Virus record (IMG/VR): IMGVR_UViG_3300046791_000499
Location: 1-64,000 of that record
Strand: one strand, 5' to 3'
Source of the DNA: a virus
Length of the DNA: 64,000 nucleotides
Shown here: positions 1 to 64,000 of the stretch, one piece after another
Numbering within the stretch: position 1 is the stretch's first letter
Layout: each line of letters begins with the position of its first letter
Made by a program: the position numbers and the translations under genes
The notes under the pieces: model-generated
Told to the model about the DNA's origin: nothing
What the model saw: the letters and a program-made list of their open reading frames with translations, nothing else
Databases searched by the model: none

Positions 1-127
1 AAGAACTCGGCTGCCAGCCGGTCGCCGCCCATCTCGTCGACGATGATCCCGATCTCCCAACGGACCTGCTCCTGGTGAGCGTCTCGCTCGGCCCTGTTGC
101 GCAGCCATGACGGCAAGCGCTTGGTCA
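1..127 (+). repeat. 127-bp exact direct repeat, copy 1 (native position inside the minus-strand gene)
   Basis: aagaactcgg...cttggtca is identical to 22862-22988 and diverges at the next base (g vs a). Confidence 0.95.
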
Positions 128-380
128 GTTTCGGGCGTCCGTCTGCGTGGGCTCCCGCGTAGAGCCGGTCGCACTTGTCTGGCAGATCGAGGTCGGCCTT
201 GGGCATGGGCACCACGATGGCTACCGGCGTCGAGATCGAGTGCGATGGGTAGGCGACGGACAGTTGCTCAGGCTCATCGATGATGGCCACCGGTTCCGAG
301 GGGCTGCATCCGGCGCATGCCTGCGACACCGCGATGGCCACGAGTAGTCCGACGGCGATCTTCGTGGCAAACCGATCCAT
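1..380 (-). CDS. Secreted/lipoprotein-like hypothetical protein, runs off the window start
   Basis: Manual translation from ATG at 380: MDRFATKIAVGLLVAIAVSQACAGCSPSEP...TKRLPSWLRNRAERDAHQEQVRWEIGIIVDEMGGDRLAAEF; hydrophobic signal followed by Cys; open to base 1. Confidence 0.6.
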   Translation of the reverse strand, partial: MDRFATKIAVGLLVAIAVSQACAGCSPSEPVAIIDEPEQLSVAYPSHSISTPVAIVVPMPKADLDLPDKCDRLYAGAHADGRPKLTKRLPSWLRNRAERDAHQEQVRWEIGIIVDEMGGDRLAAEF

Positions 381-391
381 GGATGGCGATC

Positions 392-688
392 CTAACATGG
401 CTGTGCCGAGTGCCTTTCGATGACGGCAAGCAGGGCCTCGCGGGATTCTTCCCTCACGAGCCACGCCGGCAGGCTGCTATTCCAGCTTCGGTTCTCCGCT
501 GGGATCTCGGCTTTGAGATCCGCTTTGAATGCCTCGTCGAACGGGCCGATCACGACCAGCCCTCCCGGCGATCGTCGAGACGGCGTTACTTTCCAGGTCT
601 GGCGCGTGTCCATCGACGCCCCTACCGCTGCCACCCTCGCCATCTTCCCGATAGACGAAGCGCTCAGCCGGCAGTTGTCCGCCACCAT
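392..688 (-). CDS. Small phage hypothetical protein
   Basis: ORF with PFDEAFKADLKAEIP..RSWN...WLV, typical of small phage proteins; start uncertain. Confidence 0.5.
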   Translation of the reverse strand: MVADNCRLSASSIGKMARVAAVGASMDTRQTWKVTPSRRSPGGLVVIGPFDEAFKADLKAEIPAENRSWNSSLPAWLVREESREALLAVIERHSAQPC

Positions 689-760
689 GCCGAGCGCCCC
701 GGGTCCATCGGATGATGGTCCGAGGTCAACTTACCAGAGTTCGTCGACTCGAACAGGTGA

Positions 761-934
761 TCACGGGATCGAGAGCACCGCGAAGGCGATCGCCCCGGCG
801 ACGAGCACGGCCATGATCGCTGCGGGAAACCGCTCTCTGGTAGAGAGCGGAACCCTTGCGACCGGCGTGGCCAGGATCGCCCACGCGAGAGCCGTGGCGA
901 GCAGGAGCACGAGCGCGCTGACGATCCACTTCAT
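761..934 (-). CDS. Small two-TM membrane protein
   Basis: MKWIVSALVLLLATALAWAIL...AAIMAVLVAGAIAFAVLSIP; preceded by a GCAAT-N17-GGTTCC promoter variant. Confidence 0.55.
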   Translation of the reverse strand: MKWIVSALVLLLATALAWAILATPVARVPLSTRERFPAAIMAVLVAGAIAFAVLSIP

Positions 935-1215
935 GCTGCGGGAACCGCAGCGGAGCCGGGTGCATTGCCTGCGTGGGAATGCCGGTCCGAACGCTGGGGT
1001 CGAGCCCGTCATGCGCCGAGGTCCGCCATGAGGTTCGAGTACGAGTCGTCAACCAAATCAGCCAACGCCCGACCTGATCCAGCCACGATCGCGGCGATGC
1101 AGGAACTTGACGGAATCGGGTCCATCGCCGAACTCATGCGTGCCAAGGGCTATCTCTCGGCGGCCGAGGCCCATCGTCTCTCTGGCGATGACCGACCGCC
1201 GCGGAGGCGAGCATC

Positions 1216-1572
1216 ATGGTGAGCGACACCTACGTCCACATCCAGGTTGATGACGACTCCGACTTCGCGCGGATCAAGGCCGTGCTCGAGGCCGTTGGCT
1301 ATACGGTGATCCGCGAGTTCACGGACAGCAAGTCTGCGCTGGCTCGGGCAGTGACTCGGCTCGCGCAGCAGCACGCGCTCACGCCGAACGAGCAGAGCGT
1401 GCTCAAGCTCGTGTTCGACGGCGAGGCGAACGACCAGATCAGCAAGACGCTCGGGCTGACCCGCGCGACCGTGAAGTGGCACATGCACAACATCTTCGCC
1501 AAGACCGACACGGCGACGCGCGAGGACTTGCTCCGGCTCGCGCTGCGGCTGCCGAGGCCAGCGACTGAGTGA
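1216..1572 (+). CDS. LuxR-family HTH transcriptional regulator
   Basis: LTPNEQSVLKLVFDGEANDQISKTLGLTRATVKWHMHNIFAK matches the LuxR C-terminal HTH. Confidence 0.85.
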   Translation: MVSDTYVHIQVDDDSDFARIKAVLEAVGYTVIREFTDSKSALARAVTRLAQQHALTPNEQSVLKLVFDGEANDQISKTLGLTRATVKWHMHNIFAKTDTATREDLLRLALRLPRPATE

Positions 1573-1636
1573 CCCAGACAGCCCGGATATCGAAGGCGGA
1601 GGCCAGCGCACGACCGCGCCAGCCTCCGAGGATCCG

Positions 1637-2812
1637 CTAGTCGGAGAGGTCGCCGTCGAACTCGATCGACACCGCGAACGTCGTGGTCGTGCTGTCGGCG
1701 TGTTCGACAACGAGCGTGAGTTCGCCTCCGGCCAGCAACTCGAGGCCATCGGTCCGCGGCATTCGGAGACGATCGCCATCGGTCAACCCGAGCCAATCGC
1801 AGAGCGCATCGGGCCCGCAGTAGGTGAGTTCACCCATCCCGATGTCGAACCGCTGGTCGTCGTTCCAGGCGGCCGGCACGAGCGAGAGCAGGAACGATGG
1901 GGTGATCCGAACACCGACCACGCCGCGCGGGCGCGCCGTCACCTCGATTCCTTCCTCCCAGGCGGAGAGGCCATAGACGATCGGGCCCTCGGGCGCGACG
2001 CCGTTGGCATCGCCTTCACCGAGATCCCACGTACAGATCGTCGGCTTCGGGATCGACAGCAAGCCGCCACTTCCGCGCCATCCAGCTTCACAGACGGCGC
2101 CCGGCTGGCATTGATCGTCGTCGCCATCGGGACACTTGCATGTCCAGTTGTTGCCCGGGAAGTGCGACCACGGGTCGTCCGCCATCCAGATCTGCACGTG
2201 GCCTTCGGCGCAATGCCAGTCCGCGGGGGCGACGTCGTTCGGGTTGCACGTCACGTCGTCGTCGAACTTGGAGAACGGATCCTCGCCCTCGTTTCGCCAC
2301 GCGCCCATGAGCGCAGGACTCGACGCGCTTTGACACGTCGGCCATGTGTCCTCGCCCGATATCTGGTCAACCCCGCCCTCGAGGTCGCAGGCCACACAGC
2401 GGTTGTCCATCCAGTCGAAGGCCGGCGAACCATTCCAGTTCAGGCCACAAGCGTAGTACGGGTACTCGTACTCGCTGTCGAGAAACTGACCGTTGGCTCC
2501 GCACGCTGACTCGTCGCGTTCGATTTCAACGAGCCCGCCAGGCGTGGCGATGTTGTCCTTCACGCTCTGCCATGAAATCCCGTCGAACGCGTAGCGGTGA
2601 TCTTCCGCTGCAACGGTGACCAGGATGCCGGGGTCATCGCCTGACTCGCCCCCTTCATCGGGGCACGGCGACATGTTGCATTGCTGGCAGTTGGCCGCGA
2701 CCTTGGGATCCTGCTGCAACGGGTTGTTTTGACCGCATGGATCAATCGGGTTGGACAAGAAACACCCGCCGGTGAGGGCGGCTGCGAGGATAGGGACGAT
2801 GCGTTTTTGCAT
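1637..2812 (-). CDS. Cys-rich acidic lipoprotein
   Basis: MQKRIVPILAAALTGGC lipobox; many Cys/Asp/Gly residues, resembling myxobacterial surface lipoproteins. Confidence 0.7.
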   Translation of the reverse strand: MQKRIVPILAAALTGGCFLSNPIDPCGQNNPLQQDPKVAANCQQCNMSPCPDEGGESGDDPGILVTVAAEDHRYAFDGISWQSVKDNIATPGGLVEIERDESACGANGQFLDSEYEYPYYACGLNWNGSPAFDWMDNRCVACDLEGGVDQISGEDTWPTCQSASSPALMGAWRNEGEDPFSKFDDDVTCNPNDVAPADWHCAEGHVQIWMADDPWSHFPGNNWTCKCPDGDDDQCQPGAVCEAGWRGSGGLLSIPKPTICTWDLGEGDANGVAPEGPIVYGLSAWEEGIEVTARPRGVVGVRITPSFLLSLVPAAWNDDQRFDIGMGELTYCGPDALCDWLGLTDGDRLRMPRTDGLELLAGGELTLVVEHADSTTTTFAVSIEFDGDLSD

Positions 2813-2885
2813 GCTCGAACTGTGATCGGGTGGCATGCGTGGATCGGCACCCATGCGTGCGGACCGTCACGCTGCCATGATGCCG

Positions 2886-2913
2886 GGAATGAGCTGATGC
2901 CCGGCCCGGTCAT
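2886..2913 (+). promoter_or_regulatory. GGAAT-N17-GGTCAT promoter-like motif upstream of folE2 (representative of >20 copies)
   Basis: ggaat gagctgatgcccggccc ggtcat cctccc GTG; same spacing recurs at many intergenic sites. Confidence 0.75.
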
Positions 2914-2919
2914 CCTCCC

Positions 2920-3663
2920 GTGATCGAAGACGTCCAAGCTACCCGCGATGACCGTGAGATCCCCCTCGACCGCGCTGGGGTCTCTGGCCTCCGTCACCCG
3001 ATCACCGTGCTCGACTGGGCCTCGGGCCTGACCCAAGACACCGTTGGCGTGTTCACGGTGTCGGTGTCGCTTCCGTGCGAGCAAAAAGGCACGCACATGA
3101 GCCGCTTCGTCGAGGTGCTCAACGATCACCACGGCGAGGTCACCATGCGGACGATCCCGGTGATCCTGCACGATCTGCGCAAGCGGCTGTACGCAAACCG
3201 CGTGGCACTCGAAGTGACGTTCCCCTACTTCATGGATCGCATCGCCCCGGTCAGCGGCGCGGCGGCGCTCATGGACTACGAGACCACGTTCACCGGTGCG
3301 ACGGACGGGACCTGCGATGACTTCGTGCTACGCGTGAAGGTCCCGGTCACGAGCTTGTGCCCGTGCAGCAAGGCCATCTCCGAGCGTGGCGCCCACAATC
3401 AGCGCGGCTACATCGCCATCTCGGTCCGCTCGGTCGTCACGCTTCCGCCCGTCAACCCGGCGCTGATCTGGATCGAGGAACTCGTGGAGTACGCCGAGCG
3501 ATCCGCCTCGGCTCCCGTCTACCCGCTGCTCAAGCGCGTCGACGAGAAGTTCGTCACCGAGCAGGCGTACGACAACCCCGTCTTCGTCGAGGACATGGTG
3601 CGCAACACCGCTCGGCGATTGATGGATGATCCGCGCGTTGCCTGGTTCGAGGTCCACGCCGAG
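2920..3663 (+). CDS. folE2: GTP cyclohydrolase FolE2 (type IB), N-terminal 248 codons; C-terminus displaced to 22779-22862
   Basis: KGTHMSRF, SLCPCSK, GAHNQR, LLKRVDEKFVTEQAYDNPVFVEDMVR; conserved ESIHNH tail absent here. Confidence 0.93.
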
Positions 3664-5054
3664 AAGATGACCAACTGCTCCGAGTACTGCGCGCGGTGGA
3701 CTCGGTTCGGCTGCCGTCGACCAGGCTGCATCTGCTCGGCGTCACGAGGCCAGGCAACTACGGCGAGTACGTCGCGCGCGGCGTGGCCTCGATCGACTCG
3801 ACGTCTTCGCTGCGCCGGTCGTGGATGGATCGCAAGGCCAACTACTTCTACGGCGGCACCAGCTATTGCGCGCTTCGGATCCCACCGGCGAATTCGAAGC
3901 GGGTCCACGGGCGCATCGGCTCGGGCGAGATCAACGGCGACTCCGCCCGCGTGCTCGAGGAGGCCGCGCTCGCGGCCGTCGCCGCGTTCGACCGCGAGGA
4001 AATGAGCGCCGCCGAGACGCTCGACGTCTTGCTCGCCTACCAGGCCATCCACAGTCCTGACGATGACCGCCGATCCGACTATGCACGCACGCTGAGCGCC
4101 AAGCCTTGGGCCCGGTGCAAGTGCCGGATCTGCGCGCGGCTCGGACACCACGTGATCCTGCTCCGGGGTGCCGAGCGCAACCGGCTCCGCGGCTTTCACA
4201 ACGTAGGCAGGTTCTACGGATCGATGCTGCGCGAGCTGGGCGAGCCGACCCTCGTGCTCGTCGGCTGCGGCGAGGCCAAGCGCAAAGACGCGGGCCCGGC
4301 CAAGGACATCTACACCGGCTCGCTCTACCGCGCGCACACCAAGTTCGCAAACCGGTACCGCGCGCCGGTTCGGATTTTGTCCGCATTGCACGGCGTGCTC
4401 GATCCCGCCAAGGTGATCGAGCCCTACAACAAGGTCGTGCCGAAGCATGGGCCCGAGCGCAGCGCGTGGGGATCGATGATCACCGAGCAGCTCGCCGAGA
4501 TCGTCGAGCCCGGCTCCACGGTCGTGGCCCTCGCGGGAGAGCGGTACCTCGGGTGGATTGGCGACGCCACCGGGCTCACGGTCGAGCAGCCGCTCGCGGG
4601 GATGACCACCGGCAAGAGGCTCGAGTACGTGGCCGGCCAGCCAGCCGAGGAGGCGCGGCCGGTTCGGTCCGGCGCCCCGATCGCGTGGGACTTCTTTTGG
4701 ACCACGTACCGCAGCAGCCTGCGCGGTGAAGCGATCGCGGAGTACTGGACCCGTAACCCCAGCCACACGGCTCGGCTCGATCTTCCCAGCGACACCCCAC
4801 TTCACGAGGCGATCGCAGCCGCGCGCGATGCCGGCCTGTTCGGCAAGGGCTCTCCGCGAACCGGGGTGTTCGAGATCCAGAACGACCTCGGGATCTACTG
4901 GGCCCCGGCCGGGTTCCTCAACATCGGGCTCGCACGGCCTGACCGGGTTCGGTTCATCTCCTGGGATGACGCCGAGCAGGCCGAGGGCAGGGGCGAAGAT
5001 CATCTCTCCAACCCGGGCCTCGGCGTCACGGTGGCGGAGATGGTTGCAGCATGA
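3664..5054 (+). CDS. dpdA: DpdA (DNA 7-deazaguanine transglycosylase, TGT-like) C-terminal half fused to a DUF6884-like domain; N-terminal half displaced to 22988-23582
   Basis: (K)DDQLLRVLRAVDSVR..LHLLGVTR..SIDSTS..CKCRIC..RGAERNRLRGFHN, then LVGCGEAK..AKDIYTGSLY..ILSALHG. Confidence 0.88.
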
Positions 5055-5593
5055 GTTGGTGCTGGTGCCGATACTGCCAGGCAGGCGTGGTTCCGGGCCC
5101 GCTTTGGAAGTGCTCGGAATGCGGCTGCGATCTGGCCGAGACCCACACGGACATCGACGATCTCGAGGTTCCCGATCTCCCTCGAGCGCCGGCCGACTCC
5201 GCATCGATCCGCCACCGCCGGACCCAGAATCCGGTTCGACCTTTCGAGCAGCGGCCACGGCCAGCCACGAACGTGAGCTGTGATCTCCGAGTGCCTGGCG
5301 CTCGCGAAGCTCACCGATGCGCCTCCGCTGCTCGATCGACTTGTCCTTCGCGCGGATCTGCTCGGTGGATAGAGGCCACCCGATTGCGCGCCGAACTGGC
5401 CGGCCTCGCAGGTTCCACCGCCAGAGCCGGAGCAGCCAGCCCAGCCGAACCCATGTCGAACGCGGCCTCCGTTCAACTCGTCTCGCTGCTATCCGCGAAA
5501 CTCCGCGCCCGTAGCATAACGGTGGGGCGCCTGGACGCCACGGATACCGGCGAAGATCCGCCGGCACCCGCCCCACGCGAGCGGTTGGACTGA
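5051..5593 (+). CDS. Hypothetical protein with N-terminal Zn ribbon
   Basis: CRYC...CSEC; ATGA overlap with dpdA. Confidence 0.5.
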   Translation: MSWCWCRYCQAGVVPGPLWKCSECGCDLAETHTDIDDLEVPDLPRAPADSASIRHRRTQNPVRPFEQRPRPATNVSCDLRVPGAREAHRCASAARSTCPSRGSARWIEATRLRAELAGLAGSTARAGAASPAEPMSNAASVQLVSLLSAKLRARSITVGRLDATDTGEDPPAPAPRERLD

Positions 5594-5629
5594 CGGGAAT
5601 CTCGGGCTCGCCAGCGAGGTAGGCCAACC

Positions 5630-5905
5630 ATGTCCATCGAAGATGTTCGCACGCGGCTCTCCAGGCGTGCTCCCGAAGACGGCGCGGCCCTGCTCATGCA
5701 CCACGCCACCAACATGATCCACGAGAGCAGCCGCTTGATCGGTGTCGCGCTTGCCCGCGAATCCGGCCATGTCTTCAACCGTGACCGGGTCTACGAGGCT
5801 GGCAGTCGCGAGGCCAAGTTGATGGCGCTGCAGGTCAAGGCCCGAGAGGTCGAGCAGGCTGCCGACGAACTCCAAGGCTTGCTCTCACCACAGGATGACG
5901 ACTAG
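5630..5905 (+). CDS. Hypothetical protein
   Basis: ORF directly downstream of a GGAAT-N17-GGTAGG motif. Confidence 0.6.
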   Translation: MSIEDVRTRLSRRAPEDGAALLMHHATNMIHESSRLIGVALARESGHVFNRDRVYEAGSREAKLMALQVKAREVEQAADELQGLLSPQDDD

Positions 5906-5907
5906 CC

Positions 5908-6732
5908 ATGGACACCAAAGACAGCGACGCAGACTCCGCCCTATGCCACCAACGCATCGGTCGTTCCCTCCGGCAGATGGACCAGCGCGACAAACTCGGA
6001 TGGCTGCTGACCGAGCAGGCCAATGTCGCCGTGCTCCGAAAGGCGTTGCACGATCTCATCCATGATGACTCCGGCCGGATCAGCAACGATGAGCACGCCC
6101 GCGCTCTCGCTATCTCGGCGACTCTCCAGCGTGCGACCGATTCGGCCGAGAAGATCGTTGTGTTCGGCGGCACCTTCGACCCACCGCACAACGGTCACAT
6201 CGCGTCCGTCGATGCCCTTCGCGCTATCGGTCATCGCGTCGTGGTTGTCACGAGCGCCGGCCATGAGGGCAAGCCTGGCAGCGCCGCGACCTATCAATGG
6301 CGAAAGCATCTCGCCGGGCTTGCCTTCGGCGACTGCCACGATCCGATCGAGGATCACATTGATGTATCCGATCCGCGACGCGCCTTGCTCGTGCTACGTC
6401 GTGTCCGTCAGCAGAACCCACACGCCGAGATCCTCTTCGCCGTCGGGCCCGACATCGACCCAAGGGCTTGGACCGGGTACGAACAGATCATCGGCGACGG
6501 CTTCGACTTCCTGGTCGTGCCCGAGTACGGCACTGGATTGCACAGCACGAACGTCCGCGAGCATGTCGCCACCGGCAACTTCGACGCGCTGACGGGCATG
6601 GTCCCGCCAGCCGTGGTCGAGGCCATGGCCGCGTTGCACGACCAGCCGTTTGCGCACGTGCCGTCCTTCTCGGTGATCGAGCCGGCTCAGCGCCGCGCCG
6701 GCTGGACCGACCATGGGATCGAGTGGCCGTGA
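5908..6732 (+). CDS. NadD-like nucleotidyltransferase (HxGH family) with N-terminal extension
   Basis: VVFGGTFDPPHNGH, FAVGPD, LHSTNVR, MVPPAV. Confidence 0.85.
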   Translation: MDTKDSDADSALCHQRIGRSLRQMDQRDKLGWLLTEQANVAVLRKALHDLIHDDSGRISNDEHARALAISATLQRATDSAEKIVVFGGTFDPPHNGHIASVDALRAIGHRVVVVTSAGHEGKPGSAATYQWRKHLAGLAFGDCHDPIEDHIDVSDPRRALLVLRRVRQQNPHAEILFAVGPDIDPRAWTGYEQIIGDGFDFLVVPEYGTGLHSTNVREHVATGNFDALTGMVPPAVVEAMAALHDQPFAHVPSFSVIEPAQRRAGWTDHGIEWP

Positions 6733-7320
6733 CCGAGCGCCGCATCTCGCAGATGGCTCCGCTCGAGGCAGCCATACGCCCCGAGGTCACGCCGCGAGCC
6801 CAGTACACGGGGTTCCCTGGCATGCTCACCATGCGAGCGGTGGTGAACAACCGCGAGCGCGGCCGCTGGTCCCTCAGCGTCGACACGGCTGCCCCGATCG
6901 CCGACTGGCTCGAGTCGACGGGCCATCCTTCCGCTCCAGAATTCCGCGCAGCCTGGCAACGTGCCTCGCTGCTTCCCGTGAACGAAACACCAGCGAGTGC
7001 AACATGAACATCATGATCGATGAACCCATCCCTCAAACCACCCGCGACGCCTTCGACCCCTACGCCTTCGTCGGCTGGCTCTACACCTGTGTGACCTGGC
7101 AAGACGACGGCCCGCCCGATGAACACGACGGCAGCAGCCCGTGCATCATCGCGCTCGGGGCCACGCAGCTCGGCTGGCGGTTCGATGCCGCCTGCCGCGT
7201 TGGCTGGCGCCTGCTCTTGGAGAACGAAGACGCGGGCCAATGGGCTCGGACGTTCCTCCTCCCGCAGTGCAACAAGTTCATCACCGGGTGTCTGCTCGGC
7301 GAGACGCGGTCGCGGGCCCT

Positions 7321-9060
7321 GTGAAGCTCACCCCGCGTCCGTACCAGATCGAGTCGAAGCGATCGGTCTACCGCGCCTTCAAGGAGGGTGCTCGCCGCGT
7401 GCTGGTCGTCATGCCCACCGGCACCGGCAAGACCGTGACGTTCGCTTCGATCGTCGCTGACGCGGTGGCGCAGGGGAAGCGCGTGGCCATCCTTGCCCAC
7501 CGCGAAGAGTTGCTCGACCAGGCCGCCGAAAAGATCGAGACGCTCGCCGGCATCCCCGTGGCGATCGAACAGGGGACGCGGAAACAGGCAGGCGATGACG
7601 CGCGGGTCGTCATCGCCTGCGTGTTCTCGTTGATCCGTCGGCTCGATCGGTTCCCAGCGGATCGGTTCGATCTCATCATCATCGACGAAGCCCACCGGTC
7701 GCTGGCGAACACGTATCGACAGCTACTTGCACACTTCTCCTCCGCCCGCGTGCTCGGAGTGACCGCGACGCCCAACCGCGGCGATGAACTGGCGCTGGTC
7801 CAGGTCTACTCGATCCTCGCATACGAGATGACGCCAGCAGACGCCGTGCTCAACGGCTGGCTCGTGCCGTATCGGACCGTGACGATCGAACTGCAGTCGC
7901 TCGATCTCACGACCGTGCGGCGGCGCAACGGAGAATTCCTGGCCGGCGAACTCGGGGCGGCCATGTCCGAGATGCGGGCACTACGAGAGGCGGTTGAGCC
8001 CGCGGTCGAACTCGCCGGCCACCTTCGCGCGATCGTGTTCACGTGCACGGTCGCACACATGCACATCGTCGCCGAGACCGTGCGGGCTGTGGCCAACGAG
8101 CGCCGCCTGAGTCTGACGGTGGCCACGGTCGATGGGTCGACCGCGAAGGATGAGCGCCGCCAGATCATGGCCGACTACAAGTCCGGCAAGATCCGCTGGC
8201 TGATCAACGTCGACATCGCGACCGAGGGCTTTGATGCACCCGAGACCGAGGCCATCATCGACATGCAGCCGAACGAGGCCCGCTCGCGGTTCACCCAAAA
8301 GAAAGGCCGCGGCGCTCGACCCCTGCCCGGGGTAGTCGATGGCGTCGATGCAGCCGAGATGGCGGTGCGGCTCGATCTGTTCATGGCCAACGGCCAGATC
8401 CCAACGGAGCCGGACCCTTGGCTGGTCGCGGCCATCATCGGGATCCACCGTGGCGACGATGCAGCAGCACGGAGGATGGCGATCATGATGTCGGCCAAGC
8501 CCGAGTGCCTCGTGCTCGACTTCACCGACAACTCCGGCAAGTTCGATTTGGCCACCGAGATCGACGCCTTGGGCGGGGACTACGAACTTCCGGTCCAGCG
8601 CGAGGCCCAACGACTCCTCGCCGACGGTGGCGCCCGCCACCTGCTCGACGCGCTCGAGCAAGCCCGTGCCGCTCGAGCAGCCAAGATCCGCGAGGCTCGG
8701 GCGAGGCAGGGCGACCCCTTCGCCATGTTCGACATTCCGTTCCGTCAGGAGAAGTACGGCCGGCCACCGACGGAGAAGCACCAGCGCATCGTCGCGCCGC
8801 TCAAGATCCCGATCGCCGAACTCGGGTGGCGCCAGGCCAACGACCTCTGCAACGAGTTGGCGCGGCGCGAGCACGCCGACCTTTCCATGTACGAGCAAGC
8901 CCGGCTTCTTGCGCAGCTCGGCTGCCCGGTCGCGTGGCTTCCAGACATGTCCCGGCGCGAGGCGTCGGAGATGCTGGGTGAACTGGCCAAGGACTACTGG
9001 GTCAGGCCCAAGGACTGGCACGGAATACGCGAGCGGTCCCGTCGGTCGGCTGCTGCATGA
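7321..9060 (+). CDS. Superfamily 2 (DEAH/ResIII-like) DNA helicase
   Basis: LTPRPYQ, MPTGTGKT, IIDEAH, GVTATP, TEGFDAP, QKKGRG; GTG start at 7321. Confidence 0.92.
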   Translation: MKLTPRPYQIESKRSVYRAFKEGARRVLVVMPTGTGKTVTFASIVADAVAQGKRVAILAHREELLDQAAEKIETLAGIPVAIEQGTRKQAGDDARVVIACVFSLIRRLDRFPADRFDLIIIDEAHRSLANTYRQLLAHFSSARVLGVTATPNRGDELALVQVYSILAYEMTPADAVLNGWLVPYRTVTIELQSLDLTTVRRRNGEFLAGELGAAMSEMRALREAVEPAVELAGHLRAIVFTCTVAHMHIVAETVRAVANERRLSLTVATVDGSTAKDERRQIMADYKSGKIRWLINVDIATEGFDAPETEAIIDMQPNEARSRFTQKKGRGARPLPGVVDGVDAAEMAVRLDLFMANGQIPTEPDPWLVAAIIGIHRGDDAAARRMAIMMSAKPECLVLDFTDNSGKFDLATEIDALGGDYELPVQREAQRLLADGGARHLLDALEQARAARAAKIREARARQGDPFAMFDIPFRQEKYGRPPTEKHQRIVAPLKIPIAELGWRQANDLCNELARREHADLSMYEQARLLAQLGCPVAWLPDMSRREASEMLGELAKDYWVRPKDWHGIRERSRRSAAA

Positions 9061-12000
9061 GCCACAAGCCCGACTACAGCGACCCTCCCTACTTCGGCGA
9101 GCCCGACGATGACGAGTTCGAGCCCATCCGCGATGCCGAGATGGAGGCGCTGCAGGCCGACTACCCCGGCGACTTCGTGAGCCGGGTTCGGATCCTGACG
9201 CCGTCCGGCAACTGGATCGAGGCCATCGCTCACCACGGCGATGAGGTCGGGACGCTGCTCGCCACACTGTGCTGCGTCACCGGCCCCAAGAACGAACTCG
9301 AGCGCGACGCCATGGCCGCCCTCCAGAAAGCGCTCACGTCATGATCGGCATGGGCTCCGTGACGATCCAGATCAACGGCGTGCCGCTGCTGCCCGCTGAT
9401 CCGAAAGCAAGGCGCGCGGCCATTCAAGCAAGTGCCGAGACGTTCGGCCGCAACACCGTCGCCGCAGGCTTCAACAAGGCCAGCGACATGCCGAGCCCGG
9501 CGGCGTACCAACGCGCAGCCGCGGCCGCTGCCACGATGATGGAGCATCAAACCATCCATCTGGACCTGCTCGTGAACCTGATCGCGGAAGCTGTGGACAC
9601 GCCATGACCACGCGCGAGTACATCTACATCCCGGCGCGCACGCCTGATGAACAGGCCGCCAATCCTCGCTACGATCCGATCTCCATGGAGCGCAAGCCGG
9701 ATCGTCTCTGGTCATTGGCTGTCGGCCGGCATGATCCCGATGCGGTCATCGACCCCGAGATGCCGCTGATCCACGGCCAGACAGCCTGGGTCGAAGACGT
9801 CGGCCACGACTGGCGATGGCGCGATGGCCAGTTGTTCTACCACCCAGGCGGCGAGCGAGATGGCGGGCTCTGGCTTGCTCTCGTCTTCGCGGAGATGCCA
9901 TGAGCAGGGGATCCAGCGGCTCGTCGTACGGGCACAAGTGCATGCGCCAGCCCATGGATCGGCACGCCTACGTCATCATGTGGGTCACCGATCACAAGCA
10001 CGTGGGCAGCCGTCTCCGCCATCCTCGCGTGAGTCGACGGTACACCGATGAAGCTGGCGCCCGGCGGTTCTGTGCCAAGTGGGGTTGCAAGCTACCCGCC
10101 GGACTCGAGCGGGACGTGAAGGCGTGACGATGGCCAAGCATCTCCAACTTCCCAGCGCTGATCTTCCGCAGTCCGATCGCTATCAGATGCCGGACCCGGA
10201 CGGTGAACTCGGCGAGGCGTACGAGAGGCTGTACCACCAAGCCTATCTCGACCAGCCGCTCAGCCGCGAAGACGTCAAGGACGTGCTCATGCTCGCCCAC
10301 GGCTACCTCGATCTCACCACATACGATCTCGGGCAGGAATGCTGCGTCGGGAAGTTGCGAGACATCTGGCGAGCGCGTCGTCGCCGGGCTGCGGAAGGTG
10401 CCGGATGACCGTCATGGACGGCGGCGGGCCGAGCGAGCAGCCCTTCGAGCGCGTGCACCTGCCGATCCCGCCAGACTTCACGGGGCCGATCTGCGCCGAC
10501 TGCAAGAGCGTCCGTGGCTCGGAGCGTGGAGATCGGTACGCGTTCGGTGTGCATCTCTCCCGCTGCCTTGCCCACGCCTACCGCGTGACCCAGCCCGCCC
10601 GGCGGTGCACGATCACAGGCGAGATCTATCAAGAGCAGATCGAATACCCGCTGTGTCGCGACCACAACGACCTCGGGCAGTGCGAGAGGTTCGAGCCCAA
10701 GCACGGCGTGGGGCTCGTCGCGCTCGAGGAATCTGCTCGAGCGGAGGCCGGCTCCGGCGATCCCTATCGGTCGCTGGTGCCTAGCCGCGGTGGTGACGTC
10801 GGACCCGGTGAACTGCGCGGCGGCGGCCCTGGCCCGTTGAAGCTGTTGGCAGGCAGCATCGGCCGCTGGCTCGTCATCTGGGGTTCGTCGTGACCGATCT
10901 TCGTCCGGCGCTCTCCGCCAAGCTCAAGATCCTGAGCGAAGGTCCGCAGTGGTTCACGTGGCCTGGCTTCGGTAACGAGACGCTGCAGCGGCTTCGGCTC
11001 GAAGCAGTGCCCGAGCAAGCGGCCTTTGATCCGCCCGGCGTGCTCGCCATCATCGTCAGCCGATCCAAGTTCGGGCTCGCCCGCGTCGTCTACAAGGACG
11101 GGCTGTGGGCGCACGATGTCCGATGGCTGCACGGCGGTGGCGTGGGCAGCCTTCCGATCTCGGCCTCGCTCCGAATCCACCGGCCGGACGTTCGCGCCGT
11201 GGCCACCGAGTCCCGCGACCGTGCTTCACCGGAGACACCCTCATGACCCTCGACGAAACCATCCGCGACTGCGTGCACTTCTACCCCTCGCTGTTCGAGA
11301 GCCGCATCTCTGCGCTCGACCATCTCTACTGCGTGCTCGGCAACGGCTACGACTGGCAGGACGGGGTGCTCGTGGAGCGCGGCACCTACAAGCCGTTTGA
11401 GCCCATGGTCCGGCTCGAGCACCAACGCCAAGCACGGGAGGAAGAGTTCTCGGATGCGCTCTCTGGTGTTCTCAGCGACTGGTACGTGAAGCGGGCAGCG
11501 GTCATCCGACGCGTGCACGAAAACGAGCAGGCGATCGTGACCGGCGCCATGAACTACACCCTCGTGGGCAAGCACGGATTCTACCCGCTGACCGCGATCT
11601 CGTGCCCTCGCCATCTGTCCGAGGTTCCCGACGATGTCCAACCCGACTGGCTTGCTGGCGCCGTCGAGGTCGCGGAGCTGATCATCGCGTTCGGCGAGCA
11701 CTTTGACCGGGCCTTCGTGGTTGGCGAGTTCGAGGATGACACCGATCGGCGGCGAGAAAACGCTCAGGCCAACGCCGCGGTCGCCAAGGTCGTGCTCGCG
11801 GATCTGCGCGCCAGGTTCCCGGGATGCTCTGCGCCGCCCGGCCTGGGGCTCGCTGGGCTCACCTGGAATGCCGCGCCGTCCTCCCCGGTCGAGCCCAATC
11901 ATGGGGTTCATCCACGACACTGACGACCCGTCCTTCAACGGGATCACCGTTGAGTCCCGCTCGAATGCCAAGACCTTCGTGCTCGGGCTCGACCTACTCG

Positions 12001-12389
12001 ATCCCGACGACCCGCTCGACGTCGCCGATCAGCCCGAGACCGTGGCCTTCTCGTTCAACGGCGAGGCCATCCTGGTCGGCAGCGACTCATCCGAGAGCCG
12101 CGTCTGGCTCGAGATCAAACTCGACAACATCGACGCGATCCGCAAGGCGCTCGACCTAGCCGAAGAGTACGGGCTCGAGCACGGCTGGCAGCCCGCGTCC
12201 CTGCCGAAACTCCCTTGGTACTGGTCCTGGGAATGGGCCAACGGCAAGTGGCAGGCTCGCAGCACGAGCAACGTGCTCGTCGGCTACGACGCAGACGGCC
12301 AACTGCTCGCGCTCGATCCCGAAGGTGAGCCCGTCCGCGCGGGTGACATTGTCGATGCGGTGTTCACCGCGAACGGCGGTGCACCATGA
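9057..12389 (+). other. Run of about 9 small, mostly translationally coupled hypothetical phage genes (9057-9344, 9341-9607, 9604-9903, 9900-10127, 10130-10408, 10405-10893, 10890-11246, 11243-11923, 11901-12389)
   Basis: Consecutive + strand ORFs, most with ATGA/GTGA overlaps. Confidence 0.6.
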
Positions 12390-13435
12390 CCGCCCACAAG
12401 GACTACTACGCGCTGCTCGAGGTCGACCGCGAGGCCGACGTGCCCACGATCAAGGCCGCCTATCGCCGCAAGGCCCACGGCCACCATCCCGATCGCGGTG
12501 GCAACCCGGCCGACTTCGCTGCCGTTCGAGAAGCGCTCGACGTGCTCACCGATCCAGCCAAGCGAACGCGCTACGACCGGCTCGGAACCGCCGCCCCCGT
12601 CCAGATCCGCTCCAAGGACCACGTCTACACAGTCAGCGGTCCGGTCGCTACCGGCGACCTCGCCGAGTTGCTCGCGGCCGACGACGAGACCGGCGCGCCC
12701 GTCGTGCTCAAGAGCCTGCGCGATCCTGCGAACGCCGACCTATTCGCCAACGAGGCCGCGCGGCTGGCTCGGCTGACAGTGGTCAATGGCTCCTACTCCC
12801 GCTACTTCACGACCTTGCGCGAGTCGTTTCCGGTACGAGACTCCAACCGGGTGCGACGAGATGTCCACGTGTTCGACCGGCTCGACGGATGGTTCACGCT
12901 GTTGGCGGTTCAAGCCAAGCAACCGCGCCTGCAGTTCGAGCACGCCGTGTGGATGTTCAACCGCATGCTTGAGGCGCTCGGCCACGCGCACAGCCTCGGC
13001 ATCGTACACGGCGCCATCGTGCCCGCGCACGTCATGGTCTACGCGACCACCGACGTCGACAGCGAGTGGGACCACGGGCTCAAGTTGCTCGACTGGTGCT
13101 ACGCCGTCGACGTCGGCAAGCCGATCACCGCGATCGCTCCGGCCTGGCGGGAGTTCTACCCGCCCGAGGTCTTCGCCAAGCGAGCCGCTGGGCACTCGAC
13201 CGACATCTACATGGCCGTCAAAACGATCATCTACCTGCTCGGTGGTGACGTGAAAACGGACGCGATGCCGAACTCGGTCCCCGGCTACCTCCAAAACTTT
13301 CTCCGCGGGTGCACATTGGGCAACCCCGCGTGTCGACCCTCGGACGCGTGGAAACTCCACAGGGATTTCACGGCATTCATGAAGGCCAATTACGGCCCCA
13401 GGAAGTACGTCCGATTCACATTGCCCACCAACTGA
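12386..13435 (+). CDS. J-domain (DnaJ) fused to a kinase-like (probably pseudokinase) domain
   Basis: DYYALLEV...HHPDRGG; VVLK, HGAIVPAHVMV (catalytic D replaced), LLDWCYA, YPPE, TDIY. Confidence 0.85.
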   Translation: MTAHKDYYALLEVDREADVPTIKAAYRRKAHGHHPDRGGNPADFAAVREALDVLTDPAKRTRYDRLGTAAPVQIRSKDHVYTVSGPVATGDLAELLAADDETGAPVVLKSLRDPANADLFANEAARLARLTVVNGSYSRYFTTLRESFPVRDSNRVRRDVHVFDRLDGWFTLLAVQAKQPRLQFEHAVWMFNRMLEALGHAHSLGIVHGAIVPAHVMVYATTDVDSEWDHGLKLLDWCYAVDVGKPITAIAPAWREFYPPEVFAKRAAGHSTDIYMAVKTIIYLLGGDVKTDAMPNSVPGYLQNFLRGCTLGNPACRPSDAWKLHRDFTAFMKANYGPRKYVRFTLPTN

Positions 13436-13457
13436 CAGATGAAAGCGAGGCCCCACC

Positions 13458-14447
13458 ATGGGCGGATCACGATGGTCTGAGGACCACTACCAACAGCAAG
13501 TCGACAACTCAGTGCGCTCGCACGGGTCGGCGTTCGTTTACCACACGCAAGTCAAGAGCGGCAAAGCAGAGGAGGGCGTCCACGCCGACCTCGATCCGCG
13601 CAAGCTCAAGAACGGCCAGCGCGAGGCCCGAGACTCCGACGCGCATCCCAACAGCACGGGGGTCCTGGTGTTCCTCGACGTCACCGGCACCATGGAGGCG
13701 GTGGTCAAGCGGATCCACGCGTCGCTGCCGTCGTTCATGGGGCTGCTCACCCGCAAGAACTACCTGGTCGATCCGCAAGTTCTCTTCGGGGCAGTCGGCG
13801 ACGCGGTCTCCGATAAGGCTCCGCTGCAGGTCGGGCAGTTCGAGAGCGGCGCGGAGATGGAAGGTGACCTCTCGAAGTTCTGGATCGAAGGCCAGGGCGG
13901 CGGCCAGTCGATGGAGAGCTATGAACTCGCGGCCTACTTCGGAGCGCGCCACACCGTGCTCGACTGCGTCGAGAAGCGCAGCAAGAAGGGCTACGCGTTC
14001 TTCATCGGCGACGAGAAGCCGTGGCCCAAGGTGCACGCCGAGCACATCCGCGAGTGGTTCGGAACCTCCGAGGCCCGCGACATTCCGACGCCGCAGATCT
14101 TCAAAGAGCTGCAGGACATGTATCACGTATTCATCGTGCTCCCGATCGGCTCGAGCAATGGCGACCGATTCAAGCGCGAGTGGCAAGCGATCGTCGGACC
14201 CGAGAACGTGCTCGTGCTTTCCGAACCAGAAGCCGCGGCCGAATTGATCGCTGCGCAGATCGGCTTGTGCGAGCAAGCCGTCGACATGGGTCAGATGCAA
14301 CGTGACCTGATCGACATCGGGACTTCGGCCGCACTCGTGCCCGGGGTCATGAGCGCCGTGAGCCAGGTGGCCGCGAGCAACCGTTCGAGCATCGCCCACA
14401 CCGACGCGTTCGGAGGCGCTGGTTCGGACCGAGTCCAACGCTTGTAG
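13458..14447 (+). CDS. von Willebrand factor A (vWA) domain protein
   Basis: FLDVTGTM (MIDAS-like), QVGQFES, EGQGGGQSMESYELAAYF, FFIGDE. Confidence 0.85.
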   Translation: MGGSRWSEDHYQQQVDNSVRSHGSAFVYHTQVKSGKAEEGVHADLDPRKLKNGQREARDSDAHPNSTGVLVFLDVTGTMEAVVKRIHASLPSFMGLLTRKNYLVDPQVLFGAVGDAVSDKAPLQVGQFESGAEMEGDLSKFWIEGQGGGQSMESYELAAYFGARHTVLDCVEKRSKKGYAFFIGDEKPWPKVHAEHIREWFGTSEARDIPTPQIFKELQDMYHVFIVLPIGSSNGDRFKREWQAIVGPENVLVLSEPEAAAELIAAQIGLCEQAVDMGQMQRDLIDIGTSAALVPGVMSAVSQVAASNRSSIAHTDAFGGAGSDRVQRL

Positions 14448-14507
14448 CCGACGCGCGGATCCGAACGAGGCCGGCCGTGGGAATCCACCGCCGGCCTCGC
14501 TGTTTCT

Positions 14508-15782
14508 ATGGGTATGACCAACGTGATCATGGTGGCCGGGCTCGGCTTCGGCGACGAAGGCAAAGGCACCGTCGTCGAGGCGCTCGTGGATCGGTGGAAA
14601 GCTCCGTTGGTGGTTCGCTTCAACGGTGGCGCGCAATGTGCCCACAACGTCGTGGACATCGACGGCCGACACCACACCTTCGCGCAGTTCGGATGCGGCA
14701 CCCTGCTTGGGGCGCGGACGTTCCTCTCGCACAAGGTACTGGTCGACCCGCTCGCGCTCGTCAACGAAGCCACGCACCTTCACGAGATCGGTGTACGGGA
14801 TCCGATGTCGATGCTCACCATCGACCGCGACGCCCCCGTGATCACGCCCTACCACAAGCTCGCCAACCGCAAGCGCGAGCAGGCGCGAGGCGGGCTCATC
14901 CACGGGAGTTGCGGCATGGGCATCGGCGAGACCAGGGTTGACGCGACGGAGAACCCAGCCGAGTACCTGCGCGTCGGCGACCTCTTCGATCGTGACCGGC
15001 TGCAGCGTGGCCTCGCCCGCGCTCGCGACCGCGTCTGTGCCGAGTTCGGCCCCGACGAGTCCTTCGACTGCGCCATGGAATTCGGCGAGGTCATGTGGCG
15101 CATTTGGGCCCTCGCCAACCGCCTGCGAGGACAAGTCGTCGACCGGACCTGGCTCGAGGGTGAACTCGAGCGCAACGACACGACCGTGTTCGAGGGTGCA
15201 CAGGGCGTGCTCTTGGATCAGTCGTGGGGATTCCAGCCGCACACCACGTGGAGCGACACGACCTTCCGCTGGGCTGACGAGCTGATCGCGGGCACCGACG
15301 TCGAGGTCGAGCGCATCGGCGTCACCAGGGCCTACCTCACCCGGCACGGCGCGGGCCCGATGCCCACCGAGCGAGATATGGATCTCGCCGAGCCTCACAA
15401 CGACGGTGGCTTCGCCGGGCACTTCCGCACGGGTATCCTCGACCTCAACCTGCTCGACTACGCCGTCAAGGTCTGCGATGGGATCGATGCGCTCGCCGTT
15501 ACGCACCTGGACCGGCGGCCTGCCTGGGACGTGTGTACTTCGTGGGGTGCTCTCGCCGACGCCGTCTTCGGCCGGCACGAGATCGGGATCGCGGCATCCG
15601 AGGCCGACCTCTACGCAAGTCAGACGAATCTCACGTGGCTACTCAACAAACTCGACTCGAGGCTGTTCGAGATGGCCACGTTCTCACCGCACGACCTGTG
15701 CATGCATTTGGCGCAGGTCGTCAAGGCCAGCGTTTACATCCGCTCGTTCGGCCCAACACGGACGAACAAGGTCTGGGGATAA
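14508..15782 (+). CDS. Adenylosuccinate synthetase-like (divergent PurA family)
   Basis: GLGFGDEGKG, RFNGGAQCAHNV, FEGAQGVLLD, YLTRHGAGPMPTE, LAVTHLD. Confidence 0.88.
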   Translation: MGMTNVIMVAGLGFGDEGKGTVVEALVDRWKAPLVVRFNGGAQCAHNVVDIDGRHHTFAQFGCGTLLGARTFLSHKVLVDPLALVNEATHLHEIGVRDPMSMLTIDRDAPVITPYHKLANRKREQARGGLIHGSCGMGIGETRVDATENPAEYLRVGDLFDRDRLQRGLARARDRVCAEFGPDESFDCAMEFGEVMWRIWALANRLRGQVVDRTWLEGELERNDTTVFEGAQGVLLDQSWGFQPHTTWSDTTFRWADELIAGTDVEVERIGVTRAYLTRHGAGPMPTERDMDLAEPHNDGGFAGHFRTGILDLNLLDYAVKVCDGIDALAVTHLDRRPAWDVCTSWGALADAVFGRHEIGIAASEADLYASQTNLTWLLNKLDSRLFEMATFSPHDLCMHLAQVVKASVYIRSFGPTRTNKVWG

Positions 15783-16069
15783 CCGGTCCGCGCAACAACC
15801 GTGGAAAGTCAGCCGGATCGTTCGGTCTCGCAGCACCCGGATCTTGTAGACGAGCGCGCTCGCGATCGAGTACGTTGACGATCCGAAGATGAGCAGGCCC
15901 ACAAAAGGGCCGAGCCCCAACACCGCGACAGGCAAGAAGCGGGGGAGGGGCTCAGAGCGGGAGAGGAGCCCGCCGACATGAGCGAAGATACCCACACAAG
16001 CGATCCACGTCAACCCGCCATAGTTGCGCCGCATCAACTCGATCTGCGGTTGAGCGAGCGGAGGTCGCC

Positions 16070-17263
16070 GTGACCCATGTGACAGACGTCGACTGGTTCA
16101 ATATCAAGGCCGCGGCGTGGATTTACCGGCTGCCAGAGTCACGGAAGGGCCTATGCGCCGGGTGCAAGGTCATCATCCAAATCCTCTGGAACCGAGTCAA
16201 CGGTTCGGTGGAGTCCGACACTACGCACGCCCAGTCCCCGTGGGTCTCCGTGGAGACGCTTGCCGAGCAATGCGGGGCCAAGCCGGACACCGTTCAGGCG
16301 AGGCTCGACAAGCTGACGGCTCTCGGTTGGATCCGTAGGCACAAGGGTCGGCGCCTGCTCGCGTGGGGGCGTCCGTTCCCCAAGCCAGAGGCCAGTCCGG
16401 GCCTGGCGGATTCACCAGAGGCAGCCAGTGTCAGCGAGACCGGGCCAGGATTCGAGTCCTCCACAAGTGAAGCCGGGCGCCGGGATTCGAGTCCTCCCGC
16501 GCCGGGATTCGAGTCCTCCCGCGCCGGGATTCGAGTCCTCCCGCGCCGGGATTCGAGTCCCGAGGATCAACCCAATAACCAAGCCATTGAACCAAGCCAA
16601 GACCAACCCAAGGTCGATGAGACTCTCGCCCCAGCGAGTAGGCCGAGTCTGCTGACGGACACTGCGCCACCCGCGAGGCGTCGGCGCAAGCGCGTCGACT
16701 CCACGCAAGAGTCTCTGCCCATACCCGGCACCGAACCGCCGGAGCAGGTCAAGGCCGACCAGGCCCAGCTTGTGGCGGATCGCCTGTGGTCTCGGCAGGC
16801 CGAGACCCGCGCGGCCCTCAAGATGCCGGTGACCGGTACGAAGTCGGTGCTCGATGCCAACCGCCGAGGGAAAATCAACACGCGGATCGCCGACTACGGT
16901 CTCGACGCCTGTTATCGTGTGATCGAGGTCGATGCTTCGGATTGCTTGAAGCAGGGTCGCGGTGGGTCGTCTTGGGGATACTGGAATCTCGACACCCCAT
17001 TCAGGAACGCGACAAATTTTGAACAGCGGCTCAACCGCTGGCGAGATGACGGAAAGCACGTCCCGTGGGGTGCACCATCGCGACGAGACCAGTCTTGGTC
17101 GCAGGGCTCCGGGATCGGCTCCCGCGAAGCACACCGAGCCCAGCGCGAGAAGTTGGAGCGCGAGGCCACCGAGCGGGGCGAGACCATCCCGGACGAGGTC
17201 GGCTACTGCGACAACGACGATGACTGCAGCAACGATGAGCGCATGGAGGCGGTCCACCAATGA
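16070..17263 (+). CDS. Phage replication initiator/replisome organizer (N-terminal wHTH, internal iterons)
   Basis: SVETLAEQCGAKPDTVQARLDKLTALGWI HTH; contains tandem repeats; lies upstream of loader and DnaB. Confidence 0.8.
   Translation: MTHVTDVDWFNIKAAAWIYRLPESRKGLCAGCKVIIQILWNRVNGSVESDTTHAQSPWVSVETLAEQCGAKPDTVQARLDKLTALGWIRRHKGRRLLAWGRPFPKPEASPGLADSPEAASVSETGPGFESSTSEAGRRDSSPPAPGFESSRAGIRVLPRRDSSPEDQPNNQAIEPSQDQPKVDETLAPASRPSLLTDTAPPARRRRKRVDSTQESLPIPGTEPPEQVKADQAQLVADRLWSRQAETRAALKMPVTGTKSVLDANRRGKINTRIADYGLDACYRVIEVDASDCLKQGRGGSSWGYWNLDTPFRNATNFEQRLNRWRDDGKHVPWGAPSRRDQSWSQGSGIGSREAHRAQREKLEREATERGETIPDEVGYCDNDDDCSNDERMEAVHQ
16445..16560 (+). repeat. 22-bp iteron-like tandem repeat (gccgggattcgagtcctcccgc), probable replication origin
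   Basis: Copies start at 16479, 16501, 16523 and 16545 (partial), plus a degenerate copy near 16445; 3x22 bp keeps the frame. Confidence 0.85.
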
Positions 17264-18195
17264 CCAGCACAACGGCTACGGCCGCAGCCCTGCTCACGCT
17301 CACCAAGCACAAGCGTGAGCGCGCGGCCGGTCATGTTGCGAGCTTCAAGCGGATCCAGTCGCAGCTCGGAGACGACGTCGCTGCTTGGGCCTACGCGGAC
17401 AAGGGCATCGGGCCCGGCTTGCGGGCCCCGTGTGCGACCGCGACTGAGTTGGCGAAATGGGATCCCAGCGCGGGCGATTGGTGCCGAGTGATCAGCGGCT
17501 CGCAGGGGACGGGAAAAAGCGTCACGGCTGCTCGGTATGTCGCAGAGCACGGCGGGATGATGGTCAGTGCCGTGTCGGCTGACGCATGGGGATTCGGCGG
17601 AGGTCGACCCCTACTCGCCGCGATGGAAGCACCGTGGCTGCTGATCGACGACCTCGGAGAGAGCAAGACCCGGCCGGGAGACGGGAACCTCGGCACGTTG
17701 ATTGCCGAGCGCTACGCCAAACGATCTCGCTGCTACCTGGTGATCACGACCGTACTGACCCCGGAGCAGATCGAGCAGCGCTACGGCGAGAACGTCTCGT
17801 CGAGGTTGCGGCCTCACATCATTCAATTGTTCGCACGAGAGACGGCCGACCGGCGAGGCACTACACCGCCAGTGCTCACGGGGTTCAACCGGGAGATGGA
17901 GATCGCATGGTACGGCGAGCGAGTCGAATACGCTGCTGCAGGCGTGCTCGAACTCGGCGCAGCGACCGAGGCAATCACCCGACTGGCCGAGGTCACCGGG
18001 GTCGATCTCGCCGGGGAGAAGATGAACGCCGCCTTGGCTGGCGAGGCGGAGCGTCAAGAGACGCTCGCCCGGCTCGGCTCGGCGACGATCGCAGCGCTCG
18101 GGGCACCCGTGCTTCGGCTTGTGCCGCCACATGATCCACGCGGCGATGATCTGCTGGAGTGGATCGACTCGCTCGATTCGGGGGCCACCAAGTGA
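17260..18195 (+). CDS. DnaC/IstB-like ATPase (helicase loader)
   Basis: ISGSQGTGKS, LLIDDLG, LIAERY, VITT, SSRL. Confidence 0.8.
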   Translation: MTSTTATAAALLTLTKHKRERAAGHVASFKRIQSQLGDDVAAWAYADKGIGPGLRAPCATATELAKWDPSAGDWCRVISGSQGTGKSVTAARYVAEHGGMMVSAVSADAWGFGGGRPLLAAMEAPWLLIDDLGESKTRPGDGNLGTLIAERYAKRSRCYLVITTVLTPEQIEQRYGENVSSRLRPHIIQLFARETADRRGTTPPVLTGFNREMEIAWYGERVEYAAAGVLELGAATEAITRLAEVTGVDLAGEKMNAALAGEAERQETLARLGSATIAALGAPVLRLVPPHDPRGDDLLEWIDSLDSGATK

Positions 18196-19640
18196 ATCTG
18201 ACGACGTCATCCGAACGAGCACTCATTGGCGGCACGCTGGACCGCGGCGCTGTCGAACTGTCATTGGTACGCAGCGAGGTCAAGCCGGACATGTTCTCGT
18301 GCGATCCGGTTCGCGCCGTGCTCGAGGCTGCATGCGCCGTAGTGGACGGTGGCCGCGAGCTGACGATCGTCGAAGTCGCCTCGGCGCTCGAGCAGGCGGG
18401 GAGCCTCGATGCGGTTGGTGGGCTGCGCGGGCTCGACGAACTTCGGAGCGAAGCCCGACCGATCGGCGAACGGGAGGCACTACTGCGTCACGTTCGAGAT
18501 GCCGCGCAACTTCGCAAGGTCGGGGCCAAGGCGGCCAAACTCGGTGCTGCTGCTGCGCATCCGCTGGCGATCGCAAATCCAAGTCGGTACTTCGCCGCGA
18601 TCACGGCGATGTCCAACGAAGTCCAGGGCTCGATCAGCACTGGGACCGCGAGCGCGGCTCAGGGTTGCCGGGCTTCGATGGAAGCCCTTCTCGCGCGAGG
18701 CAAGCGGGTCAGCGCATCGCCGACGGGTGTCTCCGCCTTGGATCGACTTCTCAATCCTGGGATCAAGCGCAAGAAGACGTACTTGGTCGCAGCCCGACCA
18801 GGCTGCGGCAAGTCTGCGCTCGCTGTTCAGGCCATCGGCGTCGGTGCGAGTGCTGGCCACCCGCAACTGTTCTTCTCGTGCGAGATGCCGCTGTCCGACG
18901 TCTTCGATCGCATCGTGGTCCAGCGGACGCGGATCGACTCGGAGCGCTACGAAGTGGGGACCGGCGCGAACGGGCTCAGCGAAGCCGAGTTTCGGCTGGT
19001 GATCTCGGAGATGGACCGCGTCTCGCAGTTGCCGATCTGGACGATCGACGACGAATCCGAACTCGGGTCGATGTTGGCCAAGAGCAAGGTCTGGCTGGAT
19101 ACGGTGGCCTGGCCCTGGATCGAGCAGCACCGAGGCGAACCCGGGCCCGACGGCCGGGAGATGGATCTCGTGCCCGTGGTCGGTATCGACTACTTCCAAC
19201 GGTGCTGGCTCGACGGCAAGTGGGGCACGACCGAGGAGATGTTCGCTACCATGTCCAAGCGGATCGCCAACTTCGCGCGCAAGGAGAACTGCGCGATGAA
19301 GGTCATGGTCCAGGCCAACAAGGATAACGTGAAGGAGAACCGACCGCCCCGCGCCTCCGACATGAAGTACTGCGACGCGCTCGCGGCCGACGCCGACGTG
19401 GTGATCCTGCTGCATCGCAACCTCGGAGCGGACACGAGCGACCCCAGCGAGACCGCGATCGACGAGCGCGGCCGGTCCGTCGAGGAGCCGGCGATGATCA
19501 TCGTGGACAAGCACCGAGGCGGCCGGGTCGGTGTTGCGTGGGCGACATGGCACGGTCCAACGGTCCGGTTCTCCGACCGCGAGCACGAGGGCCCGTGGGT
19601 CCCGAAGGCCGTGGCGGCCGGGAAGCCAGGCCGCCGATGA
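18192..19640 (+). CDS. dnaB: Replicative DnaB-like helicase
   Basis: AARPGCGKS, FSCEM, IDYFQ, DADVVILLHR, IVDKHRGG. Confidence 0.92.
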   Translation: MNLTTSSERALIGGTLDRGAVELSLVRSEVKPDMFSCDPVRAVLEAACAVVDGGRELTIVEVASALEQAGSLDAVGGLRGLDELRSEARPIGEREALLRHVRDAAQLRKVGAKAAKLGAAAAHPLAIANPSRYFAAITAMSNEVQGSISTGTASAAQGCRASMEALLARGKRVSASPTGVSALDRLLNPGIKRKKTYLVAARPGCGKSALAVQAIGVGASAGHPQLFFSCEMPLSDVFDRIVVQRTRIDSERYEVGTGANGLSEAEFRLVISEMDRVSQLPIWTIDDESELGSMLAKSKVWLDTVAWPWIEQHRGEPGPDGREMDLVPVVGIDYFQRCWLDGKWGTTEEMFATMSKRIANFARKENCAMKVMVQANKDNVKENRPPRASDMKYCDALAADADVVILLHRNLGADTSDPSETAIDERGRSVEEPAMIIVDKHRGGRVGVAWATWHGPTVRFSDREHEGPWVPKAVAAGKPGRR

Positions 19641-19690
19641 GCCCGGGAATGCCGGACCAGGCTGCGAGGTCAGGGGTCCGAAGCCTACCC

Positions 19691-21512
19691 ATGGACCTGT
19701 CCAAGTATCCGATCGAGACTCGCGCACGAGCTGCGCTTCGGATCACCGCGGACCTGTACGCCAAGGCGCAGGCCGGGCCGAGCGAGACCCCAAAGTACGA
19801 GGCCCGGCGCATTGCGTTCTTGAAGGTTCGCCCTGCCGTCGTGCTGACGGCCGAGCGAGCCATCTTCCGGGCGTCCAGCGAAGCCCTCCTCGCCGCTGCC
19901 GAGTCCGCGAACGGCCAGGCGCCCGACGAAGCCGATCCGAGGCAAGCCCTCATCGACGCCCTGCTCCGCATCGCCAAGGTCCAGGACGATGAGTTCGCAG
20001 CCGAGTGCGCAGCCGTCGACGAAGGCGAGTTGGCCGTCCAACGGTTGCTCGAGCACGCCATCTCCAAGCTGAGCAGCAAGCCGGAGCGCAGGCCCGGTAT
20101 CCGCCTGACCTCGGCCCCGTGCGACCACGGACTTGTCCAAGGGCGCATGCGATTCGACTCGTGTGCCGATGGACCCGACCCGTGCCTCGCCGCCGTTCGC
20201 TTGGTCGAAGCCGAAGTGCGAGCAGGGCTCAGCGGACCCAGGGCGCCATTGCCCGTACCTCGTGATACTCCAGAGACCGAAACCCTCGCCAAAGACATCC
20301 TCTCACACGACGAGCCCCACCATGAGCAGCCAACAAGCTACCGCCAACAACGTGATCAGCATGCCCACCCCTGACCCCCGAGACACCCATGTCCGCGCCT
20401 TCGCTGGCATGCGTGCTCTCTACATGATCAAAGAGAAGCTCATCGCCGCTCAGGCTGTGGCCAAGGCGGACTGGAAAGAGAAGAAGTCGGCCGCGACCAA
20501 GGAGTACCGCGAGCCGATCCGAGACCAGTTCGACGCGATCGTGGGCGTGAACATCGACCTGTCCGGCAAGGACAAGGGCACGCAGACGATGAAAACGAAC
20601 TACGCGGAAGCGTTCATCGTGGTTGTCCGCGGTGTGAAAAATTACGACAACGTGAAGTCCGATGCCGATGCGGACAAAAAAGCACGCAAGGATCGCATCG
20701 ACGCGATGGAGATGGCGATCAAGGAATGCGTCAGCGCGGCGACCGTGAATCCCAACCAGGGCAGCCTCTTTCCGCCTACCGGCGGCTCCGTCGATGGGCT
20801 GGCGTGGGCGAGCGCGGCGACCCGCGCCGCGATGTTCACGTCGCTCAAGGAACTCGATCGAGACAAGGTCACGCTCGATTGCTTCCAAGAGAGCCTCTTG
20901 CTCGATCTCGGCGGCGCGGGGATCGAGGAACTCGACCTCGGGCTGGATGCGTCCACGGCGGTCGAAGCCGATGGCGTCGAAGCCGAGCCACCCACGGAAG
21001 GTGAGGGCGCCAGCGATGATGACCTTGGGTTCGACTAGGTCGCGGTGGCCAGTCTACGCGGCCGTGTCCGGTTTCGTGGCGTTCATCCTTTCGCTCATCG
21101 TGAGGCTGATCGGATGACCGCCGCGATGACATGGCTCGAGATCACGGCCGCGGTATTCGAGGGGCTACTGCTTCCAGCCGAGCACGCGGATCCCTGGAAA
21201 CTCGACCGCGTCAGCCCCGGGATCGAGGCAGCCGCGTTGCTGATCTGCGCGATCGGTCGCTGCGAGGCACACACCGGACTGCGCCCCAACCAGGTCACCA
21301 CGTCGGTCCAGCCGACGTTCGTGGCCAGGTACCTCGGGGCCGATGACCGAAGCGCGGTGCTTGAGTCGTGGCCAGGCGAGGATGATCCCGCCGAGGTCGT
21401 GCTTGGGCTTTCATCCGAGACAGCAAACGAGGCGCGCACACTGGCGCGCGATGCCGCGACCGACGACGCGCCGTTCTTGCGCATGGCTGAGTTTCTACGA
21501 GGGGAGCCATGA
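19691..21512 (+). other. Three hypothetical genes (19691-20374, 20323-21038, 21115-21512)
   Basis: Consecutive ORFs in operon orientation. Confidence 0.55.
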
Positions 21513-21889
21513 CAGATCACGACGAGCAGGCCGACCTCGGCCAAGCGGTCGCCGATGTCGATCGGCGGCTCCGCGTGTCGTGGCCATCGTCATACACGGC
21601 CAGCGGGCTCCTCTCGCACCTCCGGGGTGAGCTTCGCGAGATCGAGCAAGCCGTGCTCGATGCAGACGGCCGGCCGAGCATGAACGGTGAGGTCGTCGAG
21701 GAGTGCGGCGACGCGATGTTGCTGCTCGGGCGGCTGGCGATGATGTACGGCGCCAAGTCTGCACTCGAGCCCCTGGCCCTTGCGGTGCGCAAGACATGCC
21801 GGCGACTCGAGCACTTCGAGCAGTTGGTCAGGTCATCCCCACCTGCAGAGGCTTGGCGTGTGGCGAAGATATTAGCGAGGCGCAAATGA
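21509..21889 (+). CDS. MazG-like nucleotide pyrophosphohydrolase
   Basis: HLRGELREI...EVVEECGDAML ExxE/ExxD pattern. Confidence 0.7.
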   Translation: MTDHDEQADLGQAVADVDRRLRVSWPSSYTASGLLSHLRGELREIEQAVLDADGRPSMNGEVVEECGDAMLLLGRLAMMYGAKSALEPLALAVRKTCRRLEHFEQLVRSSPPAEAWRVAKILARRK

Positions 21890-21922
21890 GCGTGGGGCCG
21901 ACGGGCAATAAGGGTCAATCCA

Positions 21923-21931
21923 TGTTATACT
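21923..21931 (+). promoter_or_regulatory. Extended -10 (TGnTATACT) sigma70-like element just upstream of tnpB
   Basis: tgttatact in an AT-rich patch, 4 nt before ATG 21936. Confidence 0.55.
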
Positions 21932-21935
21932 CGTT

Positions 21936-22778
21936 ATGTTGATTCGGACGTACAAATACCCGCTGAGGCCAACTGCTGCCCAGCGGGCAGGGTTCGAGCG
22001 GTGGCTCGGCCAGAGCTGCGAACTCTACAATGCCGCGCTGGAGCAGCGTATTACTGGGTACCGACGTACGGGCAAGAGCGTCACATACAACGACCAAACG
22101 AGGCAACTGACCGAGTTGCGCAACGCTGAGCCGGAGTTCGGAGCGTTGCCGGTCCGGGTCCAACGCTCGGCCCTGCGTCGGCTCGACAAAGCATTTCAGG
22201 CGTTCTTTGGTCGAGTGAAGTCCAAGGCATCGAAGGCAGGCTTCCCACGTTTTCGGGCGCGGGCGCGCTACGACACATTTGGCATAGGCCGGGTGGGGCC
22301 CCGGCTGGACCAGGCCGATTCGAGCACCGGCCACCTACGTGTGGCCGCTCTTGGCCTGGTCCGGTTTCGCATGCGCCACGAAATGATCGGAGACGTCCGA
22401 GACGTCACGATCACGAAAGACAGCCGGGGTCGGTGGTTCGTGTGCTTCGCCTGCGATGTGGGCGAAGCGCCGCCGAAACGAACGGTGACCACCGCGGTGG
22501 GCATCGACCTCGGGCTGTCGTCGTTCGCTACGCTCACCGACGGGTCCGAGATCGCAAACCCACGCCACACCCGGACCGCCGCCGAGTCGCTGGCTCGTGC
22601 GCAACGCGTACTCTCGCGCAAGTCGAGGGGCAGCCGCTCGCGGGCGAAAGCGAAGGCTGCGGTCGCCCGCGTGCACGAGCGCATCCGCAACGCGCGACGC
22701 GACTTCCACTACAAGACGGCGCGAGCGCTGGTCGAACGCTACGACCTCATCGCGCATGAAGATCTGTCGATCGCCAGG
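21936..22778 (+). CDS. tnpB: TnpB (IS200/IS605-family RNA-guided endonuclease), N-terminal part
   Basis: RTYKYPLRPT, LYNAAL, GFPRFR, VGIDLGL (RuvC-I), AHEDL (RuvC-II); interrupted after EDLSIAR. Confidence 0.93.
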
Positions 22779-22862
22779 AACATCGAGTCCATCCACAACC
22801 ACTCGGCCTTCGCCCAGGTTACGTGGTCGCGCGAGCACGGCTTCGTGGGGACCAGGCCATGA
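22779..22862 (+). CDS. folE2: FolE2 C-terminal fragment (currently fused in frame to TnpB-N)
   Basis: NIESIHNHSAFAQVTWSREHGFVGTRP*; ESIHNH is the conserved FolE2 C-terminal motif. Confidence 0.92.
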   Translation, partial: NIESIHNHSAFAQVTWSREHGFVGTRP

Positions 22863-22988
22863 AGAACTCGGCTGCCAGCCGGTCGCCGCCCATCTCGTCG
22901 ACGATGATCCCGATCTCCCAACGGACCTGCTCCTGGTGAGCGTCTCGCTCGGCCCTGTTGCGCAGCCATGACGGCAAGCGCTTGGTCA
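22862..22988 (+). repeat. 127-bp direct repeat, copy 2, separating the dpdA ATG from codon 2
   Basis: Identical to 1-127; deleting 126 bp gives ATG AAG TTC TTC CTG CCC GAT AGC (MKFFLPDS). Confidence 0.93.
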
Positions 22989-23582
22989 AGTTCTTCCTGC
23001 CCGATAGCCGCGACTCGGTCGACACCACGTTCGACTTCACCAAGGAGACCCGCTCGCCGGACCGGATCCCGCGCGATGAACTCTACATCCACGAGATGCT
23101 CGACCGATCCGTGGATGGGCTGCTCGTCTCCTACGCGGGGCTCCGCGATGGCAGGTACTCGGCCGCGGCTCGACGTCGGTTCATGCGTGAAGGCGCCCGT
23201 GGGTTCTTCCGCGCGGCTCCGTGGATGAGTTTCATGGGGGACCCCGGCGCGTTCTCCTACATCAAGGAGTCCGAGCCCCCGGTCACCGTCTCCGAGGTCG
23301 CCGAATTCTACGGGTCCGTGGGGATCGATCTCGGCATGGCCGTCGACCACATCGTGAGCGGGTACTCCGACGAGCTGTTCGAGGATCCCGATCCCGAGCA
23401 GCAGCGACGCTATGATCTGACGCTCGCGCTCGCCAGCGACTTTCTCGCGGCCGCGAAGCCCCACGCGTTCGAGCCCGTCGGCGTCGTCCAGGGTTGGAGC
23501 CCTGCCTCCTACGCTCGCGCCGCTGCCGAACTCCAGCGCATGGGCTACGGCTACCTCGCGCTCGGCGGCCTGGTCAGGCTCA
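22988..23582 (+). CDS. dpdA: DpdA N-terminal half
   Basis: KFFLPDSRD, DGLLVS, MGDPGAFSY, AVDHIV, GVVQGWSPASY, YLALGGLVRL. Confidence 0.9.
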
Positions 23583-23891
23583 ATGGTTCATGGAAACCTG
23601 GCAAAGAGCATCCACGACGTGGGTTGGGCTCAGTTCATCACGATCCTGCACTGCAAAGCGGAAGAAGCTGGCGTGCATGTGGTCGCGGTGGACCCCAGGA
23701 ATACCACGCGTGAGTGCTCGAACTGTGGTGCGATCGTCCCCAAAGGACTGGGCGATCGCATCCATTCCTGTGACTGCGGCCTGACGTTGGGGCGCGATCA
23801 CAACGCTGCAATTAATGTCCTTGCCCGTGGCTTACGGGCGGTACCCGGCGGTGACGTCGGACCAGGGCCGCATCTGCGGCAGAGCCCGTGA
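23583..23891 (+). CDS. tnpB: TnpB C-terminal part (Zn ribbon + RuvC-III)
   Basis: LAKSIHDVGWAQF, VDPRNTTRECSNCG, CDCGLTLGRDHNAAINV. Confidence 0.92.
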   Translation: MVHGNLAKSIHDVGWAQFITILHCKAEEAGVHVVAVDPRNTTRECSNCGAIVPKGLGDRIHSCDCGLTLGRDHNAAINVLARGLRAVPGGDVGPGPHLRQSP

Positions 23892-24289
23892 GTCGCATGA
23901 TCCCGATCGGCGTTGAGATCCCAGCCGAGCAACTCCCCAACCTCGTGTTCGTGCGGGTGCTCGAGCAGTGGGAGGGCGAGCTACTCGGCACCCTGCGCGA
24001 GCCCACGACCGGCGCGGTGTGGCTGCGCAGTTGGGTCTCGTGCGACGCGACCGCGCATCGCTGGCTTTACTGGCGGGTCACCCCATCGTCGCTGGTCGAG
24101 TACCTGGACATGCGGCTGACGTTCCTCGCGCTGATCAAGTCGGCCGTGGGGGCGATGTACCTACGCGACGTCGAGGATGGGGCCGTGCACCGGACGGCGA
24201 CAGTCGAGTTCGACGAGCTTCCGGGAGGGTACCTGCCCAAGCCTGAGTGCTTGCCCGGCCCCATCCTGACGGACTGGCCAGCCGAGTAG
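23888..24289 (+). CDS. Hypothetical protein (DUF6575-like)
   Basis: WV..D....RWLYWRVT..L..YL pattern; GTGA overlap with tnpB stop. Confidence 0.5.
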   Translation: MSRMIPIGVEIPAEQLPNLVFVRVLEQWEGELLGTLREPTTGAVWLRSWVSCDATAHRWLYWRVTPSSLVEYLDMRLTFLALIKSAVGAMYLRDVEDGAVHRTATVEFDELPGGYLPKPECLPGPILTDWPAE

Positions 24290-25324
24290 AGCGGGCTGCT
24301 GAAATGCAACCCGCGGATGGTCGGTAGGTGGGAGCATGAGCAACGAGATCCAGGAGCGTGTCGACACGTGGCTGCTCGAGCGCGAGCAAGCCAACTGGTT
24401 CGCCCTTCCCGAGCGTAGCGTGAGGCGATCGGTTTTGCGGAAGCTGTGGCGCGATGTCTCCGCGCAGCATGGGGCTGAGTCCTTGCCCGCTGCCGGCGTG
24501 CTGCTCGGGCTCGCACGTGAAGCATGCCGCCGCGACGTCTTCGCCGAACACCACGGCGACGGCATCTGGCGCGTGCACCAGGCTCACCGCGAGTACGTGC
24601 TCGGCATGGGCCGAACCGAGATCGCGGCGCTCGTGAGTTGCTTGGAGCTGTCCGACCCATGACCGATCCAGCCAATGCCTACCACGCGTATATGCGGGGC
24701 TGGTCCGCGGGCGCGAGCATGAAGGCCATGGACCCGGCGTTCACGAAGCACAGCCAAGCGTACATGCGGGAGAACTACGAGGCCGGCTACAAGGATGGTC
24801 GTGTCGCTCGATCCGCGGCGTCGGAATCCGCAAGCGAGACGACCGGTTACAAGCCATCGATTCTCCGTGTCTGCGAGGGCGACTCGTCATGAGGCGCCTC
24901 GCCGACCTCGCAGCAGCCTTGCTGATCGCCAGCGCGCTCACGCAGCTCGCTGTCGCGCACATGATCTACAGGGCGATCGAACGCCCAGCACCAGGACTTG
25001 ATTGATGGACACCACCCAAGCCGAACGACGTCAACAGCTACGAGACCAACAGCGAGTTCGCAAGGAGCAGGTGGCACAAGCCATCGCCCAAGGCAAGATC
25101 GACTCGGCCTTGGAGGATCTTGTCGGGCTCCGCGAGAAGACGACCCGCGCAGAGCAGAGGCTCGACCGCGCCGTGCTCGCCAAGGTCGCCGCCGCGAAGG
25201 ACGGGATCCAGGCCAACACGCTGCCGATGGAGTCGCTCGACCGGCTTGGCGAACAATTGGAGATCATCGACGGCGGGCTCGTGCGCGTTCGCAAGCAAGC
25301 GCCGGCCGAGACGGAGGCAGCCGA

Positions 25325-26374
25325 GTGAACGCCGTCGCCACGCTCGGCACGGCCGACCAGATCGCAGACCTCGAACAACGGTTCGGGGATCTCGGCTTCC
25401 CCGGGCTCGACCTCTCCAGCATCGAACCCGGCGAAGCGCGGCTCGTGCCATGGACCGCCGAGGAGTACTTCGCGGACACCCTGTGCACGTCGCGATCGCA
25501 ACTGGACATCTTGCGAGTGCGAGGCCCACAAGCCTATGCGAACCGCCACGCCGCCGGCGATCGATCCACACCCGCCAAGCGGCTGGGCCGACTGCTCCAC
25601 ATGCGCGTGCTCGAGCCCCAGAGGTGGGCATCGCTGCTCGCACCGCCGAGGCCGTACCTGCCCATGGGTCCCACCCGTCCTGCACACGCCTATGGCAAGG
25701 CCAAGAAAGGTACGCCCGCCAAGATCGCGTTCGACCAGTGGAAGGCCGAAGACGAAGCGTGGAAGGCCGAGTGCGCCGAGCTGATGGCCGAGTGGGAGGG
25801 CAGCATCGGCCCCGACTCGATCATCATGACCGACGGCGAGGCCGCCAAGGTCGAGGGCATGGCGACCGCGATCGAAGGCCACGACTTCGCCCGCGGCATC
25901 CTCCACGAATTCCCCGACGGCGTGAACGAACAGGCGATCGTGTGGCGGCACCCCGGAACGGGTGTGCTGATCCGTGTACTCGCCGATCGACTGGTCCCCT
26001 ACGCCGATATCCGCGATCGGCCGTGCTGGTTCGTACCCGATCTCAAAACGACCAATGACCCGAGCGAAGACGCCTTCATGCGCTCGATCGTCAAGTTCGG
26101 GTACCACCGCCAAGGGGCCCTCTACCACGACGCCGTGCAGGCGCTGTACCCCGGCGAGATCGTGACCTTCGTGTTCGTGGCGGTCCGCAACGAGCCCGAC
26201 TACGAGGCGGCCACCTACCATCTCGGCATCGACGAACTCGCGTGCGGGCGCCGGCAGTACGAGAACACGCTACGAGAATTGGTGAGTCGGAAGGAATCCG
26301 GCAACTGGCGCGCCGGTTGGCAGAACGGGTTGCGCATGATGACGCTGCCCTCCTACGAGTACGAAAAGCCATGA
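25325..26374 (+). CDS. RecE/exonuclease VIII-like PD-(D/E)XK nuclease (DUF3799-like)
   Basis: SRSQL, GRLLH, EQAIVW, ADRL..DLKTT, YHRQGALY; adjacent to RecT. Confidence 0.85.
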   Translation: MNAVATLGTADQIADLEQRFGDLGFPGLDLSSIEPGEARLVPWTAEEYFADTLCTSRSQLDILRVRGPQAYANRHAAGDRSTPAKRLGRLLHMRVLEPQRWASLLAPPRPYLPMGPTRPAHAYGKAKKGTPAKIAFDQWKAEDEAWKAECAELMAEWEGSIGPDSIIMTDGEAAKVEGMATAIEGHDFARGILHEFPDGVNEQAIVWRHPGTGVLIRVLADRLVPYADIRDRPCWFVPDLKTTNDPSEDAFMRSIVKFGYHRQGALYHDAVQALYPGEIVTFVFVAVRNEPDYEAATYHLGIDELACGRRQYENTLRELVSRKESGNWRAGWQNGLRMMTLPSYEYEKP

Positions 26375-27312
26375 GTGAATCCATCGCAACCCAACAGCAC
26401 CAACATCCACCGACCCCACTCGAGACCTTCAAGCTCGAGATCAAGGGGCTGAGCAAACTCGTGCAGGCGCTGCTCAAGGCCGACGACGCAGGCCGCGGGC
26501 GCTGGCTCGCGGAGGTGTTCGCGGCCGTGCGAGCGAACCCGAAGTTGCTGCAGGCCGACCGGCCCTCGCTCCTGGACTCGATCATCCAAGCGGCATCGCT
26601 GGGGCTGAGCGTCAACCCTCTCCTCGGCGAAGCGTGGCTCATCCCACGCAAGAAGAACTTCAAGGACCGGAACGACCAGTGGCAGTCGCTCGTGCTGGTC
26701 AGCAACCAGACGGGCAAGAACGGCCTGATCAAGATGGGCTGGCGGTCCAAAATGCTCGACGCCATCCACACCGACACGGTCTACGACGGCGAGATGTTCG
26801 ACTACGAATCTGGGTCGAACCCCTACGTCAAGCACCGGCCGGACGTGTACGGGAAACTCCGAACCGGACTCACCAAAGACATCATCGCTGCCTATGCCTC
26901 CGTCTATGTGATCGGATCCACACGGCCAATCATCAAGGTTCTCGGGGCCGAGGAGTTGTACCGGATCGCGGCGATGTCCGGCAATCCGAACGACAACGAA
27001 TGGTCCGACGTGTGGACCGACCACTTCGCCGAAATGGCAGAGGGCGCAGCGCTCAAGCGCGTGTGCAAGAAGCTGCCGCGCTCCGACGAGCTTCGCGACA
27101 TGCACCTGTCCGTCGAGCGCGAGACGATGATCGACGTGGGCAAGGAGCCGCCACAGAGCGAGTACACGGAGCAGATTGCCGCCGCGATAGAGGCATCTGC
27201 CGCTCAACTGGTCCCCGAACCCGAGCAAGATGGCCAGTCGCCTGCAGCGAGCGCAAGGCCAAGGCCACAACCTCGCCGAACCGAGCCCACGCCACCGCCC
27301 GCACAGGAGTAG
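26371..27312 (+). CDS. recT: RecT-family ssDNA annealing protein
   Basis: SLLDSIIQAASLGL..LGEAWLIP, VYDGE.F, W..HFAEMA...KR..K.LP. Confidence 0.85.
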   Translation: MSESIATQQHQHPPTPLETFKLEIKGLSKLVQALLKADDAGRGRWLAEVFAAVRANPKLLQADRPSLLDSIIQAASLGLSVNPLLGEAWLIPRKKNFKDRNDQWQSLVLVSNQTGKNGLIKMGWRSKMLDAIHTDTVYDGEMFDYESGSNPYVKHRPDVYGKLRTGLTKDIIAAYASVYVIGSTRPIIKVLGAEELYRIAAMSGNPNDNEWSDVWTDHFAEMAEGAALKRVCKKLPRSDELRDMHLSVERETMIDVGKEPPQSEYTEQIAAAIEASAAQLVPEPEQDGQSPAASARPRPQPRRTEPTPPPAQE

Positions 27313-27321
27313 CCTGCGCCG

Positions 27322-28092
27322 ATGAAGCGAACGGAGCTGAAACGAAAGACCGCGCTGCGATCGACAAAGCCGATCGCTCGCGGTCGCGCCAAGGCGCTCG
27401 ACCGCACCGTGATGCCGGAGCCAAAGCCTCGGACTCGGGTGAAGCCGAAGAACGACGAGCGCCGAGCAATCGCATACGCTCGAAACTACGGAGGTCCTGA
27501 TGGCCGGCACGCCGACGTTATCCGATCGATGCCGTGTGCGTGCACCGGTCGGTCTCCACTCCCCGAGCACGACTGCTGGGGCCGGACCGTGGCGGCTCAC
27601 GAGGATCCACGCGGCATGGGCGGGCGCAACGGAGGCTGGGCCGACCTCGTGAATCTCTGCCACCGTCACCATCTCGAGGCTGGCGAGCGCCGGACCAGCG
27701 AGCGCGACGTGTTCAAGGCCCGCTACAAGATCGATCTGCGGCAGCTCGCCGACGACCTCGCCAAGCGGTACATGCCGGATCTCATCACCGCTTGGGCCGC
27801 GCTCTCGCTCGGCGGCTACGATCTAGACGCCCTGCTTGGCTGGATCCACCGACGGATGCAGCGCGAGGTCGAGCACCGCGCCTACGTCCGCAAGGCACAT
27901 TCGACTGCGCGAAGGACCGAGGAAAGCTGCGGAGCCGCACCCGGACGGTTTGGCTGCGTGTGGGATGGCTTGCCCGATCTCGACCGCGGCGCCCTCTCAT
28001 GGGCTGTCTTTGGCGACCTCGGCGTGCCGTACACGAGCGGGCCCGGTCATCTTGCGTGGGAACTCTGCGAGGCGGCTGGATGGCCATCATGA
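27322..28092 (+). CDS. Putative HNH-like Zn-binding nuclease
   Basis: MKRTELKRKT N-terminus; PCAC...AAH...LVNLCHRHH. Confidence 0.55.
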   Translation: MKRTELKRKTALRSTKPIARGRAKALDRTVMPEPKPRTRVKPKNDERRAIAYARNYGGPDGRHADVIRSMPCACTGRSPLPEHDCWGRTVAAHEDPRGMGGRNGGWADLVNLCHRHHLEAGERRTSERDVFKARYKIDLRQLADDLAKRYMPDLITAWAALSLGGYDLDALLGWIHRRMQREVEHRAYVRKAHSTARRTEESCGAAPGRFGCVWDGLPDLDRGALSWAVFGDLGVPYTSGPGHLAWELCEAAGWPS

Positions 28093-28432
28093 TCAGCGCC
28101 GACGTGGTCGAGGAGTACGCCGAGCGCTGGGCTCAGGCGGACAACCCCACGACCGCCGCCGAGCATGGGCTCGGTTCTGGTGCCGCGAAGCTGACCGATC
28201 AGCAGCGCGAGTGGCTGTTTCGATGGGCGCGCCATTGGGCTCGAAACCCGCCGGATCCAGGCCGACCGCAAGCCTGCGACCGGGTCGATCTCGCAGCCGC
28301 GTTTGGGCTGGCTGTCGGCTTCACGTGCGGCCGCGGTGTGGCGATCATCCCGGCGATCCGGTTGCTCAAGGCGGCGCTCGGTGGGAAGTGGCCTCGGGAA
28401 TGACGGCGCCTGCACCAGGGTCTTGCGGGAGA

Positions 28433-29080
28433 ATGGCCCCTCCATCGGACGCCCAAACCCGCATGCTCACCTCCACGGCCGACATCGCGCTGTGGATCAG
28501 CCGAGACGCTGCCAGGTCAGCCGGCTTGCTCGCGGACTGGGAAGCCGTGGCGGCTCAACCTGGCGCACAAGGGCTGTTCCTGCGAGCGTCGTACAGCGAT
28601 GCCCGCGGAGAGAGCCGAGAGGCGCTGCAGCGATTCGGCGACAGCGTTGTGACCAAGGTCTGCGGCGGCATCAACGGCTTCGCTTGGCCCTCGGGAGCGA
28701 GCCTCGAGTTCGAGCACTTCGATACGCGCGACACGTTCGGCGGGCTGACCTGGTCCTGGATCGGGATCGCCGAGTGCCAGCAGCTCGACTGGGCCGACGT
28801 TCTGTTCATGTGGACGAAGCTCCGCTCGAACCTCGAAGTCAGGCCGTTCGGTGCACCACGGTTCCTCCTCACGGGAACCGAGGCACCACGAGGTCTGAAC
28901 GGCCCGCTGATCGAGGCGCTCGCCCGCGCCGGTACACCTGAGACCGGCTACCTCGGTCGTAGCGAAGGCAATCAGTTCACCGCCAAAAACATCTTCGCCG
29001 CGACCCGAGAGGCTGCGGCGGAGATGGCCGGAGTCCAGCCAGAGAACGTCCTGTCCTTCGACCTGGTCGTGAGTCCATGA
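28433..29080 (+). CDS. Degenerate terminase-large-subunit ATPase-domain paralogue
   Basis: Parallels 40837-42573 (ADIAL vs ADIVL; WPSGASLEFEH vs WPGGATLEFRH; WIGIAECQQ vs WIGLEEATH; TKLRS vs TRLRT) but lacks Walker A. Confidence 0.65.
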   Translation: MAPPSDAQTRMLTSTADIALWISRDAARSAGLLADWEAVAAQPGAQGLFLRASYSDARGESREALQRFGDSVVTKVCGGINGFAWPSGASLEFEHFDTRDTFGGLTWSWIGIAECQQLDWADVLFMWTKLRSNLEVRPFGAPRFLLTGTEAPRGLNGPLIEALARAGTPETGYLGRSEGNQFTAKNIFAATREAAAEMAGVQPENVLSFDLVVSP

Positions 29081-29616
29081 TCATCTCGATCGATGGCGGC
29101 GATAACACGGCCGCGGCGATCTTCTCGTGGCCGAACCCAGCGGTGACATCGATCAAGGAGCCGACCCCAGCGATCGCCGATGCGCTGCTCGGCTGGTGCC
29201 AAGACGCCGCGGCGGCTCGAGGCGAAACGCTTACCCTCGTGGTCGAAGATCAGTACGCGAAGATCCGATGGGCGATGATCGGCGGAAAGATGCAGCCGAC
29301 GATCGATCTGCCCGCGCTGCTGAGCGTCGCTCGCTCGACTGAGATCTGGGTGGTGCTCGCCGGGCTGCGCGGGATTCCGTGGGTCCGCGTGCTCGCGTCC
29401 AAGTGGCAGGGGAAGATGCTGCCGGGCAAGAAAGCGCTCGGCACCAAGGCCGCAGCCCGTGAGGCATTCGCCGAGATCTGGCCGACGGTCTGGCGGTTCG
29501 AGGGCCTACCGACACCCGACAAGCTCAAAGAAGTGAAGGCCACCCGCGTCAACGAGCACATTCGCGACGCATCGCTGCAGGGGCGTTGGTTTTTTCTGTT
29601 CGGGGATCAGCCGTGA
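29077..29616 (+). CDS. RuvC-like Holliday junction resolvase
   Basis: IISIDGG, LVVEDQY, W...GTKA, EHIRDA. Confidence 0.65.
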   Translation: MIISIDGGDNTAAAIFSWPNPAVTSIKEPTPAIADALLGWCQDAAAARGETLTLVVEDQYAKIRWAMIGGKMQPTIDLPALLSVARSTEIWVVLAGLRGIPWVRVLASKWQGKMLPGKKALGTKAAAREAFAEIWPTVWRFEGLPTPDKLKEVKATRVNEHIRDASLQGRWFFLFGDQP

Positions 29617-29937
29617 GCGTGGATACCCATCGCATCGCCGAGCGGCTCTCGCAGGCCGCTGTGCTCTCCACTCGCCGCGGAAACGCAGTGCAGGCGCGGC
29701 GGCTCTACGCTCAGGCCGCCGAGTACGAAGCCGTGGCGCTGGCCACCGTCGACGGTGAGCAAAAGCCACGCACCCACAGCATCCTCGCTGTCAGCCTGGT
29801 CGCGCTGCTGTACAAAGCCGGCGCGCTCGAGCGGGCCGAGCAACGCGCGGGGCTGCTCTTGGATGACCCGCATGTGACCGACTGGGGCCGCGGACAACTG
29901 CTCGATCTCCTCGCTGCCATTGCCAACGAACGCGACC

Positions 29938-31083
29938 ATGAAGACTCCGATGCTCTCCTTTGAAACACGGGTTCGCATCCACAAGGCGCTGGACGTTTTC
30001 AGCTCCGAAGCTGACGAGAGCCTCGATCTCGTTCGCGGCCTCGGGATCCAGAACAAGGCCGTCACCACGATCGCTGGGATGACGGCGGTCGCAGCGATGG
30101 CCTCGCGCCTGCTCATGCGCAGGATCACGCCGCACGACGGGGTGCTGAGCGTTGGGAACCGGACCCTCATCCGCCTCGCGCATGCGGTCTTTCAACCCCC
30201 GCGCTGCGGCTGGAATCGATGCGGGGACACATGGGCATGGTTCGACGGTCGGCCCGAAGGTGATGTGCTGCCCTCGACGGAGGGGCAGATAAGCATCTTC
30301 GGCGGAGACGCGACTCTATGGGAGTGCGTCCGGCGGGAGTTCACGCGCAGCATCCCCTATGCCGTGATGGCCGAGACCGGCAACGATGCCCTGAACGTGG
30401 TCGCCGATCGGGCCGTGAACGTCCGGCCGCTGACCTCATCGGAGCGCCCGATCGCGGAGCGGGTCCATCGCTACATCAACACGGGCACGCCGCTCGGGAT
30501 GCTTCTCTACGGGCCACAGGGCAGCGCCAAGACGACGCTCGCCTGCTCGCTCGCGGCCGAGTGCACCGGAAGCTACTTTCGGTTGAGCGCGATGTTCCTG
30601 GGGCGCGACGTCACCAACGCGCTCGTCAGCCTCCGCCCGAGCGCTGTGATCATCGACGACATTGACCGTGTCGACGACGCGATGATGCTCGAGACCCTCG
30701 ACGCTCTCTCAGCCGCCAATGTCCTAGTGATCTGCACGAGCAACACAGCGCCAGACAATCGGCACGGCGAGGGCGCTGAGGAGTTGATGGACGCAGCCCT
30801 CGTGCGGAGCGGCCGGCTGGACATTCACATACACGTCAGCGGACTCGATCCCGACTCGCACGCGGACATCTGTCGCGCCGTCAAGCTCACCGCCGATCTC
30901 GGGCCCCGCGGGTCCGAACTATTGGCCTCGGACCTGGTCTGCCTCGGCCGCCGGCAACGAGCTGGCGATCTCCCCGAGCCGCACGCCGCCGTGGAGGACC
31001 TGCTCCAGCGACGGACAAACACGGTCCATCGTCTGCGCTCGCGGACCCTGTCGGCAACGAAGGTGGTTTCAAGTGGCGCTTGA
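29938..31083 (+). CDS. AAA+ ATPase
   Basis: LLYGPQGSAKT, VIIDDID, CTSN, DAALVRSGRLD. Confidence 0.85.
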   Translation: MKTPMLSFETRVRIHKALDVFSSEADESLDLVRGLGIQNKAVTTIAGMTAVAAMASRLLMRRITPHDGVLSVGNRTLIRLAHAVFQPPRCGWNRCGDTWAWFDGRPEGDVLPSTEGQISIFGGDATLWECVRREFTRSIPYAVMAETGNDALNVVADRAVNVRPLTSSERPIAERVHRYINTGTPLGMLLYGPQGSAKTTLACSLAAECTGSYFRLSAMFLGRDVTNALVSLRPSAVIIDDIDRVDDAMMLETLDALSAANVLVICTSNTAPDNRHGEGAEELMDAALVRSGRLDIHIHVSGLDPDSHADICRAVKLTADLGPRGSELLASDLVCLGRRQRAGDLPEPHAAVEDLLQRRTNTVHRLRSRTLSATKVVSSGA

Positions 31084-32814
31084 TCTCCGAGACGGCACCG
31101 AACTCGTGTTGCGGGTCAAGCAGAGCCCCAAGGGGAAGGGCTTCACGCTCGCGGTCGAGAAGCAGATCGGCACCCGGACGAAGGTGGTCGGGGAGCGGGC
31201 TGCGACCAGCGAGGAGGAGTTGTGGCTGCAGATTGCCCGATGGGCAGACCAGAAACTCGCGCAGCTCGGGCTCGAGAAGATAGCGAAATAGCCGCGGGAA
31301 TCCGGCGTGGCCGGGCGCAGTCGTGACAACGATGATGCTGGTCGAAGACAACCTACCCAACGTACCGACCCTGGCTGACCTCGGAGCCGACGCCACACCG
31401 ACTGCGCTCGCGCTCGGGTTCCTGGACCTGATCACGGCTGGCGAAGCGAAGCCACCGTACAAGCCAGGGAGCCCGCTGTGGCAACGGACGTGGATCCCGA
31501 TCATGGGCGAGGCCGACGAACTCCTGTTCGTCCAAGAGCCGCGACCAGGTGAGACCGAGGAACTGGCGATGGCTCGGGCAATCGCATGGTGCGAGTCGGT
31601 CGGGGTGGCCTACACGATCGCCTGCAAGATCTGGCCGGGGCATCCCGCCGTAGCAGCCGTAGCAGGAATCGCCGCGCCCTGACGGCGGTCGTTCGAGATA
31701 GGAGACTCTGACCATGAGCAGCACAGCCACCAACGAAGACACCCCATTGTCCACGGCCGAGCGCCAGTTGATCACCATCATCGCCATCCGCGATCGGACG
31801 CTTCACAAACTCGGCGTCGGCCCCGACGAGCACATGGACTCGAGCCGCCCGATCGAGGCTGCGGTCGCACAACGACGTGGCTTCGCCGAACACTCGGTGG
31901 TCCGGCTGGATGCAGCGCTCGCGATCGCCACCGCGATCCAGGCATATCTCGACGAGCCCACGACCACGACGTTCGGCCGGGTCGCTTGGGCCTACGAGGT
32001 ATTCAGCGGGATGACGGATGATGCTGACGGCCATGCGCCCGAGGTCCTACATTGATGGCCGCCCGGGTTTCCATGGCAGGCTCCGAAGAACTGACGCTGT
32101 TCGATCGGCTGCTCTACGAAGTGCTGCCGGCGCTCTTGCATGAGCACGTGTGCCGGAAACAGGCGCTCTCGCTGCAGACCCTCCTCATCGACAAGCGAGC
32201 AGAGGCCGAGGAGATCATCGACGAACTCGACAACTGCGCAGAGGCGGCGTGCGACTTCATCCTCACCAGCGACGGTGAGATCGACGAAGCCGCGGCCGAG
32301 CAAGCCGAGCGGGTGGGAACGATGGCACGCCATCTCGCGCAGCATCTCGCTCGCCTCGAGTTGGCGCCGAAGTCCGCCTATCGGCACCTTGCCCGAGCTG
32401 CTCAGATCGCAGCCGGCTTCGCCCGATACGCGGATGACAGCGGGGTCCTGCATTGACCGCCGGGGATACCGTCCCGTCCCGACTGGACGTGTTCGCCGAT
32501 GGTCTCCACTTCGTCGTGGCGTGGGATGACGAAGGGTACCCTGGGCTCCGTCTGGGCGAACGCTGGAAGCGCGGCGTTGACCACACGGCAGCCTCCGAAG
32601 CTGCTCGCGAGCTGAATATCCACGTCTTCCATGCACGCGGCACCCTGCGCTTCGGCACCATCTCTGACGCGCGCAAGGCCCTGCGAGCTGCCCGTGCGGC
32701 CATCCGAGCATTGAAGCCGGCCAAGCCTCCGCGGCGGAAGAAGACGCCTGCCTGGCCATCGTGGGCGATCCAGGCGAAGTCCGCGGGATGGAAGCCGCCG
32801 AAGGGATGGAGGCC

Positions 32815-33351
32815 ATGAGTCTCGACTTGTTCGCCGGCCTCCATCGCGGGGCGGCGGCCGACACGGATGGCCGTGCCGTCTTCTCTCCGTGCGGCCTCTA
32901 CCGCTACGAGATCGAGCGCCACTACCCGACTGGCACCCGCACCGCCATGGGCATGATGCTCAATCCCAGCTACGCCGACGCCAAGAAGAACGACCCAACC
33001 ATGGGCAAGGTCGCGGGCTTCTCGTCGCGCCTCGACATCTGCCGCTGGATCCAGACCAACCTCTCCGCCTTCATCTCGACCGACGCGAATGGCCTGCGCG
33101 CTGCGGCCGACCCGATCGGGCCCAAGAACGACCAGCACATTGTCGGGGCTGCGCTCGAGGCCGACATCATCGTGGTCGGATGGGGCGGCAGCGTCACCAA
33201 CCTGCCCGACTACAAGGCCAGGATCGAACGCGTGCTCGTGCTGCTGCGATCGACCGGCAAGCCGATCCTGTGCTGGGGCAGGACCGCCGCCGGGCACCCT
33301 CGCCACCCCTTGATGCTGCGATACTCGACCCCGTTGGAGGCGTTCACGTGA
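32815..33351 (+). CDS. DUF1643 family protein
   Basis: FSPCGLYRY, MLNPSYAD..NDPT, WG, HPRHPL. Confidence 0.85.
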   Translation: MSLDLFAGLHRGAAADTDGRAVFSPCGLYRYEIERHYPTGTRTAMGMMLNPSYADAKKNDPTMGKVAGFSSRLDICRWIQTNLSAFISTDANGLRAAADPIGPKNDQHIVGAALEADIIVVGWGGSVTNLPDYKARIERVLVLLRSTGKPILCWGRTAAGHPRHPLMLRYSTPLEAFT

Positions 33352-34385
33352 GCAGCCTGATCAACACGGCCGTCATGATGAGCGGTGCATGCGGCACCAG
33401 CATCGGCGCTGCCCAAGGTGGCGCGCGGATCGTTTGGGCAGCCAATCACATGCCCCGGTGCATGGAGATGCACGAGGACAACTTCCCGTTCCCCGACTGC
33501 GAGAACGTCTGCCAGGATCTTCACCTGTTCAACCACGCGAAGATGCCCTTGCATGACCTGCTCCTGGCCTCGCCGGTGTGCCGAGTGAACTCGCCAGCAT
33601 CCCGGCCTGCTCGAGCGAAGGCGGCCGAGTCGGCGAAGGCCAAGGATCCAGCCAAGCGCCGGCAAGGTGCACCGCTGGCCTCCTCGCACAACTCCATGGG
33701 AGCGCTCCCGTGGGCGGTCATGGACGCGCTCGAGGTCAACCGGCCGAGGTACTTCGTGATCGAGAACGTGTGGGAGTGGGCCTCGGAGTGGCCGCTCTAT
33801 GATCTGTTCCTCCGCATGCTCCGACGGCTGGGCTACAAGATCACGCAGCAAGTGCTCGACGCCGCTGACTTTGGCCTCGGCGATGGGCGATCGGTTCCGC
33901 AACACCGCGAGCGCCTGTTCGTGATCGGCACGCTCGCTCGCAAGCCGATCCGGGTTCGAGCCCCGAAGCGCCCGGCAGCGTGGAAGCCCACGCCGATCCT
34001 GAACTTCATCGACTGGGACGACGGCGAGTGGATGCCGTTCTCGCAGGCCGGCGGCGACAAGTTCCGTGAGCAGCTCAGGCGTGCGCATCGCGAGTTCAAG
34101 GGCGGTCCAGCGTTCGTCAACACCGTCGAGCACCGCCCGATCTACGACGCCACGACCGAGCCGCTGCGCACGATGACGACGCAGGACCAGTACCGCTGGG
34201 TCCGCCGAGGGCGATTCAAGTACCCGACGGCCCGCGAGGGCTTCAACCTCATGGGGTTCCCGCGCAGCTTCAAGATCCCCCCGAACATCGAGCGCCACCG
34301 CACGATCGCGTGGGCGATGGCGGGTGACGCCGTGAGCCCGCCGGTGATGCGTGTGATCGTCGAGACCATCCGAGATTCCGAGTAG
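33348..34385 (+). CDS. DNA (cytosine-5) methyltransferase
   Basis: LLASPVC (catalytic Cys), IENV, LDAADFG..PQHRERLF, LMGFP, GDAVSPP. Confidence 0.88.
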   Translation: MSSLINTAVMMSGACGTSIGAAQGGARIVWAANHMPRCMEMHEDNFPFPDCENVCQDLHLFNHAKMPLHDLLLASPVCRVNSPASRPARAKAAESAKAKDPAKRRQGAPLASSHNSMGALPWAVMDALEVNRPRYFVIENVWEWASEWPLYDLFLRMLRRLGYKITQQVLDAADFGLGDGRSVPQHRERLFVIGTLARKPIRVRAPKRPAAWKPTPILNFIDWDDGEWMPFSQAGGDKFREQLRRAHREFKGGPAFVNTVEHRPIYDATTEPLRTMTTQDQYRWVRRGRFKYPTAREGFNLMGFPRSFKIPPNIERHRTIAWAMAGDAVSPPVMRVIVETIRDSE

Positions 34386-34394
34386 GAGAGCAGC

Positions 34395-35711
34395 ATGAGC
34401 ACAACCATCGAATGGACAGACCGCTGCGACAACCCGATGACGGGGTGCTCGAAGAAATCAGAGGGCTGCGAGCATTGCTACGCGATCAGTGTCGCCGGCC
34501 GGCAGATGTCACCGCAACATGTCGGTCTCGTCAAAAAGCTACAGGTCATCGACAAGAACGGCGAGCCCGTCCTCGACGGGCGTGGCCGCCCGAAAATGCG
34601 CAAGCAGAACTGGACCGGTGAGATCCGCCAGGTGCCGCGAGTACTTGCGAAGCGGATACCGCGACGGAAGGATCGGCGCACTCGGGTATTCGTGAACTCG
34701 ATGTCGGACTGGTTCCACGAGAACCTGATCCGCACCGAGACCGGCCGGCGATACGTCGCGCTCTGCTTCGCCTGGATGCTCGACCAGCCGCACGTCGACT
34801 TCCAACTGCTGACCAAGCGACCCGAGGGCTTGAAGGATTGGATCGTGTGGCTGTTCGCCCAAGCGCGCGACCTGGCGACCGTCTATCGGAGGCACAGCAG
34901 CGGGCCAACCCTGGGTCCCATCGGCGATGTACTCGTTGACGTCATGTGGTGGTCAGACGTGCCCGAGCTGCGCGAGGTAGCCCGTCGCTGGCTCGAGGGC
35001 GAAGCACCCGTAGCGATCATCGACTCGAAGAGGCAGGTCACATGGCCGCCCAAGCACGTGTTCTTCGGAGCAACCTGCGAGAACCAGCAGCGCGCCGACG
35101 AGCGGATGCCGATCATGGAGGCCCTGCGCGTCGTTGGTGGTGTTGGCCGCGTGTTCGTGAGCCAGGAGCCCGCGCTCGGACCCGTCGACTACTCCCGATG
35201 GCTCGATCGCATCGACCATTGCCGATCCTGTGGAGCCGAGCACGAAGCGCAAGAGGAAGACGTATGTCCTGAGTGCAAGCAACCAGGCACGCTGGTCAGC
35301 ACATGGGGTGAGACCCAGGCCGAGCGCCTGCGCAACGGCCAGCGATACGAGAACGGTGGTCCTCACCCTGGCGAGGATGGTCCGCCGATCGACTGGCTGA
35401 TCTATGGAGGCGAGTCGGGCTCCGGCGCAAGGCCATCTCATCCGGGATGGGCACGGCTCGCTCGAGATCAAGCCGTCGCAGCGGGTGTGCCATTCCTGTT
35501 CAAGCAGTGGGGCGAGTGGGCCGAAGTCGCGAGTGATGACGCATCGTGGACGCGCATGGTCAGCCTCTCTGGAAAGGTCTACGCGCGCGGTGACGAGATG
35601 CCGATCGGTGATGTCGCTTCGATGGGCTTCATGCGGAAGTTCGGCAAGGGCAAGACCGGCCGCGAACTCGACGGTCGAACCTGGGACGAATTCCCCGAGG
35701 TAAAAGCATGA
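34395..35711 (+). CDS. DUF5131 (phage Gp37/Gp68, radical-SAM-like) protein
   Basis: TIEWTD, GCSKKSEGCEHCYA, FVNSMSD, LLTKRP, GGESG..ARP, FKQWG. Confidence 0.9.
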   Translation: MSTTIEWTDRCDNPMTGCSKKSEGCEHCYAISVAGRQMSPQHVGLVKKLQVIDKNGEPVLDGRGRPKMRKQNWTGEIRQVPRVLAKRIPRRKDRRTRVFVNSMSDWFHENLIRTETGRRYVALCFAWMLDQPHVDFQLLTKRPEGLKDWIVWLFAQARDLATVYRRHSSGPTLGPIGDVLVDVMWWSDVPELREVARRWLEGEAPVAIIDSKRQVTWPPKHVFFGATCENQQRADERMPIMEALRVVGGVGRVFVSQEPALGPVDYSRWLDRIDHCRSCGAEHEAQEEDVCPECKQPGTLVSTWGETQAERLRNGQRYENGGPHPGEDGPPIDWLIYGGESGSGARPSHPGWARLARDQAVAAGVPFLFKQWGEWAEVASDDASWTRMVSLSGKVYARGDEMPIGDVASMGFMRKFGKGKTGRELDGRTWDEFPEVKA

Positions 35712-35938
35712 GCGAACGACAAGACGACCCCATCCATCCCGCCCACTACGGCGGCCACGACAACCTCTACGAAGCGATCAAAGTGATCGAAGCGTGGGAC
35801 CTCGGCTTCTCGCTCGGCAACGCGGTGAAGTACATCTCGCGCGCCGGCAAGAAGCCCGGCGAAGATGAAGCCAGGGATCTTCGCAAGGCTGTCTGGTATC
35901 TCGAACGACGCATCCTCCAAATCGAAGGCCCGAAATGA
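35708..35938 (+). CDS. DUF3310 family protein
   Basis: DPIHPAHY, F.LGNAVKY..RAGKK, DLRKAVWYL. Confidence 0.85.
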   Translation: MSERQDDPIHPAHYGGHDNLYEAIKVIEAWDLGFSLGNAVKYISRAGKKPGEDEARDLRKAVWYLERRILQIEGPK

Positions 35939-36843
35939 ATCGCCAACTAGCCAAGATCATCCTCGACTCGATCAGCCCCGCGCTCGTACGTCTGACCACG
36001 TTGGAGGTTCAGATCCCACGGATCGTGCTCGCCGAGTGGAATACTCACCGCGTGCTCAGCCGCAACAGCGCGAGCAGCCGCGCCATCCCGATCGAGAAGA
36101 TGATCGCCCGCGTGCGCGAGGACCCCTACATCCCCGAGGAGTGGGGGCGAAACGGCCGAGGCATGCAGGCCCACGGGGTGCTCGACGCCAACGCGGCCGG
36201 TGCGAGCTTGGGGGAGTGGCTGCTCGCCCGCGATCAGATGGTCGAGCGAGCCGAGGCGATGTTGAAGCACGGCGGCCACAAGCAGATCATCAACCGGCTG
36301 CTCGAGCCGTTCGCGTGGCACACGATCATCGTGACCGCCACCGAGTGGGACAACTTCGATCACCTTCGCCGCAACGCGGCCGCTCATCCTGCGATCCAAG
36401 CTGTGGCCGCGGCGATGTACGCCGAGATGCAGGCGAGCACACCGGGGCTTTTGCGCGAATGGGAATGGCACACGCCGTACATCGACCCCGAGCGCGATGC
36501 GGGCATGTCCGACGTGGAGCGCATCCGGGTCTCGTGTGCTCGGTGCGCTCGGGTCAGCTACCTGACGCACGACGGGCTCCGCGACGTTGGTGCCGACCTC
36601 GACCTCTATTGGAAGTTGCTCGACCCCGGACACATGAGCCCGTTCGAGCATGCCGCCCGCCCGCTGACGCAGCAGGATGTGGCCAATCGCCTGCTCTCGT
36701 ACTCGGGCGTGAAGGACATCGACGCGTCCGAGATCGACGTGACCCAGCACTTCGCGGGCAACTTCCGCGGCTGGCACCAGCACCGTAAGGACATCCCGGG
36801 CGAGGCCGACATCATCGGGTATCGGCAGGCGGCGGGCTCTTGA
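35935..36843 (+). CDS. thyX: FAD-dependent thymidylate synthase ThyX-like
   Basis: EWNTHRVLSRNSASSRAIP, HKQIINRLLEPF, ARCARVSY, HMSPFEH. Confidence 0.88.
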   Translation: MNRQLAKIILDSISPALVRLTTLEVQIPRIVLAEWNTHRVLSRNSASSRAIPIEKMIARVREDPYIPEEWGRNGRGMQAHGVLDANAAGASLGEWLLARDQMVERAEAMLKHGGHKQIINRLLEPFAWHTIIVTATEWDNFDHLRRNAAAHPAIQAVAAAMYAEMQASTPGLLREWEWHTPYIDPERDAGMSDVERIRVSCARCARVSYLTHDGLRDVGADLDLYWKLLDPGHMSPFEHAARPLTQQDVANRLLSYSGVKDIDASEIDVTQHFAGNFRGWHQHRKDIPGEADIIGYRQAAGS

Positions 36844-37646
36844 TCGTCGGCACCGTCCAGCGGTGGAAGGATCAGCGCGGCAGCTACCGCCCAGCCGGCG
36901 AGCCGATCAACACCCGGGCGTTCGAGGTCTGTGCGATCGACACGGACAACGAGGCCAAGGCGTTCGTCCAGCGGCACCACTACAGCGGGAGCTATCCGGC
37001 TGCACGCGAACGGTTCGGGCTCTACGGCCGCGGTGGACTGGTCGGCGTGGCTGTGTTCTCGGTGCCGGCCAACCCGCGTGCCCTCGACCCAGCACCAGGG
37101 GACAACGACAGCCGCGTCGAACTCGGGCGCTTCGTCCTGCTCGACGACGTCGCGGCGAACGGCGAGTCCTGGTTCCTGGCCCGATGCATGGAGCAGCTCC
37201 GGCTTGCGGGCTACACCGGGCTCGTCAGCTTCTCGGACCCCGTGCCGCGTGTTGCTGCGAACGGCGAGGTCGTGTTCTGCGGTCACCTGGGGACCATCTA
37301 CCAGGCCACCAACGGCATCTACCTGGGTCGGAGCAAGGCCGGCAAGCCTCGGGTGTTGCCGGATGGCTCGGTGTTCCACGCCCGCGCGATCGCCAAGATC
37401 CGCAAGCGAGACCAGGGCTGGCGGTACGCGGCTCGCCTGCTCGAGCAGCACGGTGCCGAACTGCTCACGGACGATGAGGATCCCGTGGCGTGGCTCGAGC
37501 GGTGGCTGCCCGCGCTCACCCGCCGGATGACCCACGGCGGGAATCTCAAGTACGCGTGGGACCTGCAGCGACGCGGGACCAAGCGCCGGCTGCCCGCATC
37601 CCTACCGTACCCGAAGATCACCCAGGGCGGTTTGTTGGCCGCGTAG
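36840..37646 (+). CDS. Mom-family adenine modification (GNAT-like) protein
   Basis: FVQRHHYS, ELGRFVLLD..ANGESWFL, VSFSDP, GHLGTIYQATN. Confidence 0.85.
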   Translation: MIVGTVQRWKDQRGSYRPAGEPINTRAFEVCAIDTDNEAKAFVQRHHYSGSYPAARERFGLYGRGGLVGVAVFSVPANPRALDPAPGDNDSRVELGRFVLLDDVAANGESWFLARCMEQLRLAGYTGLVSFSDPVPRVAANGEVVFCGHLGTIYQATNGIYLGRSKAGKPRVLPDGSVFHARAIAKIRKRDQGWRYAARLLEQHGAELLTDDEDPVAWLERWLPALTRRMTHGGNLKYAWDLQRRGTKRRLPASLPYPKITQGGLLAA

Positions 37647-37690
37647 CGAGGCCGGAGGAATGACCCGAGCGACACATAGGTAGCCAGGCC

Positions 37691-38656
37691 GTGGACGAGC
37701 CGACAACGATCAAGCCGCTCAAGGTCAAGCCCGATCTCTCCGATCCCGAGATCCGAGAGTTCTGGAAAGCCGTGTTCCTCTCGTCGTGGGAGATGCCGAA
37801 CAGCGGGTACGGCACCTCGGTGAGCGTGGCCGATGACGCCGTCCGCGACCTGGTCGCGCGCGTGCAGCCACCGTCGAACGGGTTCCGCGAGATCGTCGAG
37901 CGGCCATCGACCACACGGCCACAGGGCTCGCCGGGCTGGGACGCACGGGCGCCGGAGGATGACGACTTCGAGCAGGCCGCCGCGCGCTTCGCTGCCGACC
38001 TCGCAACGTATCGAGGCGCGCTGGGTCGCGATGCGGTTCGCTCGCTCGCCCTGCCCGGGTGGGAGCACTTCGGCCTGCAGCTCGACTGGCTCGACACGAT
38101 GTTCGGGAAGCCTGAGCAGATGGCCGATCTCAGGGCGATGGCGCGCGAACTCGCCACCGCATCCGTGCTTGCCGATCTCGAATCCCTGCCCACGCTCATC
38201 GCCGAAATGTTCAGGTTACAAGGCAAGAGGCTGCTGGCCGCACATCGAATGGCCAGCCCCGAGCAGACGTCCTCACCCGAGCAAGCGCCCGAGATCAACG
38301 CCGAACCAACGCCAATCGAACCACTGCTCGTCACCTTCAACGTCGACCCGGATCGCTCCAAGCCTGGTCCGATCGATCCGGCCAAGCACCCAGACCACCA
38401 ACGGGTCTCGCTCGCCACCGCGCCAGCAAACGGCATGGTGAAGATCGGGAGGCTCCGCACGAGCCACATCCTGTTCGCCAATGAGTTCGTCGCTCGCATG
38501 CACGCCATGATCGAGCTGAGTTCCGAAGGCTGGCACCTGATCGATCTTGGGACAGAACGCACCACCGTCAACGGCATTGAGGTCACCCGCAACGCGCTTG
38601 TGAAGGTCGGCGACGTTCTCGGCTTCGGACCGTGCACGCTGACGCTCGACCCCTGA
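37691..38656 (+). CDS. Protein with C-terminal FHA domain
   Basis: VKIGR...VARMHAMI..WHLIDLG...TTVNG..LVKVGDVLGFG. Confidence 0.8.
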   Translation: MDEPTTIKPLKVKPDLSDPEIREFWKAVFLSSWEMPNSGYGTSVSVADDAVRDLVARVQPPSNGFREIVERPSTTRPQGSPGWDARAPEDDDFEQAAARFAADLATYRGALGRDAVRSLALPGWEHFGLQLDWLDTMFGKPEQMADLRAMARELATASVLADLESLPTLIAEMFRLQGKRLLAAHRMASPEQTSSPEQAPEINAEPTPIEPLLVTFNVDPDRSKPGPIDPAKHPDHQRVSLATAPANGMVKIGRLRTSHILFANEFVARMHAMIELSSEGWHLIDLGTERTTVNGIEVTRNALVKVGDVLGFGPCTLTLDP

Positions 38657-39234
38657 AACCATGCCGACCGGGACACCATTCACGATGAAGTGCCCAGCCT
38701 GCCGGCGCGGCGCGTTCGGGCATGCATCGCCGGACCTCGGCGTGCGCAAGACCGGCCGTGTCGAGAAGCAGGTCACGCGATCGAAGCACCGCGGCACGGG
38801 TGGCGGTGGATGCTCGTTCCGAGGACACCGCGGCGAGGTCGAATGCCTGGACTGCGGGCACCGCTGGTACTCGACGCACCCCGACAGCGGGCGAGTGTCT
38901 GCCTCCAAAATCAACCTGGATGGCACGCCGTGCTCGTGAAGATCGGCAGGCGCAACGTCGACGTGCTCGACTCCGGCTGCGCGAAGCGTGAGTGTTTTGC
39001 GCTCGGGTTCGACAAGGGGTCCTTCTCAGTCGGCCGCGGCTACACCAGCTATCACACCGACGCGAAGGGCCGCCGGGTCGAGAAGCCCGTGTGCGGCACG
39101 AGGCACTACCGCGGGTGCCCGAGCAACAGCGTGTGCTCGGTGTGCCGCGCTGCGAGCGTCGAGCAACCAGGCGGCGACTGCCGTTACAAGAGCTGCGCGG
39201 GCAAACTCGTCGAACGCACGATCGTAGGGACACC

Positions 39235-40002
39235 ATGATCACTCGCCTCCGCATTACCGACCCCAAGCGCACGCCATGCGAATGGTGGCCAACCGTCGCA
39301 ACGCTGACCCCGCTCGAGCAGATCGAGTTCTCGCCGGGGTTGACCGTCATTTGGGGGCCGAATGGCTGCGGCAAGTCGACGATCTTGCGCGCGCTCGCTC
39401 GGCTGACGCACTGCGAACAGGCTGGCGTTCCCACCGTGACGGGGGACTCTCTCCGTGCGTTGAAGGGGTGCACCGGCGTCGAGATCGAGACCGACGGCAA
39501 GCCGGTGCACTTCTTCGATCCGGGGATGCGTGCTGGGCTCGTAGGCGGAATGGCCGGTTTCGATTACGACTTCTTCGATCTGTCTCTGCAGAGCATGGCC
39601 AGGGACAGGGTGTCGTCGGGGCAGAGTTCAACGGCCGAGTTCAATCGGATCCTGGCGTCGGCGGCCAAGACCTCGACGGTCGCCAGCAAGATCGGAAGCC
39701 AAGTACCACCGCCCGAATTCGTGCGAGGGCTGCAGCCAACGCCGGGGATCGACGCGGGCCTGCCTACGCTGCTGTTCGACGAGCCCGATCGGTCGCTGTC
39801 GATCACGAAAGCGGCCGACCTGTGGCACCTGCTGGCGCAGCAAAAGAAGTTCCAGATCATTGCGGCGTCCCACTCGATCAGCGCGCTCGGGCTTGGCCCT
39901 GCCGTGATGTACATCGACCTGGTGACAGGGTACCTCGCCGAGTGCATCGAAGAGGTTCGGCTTGTCGGCGGGCGGCTGAGCGCGGAGTCGAACACCCGAT
40001 GA
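39235..40002 (+). CDS. Stand-alone ABC/SMC-like ATPase
   Basis: VIWGPNGCGKST, SSGQ, LLFDEPDRSLS, ASHS. Confidence 0.85.
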   Translation: MITRLRITDPKRTPCEWWPTVATLTPLEQIEFSPGLTVIWGPNGCGKSTILRALARLTHCEQAGVPTVTGDSLRALKGCTGVEIETDGKPVHFFDPGMRAGLVGGMAGFDYDFFDLSLQSMARDRVSSGQSSTAEFNRILASAAKTSTVASKIGSQVPPPEFVRGLQPTPGIDAGLPTLLFDEPDRSLSITKAADLWHLLAQQKKFQIIAASHSISALGLGPAVMYIDLVTGYLAECIEEVRLVGGRLSAESNTR

Positions 40003-40601
40003 TCCTCACCGAACCATCGAAGCACCAGATCGTCTACATCGATTGCCCGTGGCCGCGCACGCCGTGCGGCACCGCCAAGACCCCGTACAACACGATGACG
40101 TGGGCCGAGTTACGCGCGTTCGATCTCGGCGCGTGGCTGGCCGACGATGCCCTCGTGTTCGCCTGGGTGACCGGACCGACGCACTTGAAGGAGTGCGCCG
40201 TGCTCTCGCATTGGTGCGAGCAGTTCGGCTTGTACGAGGCAGGCGTGCCATACATCTGGGTCAAGACACGCAAGGACGGCGTCACCCCGATCGGCGCGAG
40301 CGGCCCCCGGCCGAAGCTGGTCAAGCAACTCGGCGAGTTCGTGATCGCGTTGACCACCCGCAAGCGTGGTCGCGTGTTCCCGCTGTTGACCGAGGCGCAG
40401 GTCCAGTGGGTGGAAGACGGCACGATGCCCACCGAGGAGGTCTATGCACCGAAGCCGCCGCGTGGGTCGCATTCGCGCAAGCCGGCGATCGTACGCGACA
40501 AGATCGTCGAACTGGTCGGAGACCGATCGCGTGTCGAGATCTTCGCGCGCGATGAGCATCCCGGATGGAACGCCATGGGGGATGAGCTGATCGCAGCGTG
40601 A
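39999..40601 (+). CDS. MT-A70-family adenine methyltransferase
   Basis: VYIDCPW, Y.TM, FAWVT, IWVK, HSRKP, EIFAR..PGWNAMGDE. Confidence 0.88.
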   Translation: MILTEPSKHQIVYIDCPWPRTPCGTAKTPYNTMTWAELRAFDLGAWLADDALVFAWVTGPTHLKECAVLSHWCEQFGLYEAGVPYIWVKTRKDGVTPIGASGPRPKLVKQLGEFVIALTTRKRGRVFPLLTEAQVQWVEDGTMPTEEVYAPKPPRGSHSRKPAIVRDKIVELVGDRSRVEIFARDEHPGWNAMGDELIAA

Positions 40602-40836
40602 CGCCGCAACGGCGAACGCGTAGACTTCTCGCATGGGGCTCGGCTGCTCGTTCTCAGTTCTGGTGTCGCACGACCACGGAGGTTGGCCACACCGGCATTG
40701 GGAGCGCAGCGACGGCACGCTGTCTCGAGCATTCGGTGTGAGCCGCCAGCCCCCTGTTGATCTGCGACCAGGCCAACGCGTTCTCCGAATCGTCCCGGCC
40801 AGCCCGCCGAATCACAGCAGCCGGCCGGTGGCCTGA

Positions 40837-42573
40837 ATGGTTGGCGGAACCCAAGCTGGCTGCGTCTACGATCCGAGGCCGTGTTCGTACGCGGACTGCC
40901 GCAAGCGCGTGCGCATGCCGACTGGGATCTGCGAGGGCTGCGGTGCTCGATTTCTCCGGCCCCAGCCTGGGCCCCAAGAACAGTTCCTCGAGTGCGAGGC
41001 CGACATCGTCCTCTTCGGCGGTGGGATTGGAAGTGGCAAGTCGATGGCGCTCCTGCTCGACGCGGGCTGCTACCAAGATCGACCTGGCTGGGTCGGAGCA
41101 ATCTTCCGCCACAACCACAAGGACTTGAAGGGCTCGCCGGGCGTCTTCGCCAAGGCGCGGAAGATGTATGGCGACTCGACCGAGCGCAGGTCTGGTCGAT
41201 CTCGGAAGCAACTCAACAAGAACGAGCAGGTCCGGTTCCGCGAATCGTCTCCGCTCGATCTCCGTTGGCCGGGCGGCGCGACGCTCGAGTTCCGCCATCT
41301 CGACGAAGAGAACTACCTCGACTACCAGGGCCTCGAGTACGCGTGGATCGGGCTCGAGGAGGCGACGCACTACGAGTGGCATTGGGTCCGGTACCTGATC
41401 ACGCGGCTCCGCACGGACTCAGGTGTTCGGACCCTCGTGCGCATGACATGCAACCCGGACCGGAACCACTGGCTGCGCGCGTGGGTGGACTGGTACCTGC
41501 TCCCGAACGGCTACCCGGACCGATCGAAGTCCGGCGTGATCCGGTACCTGGCGATCAAGGCGGGCACCGACGAGATCATTTGGGCGGGCACGCGTGAGGA
41601 GTGTGCGACGTTGGCCGGTCGCGAGCCCGAGGAGGTCATGTCCTTCTCGTACATCGCTGCCCTGTTCGACGACAACGTGATCCTGAAAGCGCTGGATCCC
41701 GGGTACGTCGCCAAGCAGGCGATGGCCGGAGCGGTCGATGAGGAACGCCTCCGTCACGGCAACTGGAATGCCAGCCACGACATCGGCGGGATGCTTCGCC
41801 GGGATCGTTGGGGTGGGGCCGAAGGGCAGCTCCGAAAGCCGCTCGCGCAGATCGTCAAATGGATCCGCCCGTGGGACAAGGCCGCCAGCAAACCGAGCGA
41901 TGCCTATCCAAACCCGGACTTCACCGCGGGCCCGCTCATGGGCTGGGACGTGCACGGCCGCTTCTACATCGCCGGGCTCGCTGCCTGCCGCGACGACGCA
42001 CCCGAGGTCACGACGCTGCAGCAGCGGACGGCAACGCTCGACGGCAAGCAGGTCACGCAGTGCGCCAAGCTCGGACCGAGCGACACCGGGAAAGCTGACC
42101 TCCTGACGAGCAAGAAGTCGCTCGCCATGGGAGGCGGTCCCGTCGTCGTCGCCAAGGATCGAGCGAGCAAGCCCGTCCGTGTCCAGCCCATGGCCGACGC
42201 TCTCGCGTGGGGGATGCGAGGCGACGTGGCAGCCGCGTCGGCCGACGACCCCGGGCAGTGGCTACCTCGTGGCTGGATCCTCAACCCGGATCCAGAGACC
42301 GCGGCCGAACTCGGGATCCCGCACTGCGCCGACTGGTTCAATCAGCCCTACAAGGACAGCGTGAACGAGACAGGCAAAGGCAAGGGGTCGCCGCCCGCAA
42401 CACTGGGAGATCTGTTCTGGTCGCAGACCGAGCCGTTCTTCGATCCCAAAGAGAAGAAGAAAGACGACATCCCAGACGCGATGGGCGATGGCTACTCCAA
42501 GTTGGCCGCGCCCCCACCGAAGCAACAGGAGAGCCCGCTCGAGCGGTGGCAGCGGTTCACCAAGGGCGACTAG
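40837..42573 (+). CDS. Terminase large subunit
   Basis: PQPGPQEQFL, GGGIGSGKS, WIGLEEAT, MTCNP, L.HGNW, nuclease WDKAA..DFTAG..DDIPDA. Confidence 0.88.
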   Translation: MVGGTQAGCVYDPRPCSYADCRKRVRMPTGICEGCGARFLRPQPGPQEQFLECEADIVLFGGGIGSGKSMALLLDAGCYQDRPGWVGAIFRHNHKDLKGSPGVFAKARKMYGDSTERRSGRSRKQLNKNEQVRFRESSPLDLRWPGGATLEFRHLDEENYLDYQGLEYAWIGLEEATHYEWHWVRYLITRLRTDSGVRTLVRMTCNPDRNHWLRAWVDWYLLPNGYPDRSKSGVIRYLAIKAGTDEIIWAGTREECATLAGREPEEVMSFSYIAALFDDNVILKALDPGYVAKQAMAGAVDEERLRHGNWNASHDIGGMLRRDRWGGAEGQLRKPLAQIVKWIRPWDKAASKPSDAYPNPDFTAGPLMGWDVHGRFYIAGLAACRDDAPEVTTLQQRTATLDGKQVTQCAKLGPSDTGKADLLTSKKSLAMGGGPVVVAKDRASKPVRVQPMADALAWGMRGDVAAASADDPGQWLPRGWILNPDPETAAELGIPHCADWFNQPYKDSVNETGKGKGSPPATLGDLFWSQTEPFFDPKEKKKDDIPDAMGDGYSKLAAPPPKQQESPLERWQRFTKGD

Positions 42574-43249
42574 TCCTTGATGTCCAGCAGCTTGCGTGTG
42601 AAGGCGTGAAGTTCGGTCACCACGAGACGACGGCATCGCATCTCAGCGACGTGGACATCGGGGTCGCTGACGTTCGGCGTCACGCTGATCACACCGCGAA
42701 AGTGTCGGCACGCGTTGACGAGCGATTCCACGTCGTCATCTCGCATGTCGTGGTCGAGCACCAGGGTGAGGCTGTGGATCCTGTCGGTCATGCGGCCTCC
42801 TCATCTGCGAGTTTGCTCAGCCGTTCGATGATGGTCCTGAACACCCGGCCGATCTCGAACTGCGCGAGCGGCCGGCTCGAATGCCACTCCAGCAAGACAC
42901 GCCCATCCTGGCCGGAGCCGACATCTGTCAACGACGCCGTCCACTGACCACGGCGCCCGAGGGTCTTACCGGTCACGTGCAGGACATCTGCGGTGGCCGA
43001 TGTCAGCCCGATCGGATCCTTGGCGTCGGGGCATTTTACCAGTAGTTGGATGGCGACGCGGCCCCACTCGGAGGCCGTCAACGCCACGGACTCGGGCTCA
43101 TCGTCTTCGCCGGGTTGGTCGTCATCCTCGGGCTCAGCCGGGAGCACCCGGAACGTGTAGCCTTCCTTCTCGGCGACGAGCACAACCCGCTGACCATCCT
43201 CGGTGGTGAGCAGGTCGATCGGTGGTGGGGTCGGCTTCGAGCGGGCCAT
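42570..43249 (-). other. Two hypothetical genes (42570-42791, 42788-43249)
   Basis: Coupled ORFs downstream of a minus-strand GGAAT motif at 43279-43283. Confidence 0.6.
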
Positions 43250-43469
43250 GCGAGCACGACCAGGCTGCCGGCCGTCTCATTCCTGGATCATCCTCGGTAG
43301 TCTTCTCGGGCACGAACGACCGGCCAATAATCGGGCCGAAACAATGGCACGCGATCCCAATGCTGGACCGGACATGCACAACTCGCAGCGAGCAGTTCCC
43401 ACCTGCCGCCACGTAGCCTGCGCCACGTCTTGAGATCGGAGAGTAAACAATCGAGTAGGAACACCTGGT

Positions 43470-45254
43470 TCACCTTCGGACCGCGAGGAGAATCACGACA
43501 ACGATCGAGGAACCGGCAAAGGCGTGCTCGATCGGCTCGCTCCACGTGAGATCGAACCCGGGTAGCATCAACCTGCTCGGAGCCCCCGAGGGCAGGATGG
43601 CGACGAGCCGCGAGCCCAACCCACGATCATCGCGCATCCAAACGGGGTCAAGAGGTAACGACGCCAGCATCTCCGCGGCGTACTGGACGTGCGCCTCCCA
43701 CTGAGCGCGATCGAAGGGCGGGTTCATGACCACGACCGTCGGCTCGACCTTGATGCGCGACACCTTCAAGAAGTCGTCTTCGATGACCGCGAAGCCCTTG
43801 GAGCGCAGCACGGTGCAATGCAGCGCGCTGACTTCGATGCAGGTCGTCTGCCCGCGCGGCAGCAGCTCGGCGATCGCACCTTGGCCAGCGCTGGGCTCGA
43901 GCACGATGTCATCGGGGCCGATGCCGGCAAGCTCAACCATGCGCGCCGCGAGGCTTGGCGGGGTTGGGTAATACTGGTGCGCCTTCGTATCTGGCACGCA
44001 CCCAGACGCCACGATTTCACGCAGCGCATCCCCAGGGTTGTAGTCGAACTTGAAGGCCCCAAGGTGCGGCCCACGGGCGTGGACCGGGATGCCTCCGATC
44101 GACGCGATGACCTGGTCGACCTCGGCGCGGACGTGCTTGTCCAAGTCGGACCAGCCGTAGCCGAACGTCCAATTCCCACGCTGCCCGCTCCGCTCGATCC
44201 CATCGAGCACTTGGAGCACGGCGAAGGGCAGGGGTCGCGTCACGAGTTGGACCGTGTGCTTGACCTTGGCGTGGCCTCGCTTCGGCCGCGTGCACTGCGA
44301 CTCCGGGATCGCACCGGGATGCAGGTAGGCCAGCACGGCATTCAACCGCCACGCGATCTCGTCGTGGATGCGTACGTGCATCGTGCCGCACTTGTGGCCC
44401 TTGACCTCGATCGCTCCGCCGTCGACCGTGACCCACTCGCCGCGCCTGTACTGCCGGGCGTAGTCGATCAGACGGCTGGTCAACTGGCGCACGGTGTGGC
44501 CGCCTTCGCCGACGTCATCTCGACCCATGAACCTGGCGACCACGACCCGCAGATCGGTGAGGGTTCCGATGCGCGACTGCGAACTGAACCCGAAGCTATC
44601 AAAGACGTAGTTGAGGATCAGCTTGCTGCGGAAACCGCTCGGCAGGTTCGTCTTGTGCGCGGGCGAGAGCGCTTCAAAGATGCCGTCAACGCGCTCGGCG
44701 AAGAACGTGTGGCGCGACCCGAGTAGGTCGGCGAACGTGCCCTGGATCGTCTCCTCGGTGAAGTCCGGGATGCGAACCCACACGGTCTTGGGCTCGAGGT
44801 CGTCTTCGTCATCTTCGTCGCGAGAAGTCGGGATCACCGGCTCCTTCGTGCCGCGCTCGCTGATCATGTTGTGCCACGCTGTCCGCCGCTTCTGCGGCAT
44901 CGTGTCCAAGATGTCGCTGGATTGCATGAGGCGCGACCAGTAGTCGGCGTTCAAGGCATCGATCGCGCCATCCAACTTGAACAGGATCCCGGCTACATGC
45001 TCCCCGGAGTAGCGCTCGTTCGCTTCGTTACCATCGATGAAGTACGGCAGGCATGAGCGGGTCTTGGCGTCAGCGAAGATTCCAGCGACGCGTTCGAGCA
45101 AGGCACGCGCAGCGCGGTATTCGATCAGTAGCGAGACGGCCGGCGCTGGGTCGACGGGCGCGAACAGGTCCTCGAACGAATCGGCGAGACCGGTGCGCGT
45201 GACCGCCAGGGCTGTGCTCGGGCCATGCCCTTGGGCTGGATCCAGCGCGTTCAT
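43470..45254 (-). CDS. DUF4942-domain class I SAM-dependent DNA methyltransferase
   Basis: FFAERVDGIF.ALS..HKTN, AWRLNAVLA, QYYPTP, LEPSAGQG, MNPPF. Confidence 0.88.
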   Translation of the reverse strand: MNALDPAQGHGPSTALAVTRTGLADSFEDLFAPVDPAPAVSLLIEYRAARALLERVAGIFADAKTRSCLPYFIDGNEANERYSGEHVAGILFKLDGAIDALNADYWSRLMQSSDILDTMPQKRRTAWHNMISERGTKEPVIPTSRDEDDEDDLEPKTVWVRIPDFTEETIQGTFADLLGSRHTFFAERVDGIFEALSPAHKTNLPSGFRSKLILNYVFDSFGFSSQSRIGTLTDLRVVVARFMGRDDVGEGGHTVRQLTSRLIDYARQYRRGEWVTVDGGAIEVKGHKCGTMHVRIHDEIAWRLNAVLAYLHPGAIPESQCTRPKRGHAKVKHTVQLVTRPLPFAVLQVLDGIERSGQRGNWTFGYGWSDLDKHVRAEVDQVIASIGGIPVHARGPHLGAFKFDYNPGDALREIVASGCVPDTKAHQYYPTPPSLAARMVELAGIGPDDIVLEPSAGQGAIAELLPRGQTTCIEVSALHCTVLRSKGFAVIEDDFLKVSRIKVEPTVVVMNPPFDRAQWEAHVQYAAEMLASLPLDPVWMRDDRGLGSRLVAILPSGAPSRLMLPGFDLTWSEPIEHAFAGSSIVVVILLAVRR

Positions 45255-45329
45255 GAGACACCAACCACGCCGGCCTGCAGGATCTTCCCGGTTCGGGAAT
45301 GCCGACGCCCTCGGCCTGGTCGGTGCGGC

Positions 45330-46467
45330 ATGCCCACGCCGTACCTCATCGACTCCATCCACGGGTTCATCCGTGCGTTCGGGGAAGCATCAGACAACCA
45401 ACTGGCCGCGGCGCTCTCCAAGAAGTGTGCGGAGTTTCCACCGGATGCCAGCCTGGACGACTCGCTCGTGTTCCTGCGTGACCTACGAGACGAGTGCGTG
45501 TTCATCGGAGGCGCCAGCCACTTCATGATGACGGCGATCGCCATCCTCGTGGAAGGCTACCCCGAGACCGAGGAGGCCATGAACGCACGGCGCACCGCGC
45601 TCGACGAGCGGCACGGCGGGGCGATGGGGTGGAACGCGGGGCACTGCTTCCACGCACCCGGCCTCGCCTCGTTCATCGCTTCCGTGGACCCAATCGAAGA
45701 GGATCCAGACCCATGCTGACGCTCGACCAACGCCGGACCCTGACCGCGATCGTCGATGCTGACGTGGTCGAGTCGATCCACGAACTGCCGATCCTGATCC
45801 TTGCGCAATGGACCTCGGCGCAGTCGAAGGTGTTCGACGTCGTTGGCGGGAACACCCAGCACGGCCACGAAGGCCGGCTCGTGATCATCCACGGCGACGG
45901 CACGGGGCACGTGTTCGACTACCTCTACGACGAGCACGAAGACGTGAGGCGCTACACCCGGGTCGAGCGATTGGAGCCGGCGCCATGATCGATGATGCAG
46001 CGTGGGCGGCCGAGATCGCGGATCGGATCGCGGGGAAGCTGACGGAGGTTCGGCCGTGCACGTTGTGCCTCAAGTGCCGGCGGCGCGATTGCCCTCGCTG
46101 CCGTGGGACCGAGCATCTGCCCGTGCCAGCGCTCGACTACACGACCACGCAGCAGTTCGTGCACGCCGTCCGCCAGCGCACGGTCGCAGCCGACAAGCCC
46201 GCGGCCGCGTTCATCTTGGTGGCCGATCACGTCTTCGCCGAGCTGCTCGAGGATCGGGTCGCCGACCGAATGCTCGGGGTGGCCGGCGTCAAGAAGGTCG
46301 ACTCGGAGACCGCTCATCTTCGTCACGCCGAGGGCAAGTTCGCGGAGGCGCTCCGGTTCATCAACCGCACCAGGGTCACCGTCCAGCGCCCGCTCGTGCC
46401 CTCGGTGGCGGGCTGGTCGATCGACGACGTGTTCCTCGAAGCCTACCGGCTTGGGTGGAAGCCATGA
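45330..46467 (+). other. Plus-strand island of three hypothetical genes (45330-45719, 45713-45988, 45985-46467)
   Basis: Overlapping ORFs behind a GGAAT-N17-GGTCGG motif at 45296. Confidence 0.6.
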
Positions 46468-47196
46468 TCAGAACCCATTCAGCCAGCGCCACGCCTTGAC
46501 GATGATCTCGGCATGGCATGGCAGCGGCCAGCACGTGCACCCGAGAAAGCTGTCTAGCTTGATCGCGTGGATGGCCGCGAGCACGCGCGGATCCTTGGCC
46601 TCGATCCGATCCCACAGCCAGCGGCGATACTGCCCGAGCACGGCTGCTGCCTGGCCTTCGCGCGGCTTCTCGGGGTCGAGCCTGAACTGGTTGCCGAGCG
46701 GTGATGGTCCGCCCAAGTCGCGTGACCGCCCGACGTAGATCAGGCCGGGTGGGCGTTCCTGATCGGCGCGCCATGGATGATGCATGTTCCAGATCACGGG
46801 CTCGCGGACGGGCTTGATGTCGACGATCTCGAGGTCCAGGTCGTAGGCTTGGCTGCGGCAGTTCGCCGTACCTGGTCCACCCTGGAACGGGAACAGCACA
46901 TGCCCGCGATGGCCGAGCGTCCGGCCCTTCGCCCCCGGCGTCGTGCCCTCGATCATCGTGCCGTTGCGGACGAACCCGGCACGCTTGCCGAGGCCCTTCC
47001 AATTCGCCGGGTGCTTCTCGACCTCGGCGACACCGCGAGATCGGATGTAGCCTTGGGCGATCCGGTCGACGCCCGTACGGCAGTCGCCGTCGCGCAGATC
47101 GGTGACGTTGAAGCGCCAGCAGTCGTATGCCAGTTGCTCGAGTTCGGCGAGGGTCGGCCAGTGCTCGCGTCCACCGGTGACGATGCCGATGATCAC
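46468..47196 (-). CDS. SLOG/DUF2493-like domain fused to DUF4326
   Basis: IVTGGR, GVDRIA, PANWK.LGKRAGFVRN..M, GGPGT; YVGR..SPLGNQF, LGCTCWPLPCHAE. Confidence 0.8.
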   Translation of the reverse strand: MIIGIVTGGREHWPTLAELEQLAYDCWRFNVTDLRDGDCRTGVDRIAQGYIRSRGVAEVEKHPANWKGLGKRAGFVRNGTMIEGTTPGAKGRTLGHRGHVLFPFQGGPGTANCRSQAYDLDLEIVDIKPVREPVIWNMHHPWRADQERPPGLIYVGRSRDLGGPSPLGNQFRLDPEKPREGQAAAVLGQYRRWLWDRIEAKDPRVLAAIHAIKLDSFLGCTCWPLPCHAEIIVKAWRWLNGF

Positions 47197-48040
47197 TCGT
47201 CGTCGTCCGTCGGCTGGCCGAAAGCAGCGACCACCGGCTCGACCGCCGCGCGGATCTTGTCCTGCAGATCTGTCAGCTTGTCCTCAACGAACTGGCGCAG
47301 GGCGGTTTGCTTCGCGCGCTCGAACGCATCGGTCAGGCGGTCGTCGAGAAAACCGAACGCGAACGGTTCGCCTTCGATCACGATGCGCAGATCCATGAGC
47401 CCACCGCGAGCCTTCGCTTGGGCGAGGATGCGATCCCTGGTCTCGCGGTCCATCTGCCCCACGACGTGCATCACCAGGTGCCCGAGCAGCGATTGGCTCC
47501 TGGCGATCGTGTCGGTGCGCACCAAGAACATCTCGTCGCTCATGGCCGCGCACCCCTGCTGCGCACGATGTCCTGCACGATGAGCAGGCCGCCACCGTCC
47601 CACCGCTCGGCTGTTGCCGTGTGATGCTCGGCCGGAACAGTGCCCGCGATCTCAGCAATGATCTCCAACCCCGGACGTTCGTCGAACTTCACGATGCAGC
47701 CATGCTGCGGGAGCAGCTCGCTGTCCCTTCGTAGGACCCGGACGATCTCTGCGGCCGCGTACTCGACCAGGCCGCTGAGCCAGACGTGCTCGCCGTCGCG
47801 CAGCCAGTGCACGTTGCCGGCCGCCTCTCCCCGCGGTTGCCAGCCGTTGGCGGCCATCCACGCGAAGAACTTGGCCTTGGCACCCTCGCAGCGGAAGGTG
47901 AGCCCGAGCAGTTCGGCGTCGCGCTCGGTGACCACGTGATCATCCCAGTCCTCGGGGTCCATGGCGGCGCGGATCTGGTCGATGGTGAGCGGGATGATCA
48001 TGGCAGCGGCGACCACCCGCGGCGACCGGGCATTCCCGGG

Positions 48041-48685
48041 CTACGCGAACAGCGGCCGTTGCCGGGTCTCAGCCGCGATGCGTCGGTCGATCACCGGCCA
48101 CCATTGCTTGTCGCATTCGACCACGGTCACGTCGCGACCGCACCCGTCAGCGGCCACCGCCGTTGAGCCCGAGCCGCCGAACATGTCGAGCACAGGACCA
48201 GGCGGGGCAGCGTCGAGGATCTGCTGCAGGAGCGGGACCGGTTTCTGGTGCGGGTGGTGCTTCGCTCCGTCCGAGTAGTAGGGAGGCGCGATGTCGAGGA
48301 TCGGGCTCATCCTCCCGGCCCCGTCGCGGTTCCATGATCCGTACAGGTGGATGACCTCGAGCCCCTGCCACCATGGGAAGTCGACGTCTCCACCGCCGGA
48401 TTGCCCGCCCTTGTCCCACACCAGCATGCCAGCAGGCTTGCCCCACACGGGGATCCGCCACGAGCCGAACACCGCCGCGGGTCGGTCACCCCACCACTCG
48501 AGCGCGGCGTCGCGGGCTGCGGTGTTCTGGTCGCCGACGATCTCGACGCCCTTGAACTTCACCCTCGGGATCGAGCCGCTCTTGTGCGCCTGGCCGTATG
48601 GCGGATCGATGAGCAGCAAGCCCCATCGGCGTGGGTCCTGCGTCAGCATCCACGTGAGGGCGTCGGCGCGGACGACCTCGATCAT
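48041..48685 (-). CDS. N4-C/N6-A DNA methyltransferase (beta class)
   Basis: IDPPYG, HPHQKPVPLL, VLDMFGGSGST. Confidence 0.88.
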   Translation of the reverse strand: MIEVVRADALTWMLTQDPRRWGLLLIDPPYGQAHKSGSIPRVKFKGVEIVGDQNTAARDAALEWWGDRPAAVFGSWRIPVWGKPAGMLVWDKGGQSGGGDVDFPWWQGLEVIHLYGSWNRDGAGRMSPILDIAPPYYSDGAKHHPHQKPVPLLQQILDAAPPGPVLDMFGGSGSTAVAADGCGRDVTVVECDKQWWPVIDRRIAAETRQRPLFA

Positions 48686-49578
48686 CGGTCCCACGCGCTT
48701 GGTTCTGGCGGTGGCGTGCGGCTGACCTCGGCCGCCCACGTGATGATGAGCTTGCCGTCCCAGCGCTTCGGCGCCAGTTCGGGTATCTCGCGAGCGCGCC
48801 ACGCCGGCCACGGAGACCAGATCGCGGGGATGTTGATATCGCCGACCCACAGCATCGTCACGGGGTCTTGGCCGGTCGGGTGGATCGTCGCGCGGTCGAC
48901 CGCAACGCAGTGCCGGTACTTGGCGGCGGCGCGTGGGATCTCGTTCCACGGCCCGCTGAATTGCAGCATGAGCACGAGCCTCGGACCGGGCGTCTTCCAC
49001 GACTCGAACACGTCTTTGTTCGGACGGGTCCACGTGCGGTGTGTCTTCGTGCCCGACCGACGGATCGCATCGCGCAGTTTGGTGATCGTGCAATAGCCGG
49101 GGAACGGGGCGAAGGCATCGCGCAGATCGTTGACGCGCTCGAGGTCGAGCGCCGCGGCCAAGGCAGTCGGCGCACACGTGGCCTTCCACTCGTCATAGGC
49201 TTGGTCGAGGTCGACGATGTTGCGGAGTTGTCCTGGCATGGCTATCCACCCTTGTTGGCGGCGTTCTCGGCGATCATCAGGCCCGACGCCTTCGCTTCGG
49301 CTCCGGTTCTTCCGGCAGCTTCAACAGTTGGATCTCGGCCTCGGTCGGGCGCCAGTCCGAGGGCGGTTGTTGCCCCCACAGGCGGAGGCCAGGCATGCGC
49401 TTCATCGCCTCGTTCCATCCGTGCGTCTCGATCGCGTGCGCGATTGTGGCGGTCGTGGCTTCGGCCAAGGACATCGCTGGCATCACCATCTCGGGATCGT
49501 AGCCGCAGCCGTGGTGCCGCAGCGATCCACAGCCAGGGCATTGACGGTCGAGCTCGATCGGCAGTTGCTCGCCGTCCG

Positions 49579-50325
49579 TCACCCTCGATTGCTCCTCGCC
49601 CGCTTGGCCTTGCCGGTGGGCAGCTCGAACACCAAGAAGTAGGAGTGGTTCTTGCGGGCGTGGACCTGCTTGCTGAGCAGCCGGCTCACGCCCGGCGCGT
49701 TGCTGCGCACGAGCACGAACAGGTCCTTGCAGTAGAAGCCCATGGCCTCGTAGGCGGTGACGATCTCGACGTGGGTCAACCGCTGGGTGTTCGAGCTGAC
49801 TTCGTCCTGGCACTTCACGATCAACTTGCCGCCAGGCCGCAGTACCCGACGAGCCTCTGCCCCGGCGCGCAGGTACAGGTCGACGACGGCCTCGTGATAC
49901 TTGGGTCCGGCTGCGGTCGCGGTGCCGTTCGAGTAGGCGTCCTGGAACGCAGCGTGCGAGCCAGAGCCCGCAAGCTGCTTGGTCTTGGCCCGGAAGAACC
50001 CCTCCATGTATGGCGGGTCGAGCACGACGCAGTCCATGACCGAGTCGAGGTACGGCAGGTCTCGGCAGTCGACGGGGTGCTCGTAGTAGATCACGCGCTC
50101 GTCGCGAGCCTTGACGTCGAGCGCGAGGTCAGAGGCTCGCAGGTTGTAGGTGCCCGATGGGATGCCCTTCCAGAACACCCCACGGCCGTGCGTGACGTCG
50201 GCAACATCGCTGCCGGCAGGAACGTGGAGCGCCATGATCTCGGCGAACAGTTCGGCGTTCTGCCCGACGCGAGCCGAGAGCACGAGGTCTGTCGACGGCT
50301 GGCCGCCTTGCTTGCGCTTCACCAT
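49579..50325 (-). CDS. DNA amino-methyltransferase
   Basis: [50 protein letters not shown]. Confidence 0.85.
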
Positions 50326-50919
50326 CTACTTGCCCCGCGGGATCTCGGCCAGGGTCGTGCTCGCCATGGCATGCCACTCGCCGAACAGTGAGATCTCGTC
50401 GGGGCCTTCGCCGCGCGAGGTCGCGGTAGCGAACCCGTCCCACAGCCACTGACCTGGCCGGTGACCTGGCCGGAGGTAGAGCGGGCGCGGATCTTCGGGG
50501 ACACCGAACTGGCCCGACTCTTTGAGCAGTTCGATCGGCGTCTGGCGCATCGCGCCAAGCAGGCCATCGTCCTCGATGTCGAGGCATGTCGCTCGGCTGG
50601 GCGTGTGCATCCAGACAAGGATACGCACACGGGTCCGGGTCACGACCGGCTCTACCGCGATCTCGGGCGCGTCGGCCAACGCCGCGAAGGCGCGCAACTC
50701 GTCTGTCCCCACCGGAGACTCGCACCCGCTGAGATCGACGGCGCCGCGATGCACGAACACAATCGAGCCGGAGTCGTCGACCCACGTCGTGACCGGTTTC
50801 GGGACGTACGTGTTTGGCTTGAATGACTTGGACCAGCCATACCCAGTGAGGATGCTCGTCGGGTCGGGTTGCTCGTCGGGCGATTGCATGGCCACCGAAC
50901 TACTGCGGTTCTTGCGGGC

Positions 50920-51648
50920 CTATTCCCCAGCCTGGGCCTGCTCGATCTGCGAGCACCAGTGGATGTACAGACCGCCCGCCCAGATGGCGAGTTGCTCGGC
51001 GTCCCCAGGCTCGAGCCTGAACCGCTCGACAAGCGCTGGCGTCATGTCGGCGATCACCGTGTTCGTCTGCTGAGCCACAGCCCACTCGCTCACGAACCGC
51101 ATGACGTCGCCGTAGAAATCCCCCGGGATCTGGCCGATCTCGAACGCGCGGCGATGCAGGATCTCGGTCGCCATCTTCGCAGGCACCCGGGCGAACTCCC
51201 ACATGGGGAACGGCTTCTCGGCCGAGCGATCCCACCATCGCTTCCGCCAACCCTGGAAGCCCTTCACGTCCTGCGGGATCGTCATGGCGACGGCGCCCCC
51301 GCGACGACCGATCGCCCAGCGTCCTGGGATCCGGGTGCCGTTCTTGAGCTTCGGCTGGCTCGGGTAGTCGTTCTCGTCTCGGAAGATGTGGCAGCGCTCG
51401 CACCCCGGCTCATCCTCGATATGGAGCGAGCACGGCTCGGGGAAGAACGCCAAGCGGGTGACAGGCGCGTAGCCACGCACGAGCCCGTGAGCGACGATGT
51501 AGAGGCGCTCGCCCGGCACGATCGCAGGCTTGCCGCTGCCGAGAAAGAAGCCCCACTCGGTGTTCGACGTGGGCTCACCGACGGCGTCGCCTTCGTCGAT
51601 CCAGTCCGCCCAAAAGTGCTTGGGCACGGTGACCACGAGATCAGCCAC
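50920..51648 (-). CDS. Hypothetical protein, possible PUA/EVE-like fold
   Basis: LVVTVPK..W..EGD, PGERLYIVAHGLVRGYA, KGFQGWR. Confidence 0.45.
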   Translation of the reverse strand: MADLVVTVPKHFWADWIDEGDAVGEPTSNTEWGFFLGSGKPAIVPGERLYIVAHGLVRGYAPVTRLAFFPEPCSLHIEDEPGCERCHIFRDENDYPSQPKLKNGTRIPGRWAIGRRGGAVAMTIPQDVKGFQGWRKRWWDRSAEKPFPMWEFARVPAKMATEILHRRAFEIGQIPGDFYGDVMRFVSEWAVAQQTNTVIADMTPALVERFRLEPGDAEQLAIWAGGLYIHWCSQIEQAQAGE

Positions 51649-53339
51649 GGTCGGTCTCCATGACGGCCATCTCATCGAGGATGAGCATGCTCGGTCGGTC
51701 GAGATGGTCGGCAATGAATCGGACCGTGAGATCCGTCGATGTGCTCCCGTCGGTCCGCCACAGGTCGACCACCGCGCTATCTGGCGCGGTGGCGGAGACC
51801 CACCCGAATCGATCCCAGCCAAGACCGTGCCAGCCATTCGCGCGCAGCCATTCCTCGACGCGCGAGCGCGTCACCCCGGCCCGCTCGACATGCTTGGCCT
51901 GGCAGGCTGCTTCGTATTCGTCACGCTCGCGCTCGAGCTGCTCGGCCCGCTGCGCGTGGTAATCACGGTCGGCGAGAAGCTCAGCAAACCAGATCTGCGG
52001 GCGGCGTCCGCAAGCGACGCGAGTACGCATGTCGGCCAGCCGTTCGGGGTTCATCGGCTTCGGTTCATTGGCCATCGTTGGTTTCCTCCGTGGCGACGGT
52101 GGTCCCCAGCGCGTTGACGTCGGCGACGTACTCTCGAGCCCAGCCGCCGTTCGTGACGCCGTCTTCCCAACGGGAGCCAGCCGCAGATCGATCGATCTCG
52201 CAGTCGTTGGCGTCGGTGATCACCCACTCGCCATTGTCGTACTCCCCGTTGTCCTGCTCGTCGTGCGGGTCGTCCAGGCTCGCCTCCCAAGGGCGAGGGG
52301 CAACGTGGTTCCTCGGCTTGGACGGCGCGCGTGAACAGGGCGTTCCAGCGCTCCATGGCGAGGACTGGCTGATGAGCCGGAGCTGCGAGAGCGAGTCGTC
52401 GAGCGACCTGAGCCTTTGCGGCTCCCGTCCGTGCCCATCATCTCGGAAAAGGAACAGCGACCACTTGTGCGGCGAGCCGCTGAACTGGGTGCGCTGCGTG
52501 AGGCGCTTGGCACTCAATCGGATCGCTGGCCACCACCCGTTCGTGCGGGCATCGCCGAGCAAGCGGCCCTGCTGGTGCTCGTCGAGCGATTCCCAGGTCA
52601 GGCGGATGAACTCGGCCAGCCAACGACGCCCGAGGGACGTCTGTTTGATCCGTGCGAGGTTCACTTCGGCGCCCACTTTCCGCGACCGAACATCGCCTCC
52701 ATGGCATCGATGCTTTCCGACGTACCGAAGTGCCGCTCGAGCGCGATGCAGGTCTCAGGCGTTAGCGCTCCACGCGGAGCCGGCCGGCCGGTCGGAGCAC
52801 CGGGCCACTTGCTCCTCCGGTTTGTGCCGCAGCCAATCTCGCGCGTGTCGGTCCGTCGCCACTTCCGGCCGTTGTCCGCGATGTAGTAGGTCGAGGTCGC
52901 CTTGACGATGGTGGCCTGGCCGATGACGGCGTTGCCCTGCCATTGGTCGACGAGGTCGACGACGAGCGACTCGGTCGCGCTCACGCGTCACCGTCTTTGC
53001 GCTTCGAGCGTTCGGCGAGCGCCCACCCCAAGGTGAAGAGACCGGCGAAGATCAACGCGTCAACGATCTGTTCGAGCATGGCGAGGCTACCGGGCTGTGC
53101 GCCCGCGCATTCCAGTCACGCCGGCCGGGCGATCGTGACCGGGTACCGAGCCCCGTCGAAGTCCGAGCCCTTGCGCAGCAGCACGCCGTCAGCGTCGAAG
53201 CACACGTCACCTGGGTGCATCCATGTCCCGGCCTTGTTGATCCAGTCCTGCTTGGACGCGAAGGTGCGCCAGACGTGCTGGTCGCTGAGCATGTCGAACC
53301 CCGTCGGCGCGTAGCCGACCAGCGCTTGCTCGAGCCCGG

Positions 53340-54287
53340 TCATGCGTCGACCCTTCGCATGTTTTGGTACACGCCGCGATGCACTCCTCGAGCGATCGTG
53401 AGATTCCCGAGCGAGCCGAACTCGCGGGCGAAGGCACGTACGCTGATCGCATGGTCGGGCGCCTTGCCGACCGAGATCAGTTTCTCGAACACCTTGGGAT
53501 CCAGCGGTCCGCGAGCGCGAAATCGCTTGGCCCCGAGCACGGCCTCGGCATCGGCCAGCCACCCGTCCTTGCCGTCTTCTTTGCCCATCGACGCAACGGC
53601 GACGCGTACCAGTTCGCGGAGGGCCTCGAGTTCGGCGCGCGGATCGTGCTCGTGCGAAATGGGATCCGCCCAAAATGCCACGAGCGATGGGAACGGTGCC
53701 GGCTGCGGCTTCCCGTTCTTCCCAAGTTCGGGACCGACGGCGAGCCCGGGACCAACCGAGACGAACGGCGGCGGCAGATCATCGTCGGTCGCGAGCGGGA
53801 ACCACCGGCGAAGGTAGTACCGCTCGCTCTCGCCGTCCTTGGGCGGACCAGCATCGCTGCGGTCGAGCGGTATCGGCAGCCAGAATGTGAGCCTCCCGCC
53901 AACGTGGACCCACGCGTCGGCGGTGCCGAAGATGTGGCGCTGGCACCATTCGGTGTCGTCTCGTGCGGGCAGCAAGGCGATCCCAGGCACGCCTACCGAG
54001 CGGCCCCAGTACGCCTGCTTGGCTGTCCACTTCTTGATGTTGGTCCCGTACTCGGGGTTGTTGTAGAAGCAGTTGGCCTCGGACCATCGGAACGAGAGGC
54101 CGTCTCGCCCGTCCTCGCCGTCGAGCACCAGATGCGCGCCAACCTGCGAGGCATCGTTGCTTCCGGGGTCGAGCAGCCGACGACCGCAGCCGCGAGGCAC
54201 CAGAACTCGCCGCATCGGTTCGAGTATGTCCGGCGGCGAACAATAATGGATGTTGTTGCTCGTCATGAGCGCGGTCAAATTGGCCAT
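53340..54287 (-). CDS. Phage Dam-like N6-adenine methyltransferase
   Basis: SPPDI, LLDPG, DGLSFRW, NNPEYG (NPPY variant), LLPARDDT.W, GRLTF, APFPS. Confidence 0.8.
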   Translation of the reverse strand: MANLTALMTSNNIHYCSPPDILEPMRRVLVPRGCGRRLLDPGSNDASQVGAHLVLDGEDGRDGLSFRWSEANCFYNNPEYGTNIKKWTAKQAYWGRSVGVPGIALLPARDDTEWCQRHIFGTADAWVHVGGRLTFWLPIPLDRSDAGPPKDGESERYYLRRWFPLATDDDLPPPFVSVGPGLAVGPELGKNGKPQPAPFPSLVAFWADPISHEHDPRAELEALRELVRVAVASMGKEDGKDGWLADAEAVLGAKRFRARGPLDPKVFEKLISVGKAPDHAISVRAFAREFGSLGNLTIARGVHRGVYQNMRRVDA

Positions 54288-54718
54288 TAGGAGACTCCTT
54301 CGAGCAGGTTTTCGAGGCCCGGCATGGGCAGGTAAAGGAACGATTGCGGTGGTCGGAACGAAAGCCCGCGCTCCGCAGCTCGGGCACGAGGGTCAATCGG
54401 GATCGTGTAGCGCTTGGGGTCGAACACCTCGAACGCGCTGGCGACCTCGAGTCCGGCGAAGTACGCGTCGAACTGCGAGCGCGTGATCCCGGCGTAGTCA
54501 CGGGTCTCCGCCCACAGGGCGTCAGGCTCGTCTTGCAGGACCCGCGCGACCTCGAACTCGCCGACGATCCTGCCGACGCTGCGCGAGGCGTACATCGTCA
54601 CGTGCCTCGGGATCTTGGCTGGCATGACGCGTCGGAACTCGAAGAGCTTGCGGCACTCCAAGATCCCCTCGGCGTGTACGGGCAGGATCGAGATGAGGAT
54701 GCGGATGGCGTCAGGCAT
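54287..54718 (-). CDS. ASCH/PUA-like domain protein
   Basis: ILISILP..AE.IL...K.FEFRR, YAS..V.RIVGEF, PPQSF.Y. Confidence 0.85.
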   Translation of the reverse strand: MPDAIRILISILPVHAEGILECRKLFEFRRVMPAKIPRHVTMYASRSVGRIVGEFEVARVLQDEPDALWAETRDYAGITRSQFDAYFAGLEVASAFEVFDPKRYTIPIDPRARAAERGLSFRPPQSFLYLPMPGLENLLEGVS

Positions 54719-55794
54719 CGCTCGCTCCCGTCTCTGGCACCACGCACCACGAGGCTCCCGAGCACCGCTTGATCTTCCCGGCATTGCGCTGGTCCTGGAT
54801 CACCCGGTCAGCGATCCGATCGCACAGACGGTGCCGGTCGTAGACCGACAGGCCCGGGGTCTCGTGGAGCGCTCGGTCGACTGCCTTCAAGACGTCCCGC
54901 GCCGCGAAGGGGCCGGCCAGCATCCGGGCGATCGCGGCGTCGATGATCGCCTGCCGGATCTCGATCCCGTTGACCCTCATGGCGGGTCCTCAATTGGGCA
55001 GCCGTCGTCGTCGAACGGGTATGGCTCGTTGGTCGAGTCGCCGCAGTGATCGAAGTCTTCCCATCGCCCGGACGAACACAGCACCGGGGCGGTGGGTGCC
55101 GTCGTCATTCGCGGCGATGTGAGCAGGCGGCTCAGCGACCGCTCGCAGTGATCCACGAAGTCAGCGAACGAGCCCTTGTGCGCAACGTCGACCAGCCAAC
55201 TACTCCCACCGCGAGCGTCCTCGGCGTAGCCATACGGCAGCACTAGCGTGAAGCGATCGGCCTCAACCACAAGCCGGGGCTTGAACACGGTCCTGGCATT
55301 CGGGTGATGGCGGTTGTGCGACTTGGCCAGTGTGCGACCGGCGACAGCGAACAGGGCATCGACGCGTCGGTGCATTGCGTTGTCGCTGTGGTCTGGACCG
55401 CCGCCCACGTAGTGCGGGAAGACGACCATGCGCTTCTCGGAGAGGCCGATCCGGTTCTCCTCACGCCAGCGATACACGCCAGCGTGGCAGAACGGCTCGA
55501 GGATGGCGGAGGCGAACCGCTCGCGCAGTTGCCCAACCCAGCCGGCCGTGAAGCCGTCAACCCCGACGAAGCCGACGCAGGTTGGCTTGCCAGACAAGCA
55601 CGCAAGCACGCCCTGGTACTCACTCCCTGTTCGCACCATCCATTGAAAGATGCCGAACGCCTCTTGGATGCTGACGTTCAGGAACGCGTTTCCGTGTGCT
55701 GGTCGTAGGAAATCAACCCACGCGACCCGGCGACTCCGTTTCGGAGAGCGCGGCGCGAAGTCGAGGCCGGCCTTGTGCCAGAATACGTGGAGGC

Positions 55795-56277
55795 TCATGT
55801 TCGCTTGCTCCGAATCACCGGCAGCGGAGGGTCGCCCGCCAGCAGGGTCAGCTCATGGAATTCGTCGGGCTCGTAGAGGCGCCACCCGGATTCATGGAAC
55901 AGCCAGATCCCTCGGATGCGCGAGTCGGCGAGGATGATTCGGGAGCACTGCCAACACGAAGGTCCTCCACCCGGAACGAGCAAGCCGTTGATGGTTTTGA
56001 CATGGACCAGATAGGCCGCGTCGCCGAACATCGGCCCGTCGAACCTTTGCGCGAGCGCGGCCTGCTCGGCGTGGATGCACAACTTCGCGCACGCTGCCTT
56101 GCACTCGTCGCTGCCGTCGCACGCGAACCCGGGCGGCTGCGCGTTGTGACCGGACGCGACGATGTGCGGATGCGGGTAGGCTCGGTAGGCCGCGACCCCG
56201 CGCTTGGACTTCGCGCACGGAGACTTGTTGGCCTCCGTGATCGCGCGAAGGATGGCGATCTCTGGCGGGGCGTTCAT
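55795..56277 (-). CDS. dCMP/cytidine deaminase-like protein
   Basis: SPC..KRG, GHN, CIHAEQAA, PSCWQCSRII. Confidence 0.85.
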   Translation of the reverse strand: MNAPPEIAILRAITEANKSPCAKSKRGVAAYRAYPHPHIVASGHNAQPPGFACDGSDECKAACAKLCIHAEQAALAQRFDGPMFGDAAYLVHVKTINGLLVPGGGPSCWQCSRIILADSRIRGIWLFHESGWRLYEPDEFHELTLLAGDPPLPVIRSKRT

Positions 56278-57032
56278 GGGGCTTGGCCTCCCGCGGGTGG
56301 CTCGAGCCCAGGTCGCATGCTGGTACTCGCGCCGGTCTCGTGACCGTGCCAGTTCAGACAGGCAGCCGCGACCGTGACAATGTGGTGAAGCATCTTCGCG
56401 CGGTCGTCAGCCTTCCATGCAGCGAGGGCCTTGCCGGCGAGATAGCCGAGTAGCCAGAACCAGTCTGGTGCGGTCTTGCCTGCATCGTGGGCTGTGCCCC
56501 AACGTCCGCGCTGGTGCTCGGCCTCGAACATGACGGCCTCGACAAATTTGGCGGTGTGCGGGGTGTTGATCTCGGCGCGGAGCCGCGCGAGTTCGGCCTC
56601 GGCAGCATCGGCGCGGGCGGTCTCGCGGTCAGCCCATTCGACCCAAGGATGGGCGGCCAGGTGCTCGGGGATATCGGGACGCTGCATGCTCATGATGCGA
56701 CTCCTGCTTCTTCGCAGAGGGCACCGCCGTCAGTTCGCCGAAGCGGACCGAAGTGGATATCGATCGAGATCAGCAGGTCGACCGGCAGCGGCAAGAGGAT
56801 GAGCATCTCCAGCGCGCGGAGGCGCCACGCGTCGACGCGATCCCGGACCCAGTCGAGCAGGGCTTCCCGGTCGACGTCGGTCATGGCCTCGGGGTCGGAG
56901 AGCCACGCCTCGGCGAGCGCTCGTGTTTCGATAGGGACGGCTGGCAGTACCACGTGGCGCTCTACAGCACGTCGCGGTGGGACATTCCTGGCCGCTCGGA
57001 ATGCCGCACCCAGGAGCCGGGTCAGCTCGCAC

Positions 57033-57452
57033 ATGTCCGTCTGGTACGCCGTCGTCGAGCATCTCGGGACCATCAACGAACTCGCTGGCCAAGAGGTCAA
57101 GATCTCGGCCGTGCGCATGTGGCACGACGGCCGCGCACAAGGCAGCTACGCCCACGATGCCGTGGCCAAACTCGCCGAGGGCCGAGCCTGGTGCCGCGTG
57201 TTCCCGACCGGATCCCAGGTCCCGACTCGGGGCGGCATCATGCGGGTGCGAACCGGCTTCGGGGTCGGAGCCACCTACGCGGACATGCTCAGCGCCGACG
57301 AGATGCTCGAGCGCGTCAAGACCGAGTTGGAGACCGAGCGCGAGGCCAGGCGGACAGCCGAGAGCGAGCGCGATGCCCTGCTCGCGGAAGTCCAGCGCTG
57401 GCGGGAACGGGCATCCGAGCGCGCGGCCGACCTCGCCGAAGCTCACGCCTGA
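57033..57452 (+). CDS. Hypothetical protein with C-terminal coiled coil (single plus-strand gene in a minus block)
   Basis: ATG 7 nt after a GGAAT-N17-GGTCAG motif. Confidence 0.6.
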   Translation: MSVWYAVVEHLGTINELAGQEVKISAVRMWHDGRAQGSYAHDAVAKLAEGRAWCRVFPTGSQVPTRGGIMRVRTGFGVGATYADMLSADEMLERVKTELETEREARRTAESERDALLAEVQRWRERASERAADLAEAHA

Positions 57453-58294
57453 TCGGGCAGACCCGCGATCGGACCGGCCACGACCCTGTTCTTGGCGGCC
57501 TCGGCCATCTGGTAGGCCGTGACCTCGTGGTGCAGTTTAGTCAGCCTCGGCAGCAACGCTTGGTTGGTGCTGTTGAGCGTGCTCAGCAGCGCGTGCGTGA
57601 ACCCGCGCCCCTCCGCGACGGATGCGTAGAGGTCATCGAATACGCGCGCGAACTCGGGCGCGATGCTGTCCGACTCGTAGTTGCCGGCCTGGGTGCGGCT
57701 CTCCGGCTTGACCGCAGCAATCGCAGCCTCGACATCACCCTGGCCAATCCACCCGAGCACCGAGGCGATGACCTGGCCTGGCCGCTCGACCACCGCATCG
57801 TAGGTCTGCAGGTGGAACGGCAGCTTGCGCAGGCTGATATCCCGCACCAACGCGAAGTTCTCCATCCACCATTCGAGTACGGGTGGGAAGCGGATCACGG
57901 TGGCTGGGTCAATGTCTGGCCGGCTCGCATCCTCGAGCGCGTAGAGCCTCACCATCGACGCCTCGTAGTCTCGCCACGAGCGGACGTTGGCGATCAGGTG
58001 GGAGATGAACGCCCGCTCCGATCGAATGAGTCCGGGGACGAACACCTTGACCGCATAGCCGTCGACCTCCTCGGGCGTGAAGTAGCGGCCCGTGGCGGGG
58101 TGTGGGTTGGTCGCGAAGTAGACGCCTTGGCGAAGCAGTGGGCTCTCGTAGAACCCGTAGCGGTTGGCCTCTCGCAGCGGGACCGCTCCCCAGTTGCGGG
58201 GGAACGGCTCGCCGAGAACGGGGATGCCAGCAGCTCGGAGTGCCTGCATCCACATGGACGTGCCGCTGCGCTTGGTGCCGGAGACGAAGATCAT
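57443..58294 (-). CDS. Sulfotransferase-family P-loop protein
   Basis: FVSGTKRSGTSMWMQAL (PAPS-binding loop), N..GFYE, YDAVVERP. Confidence 0.8.
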   Translation of the reverse strand: MIFVSGTKRSGTSMWMQALRAAGIPVLGEPFPRNWGAVPLREANRYGFYESPLLRQGVYFATNPHPATGRYFTPEEVDGYAVKVFVPGLIRSERAFISHLIANVRSWRDYEASMVRLYALEDASRPDIDPATVIRFPPVLEWWMENFALVRDISLRKLPFHLQTYDAVVERPGQVIASVLGWIGQGDVEAAIAAVKPESRTQAGNYESDSIAPEFARVFDDLYASVAEGRGFTHALLSTLNSTNQALLPRLTKLHHEVTAYQMAEAAKNRVVAGPIAGLPDQA

Positions 58295-59135
58295 GGTCTC
58301 CGGCTTGAAGTCCCGATGCGCGCGAACGCCCCGAGCACGATGGCCAGGGCGCGCAGGAACTCGGCGACGGCTCCGATGGTGGACGCGGCACCCGAGCCAG
58401 GCAGGAGTTGCTCACCGACGAACGTGTAGATGCCCGCGGGGTGATAGCCCTGGACTCGAACGCCGGAGGCCGCGTGGGTGACCATGACGTGCAGACGCTC
58501 GCCCGCACCTTCGATCCGCCAGATGACCTTGGAGTAGACCCGGAAGACACCGGGGAGCGAATTGCCGTAGCCGGCGAGGTCGTCGGACTGCGCGGTGGCG
58601 GTGAGGCCCCCCAATGTGATCGGTTCCATGGAGAGCTAACCGAGGCGGTCGCGGGTTATTTCGTCTTGGTGAAGTCTGCGTCTGCGGCTTCGGCAACCCA
58701 GTTGAGCGCCTCGCGGGGAATGCTGCAGACCTGCTCGGCACCCTTGAAGACCGCCAGTGATGTGGCAGTAGCGGACAGGCACATGCGATCGTAGGGCCTC
58801 TCCAATTGCACCACACCGCCGGAGCGGCGTGCGATCTCCCAACCCTCGGGAACCGCCGGCTCGTCAGACAGCAACGGACCCACGTCGTCGGGGATGAGCG
58901 AGGCCACGAGGTCACACGCCGTCCCCTCGCACCCCAACGACTGGCGCAGTTCATCGCGCAGTTTGGCGGCGTAGTCGATCGTGGCCTTCGCGGCGAAGCC
59001 CTCCTCGCGCGTCTCGGATTCGGCGCGAAAGCGGTCCATTAGGTGCTCGAGGATGTTGGCCGCCAGGTGGCGTTGGGTGGAGCTGAGTTCGGTCATCGTC
59101 TGGCCAACCACTCAAACCGGTGTTGTCTTCCCGTC

Positions 59136-59573
59136 CTACTCGGCGGCCTCGCTGGCCTCGACAGGTACCGGGGCGCAGCGCGACACCAGCCGGGCGCGGA
59201 TCGTAGCGACGGCCAAGCTGAGCGCGTCGTCGCTGACCATGAGTTCTTCGATGCGCTTGCAGGCGTTGACCACCGTCGAGTGATCCTTGCCTCCGAAGCG
59301 CAGCCCGACCTCGGCATAGCTCGCCGTGGTCAACTGCCGGCACAAGTACATCCCGACCATGCGCGGGCGCACGATCGCTTGATGCTTCCGCTTGCTCCGA
59401 AGATCCGCCATGTGGAGGTTGAAGTAGGCGACGACGGCTTTCTGGACCGTCTCGATCTCGATCTCCGCGGGGCCTCGCCGTTCGGTCCGAGCCCAATGCT
59501 CAGCCCACGCGACCAGGGCCTCGCGGCTGGTGAAGATGATCGAGCCGTCGGGCATCACGAGATGGCTGATCAC
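59136..59573 (-). CDS. Stand-alone DnaA domain IV (DnaA-box-binding HTH) protein
   Basis: IETVQKAVVAYFNL..LRSKRK..IVRPRMVGMYLCRQLT.SYAEVGLRFGGKDHSTV..A. Confidence 0.9.
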   Translation of the reverse strand: MISHLVMPDGSIIFTSREALVAWAEHWARTERRGPAEIEIETVQKAVVAYFNLHMADLRSKRKHQAIVRPRMVGMYLCRQLTTASYAEVGLRFGGKDHSTVVNACKRIEELMVSDDALSLAVATIRARLVSRCAPVPVEASEAAE

Positions 59574-60386
59574 GGAGCGACCTCGAGACCGGCAATCTCG
59601 CCCGCCGCGCTGACCGGCTCGGGCCGCACGCGGACCCATGGCGCCCGCCGATTGGCCCGAGTCCATCGACCACTTCGACGCAGCGTCCGGGCGATCCACA
59701 TGCGGCGCGCGAGATTCATGTCCACGTTCTCGTACTGCCAGACCAGGTGTTCCTCACTCTGGTGTAGCTTCTCGAAGCGCACGTGGTCGAACAAGCCGCG
59801 TTGTTTCGCCCATGCGCGGAACGAGTCGTCGGTGCCGAAGCAGGACGACCAGTCGAACTCTGGCACGGACGGGGTGATCTCAGCGGTGGCCATGGCTCCG
59901 GGTGAACAGCAGCCCCGCGGGGATCTTCCCGGGGCGCGGATCTGCGCGCGTTCGGAATGTGCCGGCCTCGGCCGCGGTCGAGCACGTCGTGACCGTGAGC
60001 AACGCAACGATCCGAGAATTGGAGGAGGCTGCGAGCGCAGCCGTCCAGGCGATGAACGACAAGGCCGACATGCTCGAGCGCGAGGGCCACGGCGCCGCCG
60101 CCCAAAGCCTGCGCCTGGCTGCCGTCACCTTGGACCTGGCCGGGACCGAATGCTCACGCGAGCGTCTCGGCTCCGAGTCCGAGCTGCGCGAGGAGGTTGA
60201 AGCCGAGCGCTTGGGCTCCAATGAGATCGCCACCGCGCTGCAAACTGCCCGCGAGCTGAATCACAACATCCGGGTGGGGCAGTTGATGGTGGTCGCCTCG
60301 GGCAACGAGCAAGAGACCCGACGCCTGTTCTACATGAGCGACGTCGACCTGGCTGCTGCCTTGCGCTCGACGGGGAAGATCGGCCG

Positions 60387-60668
60387 ATGACCCGAGAACT
60401 ATCCGAGGGCGTGTGCGCGGCGACCGGGCGCATCCTCGCGTTCCTCCAAGCCCGGCCGGCATCGACCGAGGAACTTGCGGAGAAATCATCGAAGCCAACG
60501 GTTCACCGAGCACTCCGAGCCATGCGTGCCGCGGGGGCAGAGCTGACCTTCAACCGCATGACCGGGACGTGGGCGCTCGTGAAGCCATGGTCGCGACCGC
60601 CATCGCTGCTCACCCGCGCCGAACTCGTGGCAATTGCTGAGCGACGATCGGAGGATGGACGGCGATGA
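60387..60668 (+). CDS. Small winged-HTH protein
   Basis: RILAFLQ...TEELAE..SKPTVHRALRAMR. Confidence 0.6.
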   Translation: MTRELSEGVCAATGRILAFLQARPASTEELAEKSSKPTVHRALRAMRAAGAELTFNRMTGTWALVKPWSRPPSLLTRAELVAIAERRSEDGRR

Positions 60669-60855
60669 AGGTGACCTCGATCCATGTGGCTTTCCTCCGC
60701 CGGCTCGACGATGGCGAGCGCATCTCAGCCGAGTGGGTGGCTCCCGAGTTGGCCGATCTCGCGATATGGGGGCTTGCGTCTTGGGCTGACGACATCGCCA
60801 TCACGCCGGCAGGCCGGGCCGCGCTCGCGCTCTACGAGATGGCGAGGCAGCAGAC

Positions 60856-62019
60856 ATGAAGGCCAGCCACGGCGAGGCGCTGGTACGGTGGCGCGAGCAG
60901 GCGGCTCAGATGATCGTGCGCTCCGGCGCTTGCTGGAACGTCATGACCGGACCCATCCACGGCATACACGATCGGACCGTGACCGCGGTGCTCGACGGCT
61001 CGATCCGGTTCGACGTCGAACGCGTCCGAACCAAGTGCGAGAAGCTCATCGCGGAGAGCAAGGCCGCCGAGGAGACGTGGGTCGTGTACACCGACTGGCT
61101 GCGAGCGTGCGGCTGGCACGAGGGCCTGGTCGCCGAAACGTACCAGCGCATGTTCCAGCACTTGCCCACGCGGTCCAAGGCCGAACGCCTCGCGCGAACG
61201 GCCATCCTGCGCGCTGGCGTCGGCCTTCTCGGGCGTTGCTTCGGTCCCGAGCACGAGGCCCTGCGCGACCTGTGGGCGGCCGGACCCGGCCAAGGCAAGC
61301 GGCCGGTGATGCCTGCCGACGCGATCGCCACCGCTCGAACCGCTCGACGCTTGCTCGCCACGCTCGAAGGTCGATGCCCGTGGGCTCGCCTCGCGAGCGC
61401 GCAGTCGAGCAGGTGCAAGACCTGCCATGGCGAGGGCGAGTTCTTCTCGACCGCGGCGCCTCGAGACGAGCATGGGATCATGGGCATGGCGAAGTGCCCA
61501 GAGTGCCGCACGACCGGCCACAACCTAGCCGGGTTCCTCCCGCCGCTCGAGCACACGCCGGCTCTCCTCCGCCACGCGCGGGACATTCAAGACCGGGCTC
61601 GACCCGGCCGCGGCTTGCCACGGTGGATGCTCGCCCTCGGGGTCACCACGGCGGACGCCACACGGTGGAAGGGCGAGACCCGTGTCGGGATGCGGCGCGG
61701 CGCGAGCGAAGAGTTGCCCGATGACCAACGCGTGGCCGAGCGGGAGCGCCACCGCGATCTTCTCGCGCATCGGTCAATGGAAGGGCACACCACCCGCCAG
61801 ATCGAAGGCGAGATCCGGCATCTGCGGATCCAGGTCGAGCGAGCCCACCATCGCATCCAACGAGGCGCCGAAGACGAATGGTGGCAGCGGATCCGCGCGA
61901 CGGTCGATCCGATCCTGGCCGGCACCGAGAGGCCGCGCCGGGAGAGCGATCCGGCCACGGTCATCCTGCCCGGCCAGATCCGCCCGATCTCGGTCTCCGC
62001 CACGTTCGAGATCGAGTAG
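60856..62019 (+). CDS. Hypothetical protein with CxxCxG Zn finger
   Basis: CKTCHGEG...CPECRTTG. Confidence 0.55.
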   Translation: MKASHGEALVRWREQAAQMIVRSGACWNVMTGPIHGIHDRTVTAVLDGSIRFDVERVRTKCEKLIAESKAAEETWVVYTDWLRACGWHEGLVAETYQRMFQHLPTRSKAERLARTAILRAGVGLLGRCFGPEHEALRDLWAAGPGQGKRPVMPADAIATARTARRLLATLEGRCPWARLASAQSSRCKTCHGEGEFFSTAAPRDEHGIMGMAKCPECRTTGHNLAGFLPPLEHTPALLRHARDIQDRARPGRGLPRWMLALGVTTADATRWKGETRVGMRRGASEELPDDQRVAERERHRDLLAHRSMEGHTTRQIEGEIRHLRIQVERAHHRIQRGAEDEWWQRIRATVDPILAGTERPRRESDPATVILPGQIRPISVSATFEIE

Positions 62020-62356
62020 GCCCGGAATGCGCCCGCGTTCACGCCGGTCTGGCGAGCATGGGCAAGCCTCCGACCCTCGCCGCGAACGAGCACCGCCGCG
62101 TCAGCACCAACCTCGCAAGCCGACCTCGGTGGATCCGCATCGGCGAGAGGCTTGGCTATCTCCAACTGCTCGGCGTCGACAGCATGGAGGGCTTCGACTG
62201 CGCGCTCGCGCGCGGCCTCGACTACATCGGGCACCCATGGTTCTGGTGGTTCGACACGATGGAGCACACGCATGGCCACCCCTGGCACGTCTCGTTCGTG
62301 TGGGTTGGGGTTCGCCGGCCGAAGAAAGCCAGGCTGGCGGAGAAGAGCCGGAAGCG

Positions 62357-62875
62357 ATGAAGGGCTTGGTGCCGCGTCCGTGCGAGACGATCTTCGGGCA
62401 TCGCCTCGACGATGTCCGCCGGGCTCGAGCCTGGACGATCGAGTACTTCGCCCTTCACTGCCGGGTCAGCCTCCGCACCATGGAAGAGTGGCTCCACTGC
62501 CGGGCCGAGCCGCTGATCGGCTACGCCTTCAAGACCGCGCTCGCGCTCGGGTACGACGTCGAGGATCTCGCAGACCCGAGCCTCGCCACGTTGCCGAAGC
62601 AGCGGCGCGAGGATGCGCCAGGCGAGTGGACCTTCGAGCCCAAGGGCAGCGTCAACAAGACGCAGTTCGGCGCGACCGTGCGCGAGGCCATCTTCGCCAG
62701 CGGCCGGACGATCAAGGACTTCGCCGAAGTCGTCGACGTGCATCGCAACGCGGTTGGAAAGTGGTGCACGAGCGCTGCCGAGCCACGGATCACGACAGCG
62801 ATGCGAGCCGCTCACGTGCTCGGGCTGAGCCTCCATGGGCTGTGCGAAGGCCGGGCGATTCCGCGCTCGCGCTGA
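62357..62875 (+). CDS. Tandem XRE-type HTH transcriptional regulator
   Basis: Two HTH repeats (FG..L...R..WTIEYFA...VS.RT...W; FG..V....GRTIKDFA..VDVHRNAV.KW). Confidence 0.8.
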   Translation: MKGLVPRPCETIFGHRLDDVRRARAWTIEYFALHCRVSLRTMEEWLHCRAEPLIGYAFKTALALGYDVEDLADPSLATLPKQRREDAPGEWTFEPKGSVNKTQFGATVREAIFASGRTIKDFAEVVDVHRNAVGKWCTSAAEPRITTAMRAAHVLGLSLHGLCEGRAIPRSR

Positions 62876-62913
62876 CCCTGGAATCACGCACGGCCGGCGC
62901 GGTTGGGGTCGGC

Positions 62914-63426
62914 ATGAGCAGCACGACCCTCTACGTGATCGAGAAAGACGGCACCCTCTCCGAGTGGACCGAGTACCGGAACGCACACGGCGTAGCACCG
63001 GCGATCTGGCATTCGCTCGCGGCGAAGTATGTGCCCGGTGTCCGACCGCTCGGGAGCAAGGATTACAGCGGGCGTGACTACCTGGACCGCGAAGTCAGTC
63101 GCGAACTCTACCGGCTGGCCAAGACGCCAGGGACCATGGCTGACTTCGAGCGCCGCGTGTACTGGACCACGCACGATCGCACGGCCGTCTCGATCGAGAA
63201 CCTGCCCTGCTACGCCGATGCCTTCGCCGAATTCGCCCGCGTCTACGGACCCGATCACGAGCGAGTCGGCTACGTCTTCCATCTCGGGCAGATGGCCGAG
63301 GACATGCGCAAGATCTACGACGAGCGAGGGGAGAAGGGCTGGCGCGGCGTCGCGTGGAACCAGACCAGCATCGAATCCACGTGGCATCAGCAAAAGCCAA
63401 CGCCGGAGATGAAACGCCGGAGATGA
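62914..63426 (+). CDS. Hypothetical protein, probably 3'-truncated
   Basis: Ends in a 14-bp tandem duplication just before a transposase remnant. Confidence 0.55.
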   Translation: MSSTTLYVIEKDGTLSEWTEYRNAHGVAPAIWHSLAAKYVPGVRPLGSKDYSGRDYLDREVSRELYRLAKTPGTMADFERRVYWTTHDRTAVSIENLPCYADAFAEFARVYGPDHERVGYVFHLGQMAEDMRKIYDERGEKGWRGVAWNQTSIESTWHQQKPTPEMKRRR

Positions 63427-63431
63427 AACGC
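63399..63431 (+). repeat. 14-bp tandem duplication (aacgccggagatga x2 + aacgc)
   Basis: Direct reading of 63399-63412 and 63413-63426. Confidence 0.9.
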
Positions 63432-63485
63432 GCTGCCGTGAAGGCCAGGTTGCTCACCGCCGTGCCCTCGCTCGACAGTCGCGAC

Positions 63486-63656
63486 AAGTGCTTGGCACGG
63501 ACCGACGCGCCGTGCTTGCGCTTCACCGCGCAGCGCAACGAACTGCTCTGTCGCGTGCTCTGCCACAACCTGTGTGTGCTCGTGACCTCGATGTACGAGC
63601 TCGGCATCGCGGCCGAACTGGGCGGGAAGAAGGACGGGGGCGGCCATGTCCATTGA
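63486..63656 (+). pseudogene. C-terminal remnant of a DDE (IS4/IS5-like) transposase with an internal micro-inversion
   Basis: FTAQRNELLCRVLCHNLCVLVTSMYELGI on +; the preceding KRKHGASVRAKH motif lies on the - strand. Confidence 0.7.
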
Positions 63657-64000
63657 TCGCGGCCACCTTAAAGGTAAGCTCACGGGAGGCGACACCCATG
63701 GGAGCGAAGAAGGAGAAGGTAACGATCACGGTCTACACGTGCGAGCGCTGCGGGGCGCGATGGTGTCCGAGGGATCCGTTCGGCCCGATCCCGGTCAAGC
63801 TCCCGGGGACGTGCGTGCGCTGCAAATCGAGGCTGTGGCAGGAGAAGCCCACCCCGGACGAGTAGCGCGGCGCGACGATCACAAGCGGGTCACGTGCTCG
63901 CACTGCGGTGCGCGGGTGCTGACCCGAGGCAGCGGCGCCATGTGGGGGCACCCGGACGACGCGACCGGCGAAGCATGCCCAGGGTCCAAGACCTGGGACC

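Follow-up and report, generated by a model that had tools for sequence, protein, structure and literature searches.

On an environmental phage genome of 143 kb, folE2, dpdA and tnpB are encoded in interleaved pieces. The locus lies at positions 2920-23891 of the window, which is the stretch of 64,000 nucleotides at positions 1 to 64,000 of IMG/VR record IMGVR_UViG_3300046791_000499. It raises the question of whether this arrangement exists in the phage DNA and, if so, whether it is a switch, the work of a transposon or an accident. The features are as follows.

1..127, minus strand: native copy of a repeat, R, identical to 22862-22988; its bases 1-119 are identical to 142975-143093
2920..3663, plus strand: folE2 N-terminal part, 248 codons (PF02649 positions 2-248 of 260, E 2e-76)
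3664..22778, no strand: block B, 19,115 bp, exchanged with block C when compared with the ancestral order
3664..5054, plus strand: dpdA C-terminal half with DUF6884 (NF041059 positions 213-402 of 406, 176 bits)
21936..22778, plus strand: tnpB N-terminal part, 281 codons (HTH_OrfB and OrfB_IS605; RuvC-I Asp and RuvC-II Glu)
22779..22862, plus strand: folE2 tail, 27 codons and stop (NF010200, the FolE2 model, positions 255-270 of 270)
22859..22861, plus strand: start codon of dpdA, overlapping the folE2 stop as ATGA; M/KFFLPDS aligns with homologue N-termini
22862..22988, direct orientation: second copy of R, an insertion of 126 nt plus one shared A
22989..23582, plus strand: dpdA N-terminal half (NF041059 positions 2-210 of 406, 215 bits)
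23583..23891, plus strand: tnpB C-terminal part, 102 codons (TNB zinc finger; RuvC-III Asp in RDHNAA)

The initial annotation had placed the end of folE2 after WFEVHAE at 3663 and its tail 19 kb away, and the matches to the Pfam and NF010200 models agree with this reading. Past 3663 the open frame reads dpdA sequence in the wrong frame as far as 4005, and the coding signal ceases at about 3666, 339 nt ahead of the stop. The tail, which reads NIESIHNHSAFA and onwards to the stop, is fused in frame to the N-terminal part of tnpB, yielding a chimeric ORF of 308 residues. Joining the two pieces restores a FolE2 of 275 residues. The similarity of FolE2 hints at a host in the Nannocystaceae/Myxococcota.

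DpdA as encoded is likewise a split gene. Its N-terminal half, which exceeds the 200-bit cut-off of NF041059, ends with GGLVRL and the first base of a Lys codon, and the split codon A/AA gives the residue that joins the two halves. Together they cover positions 2-210 and 213-402 of the model, and the join is free of gaps, so that the division first described and the restored length of 662 residues both hold. Relatives keep dpdA intact and contiguous, as fusions of TGT and DUF6884 of 637-648 residues. TnpB, also said to be split, is restored to 383 residues with domain matches and a gap-free alignment. Its N-terminal part ends with EDLSIAR, and the break lies six residues after the RuvC-II Glu, not five codons as first given. 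The RuvC D/E/D triad and the zinc finger are complete (GIDLG, HED, CxxC...CxC, RDHNAA) and are divided over the two pieces. This tnpB is the sole one in the genome.

Re-ordering of the pieces points to an ancestral order R-A-C1-C2-B-D, in which block C (678 bp) preceded block B. All four restored joins, 3663 to 22779, 22861 to 22989, 23582 to 3664 and 22778 to 23583, align without gaps to intact homologues that are about 70% identical. Relative to this order, five junctions are novel: 3663/3664, 22778/22779, 22861/22862, 22988/22989 and 23582/23583. All fragments have kept their direct orientation, and fragments of 83 and 595 nt have kept their native order. The junction sequences bear out that no bases were lost, that there is no target-site duplication and that the donor joint is precise. 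A microhomology of only about 1 nt had been noted; one A is indeed common to all sites, but the actual overlap is 1-3 nt (AA, GA, AAG, A and A, by junction). Each of the six breakpoints has one ambiguous base, which is always A (P ≈ 0.003 for any single base, 2e-5 for A). No repeats were found at 3663/3664, 22778/22779 or 23582/23583. A search of the six sites for a shared nuclease or recombinase motif, with contiguous k-mers and gapped four-position motifs, yielded nothing beyond chance, and neither the breakpoints nor positions at a fixed distance from them share a recognition sequence. The fragments are without decay, with fully open frames and strong profile scores, which indicates a recent event.

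The 126-bp insert sits where it was first placed, and its removal does restore dpdA. It is not anonymous, being an exact copy of the first bases of the contig: 22862-22988 is identical to bases 1-127, so that 126 nt are inserted and 1 nt is shared. The insertion parts the dpdA start codon from codon 2. The native copy is an interior piece of a lipoprotein-like gene of about 347 residues on the minus strand, which forms one continuous 347-residue frame running from 464 to 1 and across the circle junction to 142407. The identity of bases 1-119 with 142975-143093 shows that the contig is circular; the circle closes cleanly and CheckV rates the genome complete. The layout R-a-R-b-R(1-119) is that given by a de Bruijn path through the repeat edge. 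The contig thus probably begins at R because the graph path starts on the repeat edge, and no artefact is needed. A probable replication origin lies inside block B, at about 16.5 kb, where the GC skew reaches its minimum and an iteron-like array (22 nt) is present. When frames were scanned over the whole genome for other scrambles, only the known breaks stood out; a damaged protease-like gene at about 64.5 kb, considered as a further case, is explained by an ordinary deletion and a frameshift.

That the insert matches the first 127 nt of the contig had first suggested an in-silico or assembler artefact. An independent assembly rules this out. All five novel junctions are contained in three Logan contigs (k=31, run SRR26075152), which pass through them without branching and with 100% identity. 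They cover 98-16506, 16531-22891 and the sequence from 22959 on (of which the first 11.7 kb were read), with 0 mismatches. Junction 3663/3664 lies within contig L002 and 23582/23583 within L003, and the 308-residue tnpB-folE2 chimera is encoded exactly on L001. On three sides the contigs break off after exactly 30 nt (k-1) of R, which is what a true repeat would produce; L001 and L003 each end 30 nt inside the second copy. The evidence of these contigs concerns the junctions themselves; the 127-nt R exceeds what they span, and its flanks could pair as one 143-kb circle or as two circles of 22.9 and 120 kb. As every junction is reproduced, the mis-join that had been offered as one option is rejected, and the rearrangement is physically present in the sequenced DNA.

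The restored order is absent from the Logan contigs of SRR26075152, which drop rare variants, so that a minority form could escape. Among 5.8 billion protein clusters, no intact identical FolE2, DpdA or TnpB was present, and the chimeric ORFs were singletons; exact look-up of three other ORF products gave no record, probably owing to differing starts in gene calling. The phage was found in one run and one IMG/VR record only. An exact scan of IMG/VR for the junction flanks, leaving out its own record, gave no match, nor did a search for DNA similarity to deposited phages. The seven matches of a junction-flank 25-mer in JGI metagenomes and GTDB genomes were all to unrelated genes with the peptide motif WFEVHAEN. 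It had been proposed to compare relatives with intact genes. Such relatives do carry dpdA whole, but the contigs that carry the best homologues of DpdA and TnpB belong to other phages or to a bacterial Dpd island and none is syntenic, so they offer no relative with the ancestral order. No relatives of DpdA were found in viral contigs.

The complete genome was also searched for an agent. No Y1 HUH TnpA (PF01797) was matched, whereas controls were, and a host-encoded copy is possible. Serine and tyrosine recombinases (Resolvase and Phage_integrase domains) were absent, as were Ku, ATP-dependent ligase and reverse transcriptase. The only RuvC-type candidate is tnpB, itself broken. Subterminal hairpins are missing from blocks C and B: on both strands, their ends gave z values from -1.4 to +1.0 against shuffles and folded no better than the genome background. 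Repeated recombination core sites and inverted repeats are lacking at the junctions, where only 1-3 nt are common. The moved blocks are plain interior coding sequence, block C that of two genes, and not an element. An Rfam scan found neither omega-RNA nor another family nearby. The donor left flank ends with GCCGAG and the target with GCCAGG; the tetranucleotides CGAG and CAGG differ, and the GCCNNG likeness is within chance, being equalled by 42% of random site sets.

These data favour a one-off rearrangement, the last of the options in the initial annotation, on account of the single configuration, the lack of a recombinase and the exact fit of the pieces. The scramble is thus probably the product of a single, recent and conservative break-and-rejoin of the phage genome that is fixed, or nearly so, in the sampled population. 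The ancestral state would have been an intact, translationally coupled folE2-dpdA pair with an intact tnpB 19 kb downstream. Breaks may have occurred at four points, inside folE2, at the folE2/dpdA boundary, inside dpdA and inside tnpB, and conservative rejoining would have exchanged blocks C and B (19.1 kb). A 126-nt fragment cut from a sister copy of the genome would have been captured at the fourth break. We infer that breakage and capture were simultaneous rather than successive. The ends may have carried 1-nt A/T overhangs that were ligated, or have been blunt and joined on minimal microhomology. As nothing was lost, orientation was kept and the same base A stands at every junction, ligation is the simplest mechanism; within the one-off event, such cut-and-ligate chemistry is a serious but tentative proposal. 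The joining would have been performed by host end-joining or ligase functions following nuclease damage. That the phage encodes no end-joining enzyme, so that host functions must be assumed, counts against this reading. The outcome would be three pseudogenes, with loss of deazaguanine DNA modification and of the TnpB nuclease. Fixation in the population is presumed. There is no indication that it could be reversed. Against an accident stand the zero loss at four breaks, the remnants in native order and the captured fragment, which are unusually tidy for accidental end-joining, as well as the lack of a nuclease recognition motif common to the breakpoints.

Template switching as the phage replicates (MMBIR/FoSTeS-like copy-choice), with 1-3 nt of microhomology per jump, is unlikely. 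In its favour are the microhomology at every junction, an insertion that is short and templated from 3.5 kb away, a hallmark of such events, and the probable origin inside block B. Each of five successive jumps would have to arrive at precisely the base from which an earlier one had left, with R alone duplicated and nothing lost. Replicative mechanisms normally leave duplications or deletions, and they do not require an A at all six sites.

A scrambled molecule made during sample processing, such as an early amplification chimera, is less probable still. Both assemblies probably derive from one read set, the phage is confined to one run and one record, and its tidy junctions look unnatural. 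However, each of the five junctions lies in an unbranched contig with no competing restored path, and the 143-kb genome forms a clean circle that is rated complete. Chimeras from amplification are each rare and mostly inverted, and would occur alongside the parental junctions.

There is a slim chance that an undescribed cut-and-religate activity of phage or host, leaving cohesive A/T ends of 1 nt, has made these junctions, and that the scramble is a single state in a recurring process by which DNA modification is turned off and on. If true, such an activity could reshuffle segments of phage DNA in vivo and might also restore them. Slightly slimmer is that of a programmed and reversible rearrangement toggling deazaguanine modification and TnpB together. 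In its favour, three genes have reciprocal junctions without any loss, and their fragments are free of decay. No recombinase of any major class, core repeat, inverted repeat or motif beyond chance was found. Restoration would need three coordinated exchanges and a separate exact excision of the nested R; one configuration alone occurs in the Logan contigs and protein collections, and relatives keep dpdA intact. The proposed switch is therefore unsupported.

IS608 and ISDra2 TnpA need the same guide-matched cleavage sequence at donor and target. The likewise proposed mobilisation of an 804-bp block as cargo by IS200/IS605 peel-and-paste, with TnpA from the host or a lost element, has a negligible chance despite the lack of a target-site duplication, the precisely sealed donor, the target inside a tnpB gene and a block end readable as TCAA, since the genome lacks a Y1 TnpA, the block ends have no subterminal hairpin (|z| < 1.4), neither omega-RNA nor another Rfam family lies nearby, the flanks (CGAG, CAGG) do not agree and the block is the interior of two genes.

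The spectacular scrambled three-gene system is thus a genuine DNA structure and most likely a mutational accident, which records at base resolution a complex and unusually clean rearrangement of a wild phage genome. Both a 7-deazaguanine anti-restriction module and the TnpB nuclease would have been disabled by the event. Should this genotype truly dominate the population, loss of DNA modification was tolerated or favoured there. The single-base overlap common to all breakpoints offers a modest clue, open to testing, as to how the ends were joined. For annotation, the six ORF fragments in the IMG/VR record are best read as three pseudogenes.

The restored genes form a FolE2 and DpdA module of the same kind as the 7-deazaguanine DNA-modification modules of phages (Hutinet et al. 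2019, PMC6884629; Cui et al. 2023, PMC10516641). Other phages and bacterial Dpd islands carry DpdA-DUF6884 fusions intact, whereas the FolE2-DpdA module lies here in four pieces and is presumably inactive. In the skin element of B. subtilis sigK and the cyanobacterial nifD element, both excised in development, a gene is also split by intervening DNA whose removal restores the frame exactly. These are simple insertions into one gene that bring along a site-specific recombinase and repeated core sites of their own, whereas here three genes are interleaved, with a nested insert and neither recombinase nor sites. IS200/IS605 peel-and-paste shares exact resealing of the donor without target-site duplication, but TnpA, LE/RE hairpins and a common target tetranucleotide are lacking here, and the moved DNA is not an element. 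Cut-and-religate at restriction-type cohesive ends in vivo would resemble the present case in base-perfect, orientation-preserving re-ordering with a shared overhang; Chang and Cohen reportedly described EcoRI-promoted recombination in vivo in 1977. It differs in that the six sites have no common recognition sequence, and the enzyme is hypothetical. Illegitimate recombination and complex multi-break rearrangement, invoked for phage genome mosaicism and formally like chromothripsis or chromoplexy, share junctions with 0-3 nt of microhomology, joint resolution of breakpoints, capture of short fragments and gene disruption blind to function. Compared with typical end-joining or shattering, the present rearrangement is tidier, with no loss, orientation kept and the same base at every breakpoint.

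The source contig is a single sequence of 143,093 bp (65.8% G+C), and its first 64 kb make up the window. This IMG/VR viral record has a terminal overlap and a CheckV completeness of 100%. Sequence comparison within the contig showed that bases 1–119 are identical to bases 142975–143093, and the genome is therefore a circle of 142,974 bp. Profile matches and reading frames placed the pieces of folE2, dpdA and tnpB exactly where the initial annotation had them:

2920–3663, folE2 N-terminal part, ending in WFEVHAE (Pfam PF02649, positions 2–248 of 260)
22779–22862, folE2 tail, from NIESIHNHSAFA to the stop codon (final positions of the FolE2 model)
22988–23581, dpdA N-terminal half (NCBIfam equivalog NF041059, positions 2–210 of 406)
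from 3666, dpdA C-terminal half (NF041059 positions 213–402, then the DUF6884 domain)
21936–22778, tnpB N-terminal part, ending in EDLSIAR (HTH and OrfB_IS605 domains)
23583–23891, tnpB C-terminal part (TNB zinc finger and RuvC-III Asp)

The open frame of the folE2 N-terminal part runs on, out of frame, up to 4005, and the lysine between the DpdA halves is supplied by a split codon, A/AA. When the pieces are joined computationally, proteins of 275 (FolE2), 662 (DpdA) and 383 (TnpB) residues are obtained, as had been proposed, and all four joins are gap-free against intact homologues about 70% identical. The rearrangement, initially described as base-perfect, is so at codon resolution. In the observed order, FolE2 is without its conserved C-terminal ESIHNH segment; the catalytic domain of DpdA is split midway and dpdA is parted from its own start codon, and TnpB is severed between RuvC-II and the zinc finger. 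As profile scores and a coding-signal scan revealed no further decay of the fragments, the rearrangement is considered young.

The 126-bp insert noted earlier is real but not anonymous, as self-comparison showed that positions 22862–22988 are identical to contig bases 1–127 (termed R). R is an interior stretch of a minus-strand gene of about 347 codons, the frame of which is unbroken across the circle junction. R thus belongs natively at the contig start, and the second copy, which parts the start codon of dpdA from its codon 2, arose by duplicative insertion. The contig layout, R-a-R-b-R(1–119), would correspond to a graph path begun on the repeat edge at k = 119, hence a contig beginning at R.

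Only one ancestral circle, R-A-C1-C2-B-D, is consistent with the continuity of the genes. The observed circle is R-A-B-C1-R-C2-D, where B is the block 3664–22778, and C1 and C2 are the folE2 tail and dpdA N-half pieces of block C. Four ancestral sites were broken, each of them now providing both a left and a right end; two further sites bound R. All fragments are in direct orientation, with zero loss. The five junctions carry microhomologies of AA, GA, AAG, A and A. Each of the six sites fits the form N/A/N, the ambiguous base always being A; by chance, six sites would share some base with a probability of about 0.003, and A in particular with one of 2e-5 in this genome. Beyond this A, no shared motif was found at the six breakpoints, contiguous k-mers at fixed offsets being at chance level. 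The candidate motif GCCNNG/A (3 of 6 sites) was rejected, since 42% of random site sets equal or beat it.

The rearrangement is probably genuine and unprogrammed, a structural mutation by which three genes became pseudogenes. It would have arisen recently, when DNA was broken and conservatively rejoined either once or in two closely linked events (block swap and capture of R). Tentatively, the ends may have been ligated through a 1-nt A/T overhang, which exactly predicts the absence of loss, the kept orientation and the single common base. With three breaks bearing such ends and the essential block B retained, only the original order, the swap or the loss of C would be possible. Neither Ku, an ATP-dependent ligase nor a reverse transcriptase was found in the phage genome, so the joining activity must be host-derived. 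The best named FolE2 relatives in the protein-cluster search, from Enhygromyxa and Nannocystaceae, hint at a myxobacterial host.

The main mechanistic rival is replicative template switching: the microhomology and the templated nature of the insert follow from it, whereas the landing of each jump on the exact base left earlier does not. Mobilisation of the block by IS605 machinery, suggested initially, is a minor alternative that was not borne out. Peel-and-paste transposition of the IS200/IS605 type (IS608, ISDra2) requires a Y1 HUH transposase, and each end must carry a subterminal hairpin; the donor flank and insertion site must also share one short target. A profile search found no Y1_Tnp in the phage genome, folding at the ends of blocks C and B is no stronger on either strand than in shuffled sequences, the donor flank and insertion site differ, and the supposed cargo is interior coding sequence. 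An Rfam scan detected neither an omega-RNA nor any other family. The gene downstream of tnpB (23888–24289) shares bases with the tnpB stop codon, so a free-standing right end or an omega-RNA could not fit there, and Rfam gives no match. Even in the unbroken genome, tnpB may have been fixed in place within an operon instead of belonging to a mobile insertion sequence.

The other mechanism envisaged initially, a DNA-rearrangement switch, is likewise minor. A programmed switch requires a recombinase and repeated core sites; neither a Resolvase nor a Phage_integrase domain was found in the phage genome, no repeats occur at the junctions, the restored form was not found, and restoration of dpdA would also demand exact excision of R.

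An independent Logan assembly (k = 31, run SRR26075152) was searched by exact look-ups of window-encoded proteins. Three contigs map without mismatch at 98–16506 (first 14,957 nt read), 16531–22891 and 22959–34662 (the part read of a 45.5-kb contig). Between them, they span each of the five novel junctions unbranched, although at k = 31 flank pairing across R is not resolvable. One carries the chimeric TnpB-N/FolE2-tail ORF, identical at every letter. The contigs end exactly 30 nt (k − 1) into R on three sides; a de Bruijn assembler stops k − 1 nt inside a genuine repeat. The scrambled order and nested insert are thus present in the reads. Both assemblies probably derive from the same reads, and contigs drop rare variants; a library artefact is a minor explanation. 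Assembler or in-silico damage, suspected initially and from the insert being the first 127 nt beside a 119-nt terminal overlap, is refuted by these contigs.

Independent Logan contigs also break at 16477–16560, where about four tandem 22-nt units (GCGCCGGGATTCGAGTCCTCCC) lie inside an ORF at the cumulative GC-skew minimum (~16 kb); these may be replication-origin iterons. Just beyond the window, a proteasome-beta/HslV-like gene (64400–65174 of the full contig) begins MTLLVGIRCHDG in a lower-GC (56–58%) two-gene module. Its frame shifts after the start and some 20–25 codons are missing; a block move was rejected there in favour of an ordinary deletion and frameshift. The contig also carries an 84-nt direct repeat (97.6% identity, ~9.6 kb apart; 68449–68532 and 78056–78139) and a 77-nt inverted repeat (88% identity, ~2 kb apart; 138134–138210 and 140183–140258).

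Among 5.8 billion protein clusters, queried with the DpdA N half (for longer proteins) and the TnpB and FolE2 N parts, no intact near-identical protein was found; the 100% matches were only this contig's two chimeric ORFs, each a singleton cluster, and identity fell to about 70% in the next hits. When IMG/VR, JGI metagenomes and GTDB genomes were scanned with the junction flanks, nothing relevant emerged. Unrelated high-GC genes contain exact copies of a 25-nt string that encodes WFEVHAEN, with NY..GGG following (metagenome loci L006–L012). These matches were rejected as true relatives; such coding-motif coincidences can mislead exact-match scans.

The phage DpdA is a fusion with DUF6884 (3666–5054; weak YaaA-like similarity), which is also intact in the DpdA relatives P0004–P0007 and P0058. 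The proposed comparison with related phages yielded no syntenic relative but did yield intact, contiguous dpdA. In smaller phages, unrelated to this one, the nearest intact DpdA-DUF6884 genes are contiguous and lie downstream of a QueD-type gene; another adjoins QueC and DpdD in a bacterial Dpd island. These relatives support the view that the restored form is the natural gene.

Follow-up and report, generated by a model that had tools for sequence, protein, structure and literature searches.

How pieces of three phage genes came to lie in one another's place, and whether a short sequence directed the breaks, are the questions raised by this locus. The window (the whole 64,000-nt stretch analyzed, positions 1 to 64,000 of IMG/VR record IMGVR_UViG_3300046791_000499) belongs to a complete phage genome of 143 kb with 66% G+C, in which parts of folE2, dpdA, and tnpB have been shuffled. 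In an initial annotation, the breaks were placed right after a shared GCCNNGA motif and the moved block was read as ending in TCAA, as in IS608 and ISDra2. If the motif were real, it would point to a transposase-like enzyme mobilizing ordinary gene fragments in phages, which would then have a new way of scrambling genes and of losing anti-restriction DNA modification.

A base-exact rearrangement of three genes

The shuffling of the gene pieces (Table 1) is real and base-exact. The reconstructed ancestral order is A (folE2 5′ part)–B (804 bp)–D (19.1 kb)–E (tnpB 3′ part), and the present order is A–D–B–E with a 126-bp copy of a distant gene nested in B. The donor joint is exact and there is no target-site duplication: FolE2, DpdA, and TnpB are all rebuilt with no codon lost or gained. 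The rebuilt FolE2 reads ...EVHAENIESIHNHSAFA, the DpdA halves adjoin in the alignment to intact homologues with one Lys codon re-formed from AA/A (here and below, a slash marks the break), and the TnpB halves adjoin exactly and at equal length (HEDLSIAR/MVHGNLAKSIHD versus HEDLNIAGLAKTRLAKSIHD in the homologues). All three genes were knocked out by the rearrangement. Every moved piece has kept its orientation, the landing sites are all in dispensable genes, and the moved segments are arbitrary gene pieces that are not multi-copy.

When the window was compared with three Logan contigs (k=31; run SRR26075152), the identity was 100% across all five junctions and ran through positions 3665, 22779, 22862, 22988, and 23582. 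The Logan contigs (6.4, 16.4, and 45.5 kb) end only at 127-nt, 84-nt, and tandem repeats, as expected. An origin of the arrangement in assembly or library preparation, with no counterpart in the phage DNA, is thus extremely unlikely, even though the contig start coincides exactly with the repeated 127-nt segment, the contig ends overlap by 119 nt, as is typical of a de Bruijn assembler, and the arrangement occurs in one sample only; these independent contigs cross every junction, a chimeric assembly requires shared k-mers and not 1–3 nt, and random chimeras do not yield reciprocal base-exact junctions. The reconstructed ancestral folE2 and tnpB junctions had no exact match in IMG/VR or in JGI metagenome contigs, and a related-locus search with the C-terminal part of DpdA did not find a close phage relative. 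Identity to the closest intact homologues reaches only 70% for TnpB and 62% for DpdA, so that no ancestor was available at the DNA level. The useful outcome is a clean case from nature, confirmed by independent contigs, in which a block changed places base-exactly through three breakpoints and carries a nested templated insertion.

Table 1. Coordinates of the gene pieces, junctions (J1–J5), and additional rearrangements in the window
Feature	Position	Strand	Evidence or remarks
folE2 5′ part (248 codons), ends ...EVHAE	2920..3664	+	PF02649, E=2e-76, profile positions 2-248 of 260
J1 (folE2 5′ / dpdA 3′), GCCGAGAA, overlap AA (2 nt)	3658..3665	+	Logan L004 spans, 100% identity
dpdA 3′ part fused to DUF6884	3666..5054	+	PF21818, E=5e-29; aligns to residues ~207-650 of intact 648-663-aa homologues
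tnpB 5′ part (HTH_OrfB_IS605 + OrfB_IS605)	21936..22778	+	Pfam domains, homologue alignment
J2 (tnpB 5′ / block), GCCAGGAA, overlap GA	22773..22780	+	Logan L002 spans
Transposed block, 804 bp: last 13 folE2 codons, ATGA stop/start overlap, dpdA 5′ part	22779..23582 (alternative register 22780-23583)	+	
126-bp net templated insertion in dpdA codons 2-3	22862..22988	+	127 nt identical to contig 1-127 (J3, J4)
J3 and J4 (both ends of the 126-bp insertion), overlaps AAG and A	22862..22988	+	
J5 (block / tnpB 3′), GGCTCAAT, overlap A	23576..23583	+	Logan L003 spans
tnpB 3′ part (Zn-ribbon/TNB domain)	23583..23891	+	PF07282, E=1.6e-21
Retained source of the 126-bp copy, in an intact minus-strand gene crossing the circular junction	1..127	-	Left flank GCGGAAC/AAG, without GCCNNGA
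14-bp tandem duplication (GCCGGAGATGAAAC twice) between AACGC repeats, slippage signature	63402..63429	+	
32-bp micro-inversion in DDE-transposase remnant, flanked by AAG...CTT, without GCCNNGA	63489..63520	.	Intact homologue P0148

The GCCNNGA motif exceeds chance only marginally

The motif strings are present where the initial annotation had placed them (3658-3665, GCCGAGAA; 22773-22780, GCCAGGAA; 22856-22863, GCCATGAA), and with the breaks set after GCCNNGA the 804-bp block (22780-23583) ends in GGCTCAA and the 126-bp insert (22863-22988) in GGTCA. Their excess over chance was marginal. GCCNNGA occurs at a frequency of 0.0027 per position per strand, and GCCNNGAA at 0.00045. With three random breakpoints and ±1 nt of slack, at least five invariant columns in any 7-nt window of a 24-nt span were found in 0.8% of the trials, and six of eight invariant columns in 4% of the trials when these were conditioned on the A/A centre common to all five junctions and the best three of five were taken. 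The motif P value is thus approximately 0.008 after post-hoc correction and approximately 0.04 given AA at every junction and the three-of-five pick. Three of the four independent left flanks contain GCCNNGA (nominal P 0.01–0.04); the fourth, which flanks the source of the 126-bp copy and reads GCGGAACA/A, does not.

Further junctions did not strengthen the motif, as GCCNNGA is lacking both at this source flank and at the extra junctions at 63.4 kb. Codon-usage frame segmentation recovered the known junctions, but at other coding-frame breaks and segment boundaries GCCNNGA was not enriched (55 observed versus 48.5 expected), and the other segmentation candidates (~57027, 19635-20334, and 5041-5669) matched no Pfam family. 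As it stands, the motif is too weak to carry the transposase-like reading. It is probably mostly a coincidence, because the junctions look like joins at tiny A-rich overlaps and not like transposase cuts.

Break sites show short overlaps and a one-sided AT-rich flank

The overlaps at the five junctions are AA, GA, A, AAG, and A, i.e. 1–3 nt each. Compared with random joins, the probability that all five are at least 1 nt is 0.023 and that their sum is at least 9 is 0.039; the overlaps thus exceed random expectation, with modest support. In the six reconstructed break sites (S1–S6), A occupies position +1 without exception, each break lying immediately 5′ of an A, and positions +2 to +5 are A or T in 17 of 24 cases against a mean of 8.0 in this 66% G+C genome (P ~5e-5). 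AAG, the frequency of which is 0.010, stands at the break in S2, S4, and S5 and at both inversion ends at 63.4 kb; S1, S3, and S6 read AAC, ATG, and AGT. The consensus of the right flank is roughly AAGWTC, and the bottom strand reads ...CTT/ at five of eight sites. Inspection by eye of the aligned site columns revealed no common motif at a fixed offset. This A/AAG pattern was found post hoc in six to eight partly dependent sites. Of the proposal that the breaks are sequence-directed, the non-random position therefore stands (A at +1, AT-rich right side, overlaps), while GCCNNGA and TCAA as its reason do not. The junction signature, A at +1 with a one-sided AT-rich pentamer, could be sought in other high-G+C phage genomes.

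A second scrambled spot lies at 63.4 kb, for which the evidence is limited to the IMG/VR contig and the comparison with the homologue. P0148 reads KRKHGASVRAKHFTAQRNELLC, the two halves of which the window carries on opposite strands. The inversion and the 14-bp duplication are classic replication-error signatures in another dispensable gene remnant.

Recombination enzymes of the phage

No Y1 TnpA (PF01797) was matched in the complete 143-kb phage under conditions where control genomes matched. Serine, tyrosine, and IS110 recombinases (PF00239, PF00589, PF01548) also gave no match in the complete phage, PF02371 gave only a 15-bit sub-threshold match, and no topoisomerase IA, IB, or II was found in the complete genome. 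A Pfam sweep of 161 candidate ORFs showed no such recombinase or topoisomerase among the families listed (25 of 28 in batch 1). The earlier observation that neither TnpA nor a recombinase is visible in the window thus extends to the entire phage. Site-specific recombination of the serine, tyrosine, or IS110 type is also contradicted by the sites, which have no crossover core of at least 2 nt in common, because the tnpB site has a single A (AGG/A/TGG). The phage does have genes for RecT, a PDDEXK exonuclease (DUF3799), a FEN-type 5′-3′ exonuclease, and SSB.

Microhomology-assisted illegitimate recombination as the favoured explanation

We consider it probable, with some reservation, that the junctions arose by illegitimate recombination that did not depend on homology but was assisted by microhomology, as template switching or end joining, where the genome is locally AT-rich, and not by transposase cuts at GCCNNGA and TCAA. 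The 126-bp insert resembles a templated insertion, being a copy with an intact source; the presence of overlaps at all five junctions, the A at +1 with the AT-rich asymmetry, and the replication-error spot at 63.4 kb also count in favour, as do the absence of recombinases and topoisomerases from the phage, its RecT, exonucleases, and SSB, and the kept orientation and dispensable landing genes of the moved pieces. The exact junctions, their overlaps, the AT-rich asymmetry, the retained source, and the lack of recombinases in the phage are direct observations; the chemistry (replicative or end-joining), the single event, and the direction of synthesis are inferred. One complex event would be the most likely course. 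A nascent strand, probably moving leftward, may have frayed once an AT-rich patch (AAG, AAC, or ATG) had been copied, re-annealed via 1–3 nt at another AT-rich patch, and later resumed at its exposed points of departure, so that each template base would have been copied once. Alternatively, several simultaneous breaks could have been re-ligated via 1-nt A/T overlaps. The GCCNNGA strings at folE2 and tnpB would then form part of an imperfect 6/8 match (CGCCGAGA versus CGCCAGGA) between the partners of one junction, and the third, at the dpdA start codon, would be a coincidence.

Several features count against this explanation. At three breakpoints the block was moved without the gain or loss of a single nucleotide, whereas in ordinary MMBIR/FoSTeS or MMEJ some bases are usually lost or duplicated; an assumption of a return to the vacated point, or of clean ends, is therefore needed. 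The overlaps are always A-rich, although G/C overlaps are expected to be four times commoner by chance, and could instead reflect the specificity of an enzyme. The occurrence of GCCNNGA in most of the independent left flanks and the failure to find an ancestral form in IMG/VR or the JGI contigs also weigh against it.

Possible enzymes from outside the phage

An enzyme of the host is an unlikely alternative. A sequence-preferring host nuclease or nick-and-join enzyme would have cut at AT-rich sites of the N/A(A)G type, after which the pieces would have been joined again in another order. Such an enzyme could be restriction-like and leave 1-nt A/T overhangs that ligase or NHEJ then seals, or it could resemble a type IB topoisomerase and recognize one side only. 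Both the base-exact conservation and the kept orientation would be accounted for by 1-nt overhangs that are not palindromic or by covalent intermediates. The invariant A at +1, the recurrent AAG, the AAGWTC-like flank, and the fact that every site is conservative and all fragments are orientation-true are consistent with such an activity, but the phage encodes no such enzyme, the consensus is loose in that half of the sites (S1, S3, and S6) deviate from AAG, the poxvirus-type CCCTT site is absent, no fixed-offset motif was seen, and the pattern was recognized post hoc. It is quite improbable that an in-trans nick-and-join activity (HUH-like, topoisomerase-like, or a nuclease producing 1-nt A/T overhangs) with one-sided recognition of approximately N/AAGWTC moves arbitrary DNA conservatively; if true, this would amount to base-exact 'pseudo-transposition' of non-element DNA within a phage genome.

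I-TevI-like CNNNG, IS91-like GTTC/CTTG, the type I-E CRISPR PAM AAG, DpdA-induced abasic sites at GA, and T7-type primase GGTC sites were set aside, their positions or orientations being inconsistent.

An IS608-like transposition is very unlikely. A Y1 HUH transposase (IS200/IS605), acting in trans from the host or from a different element, would have peeled off the 804-bp and 126-bp pieces as single strands, pasted them 3′ of GCCNNGA, and cut their right ends after TCA(A). In IS608, excision and insertion are exact without target duplication, the right end is cleaved after TCAA, and subterminal imperfect palindromes lie 19 nt and 10 nt from the cleavage sites (PMC3201880). The exactness seen here, GCCNNGA in three left flanks, the right ends GCTCAA and GGTCA, and the insertion of the block in a tnpB gene agree with this model, as do two related phage tnpB elements that end in GTCAA/ and GTCAC/. 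Against it stand the complete phage genome without TnpA, the single-copy, arbitrary nature of the moved segments, the marginal P value of the motif, and the junctions already known to lack it. When eight end segments of the block and insert were folded as ssDNA on both strands, no hairpins exceeded those of shuffled sequences (z -1.64 to +1.20), and the sole small stem, at the right end of the block, adjoins TCAA instead of lying ~10 nt away.

The ends themselves did not behave as those of one element. The donor and target of the block (GCCGAGA versus GCCAGGA) share GCC..GA, but for the 126-bp piece the source (GCGGAACA) and target (GGCCATGA) have only the final A in common. Of the two registers allowed for the block, only one ends in TCAA, and because the base after the small insert in its source is G, that end reads GGTCA/G and not TCAA. 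Placed by analogy with the two relatives, the resident tnpB element probably has its right end at 23899, ...GAGTCGCATG/ (CATG/), and ...AAATG/ as its left flank; ends so placed would restore an ATGA gene overlap and would be unlike GCCNNGA or TCAA. Thus, a GCCNNGA target with a TCAA right end, as proposed from IS608 and ISDra2, found no support in the marginal motif, the missing hairpins and TnpA, and the lack of a common right-end tetranucleotide. In Rfam, the region 21700-24300 had no match. Comparison of a would-be omega-RNA guide region with the junction contexts gave only a 12-nt identity in the interior of the 126-bp piece (chance ~0.1), which was rejected as a cause of the breaks because it is not at the ends of that piece.

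Comparison with known systems

The locus resembles IS608 and ISDra2 in the exact re-sealing of the donor, the absence of target duplication, the insertion 3′ of a short sequence, and a possible ...TCAA reading of the right end. It differs from them in that TnpA, subterminal imperfect palindromes, and guide sequences are absent, the DNA moved is an arbitrary piece of two genes and not an element, the second moved piece has another left flank and no TCAA, and the junction overlaps are not needed by IS608 chemistry.

Topoisomerase-mediated recombination would share the conservative break-and-join without loss of bases, and one-sided recognition would allow hybrid junctions to be re-cut at the same place; the bottom-strand ...CTT/ is a further resemblance. 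Vaccinia topoisomerase IB acts at CCCTT, and T4 topoisomerase II or gyrase causes illegitimate recombination by subunit exchange. In contrast, this phage has no topoisomerase gene, the CCCTT site is not present, and the pattern is loose and post hoc.

RecET or lambda Red-type illegitimate recombination in phages joins DNA at very short homology, and the RecT and PDDEXK exonuclease encoded by this phage would fit such a system, but the known events typically use homologies somewhat longer than the overlaps found here. With FoSTeS/MMBIR, quasi-palindrome template-switch mutations, and replication slippage, the locus has in common the 1–3-nt overlaps at all junctions, an insertion copied from elsewhere with the source retained, the nearby micro-inversion with inverted microhomology and slippage duplication, and the clustering of junctions in one region. 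It differs from this class in its three-breakpoint swap, unusually conservative to the base, and in its exclusively A-rich overlaps at break sites with a one-sided AT-rich pentamer.

Gene pieces and gene order

Alignment of the gene pieces to intact homologues confirmed the rearrangement as the initial annotation had described it, and both the strings and this rearrangement are genuine. Since the halves of the split genes align to intact homologues with nothing missing, the ancestral order was A-B-D-E (A, folE2 5' part; B, 804-bp block; D, 19.1 kb; E, tnpB 3' part), and the present order is A-D-B-E. In TnpB, the homologues read HEDLNIAG-LAKTRL-AKSIHD and the window HEDLSIAR/MVHGNL-AKSIHD, at equal length; in DpdA, GGLVQLKTEQ corresponds to GGLVRL/(K)/DDQ, the Lys codon being remade from AA/A, and taking out 126 bp brings back MKFFLPDS in the alignment to intact DpdA homologues. 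The move was base-exact: the three ancestral sites together carry six A residues (2 + 3 + 1), and so do the three new junctions (2 + 2 + 2).

Split-gene parts, features near 63.4 kb and reconstructed ancestral break sites S1-S6 (slashes mark breaks)
Feature	Position	Description
folE2 5' part	2920-3664	loses sense after ...EVHAE
folE2 last 13 codons (NIESIHNHSAFAQ...)	from 22779	behind tnpB codon 281
dpdA start and first ~200 codons	22859-23582	ATG at 22859-22861 overlaps folE2 stop as ATGA
Remaining dpdA, fused to DUF6884	from 3666	
tnpB continuation	from 23583	
32-bp inversion	63489-63520	flanked by AAG...CTT
14-bp tandem duplication	63402-63429	adjoins inversion, between AACGC repeats
S1		...GCCGAG/AACATC
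S2		...GGCTCA/AAGATG
S3		...GCCAGG/ATGGTT
S4		...GCCATG/AAGTTC
S5		...CGGAAC/AAGAAC
S6		...TTGGTC/AGTTTC

Three Logan contigs (k=31 assembly of run SRR26075152) were 100% identical to the window over 98-16506, 16531-22891 and 22959-33713, the last of these being the analysed part of a 45.5-kb contig. They break only at repeats of at least 31 nt, namely the 127-nt copy and a tandem repeat at 16.5 kb. Because these independent contigs cross the junctions, a second assembler has passed through all five (3665, 22779, 22862, 22988, 23582). De Bruijn chimeras cannot arise from overlaps of 1-3 nt, and the rearranged form dominates in the SRR26075152 sample; the ancestral form was not found in IMG/VR or JGI contigs. 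The tandem repeat, at 16477-16560, consists of four 22-nt units (GCGCCGGGATTCGAGTCCTCCC) with a tRNA T-arm-like GGATTCGAGTCC, and a fifth, degenerate copy lies directly upstream.

Window 22862-22988 is identical to positions 1-127 of the contig, which lie within a minus-strand ORF that is open across the circular junction; this ORF being intact, the source was kept, which makes the dpdA piece a copy. The insert can be placed after ATG, ATGA or ATGAA; as the source goes on ...GGTCA/G, its piece is contiguous only in the first two registers.

At a second scrambled spot, the intact transposase homologue P0148 reads ...MIKRKHGASVRAKHFTAQRNELLC..., and in the window FTAQRNELLC is encoded by the plus strand and KRKHGASVRAKH by the minus strand; the homologue segment is thus split over both strands, which identifies the 32-bp inversion. 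The spot (63385-63660) contains the C-terminal remnant of a DDE (PF01609-type) transposase; upstream, ~90 bp resemble a minus-strand gene junction.

The phage genome

The first 64 kb of an IMG/VR phage contig of 143,093 bp (65.8% G+C, terminal overlap of 119 nt), rated complete, make up the window. A Pfam sweep of 161 candidate ORFs showed a tailed phage (portal, major capsid, tape measure, baseplate, TerL) with DnaB, SSB, RecT, a PDDEXK exonuclease and a FEN-type exonuclease, as well as an HNH endonuclease, an ECF sigma factor and several DNA-modification genes. Genes for DNA modification and nucleotide metabolism lie at 14508-15782, 36840-37643 and 2920-5054; those of the phage include a PurA-like adenylosuccinate-synthetase homologue, a Mom-family protein, ThyX, methylases and the now-broken FolE2/DpdA pair. 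Right behind dpdA-DUF6884, 629 nt (5041-5669) have neither coding signal nor gene call and close with a promoter-like GGAAT-N17-GGT site ahead of an ATG at 5630. An 84-nt repeat, 97.6% identical, at 68449-68532 and 78056-78139 of the whole contig (G000; locus L007) begins exactly at a minus-strand stop codon, so that two genes have their last 27 codons in common.

The GCCNNGA motif

The three octamers on which a shared junction motif had been proposed are present (GCCGAGAA, 3658-3665; GCCAGGAA, 22773-22780; GCCATGAA, 22856-22863). GCCNNGA is found 391 times on one strand and 373 times on the other (0.0027 per position); background frequencies are 0.00045 for GCCNNGAA and ~0.0022 for TCAA. Since the motif was derived from the sites themselves, the look-elsewhere effect was simulated, and three random breakpoints with ±1 nt slack gave at least 5 invariant columns, in any 7-nt window within 24 nt, in 0.8% of trials. 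AA lies at the centre of all five junctions, three of which had been picked; conditioned on A/A and with the best triple taken, 6/8 invariant columns appeared in 4% of trials. There are four independent left flanks (folE2 site, tnpB site, dpdA-ATG site, source of the 126-bp copy), and the fourth, GCGGAAC/AAG, is without the motif, as are the junctions of the inversion and duplication near 63.4 kb. Codon-usage segmentation found the known junctions again, and at the other 200 frame boundaries GCCNNGA was not enriched (55 observed vs 48.5 expected). As a recognition motif it is not convincingly more than chance: the match is marginal at best and additional junctions lack it, the observations that the initial annotation itself had named as counting against its claim.

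At ~57027 the coding signal jumps between plus-strand frames (ORFs 56753-58429 and 56487-57452) with no nearby stop or start, which could be a frameshift or another junction; neither a Pfam family nor GCCNNGA was found there.

Composition of the break sites

The six ancestral sites were aligned in the register permitted by all events. Position +1 is A in 6/6, +2 is A in 4/6, +3 is G in 4/6 and +5 is T in 5/6. A+T makes up 17 of the 24 positions from +2 to +5 vs a mean of 8.0 at random A-starting sites (P about 5e-5), and the five junctions overlap by AA, GA, A, AAG and A (random joins: P = 0.023 for all at least 1, P = 0.039 for a sum of at least 9), patterns that were found post hoc at sites that are not fully independent, as the partners of a junction have their overlap in common. 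The left side has ordinary composition, and both ends of the inversion likewise break at /AAG. Compared with the GCCNNGA signal, the AT-rich asymmetry is far stronger.

Mobile-element features

IS608 depends on TnpA, on imperfect palindromes that lie subterminally, 19 nt and 10 nt from where cleavage occurs, on guide tetranucleotides, and on a fixed left target (TTAC) and right cleavage site (TCAA) (PMC3201880). The proposed recombinase search, run on the complete phage, yielded no match for Y1 TnpA and no resolvase, IS110 or tyrosine integrase; no topoisomerase was found in the phage either. Subterminal hairpins, suggested for the block ends, did not exceed shuffled controls in eight end segments of block and insert folded as ssDNA (z-scores -1.64 to +1.20). 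The donor left flanks of the two moved pieces are unlike (GCCGAGA for the block vs GCGGAACA for the 126-bp piece), their right ends have only TCA in common, and the moved DNA is an arbitrary, single-copy slice of two genes.

Two related phage tnpB elements, L018/L019 (IMGVR_UViG_3300035180_002250) and L038/L040, have copies in two sequence contexts each, which allows their ends to be mapped. They end ...GTCAA/ and ...GTCAC/ (...GGAGTGTCAA/ and ...GAGTCGTCAC/, each behind a GCTTTAGC-loop hairpin), and their left flanks differ between copies. By analogy with these, the resident tnpB element would have its right end ...GAGTCGCATG/ at 23899 and the left flank ...AAATG/, a boundary that would restore an ATGA overlap of genes 21509-21889 and 23897-24289; these putative ends are unlike GCCNNGA or TCAA.

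At the tnpB 3' end, AATGTCCTNGCCCGTGGCTTACGGGCGGT (near 23814-23842) is almost invariant in four loci (the window and loci L005, L012 and L013) whose proteins are only ~70% identical; this block is probably an omega-RNA scaffold and had no Rfam match. A 12-nt identity, ATGATCCCGATC, is found at 23897-23908, 22904-22915 and 43-54. One copy forms the first codons of the gene directly 3' of tnpB, at the place from which an omega-RNA guide would be taken; the other lies inside the 127-nt repeat, preceded by CGACG, and CCGACG is also present in the tnpB left-end region (~21908-21913). The match, with a chance probability of ~0.1 after search-space correction, would make TnpB cut roughly midway along the copied piece.

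Mechanism

The junctions fit microhomology-assisted illegitimate recombination, as indicated by the short A-rich overlaps, the templated copy with retained source, the micro-inversion with inverted microhomology, the slippage duplication, the lack of a recombinase and damage confined to genes regarded as dispensable (tnpB, the transposase remnant, folE2/dpdA). In a replicative version, a leftward-synthesised strand would fray once an AT-rich patch had been copied, land by 1-3 nt on another such patch and later go back to the vacated points as the sole exposed template; every template base would then be copied once, which would explain the base-exact conservation. After the 126-bp detour, the strand would find its way back by the 3-nt AAG of its departure site. 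End joining of several clean breaks, whose 1-nt A/T overlaps would enforce orientation, fits equally well. On this reading, the motif GCCNNGA at S1 and S3 would belong to a 6/8 imperfect match between the partners of the tnpB 5'/block junction, and at S4 it would be a coincidence.

Exclusively A-rich overlaps and perfect conservation are atypical for random template switching, and breaks made by a sequence-directed enzyme from the host are a rather unlikely alternative. Candidates would be an HUH-like enzyme, a topo-IB-like one that recognises a single side, or a nuclease that leaves A/T overhangs. IS608-like transposition, as read from the GCCNNGA and TCAA ends, fails in every defining feature except exactness (no TnpA, no end hairpins, unlike flanks).

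We regard the rearrangement as a well-verified and instructive case of a known event class with an unusually conservative outcome, and not as evidence for a new transposition system; of the features of IS608, exact excision without duplication is the sole one shared.
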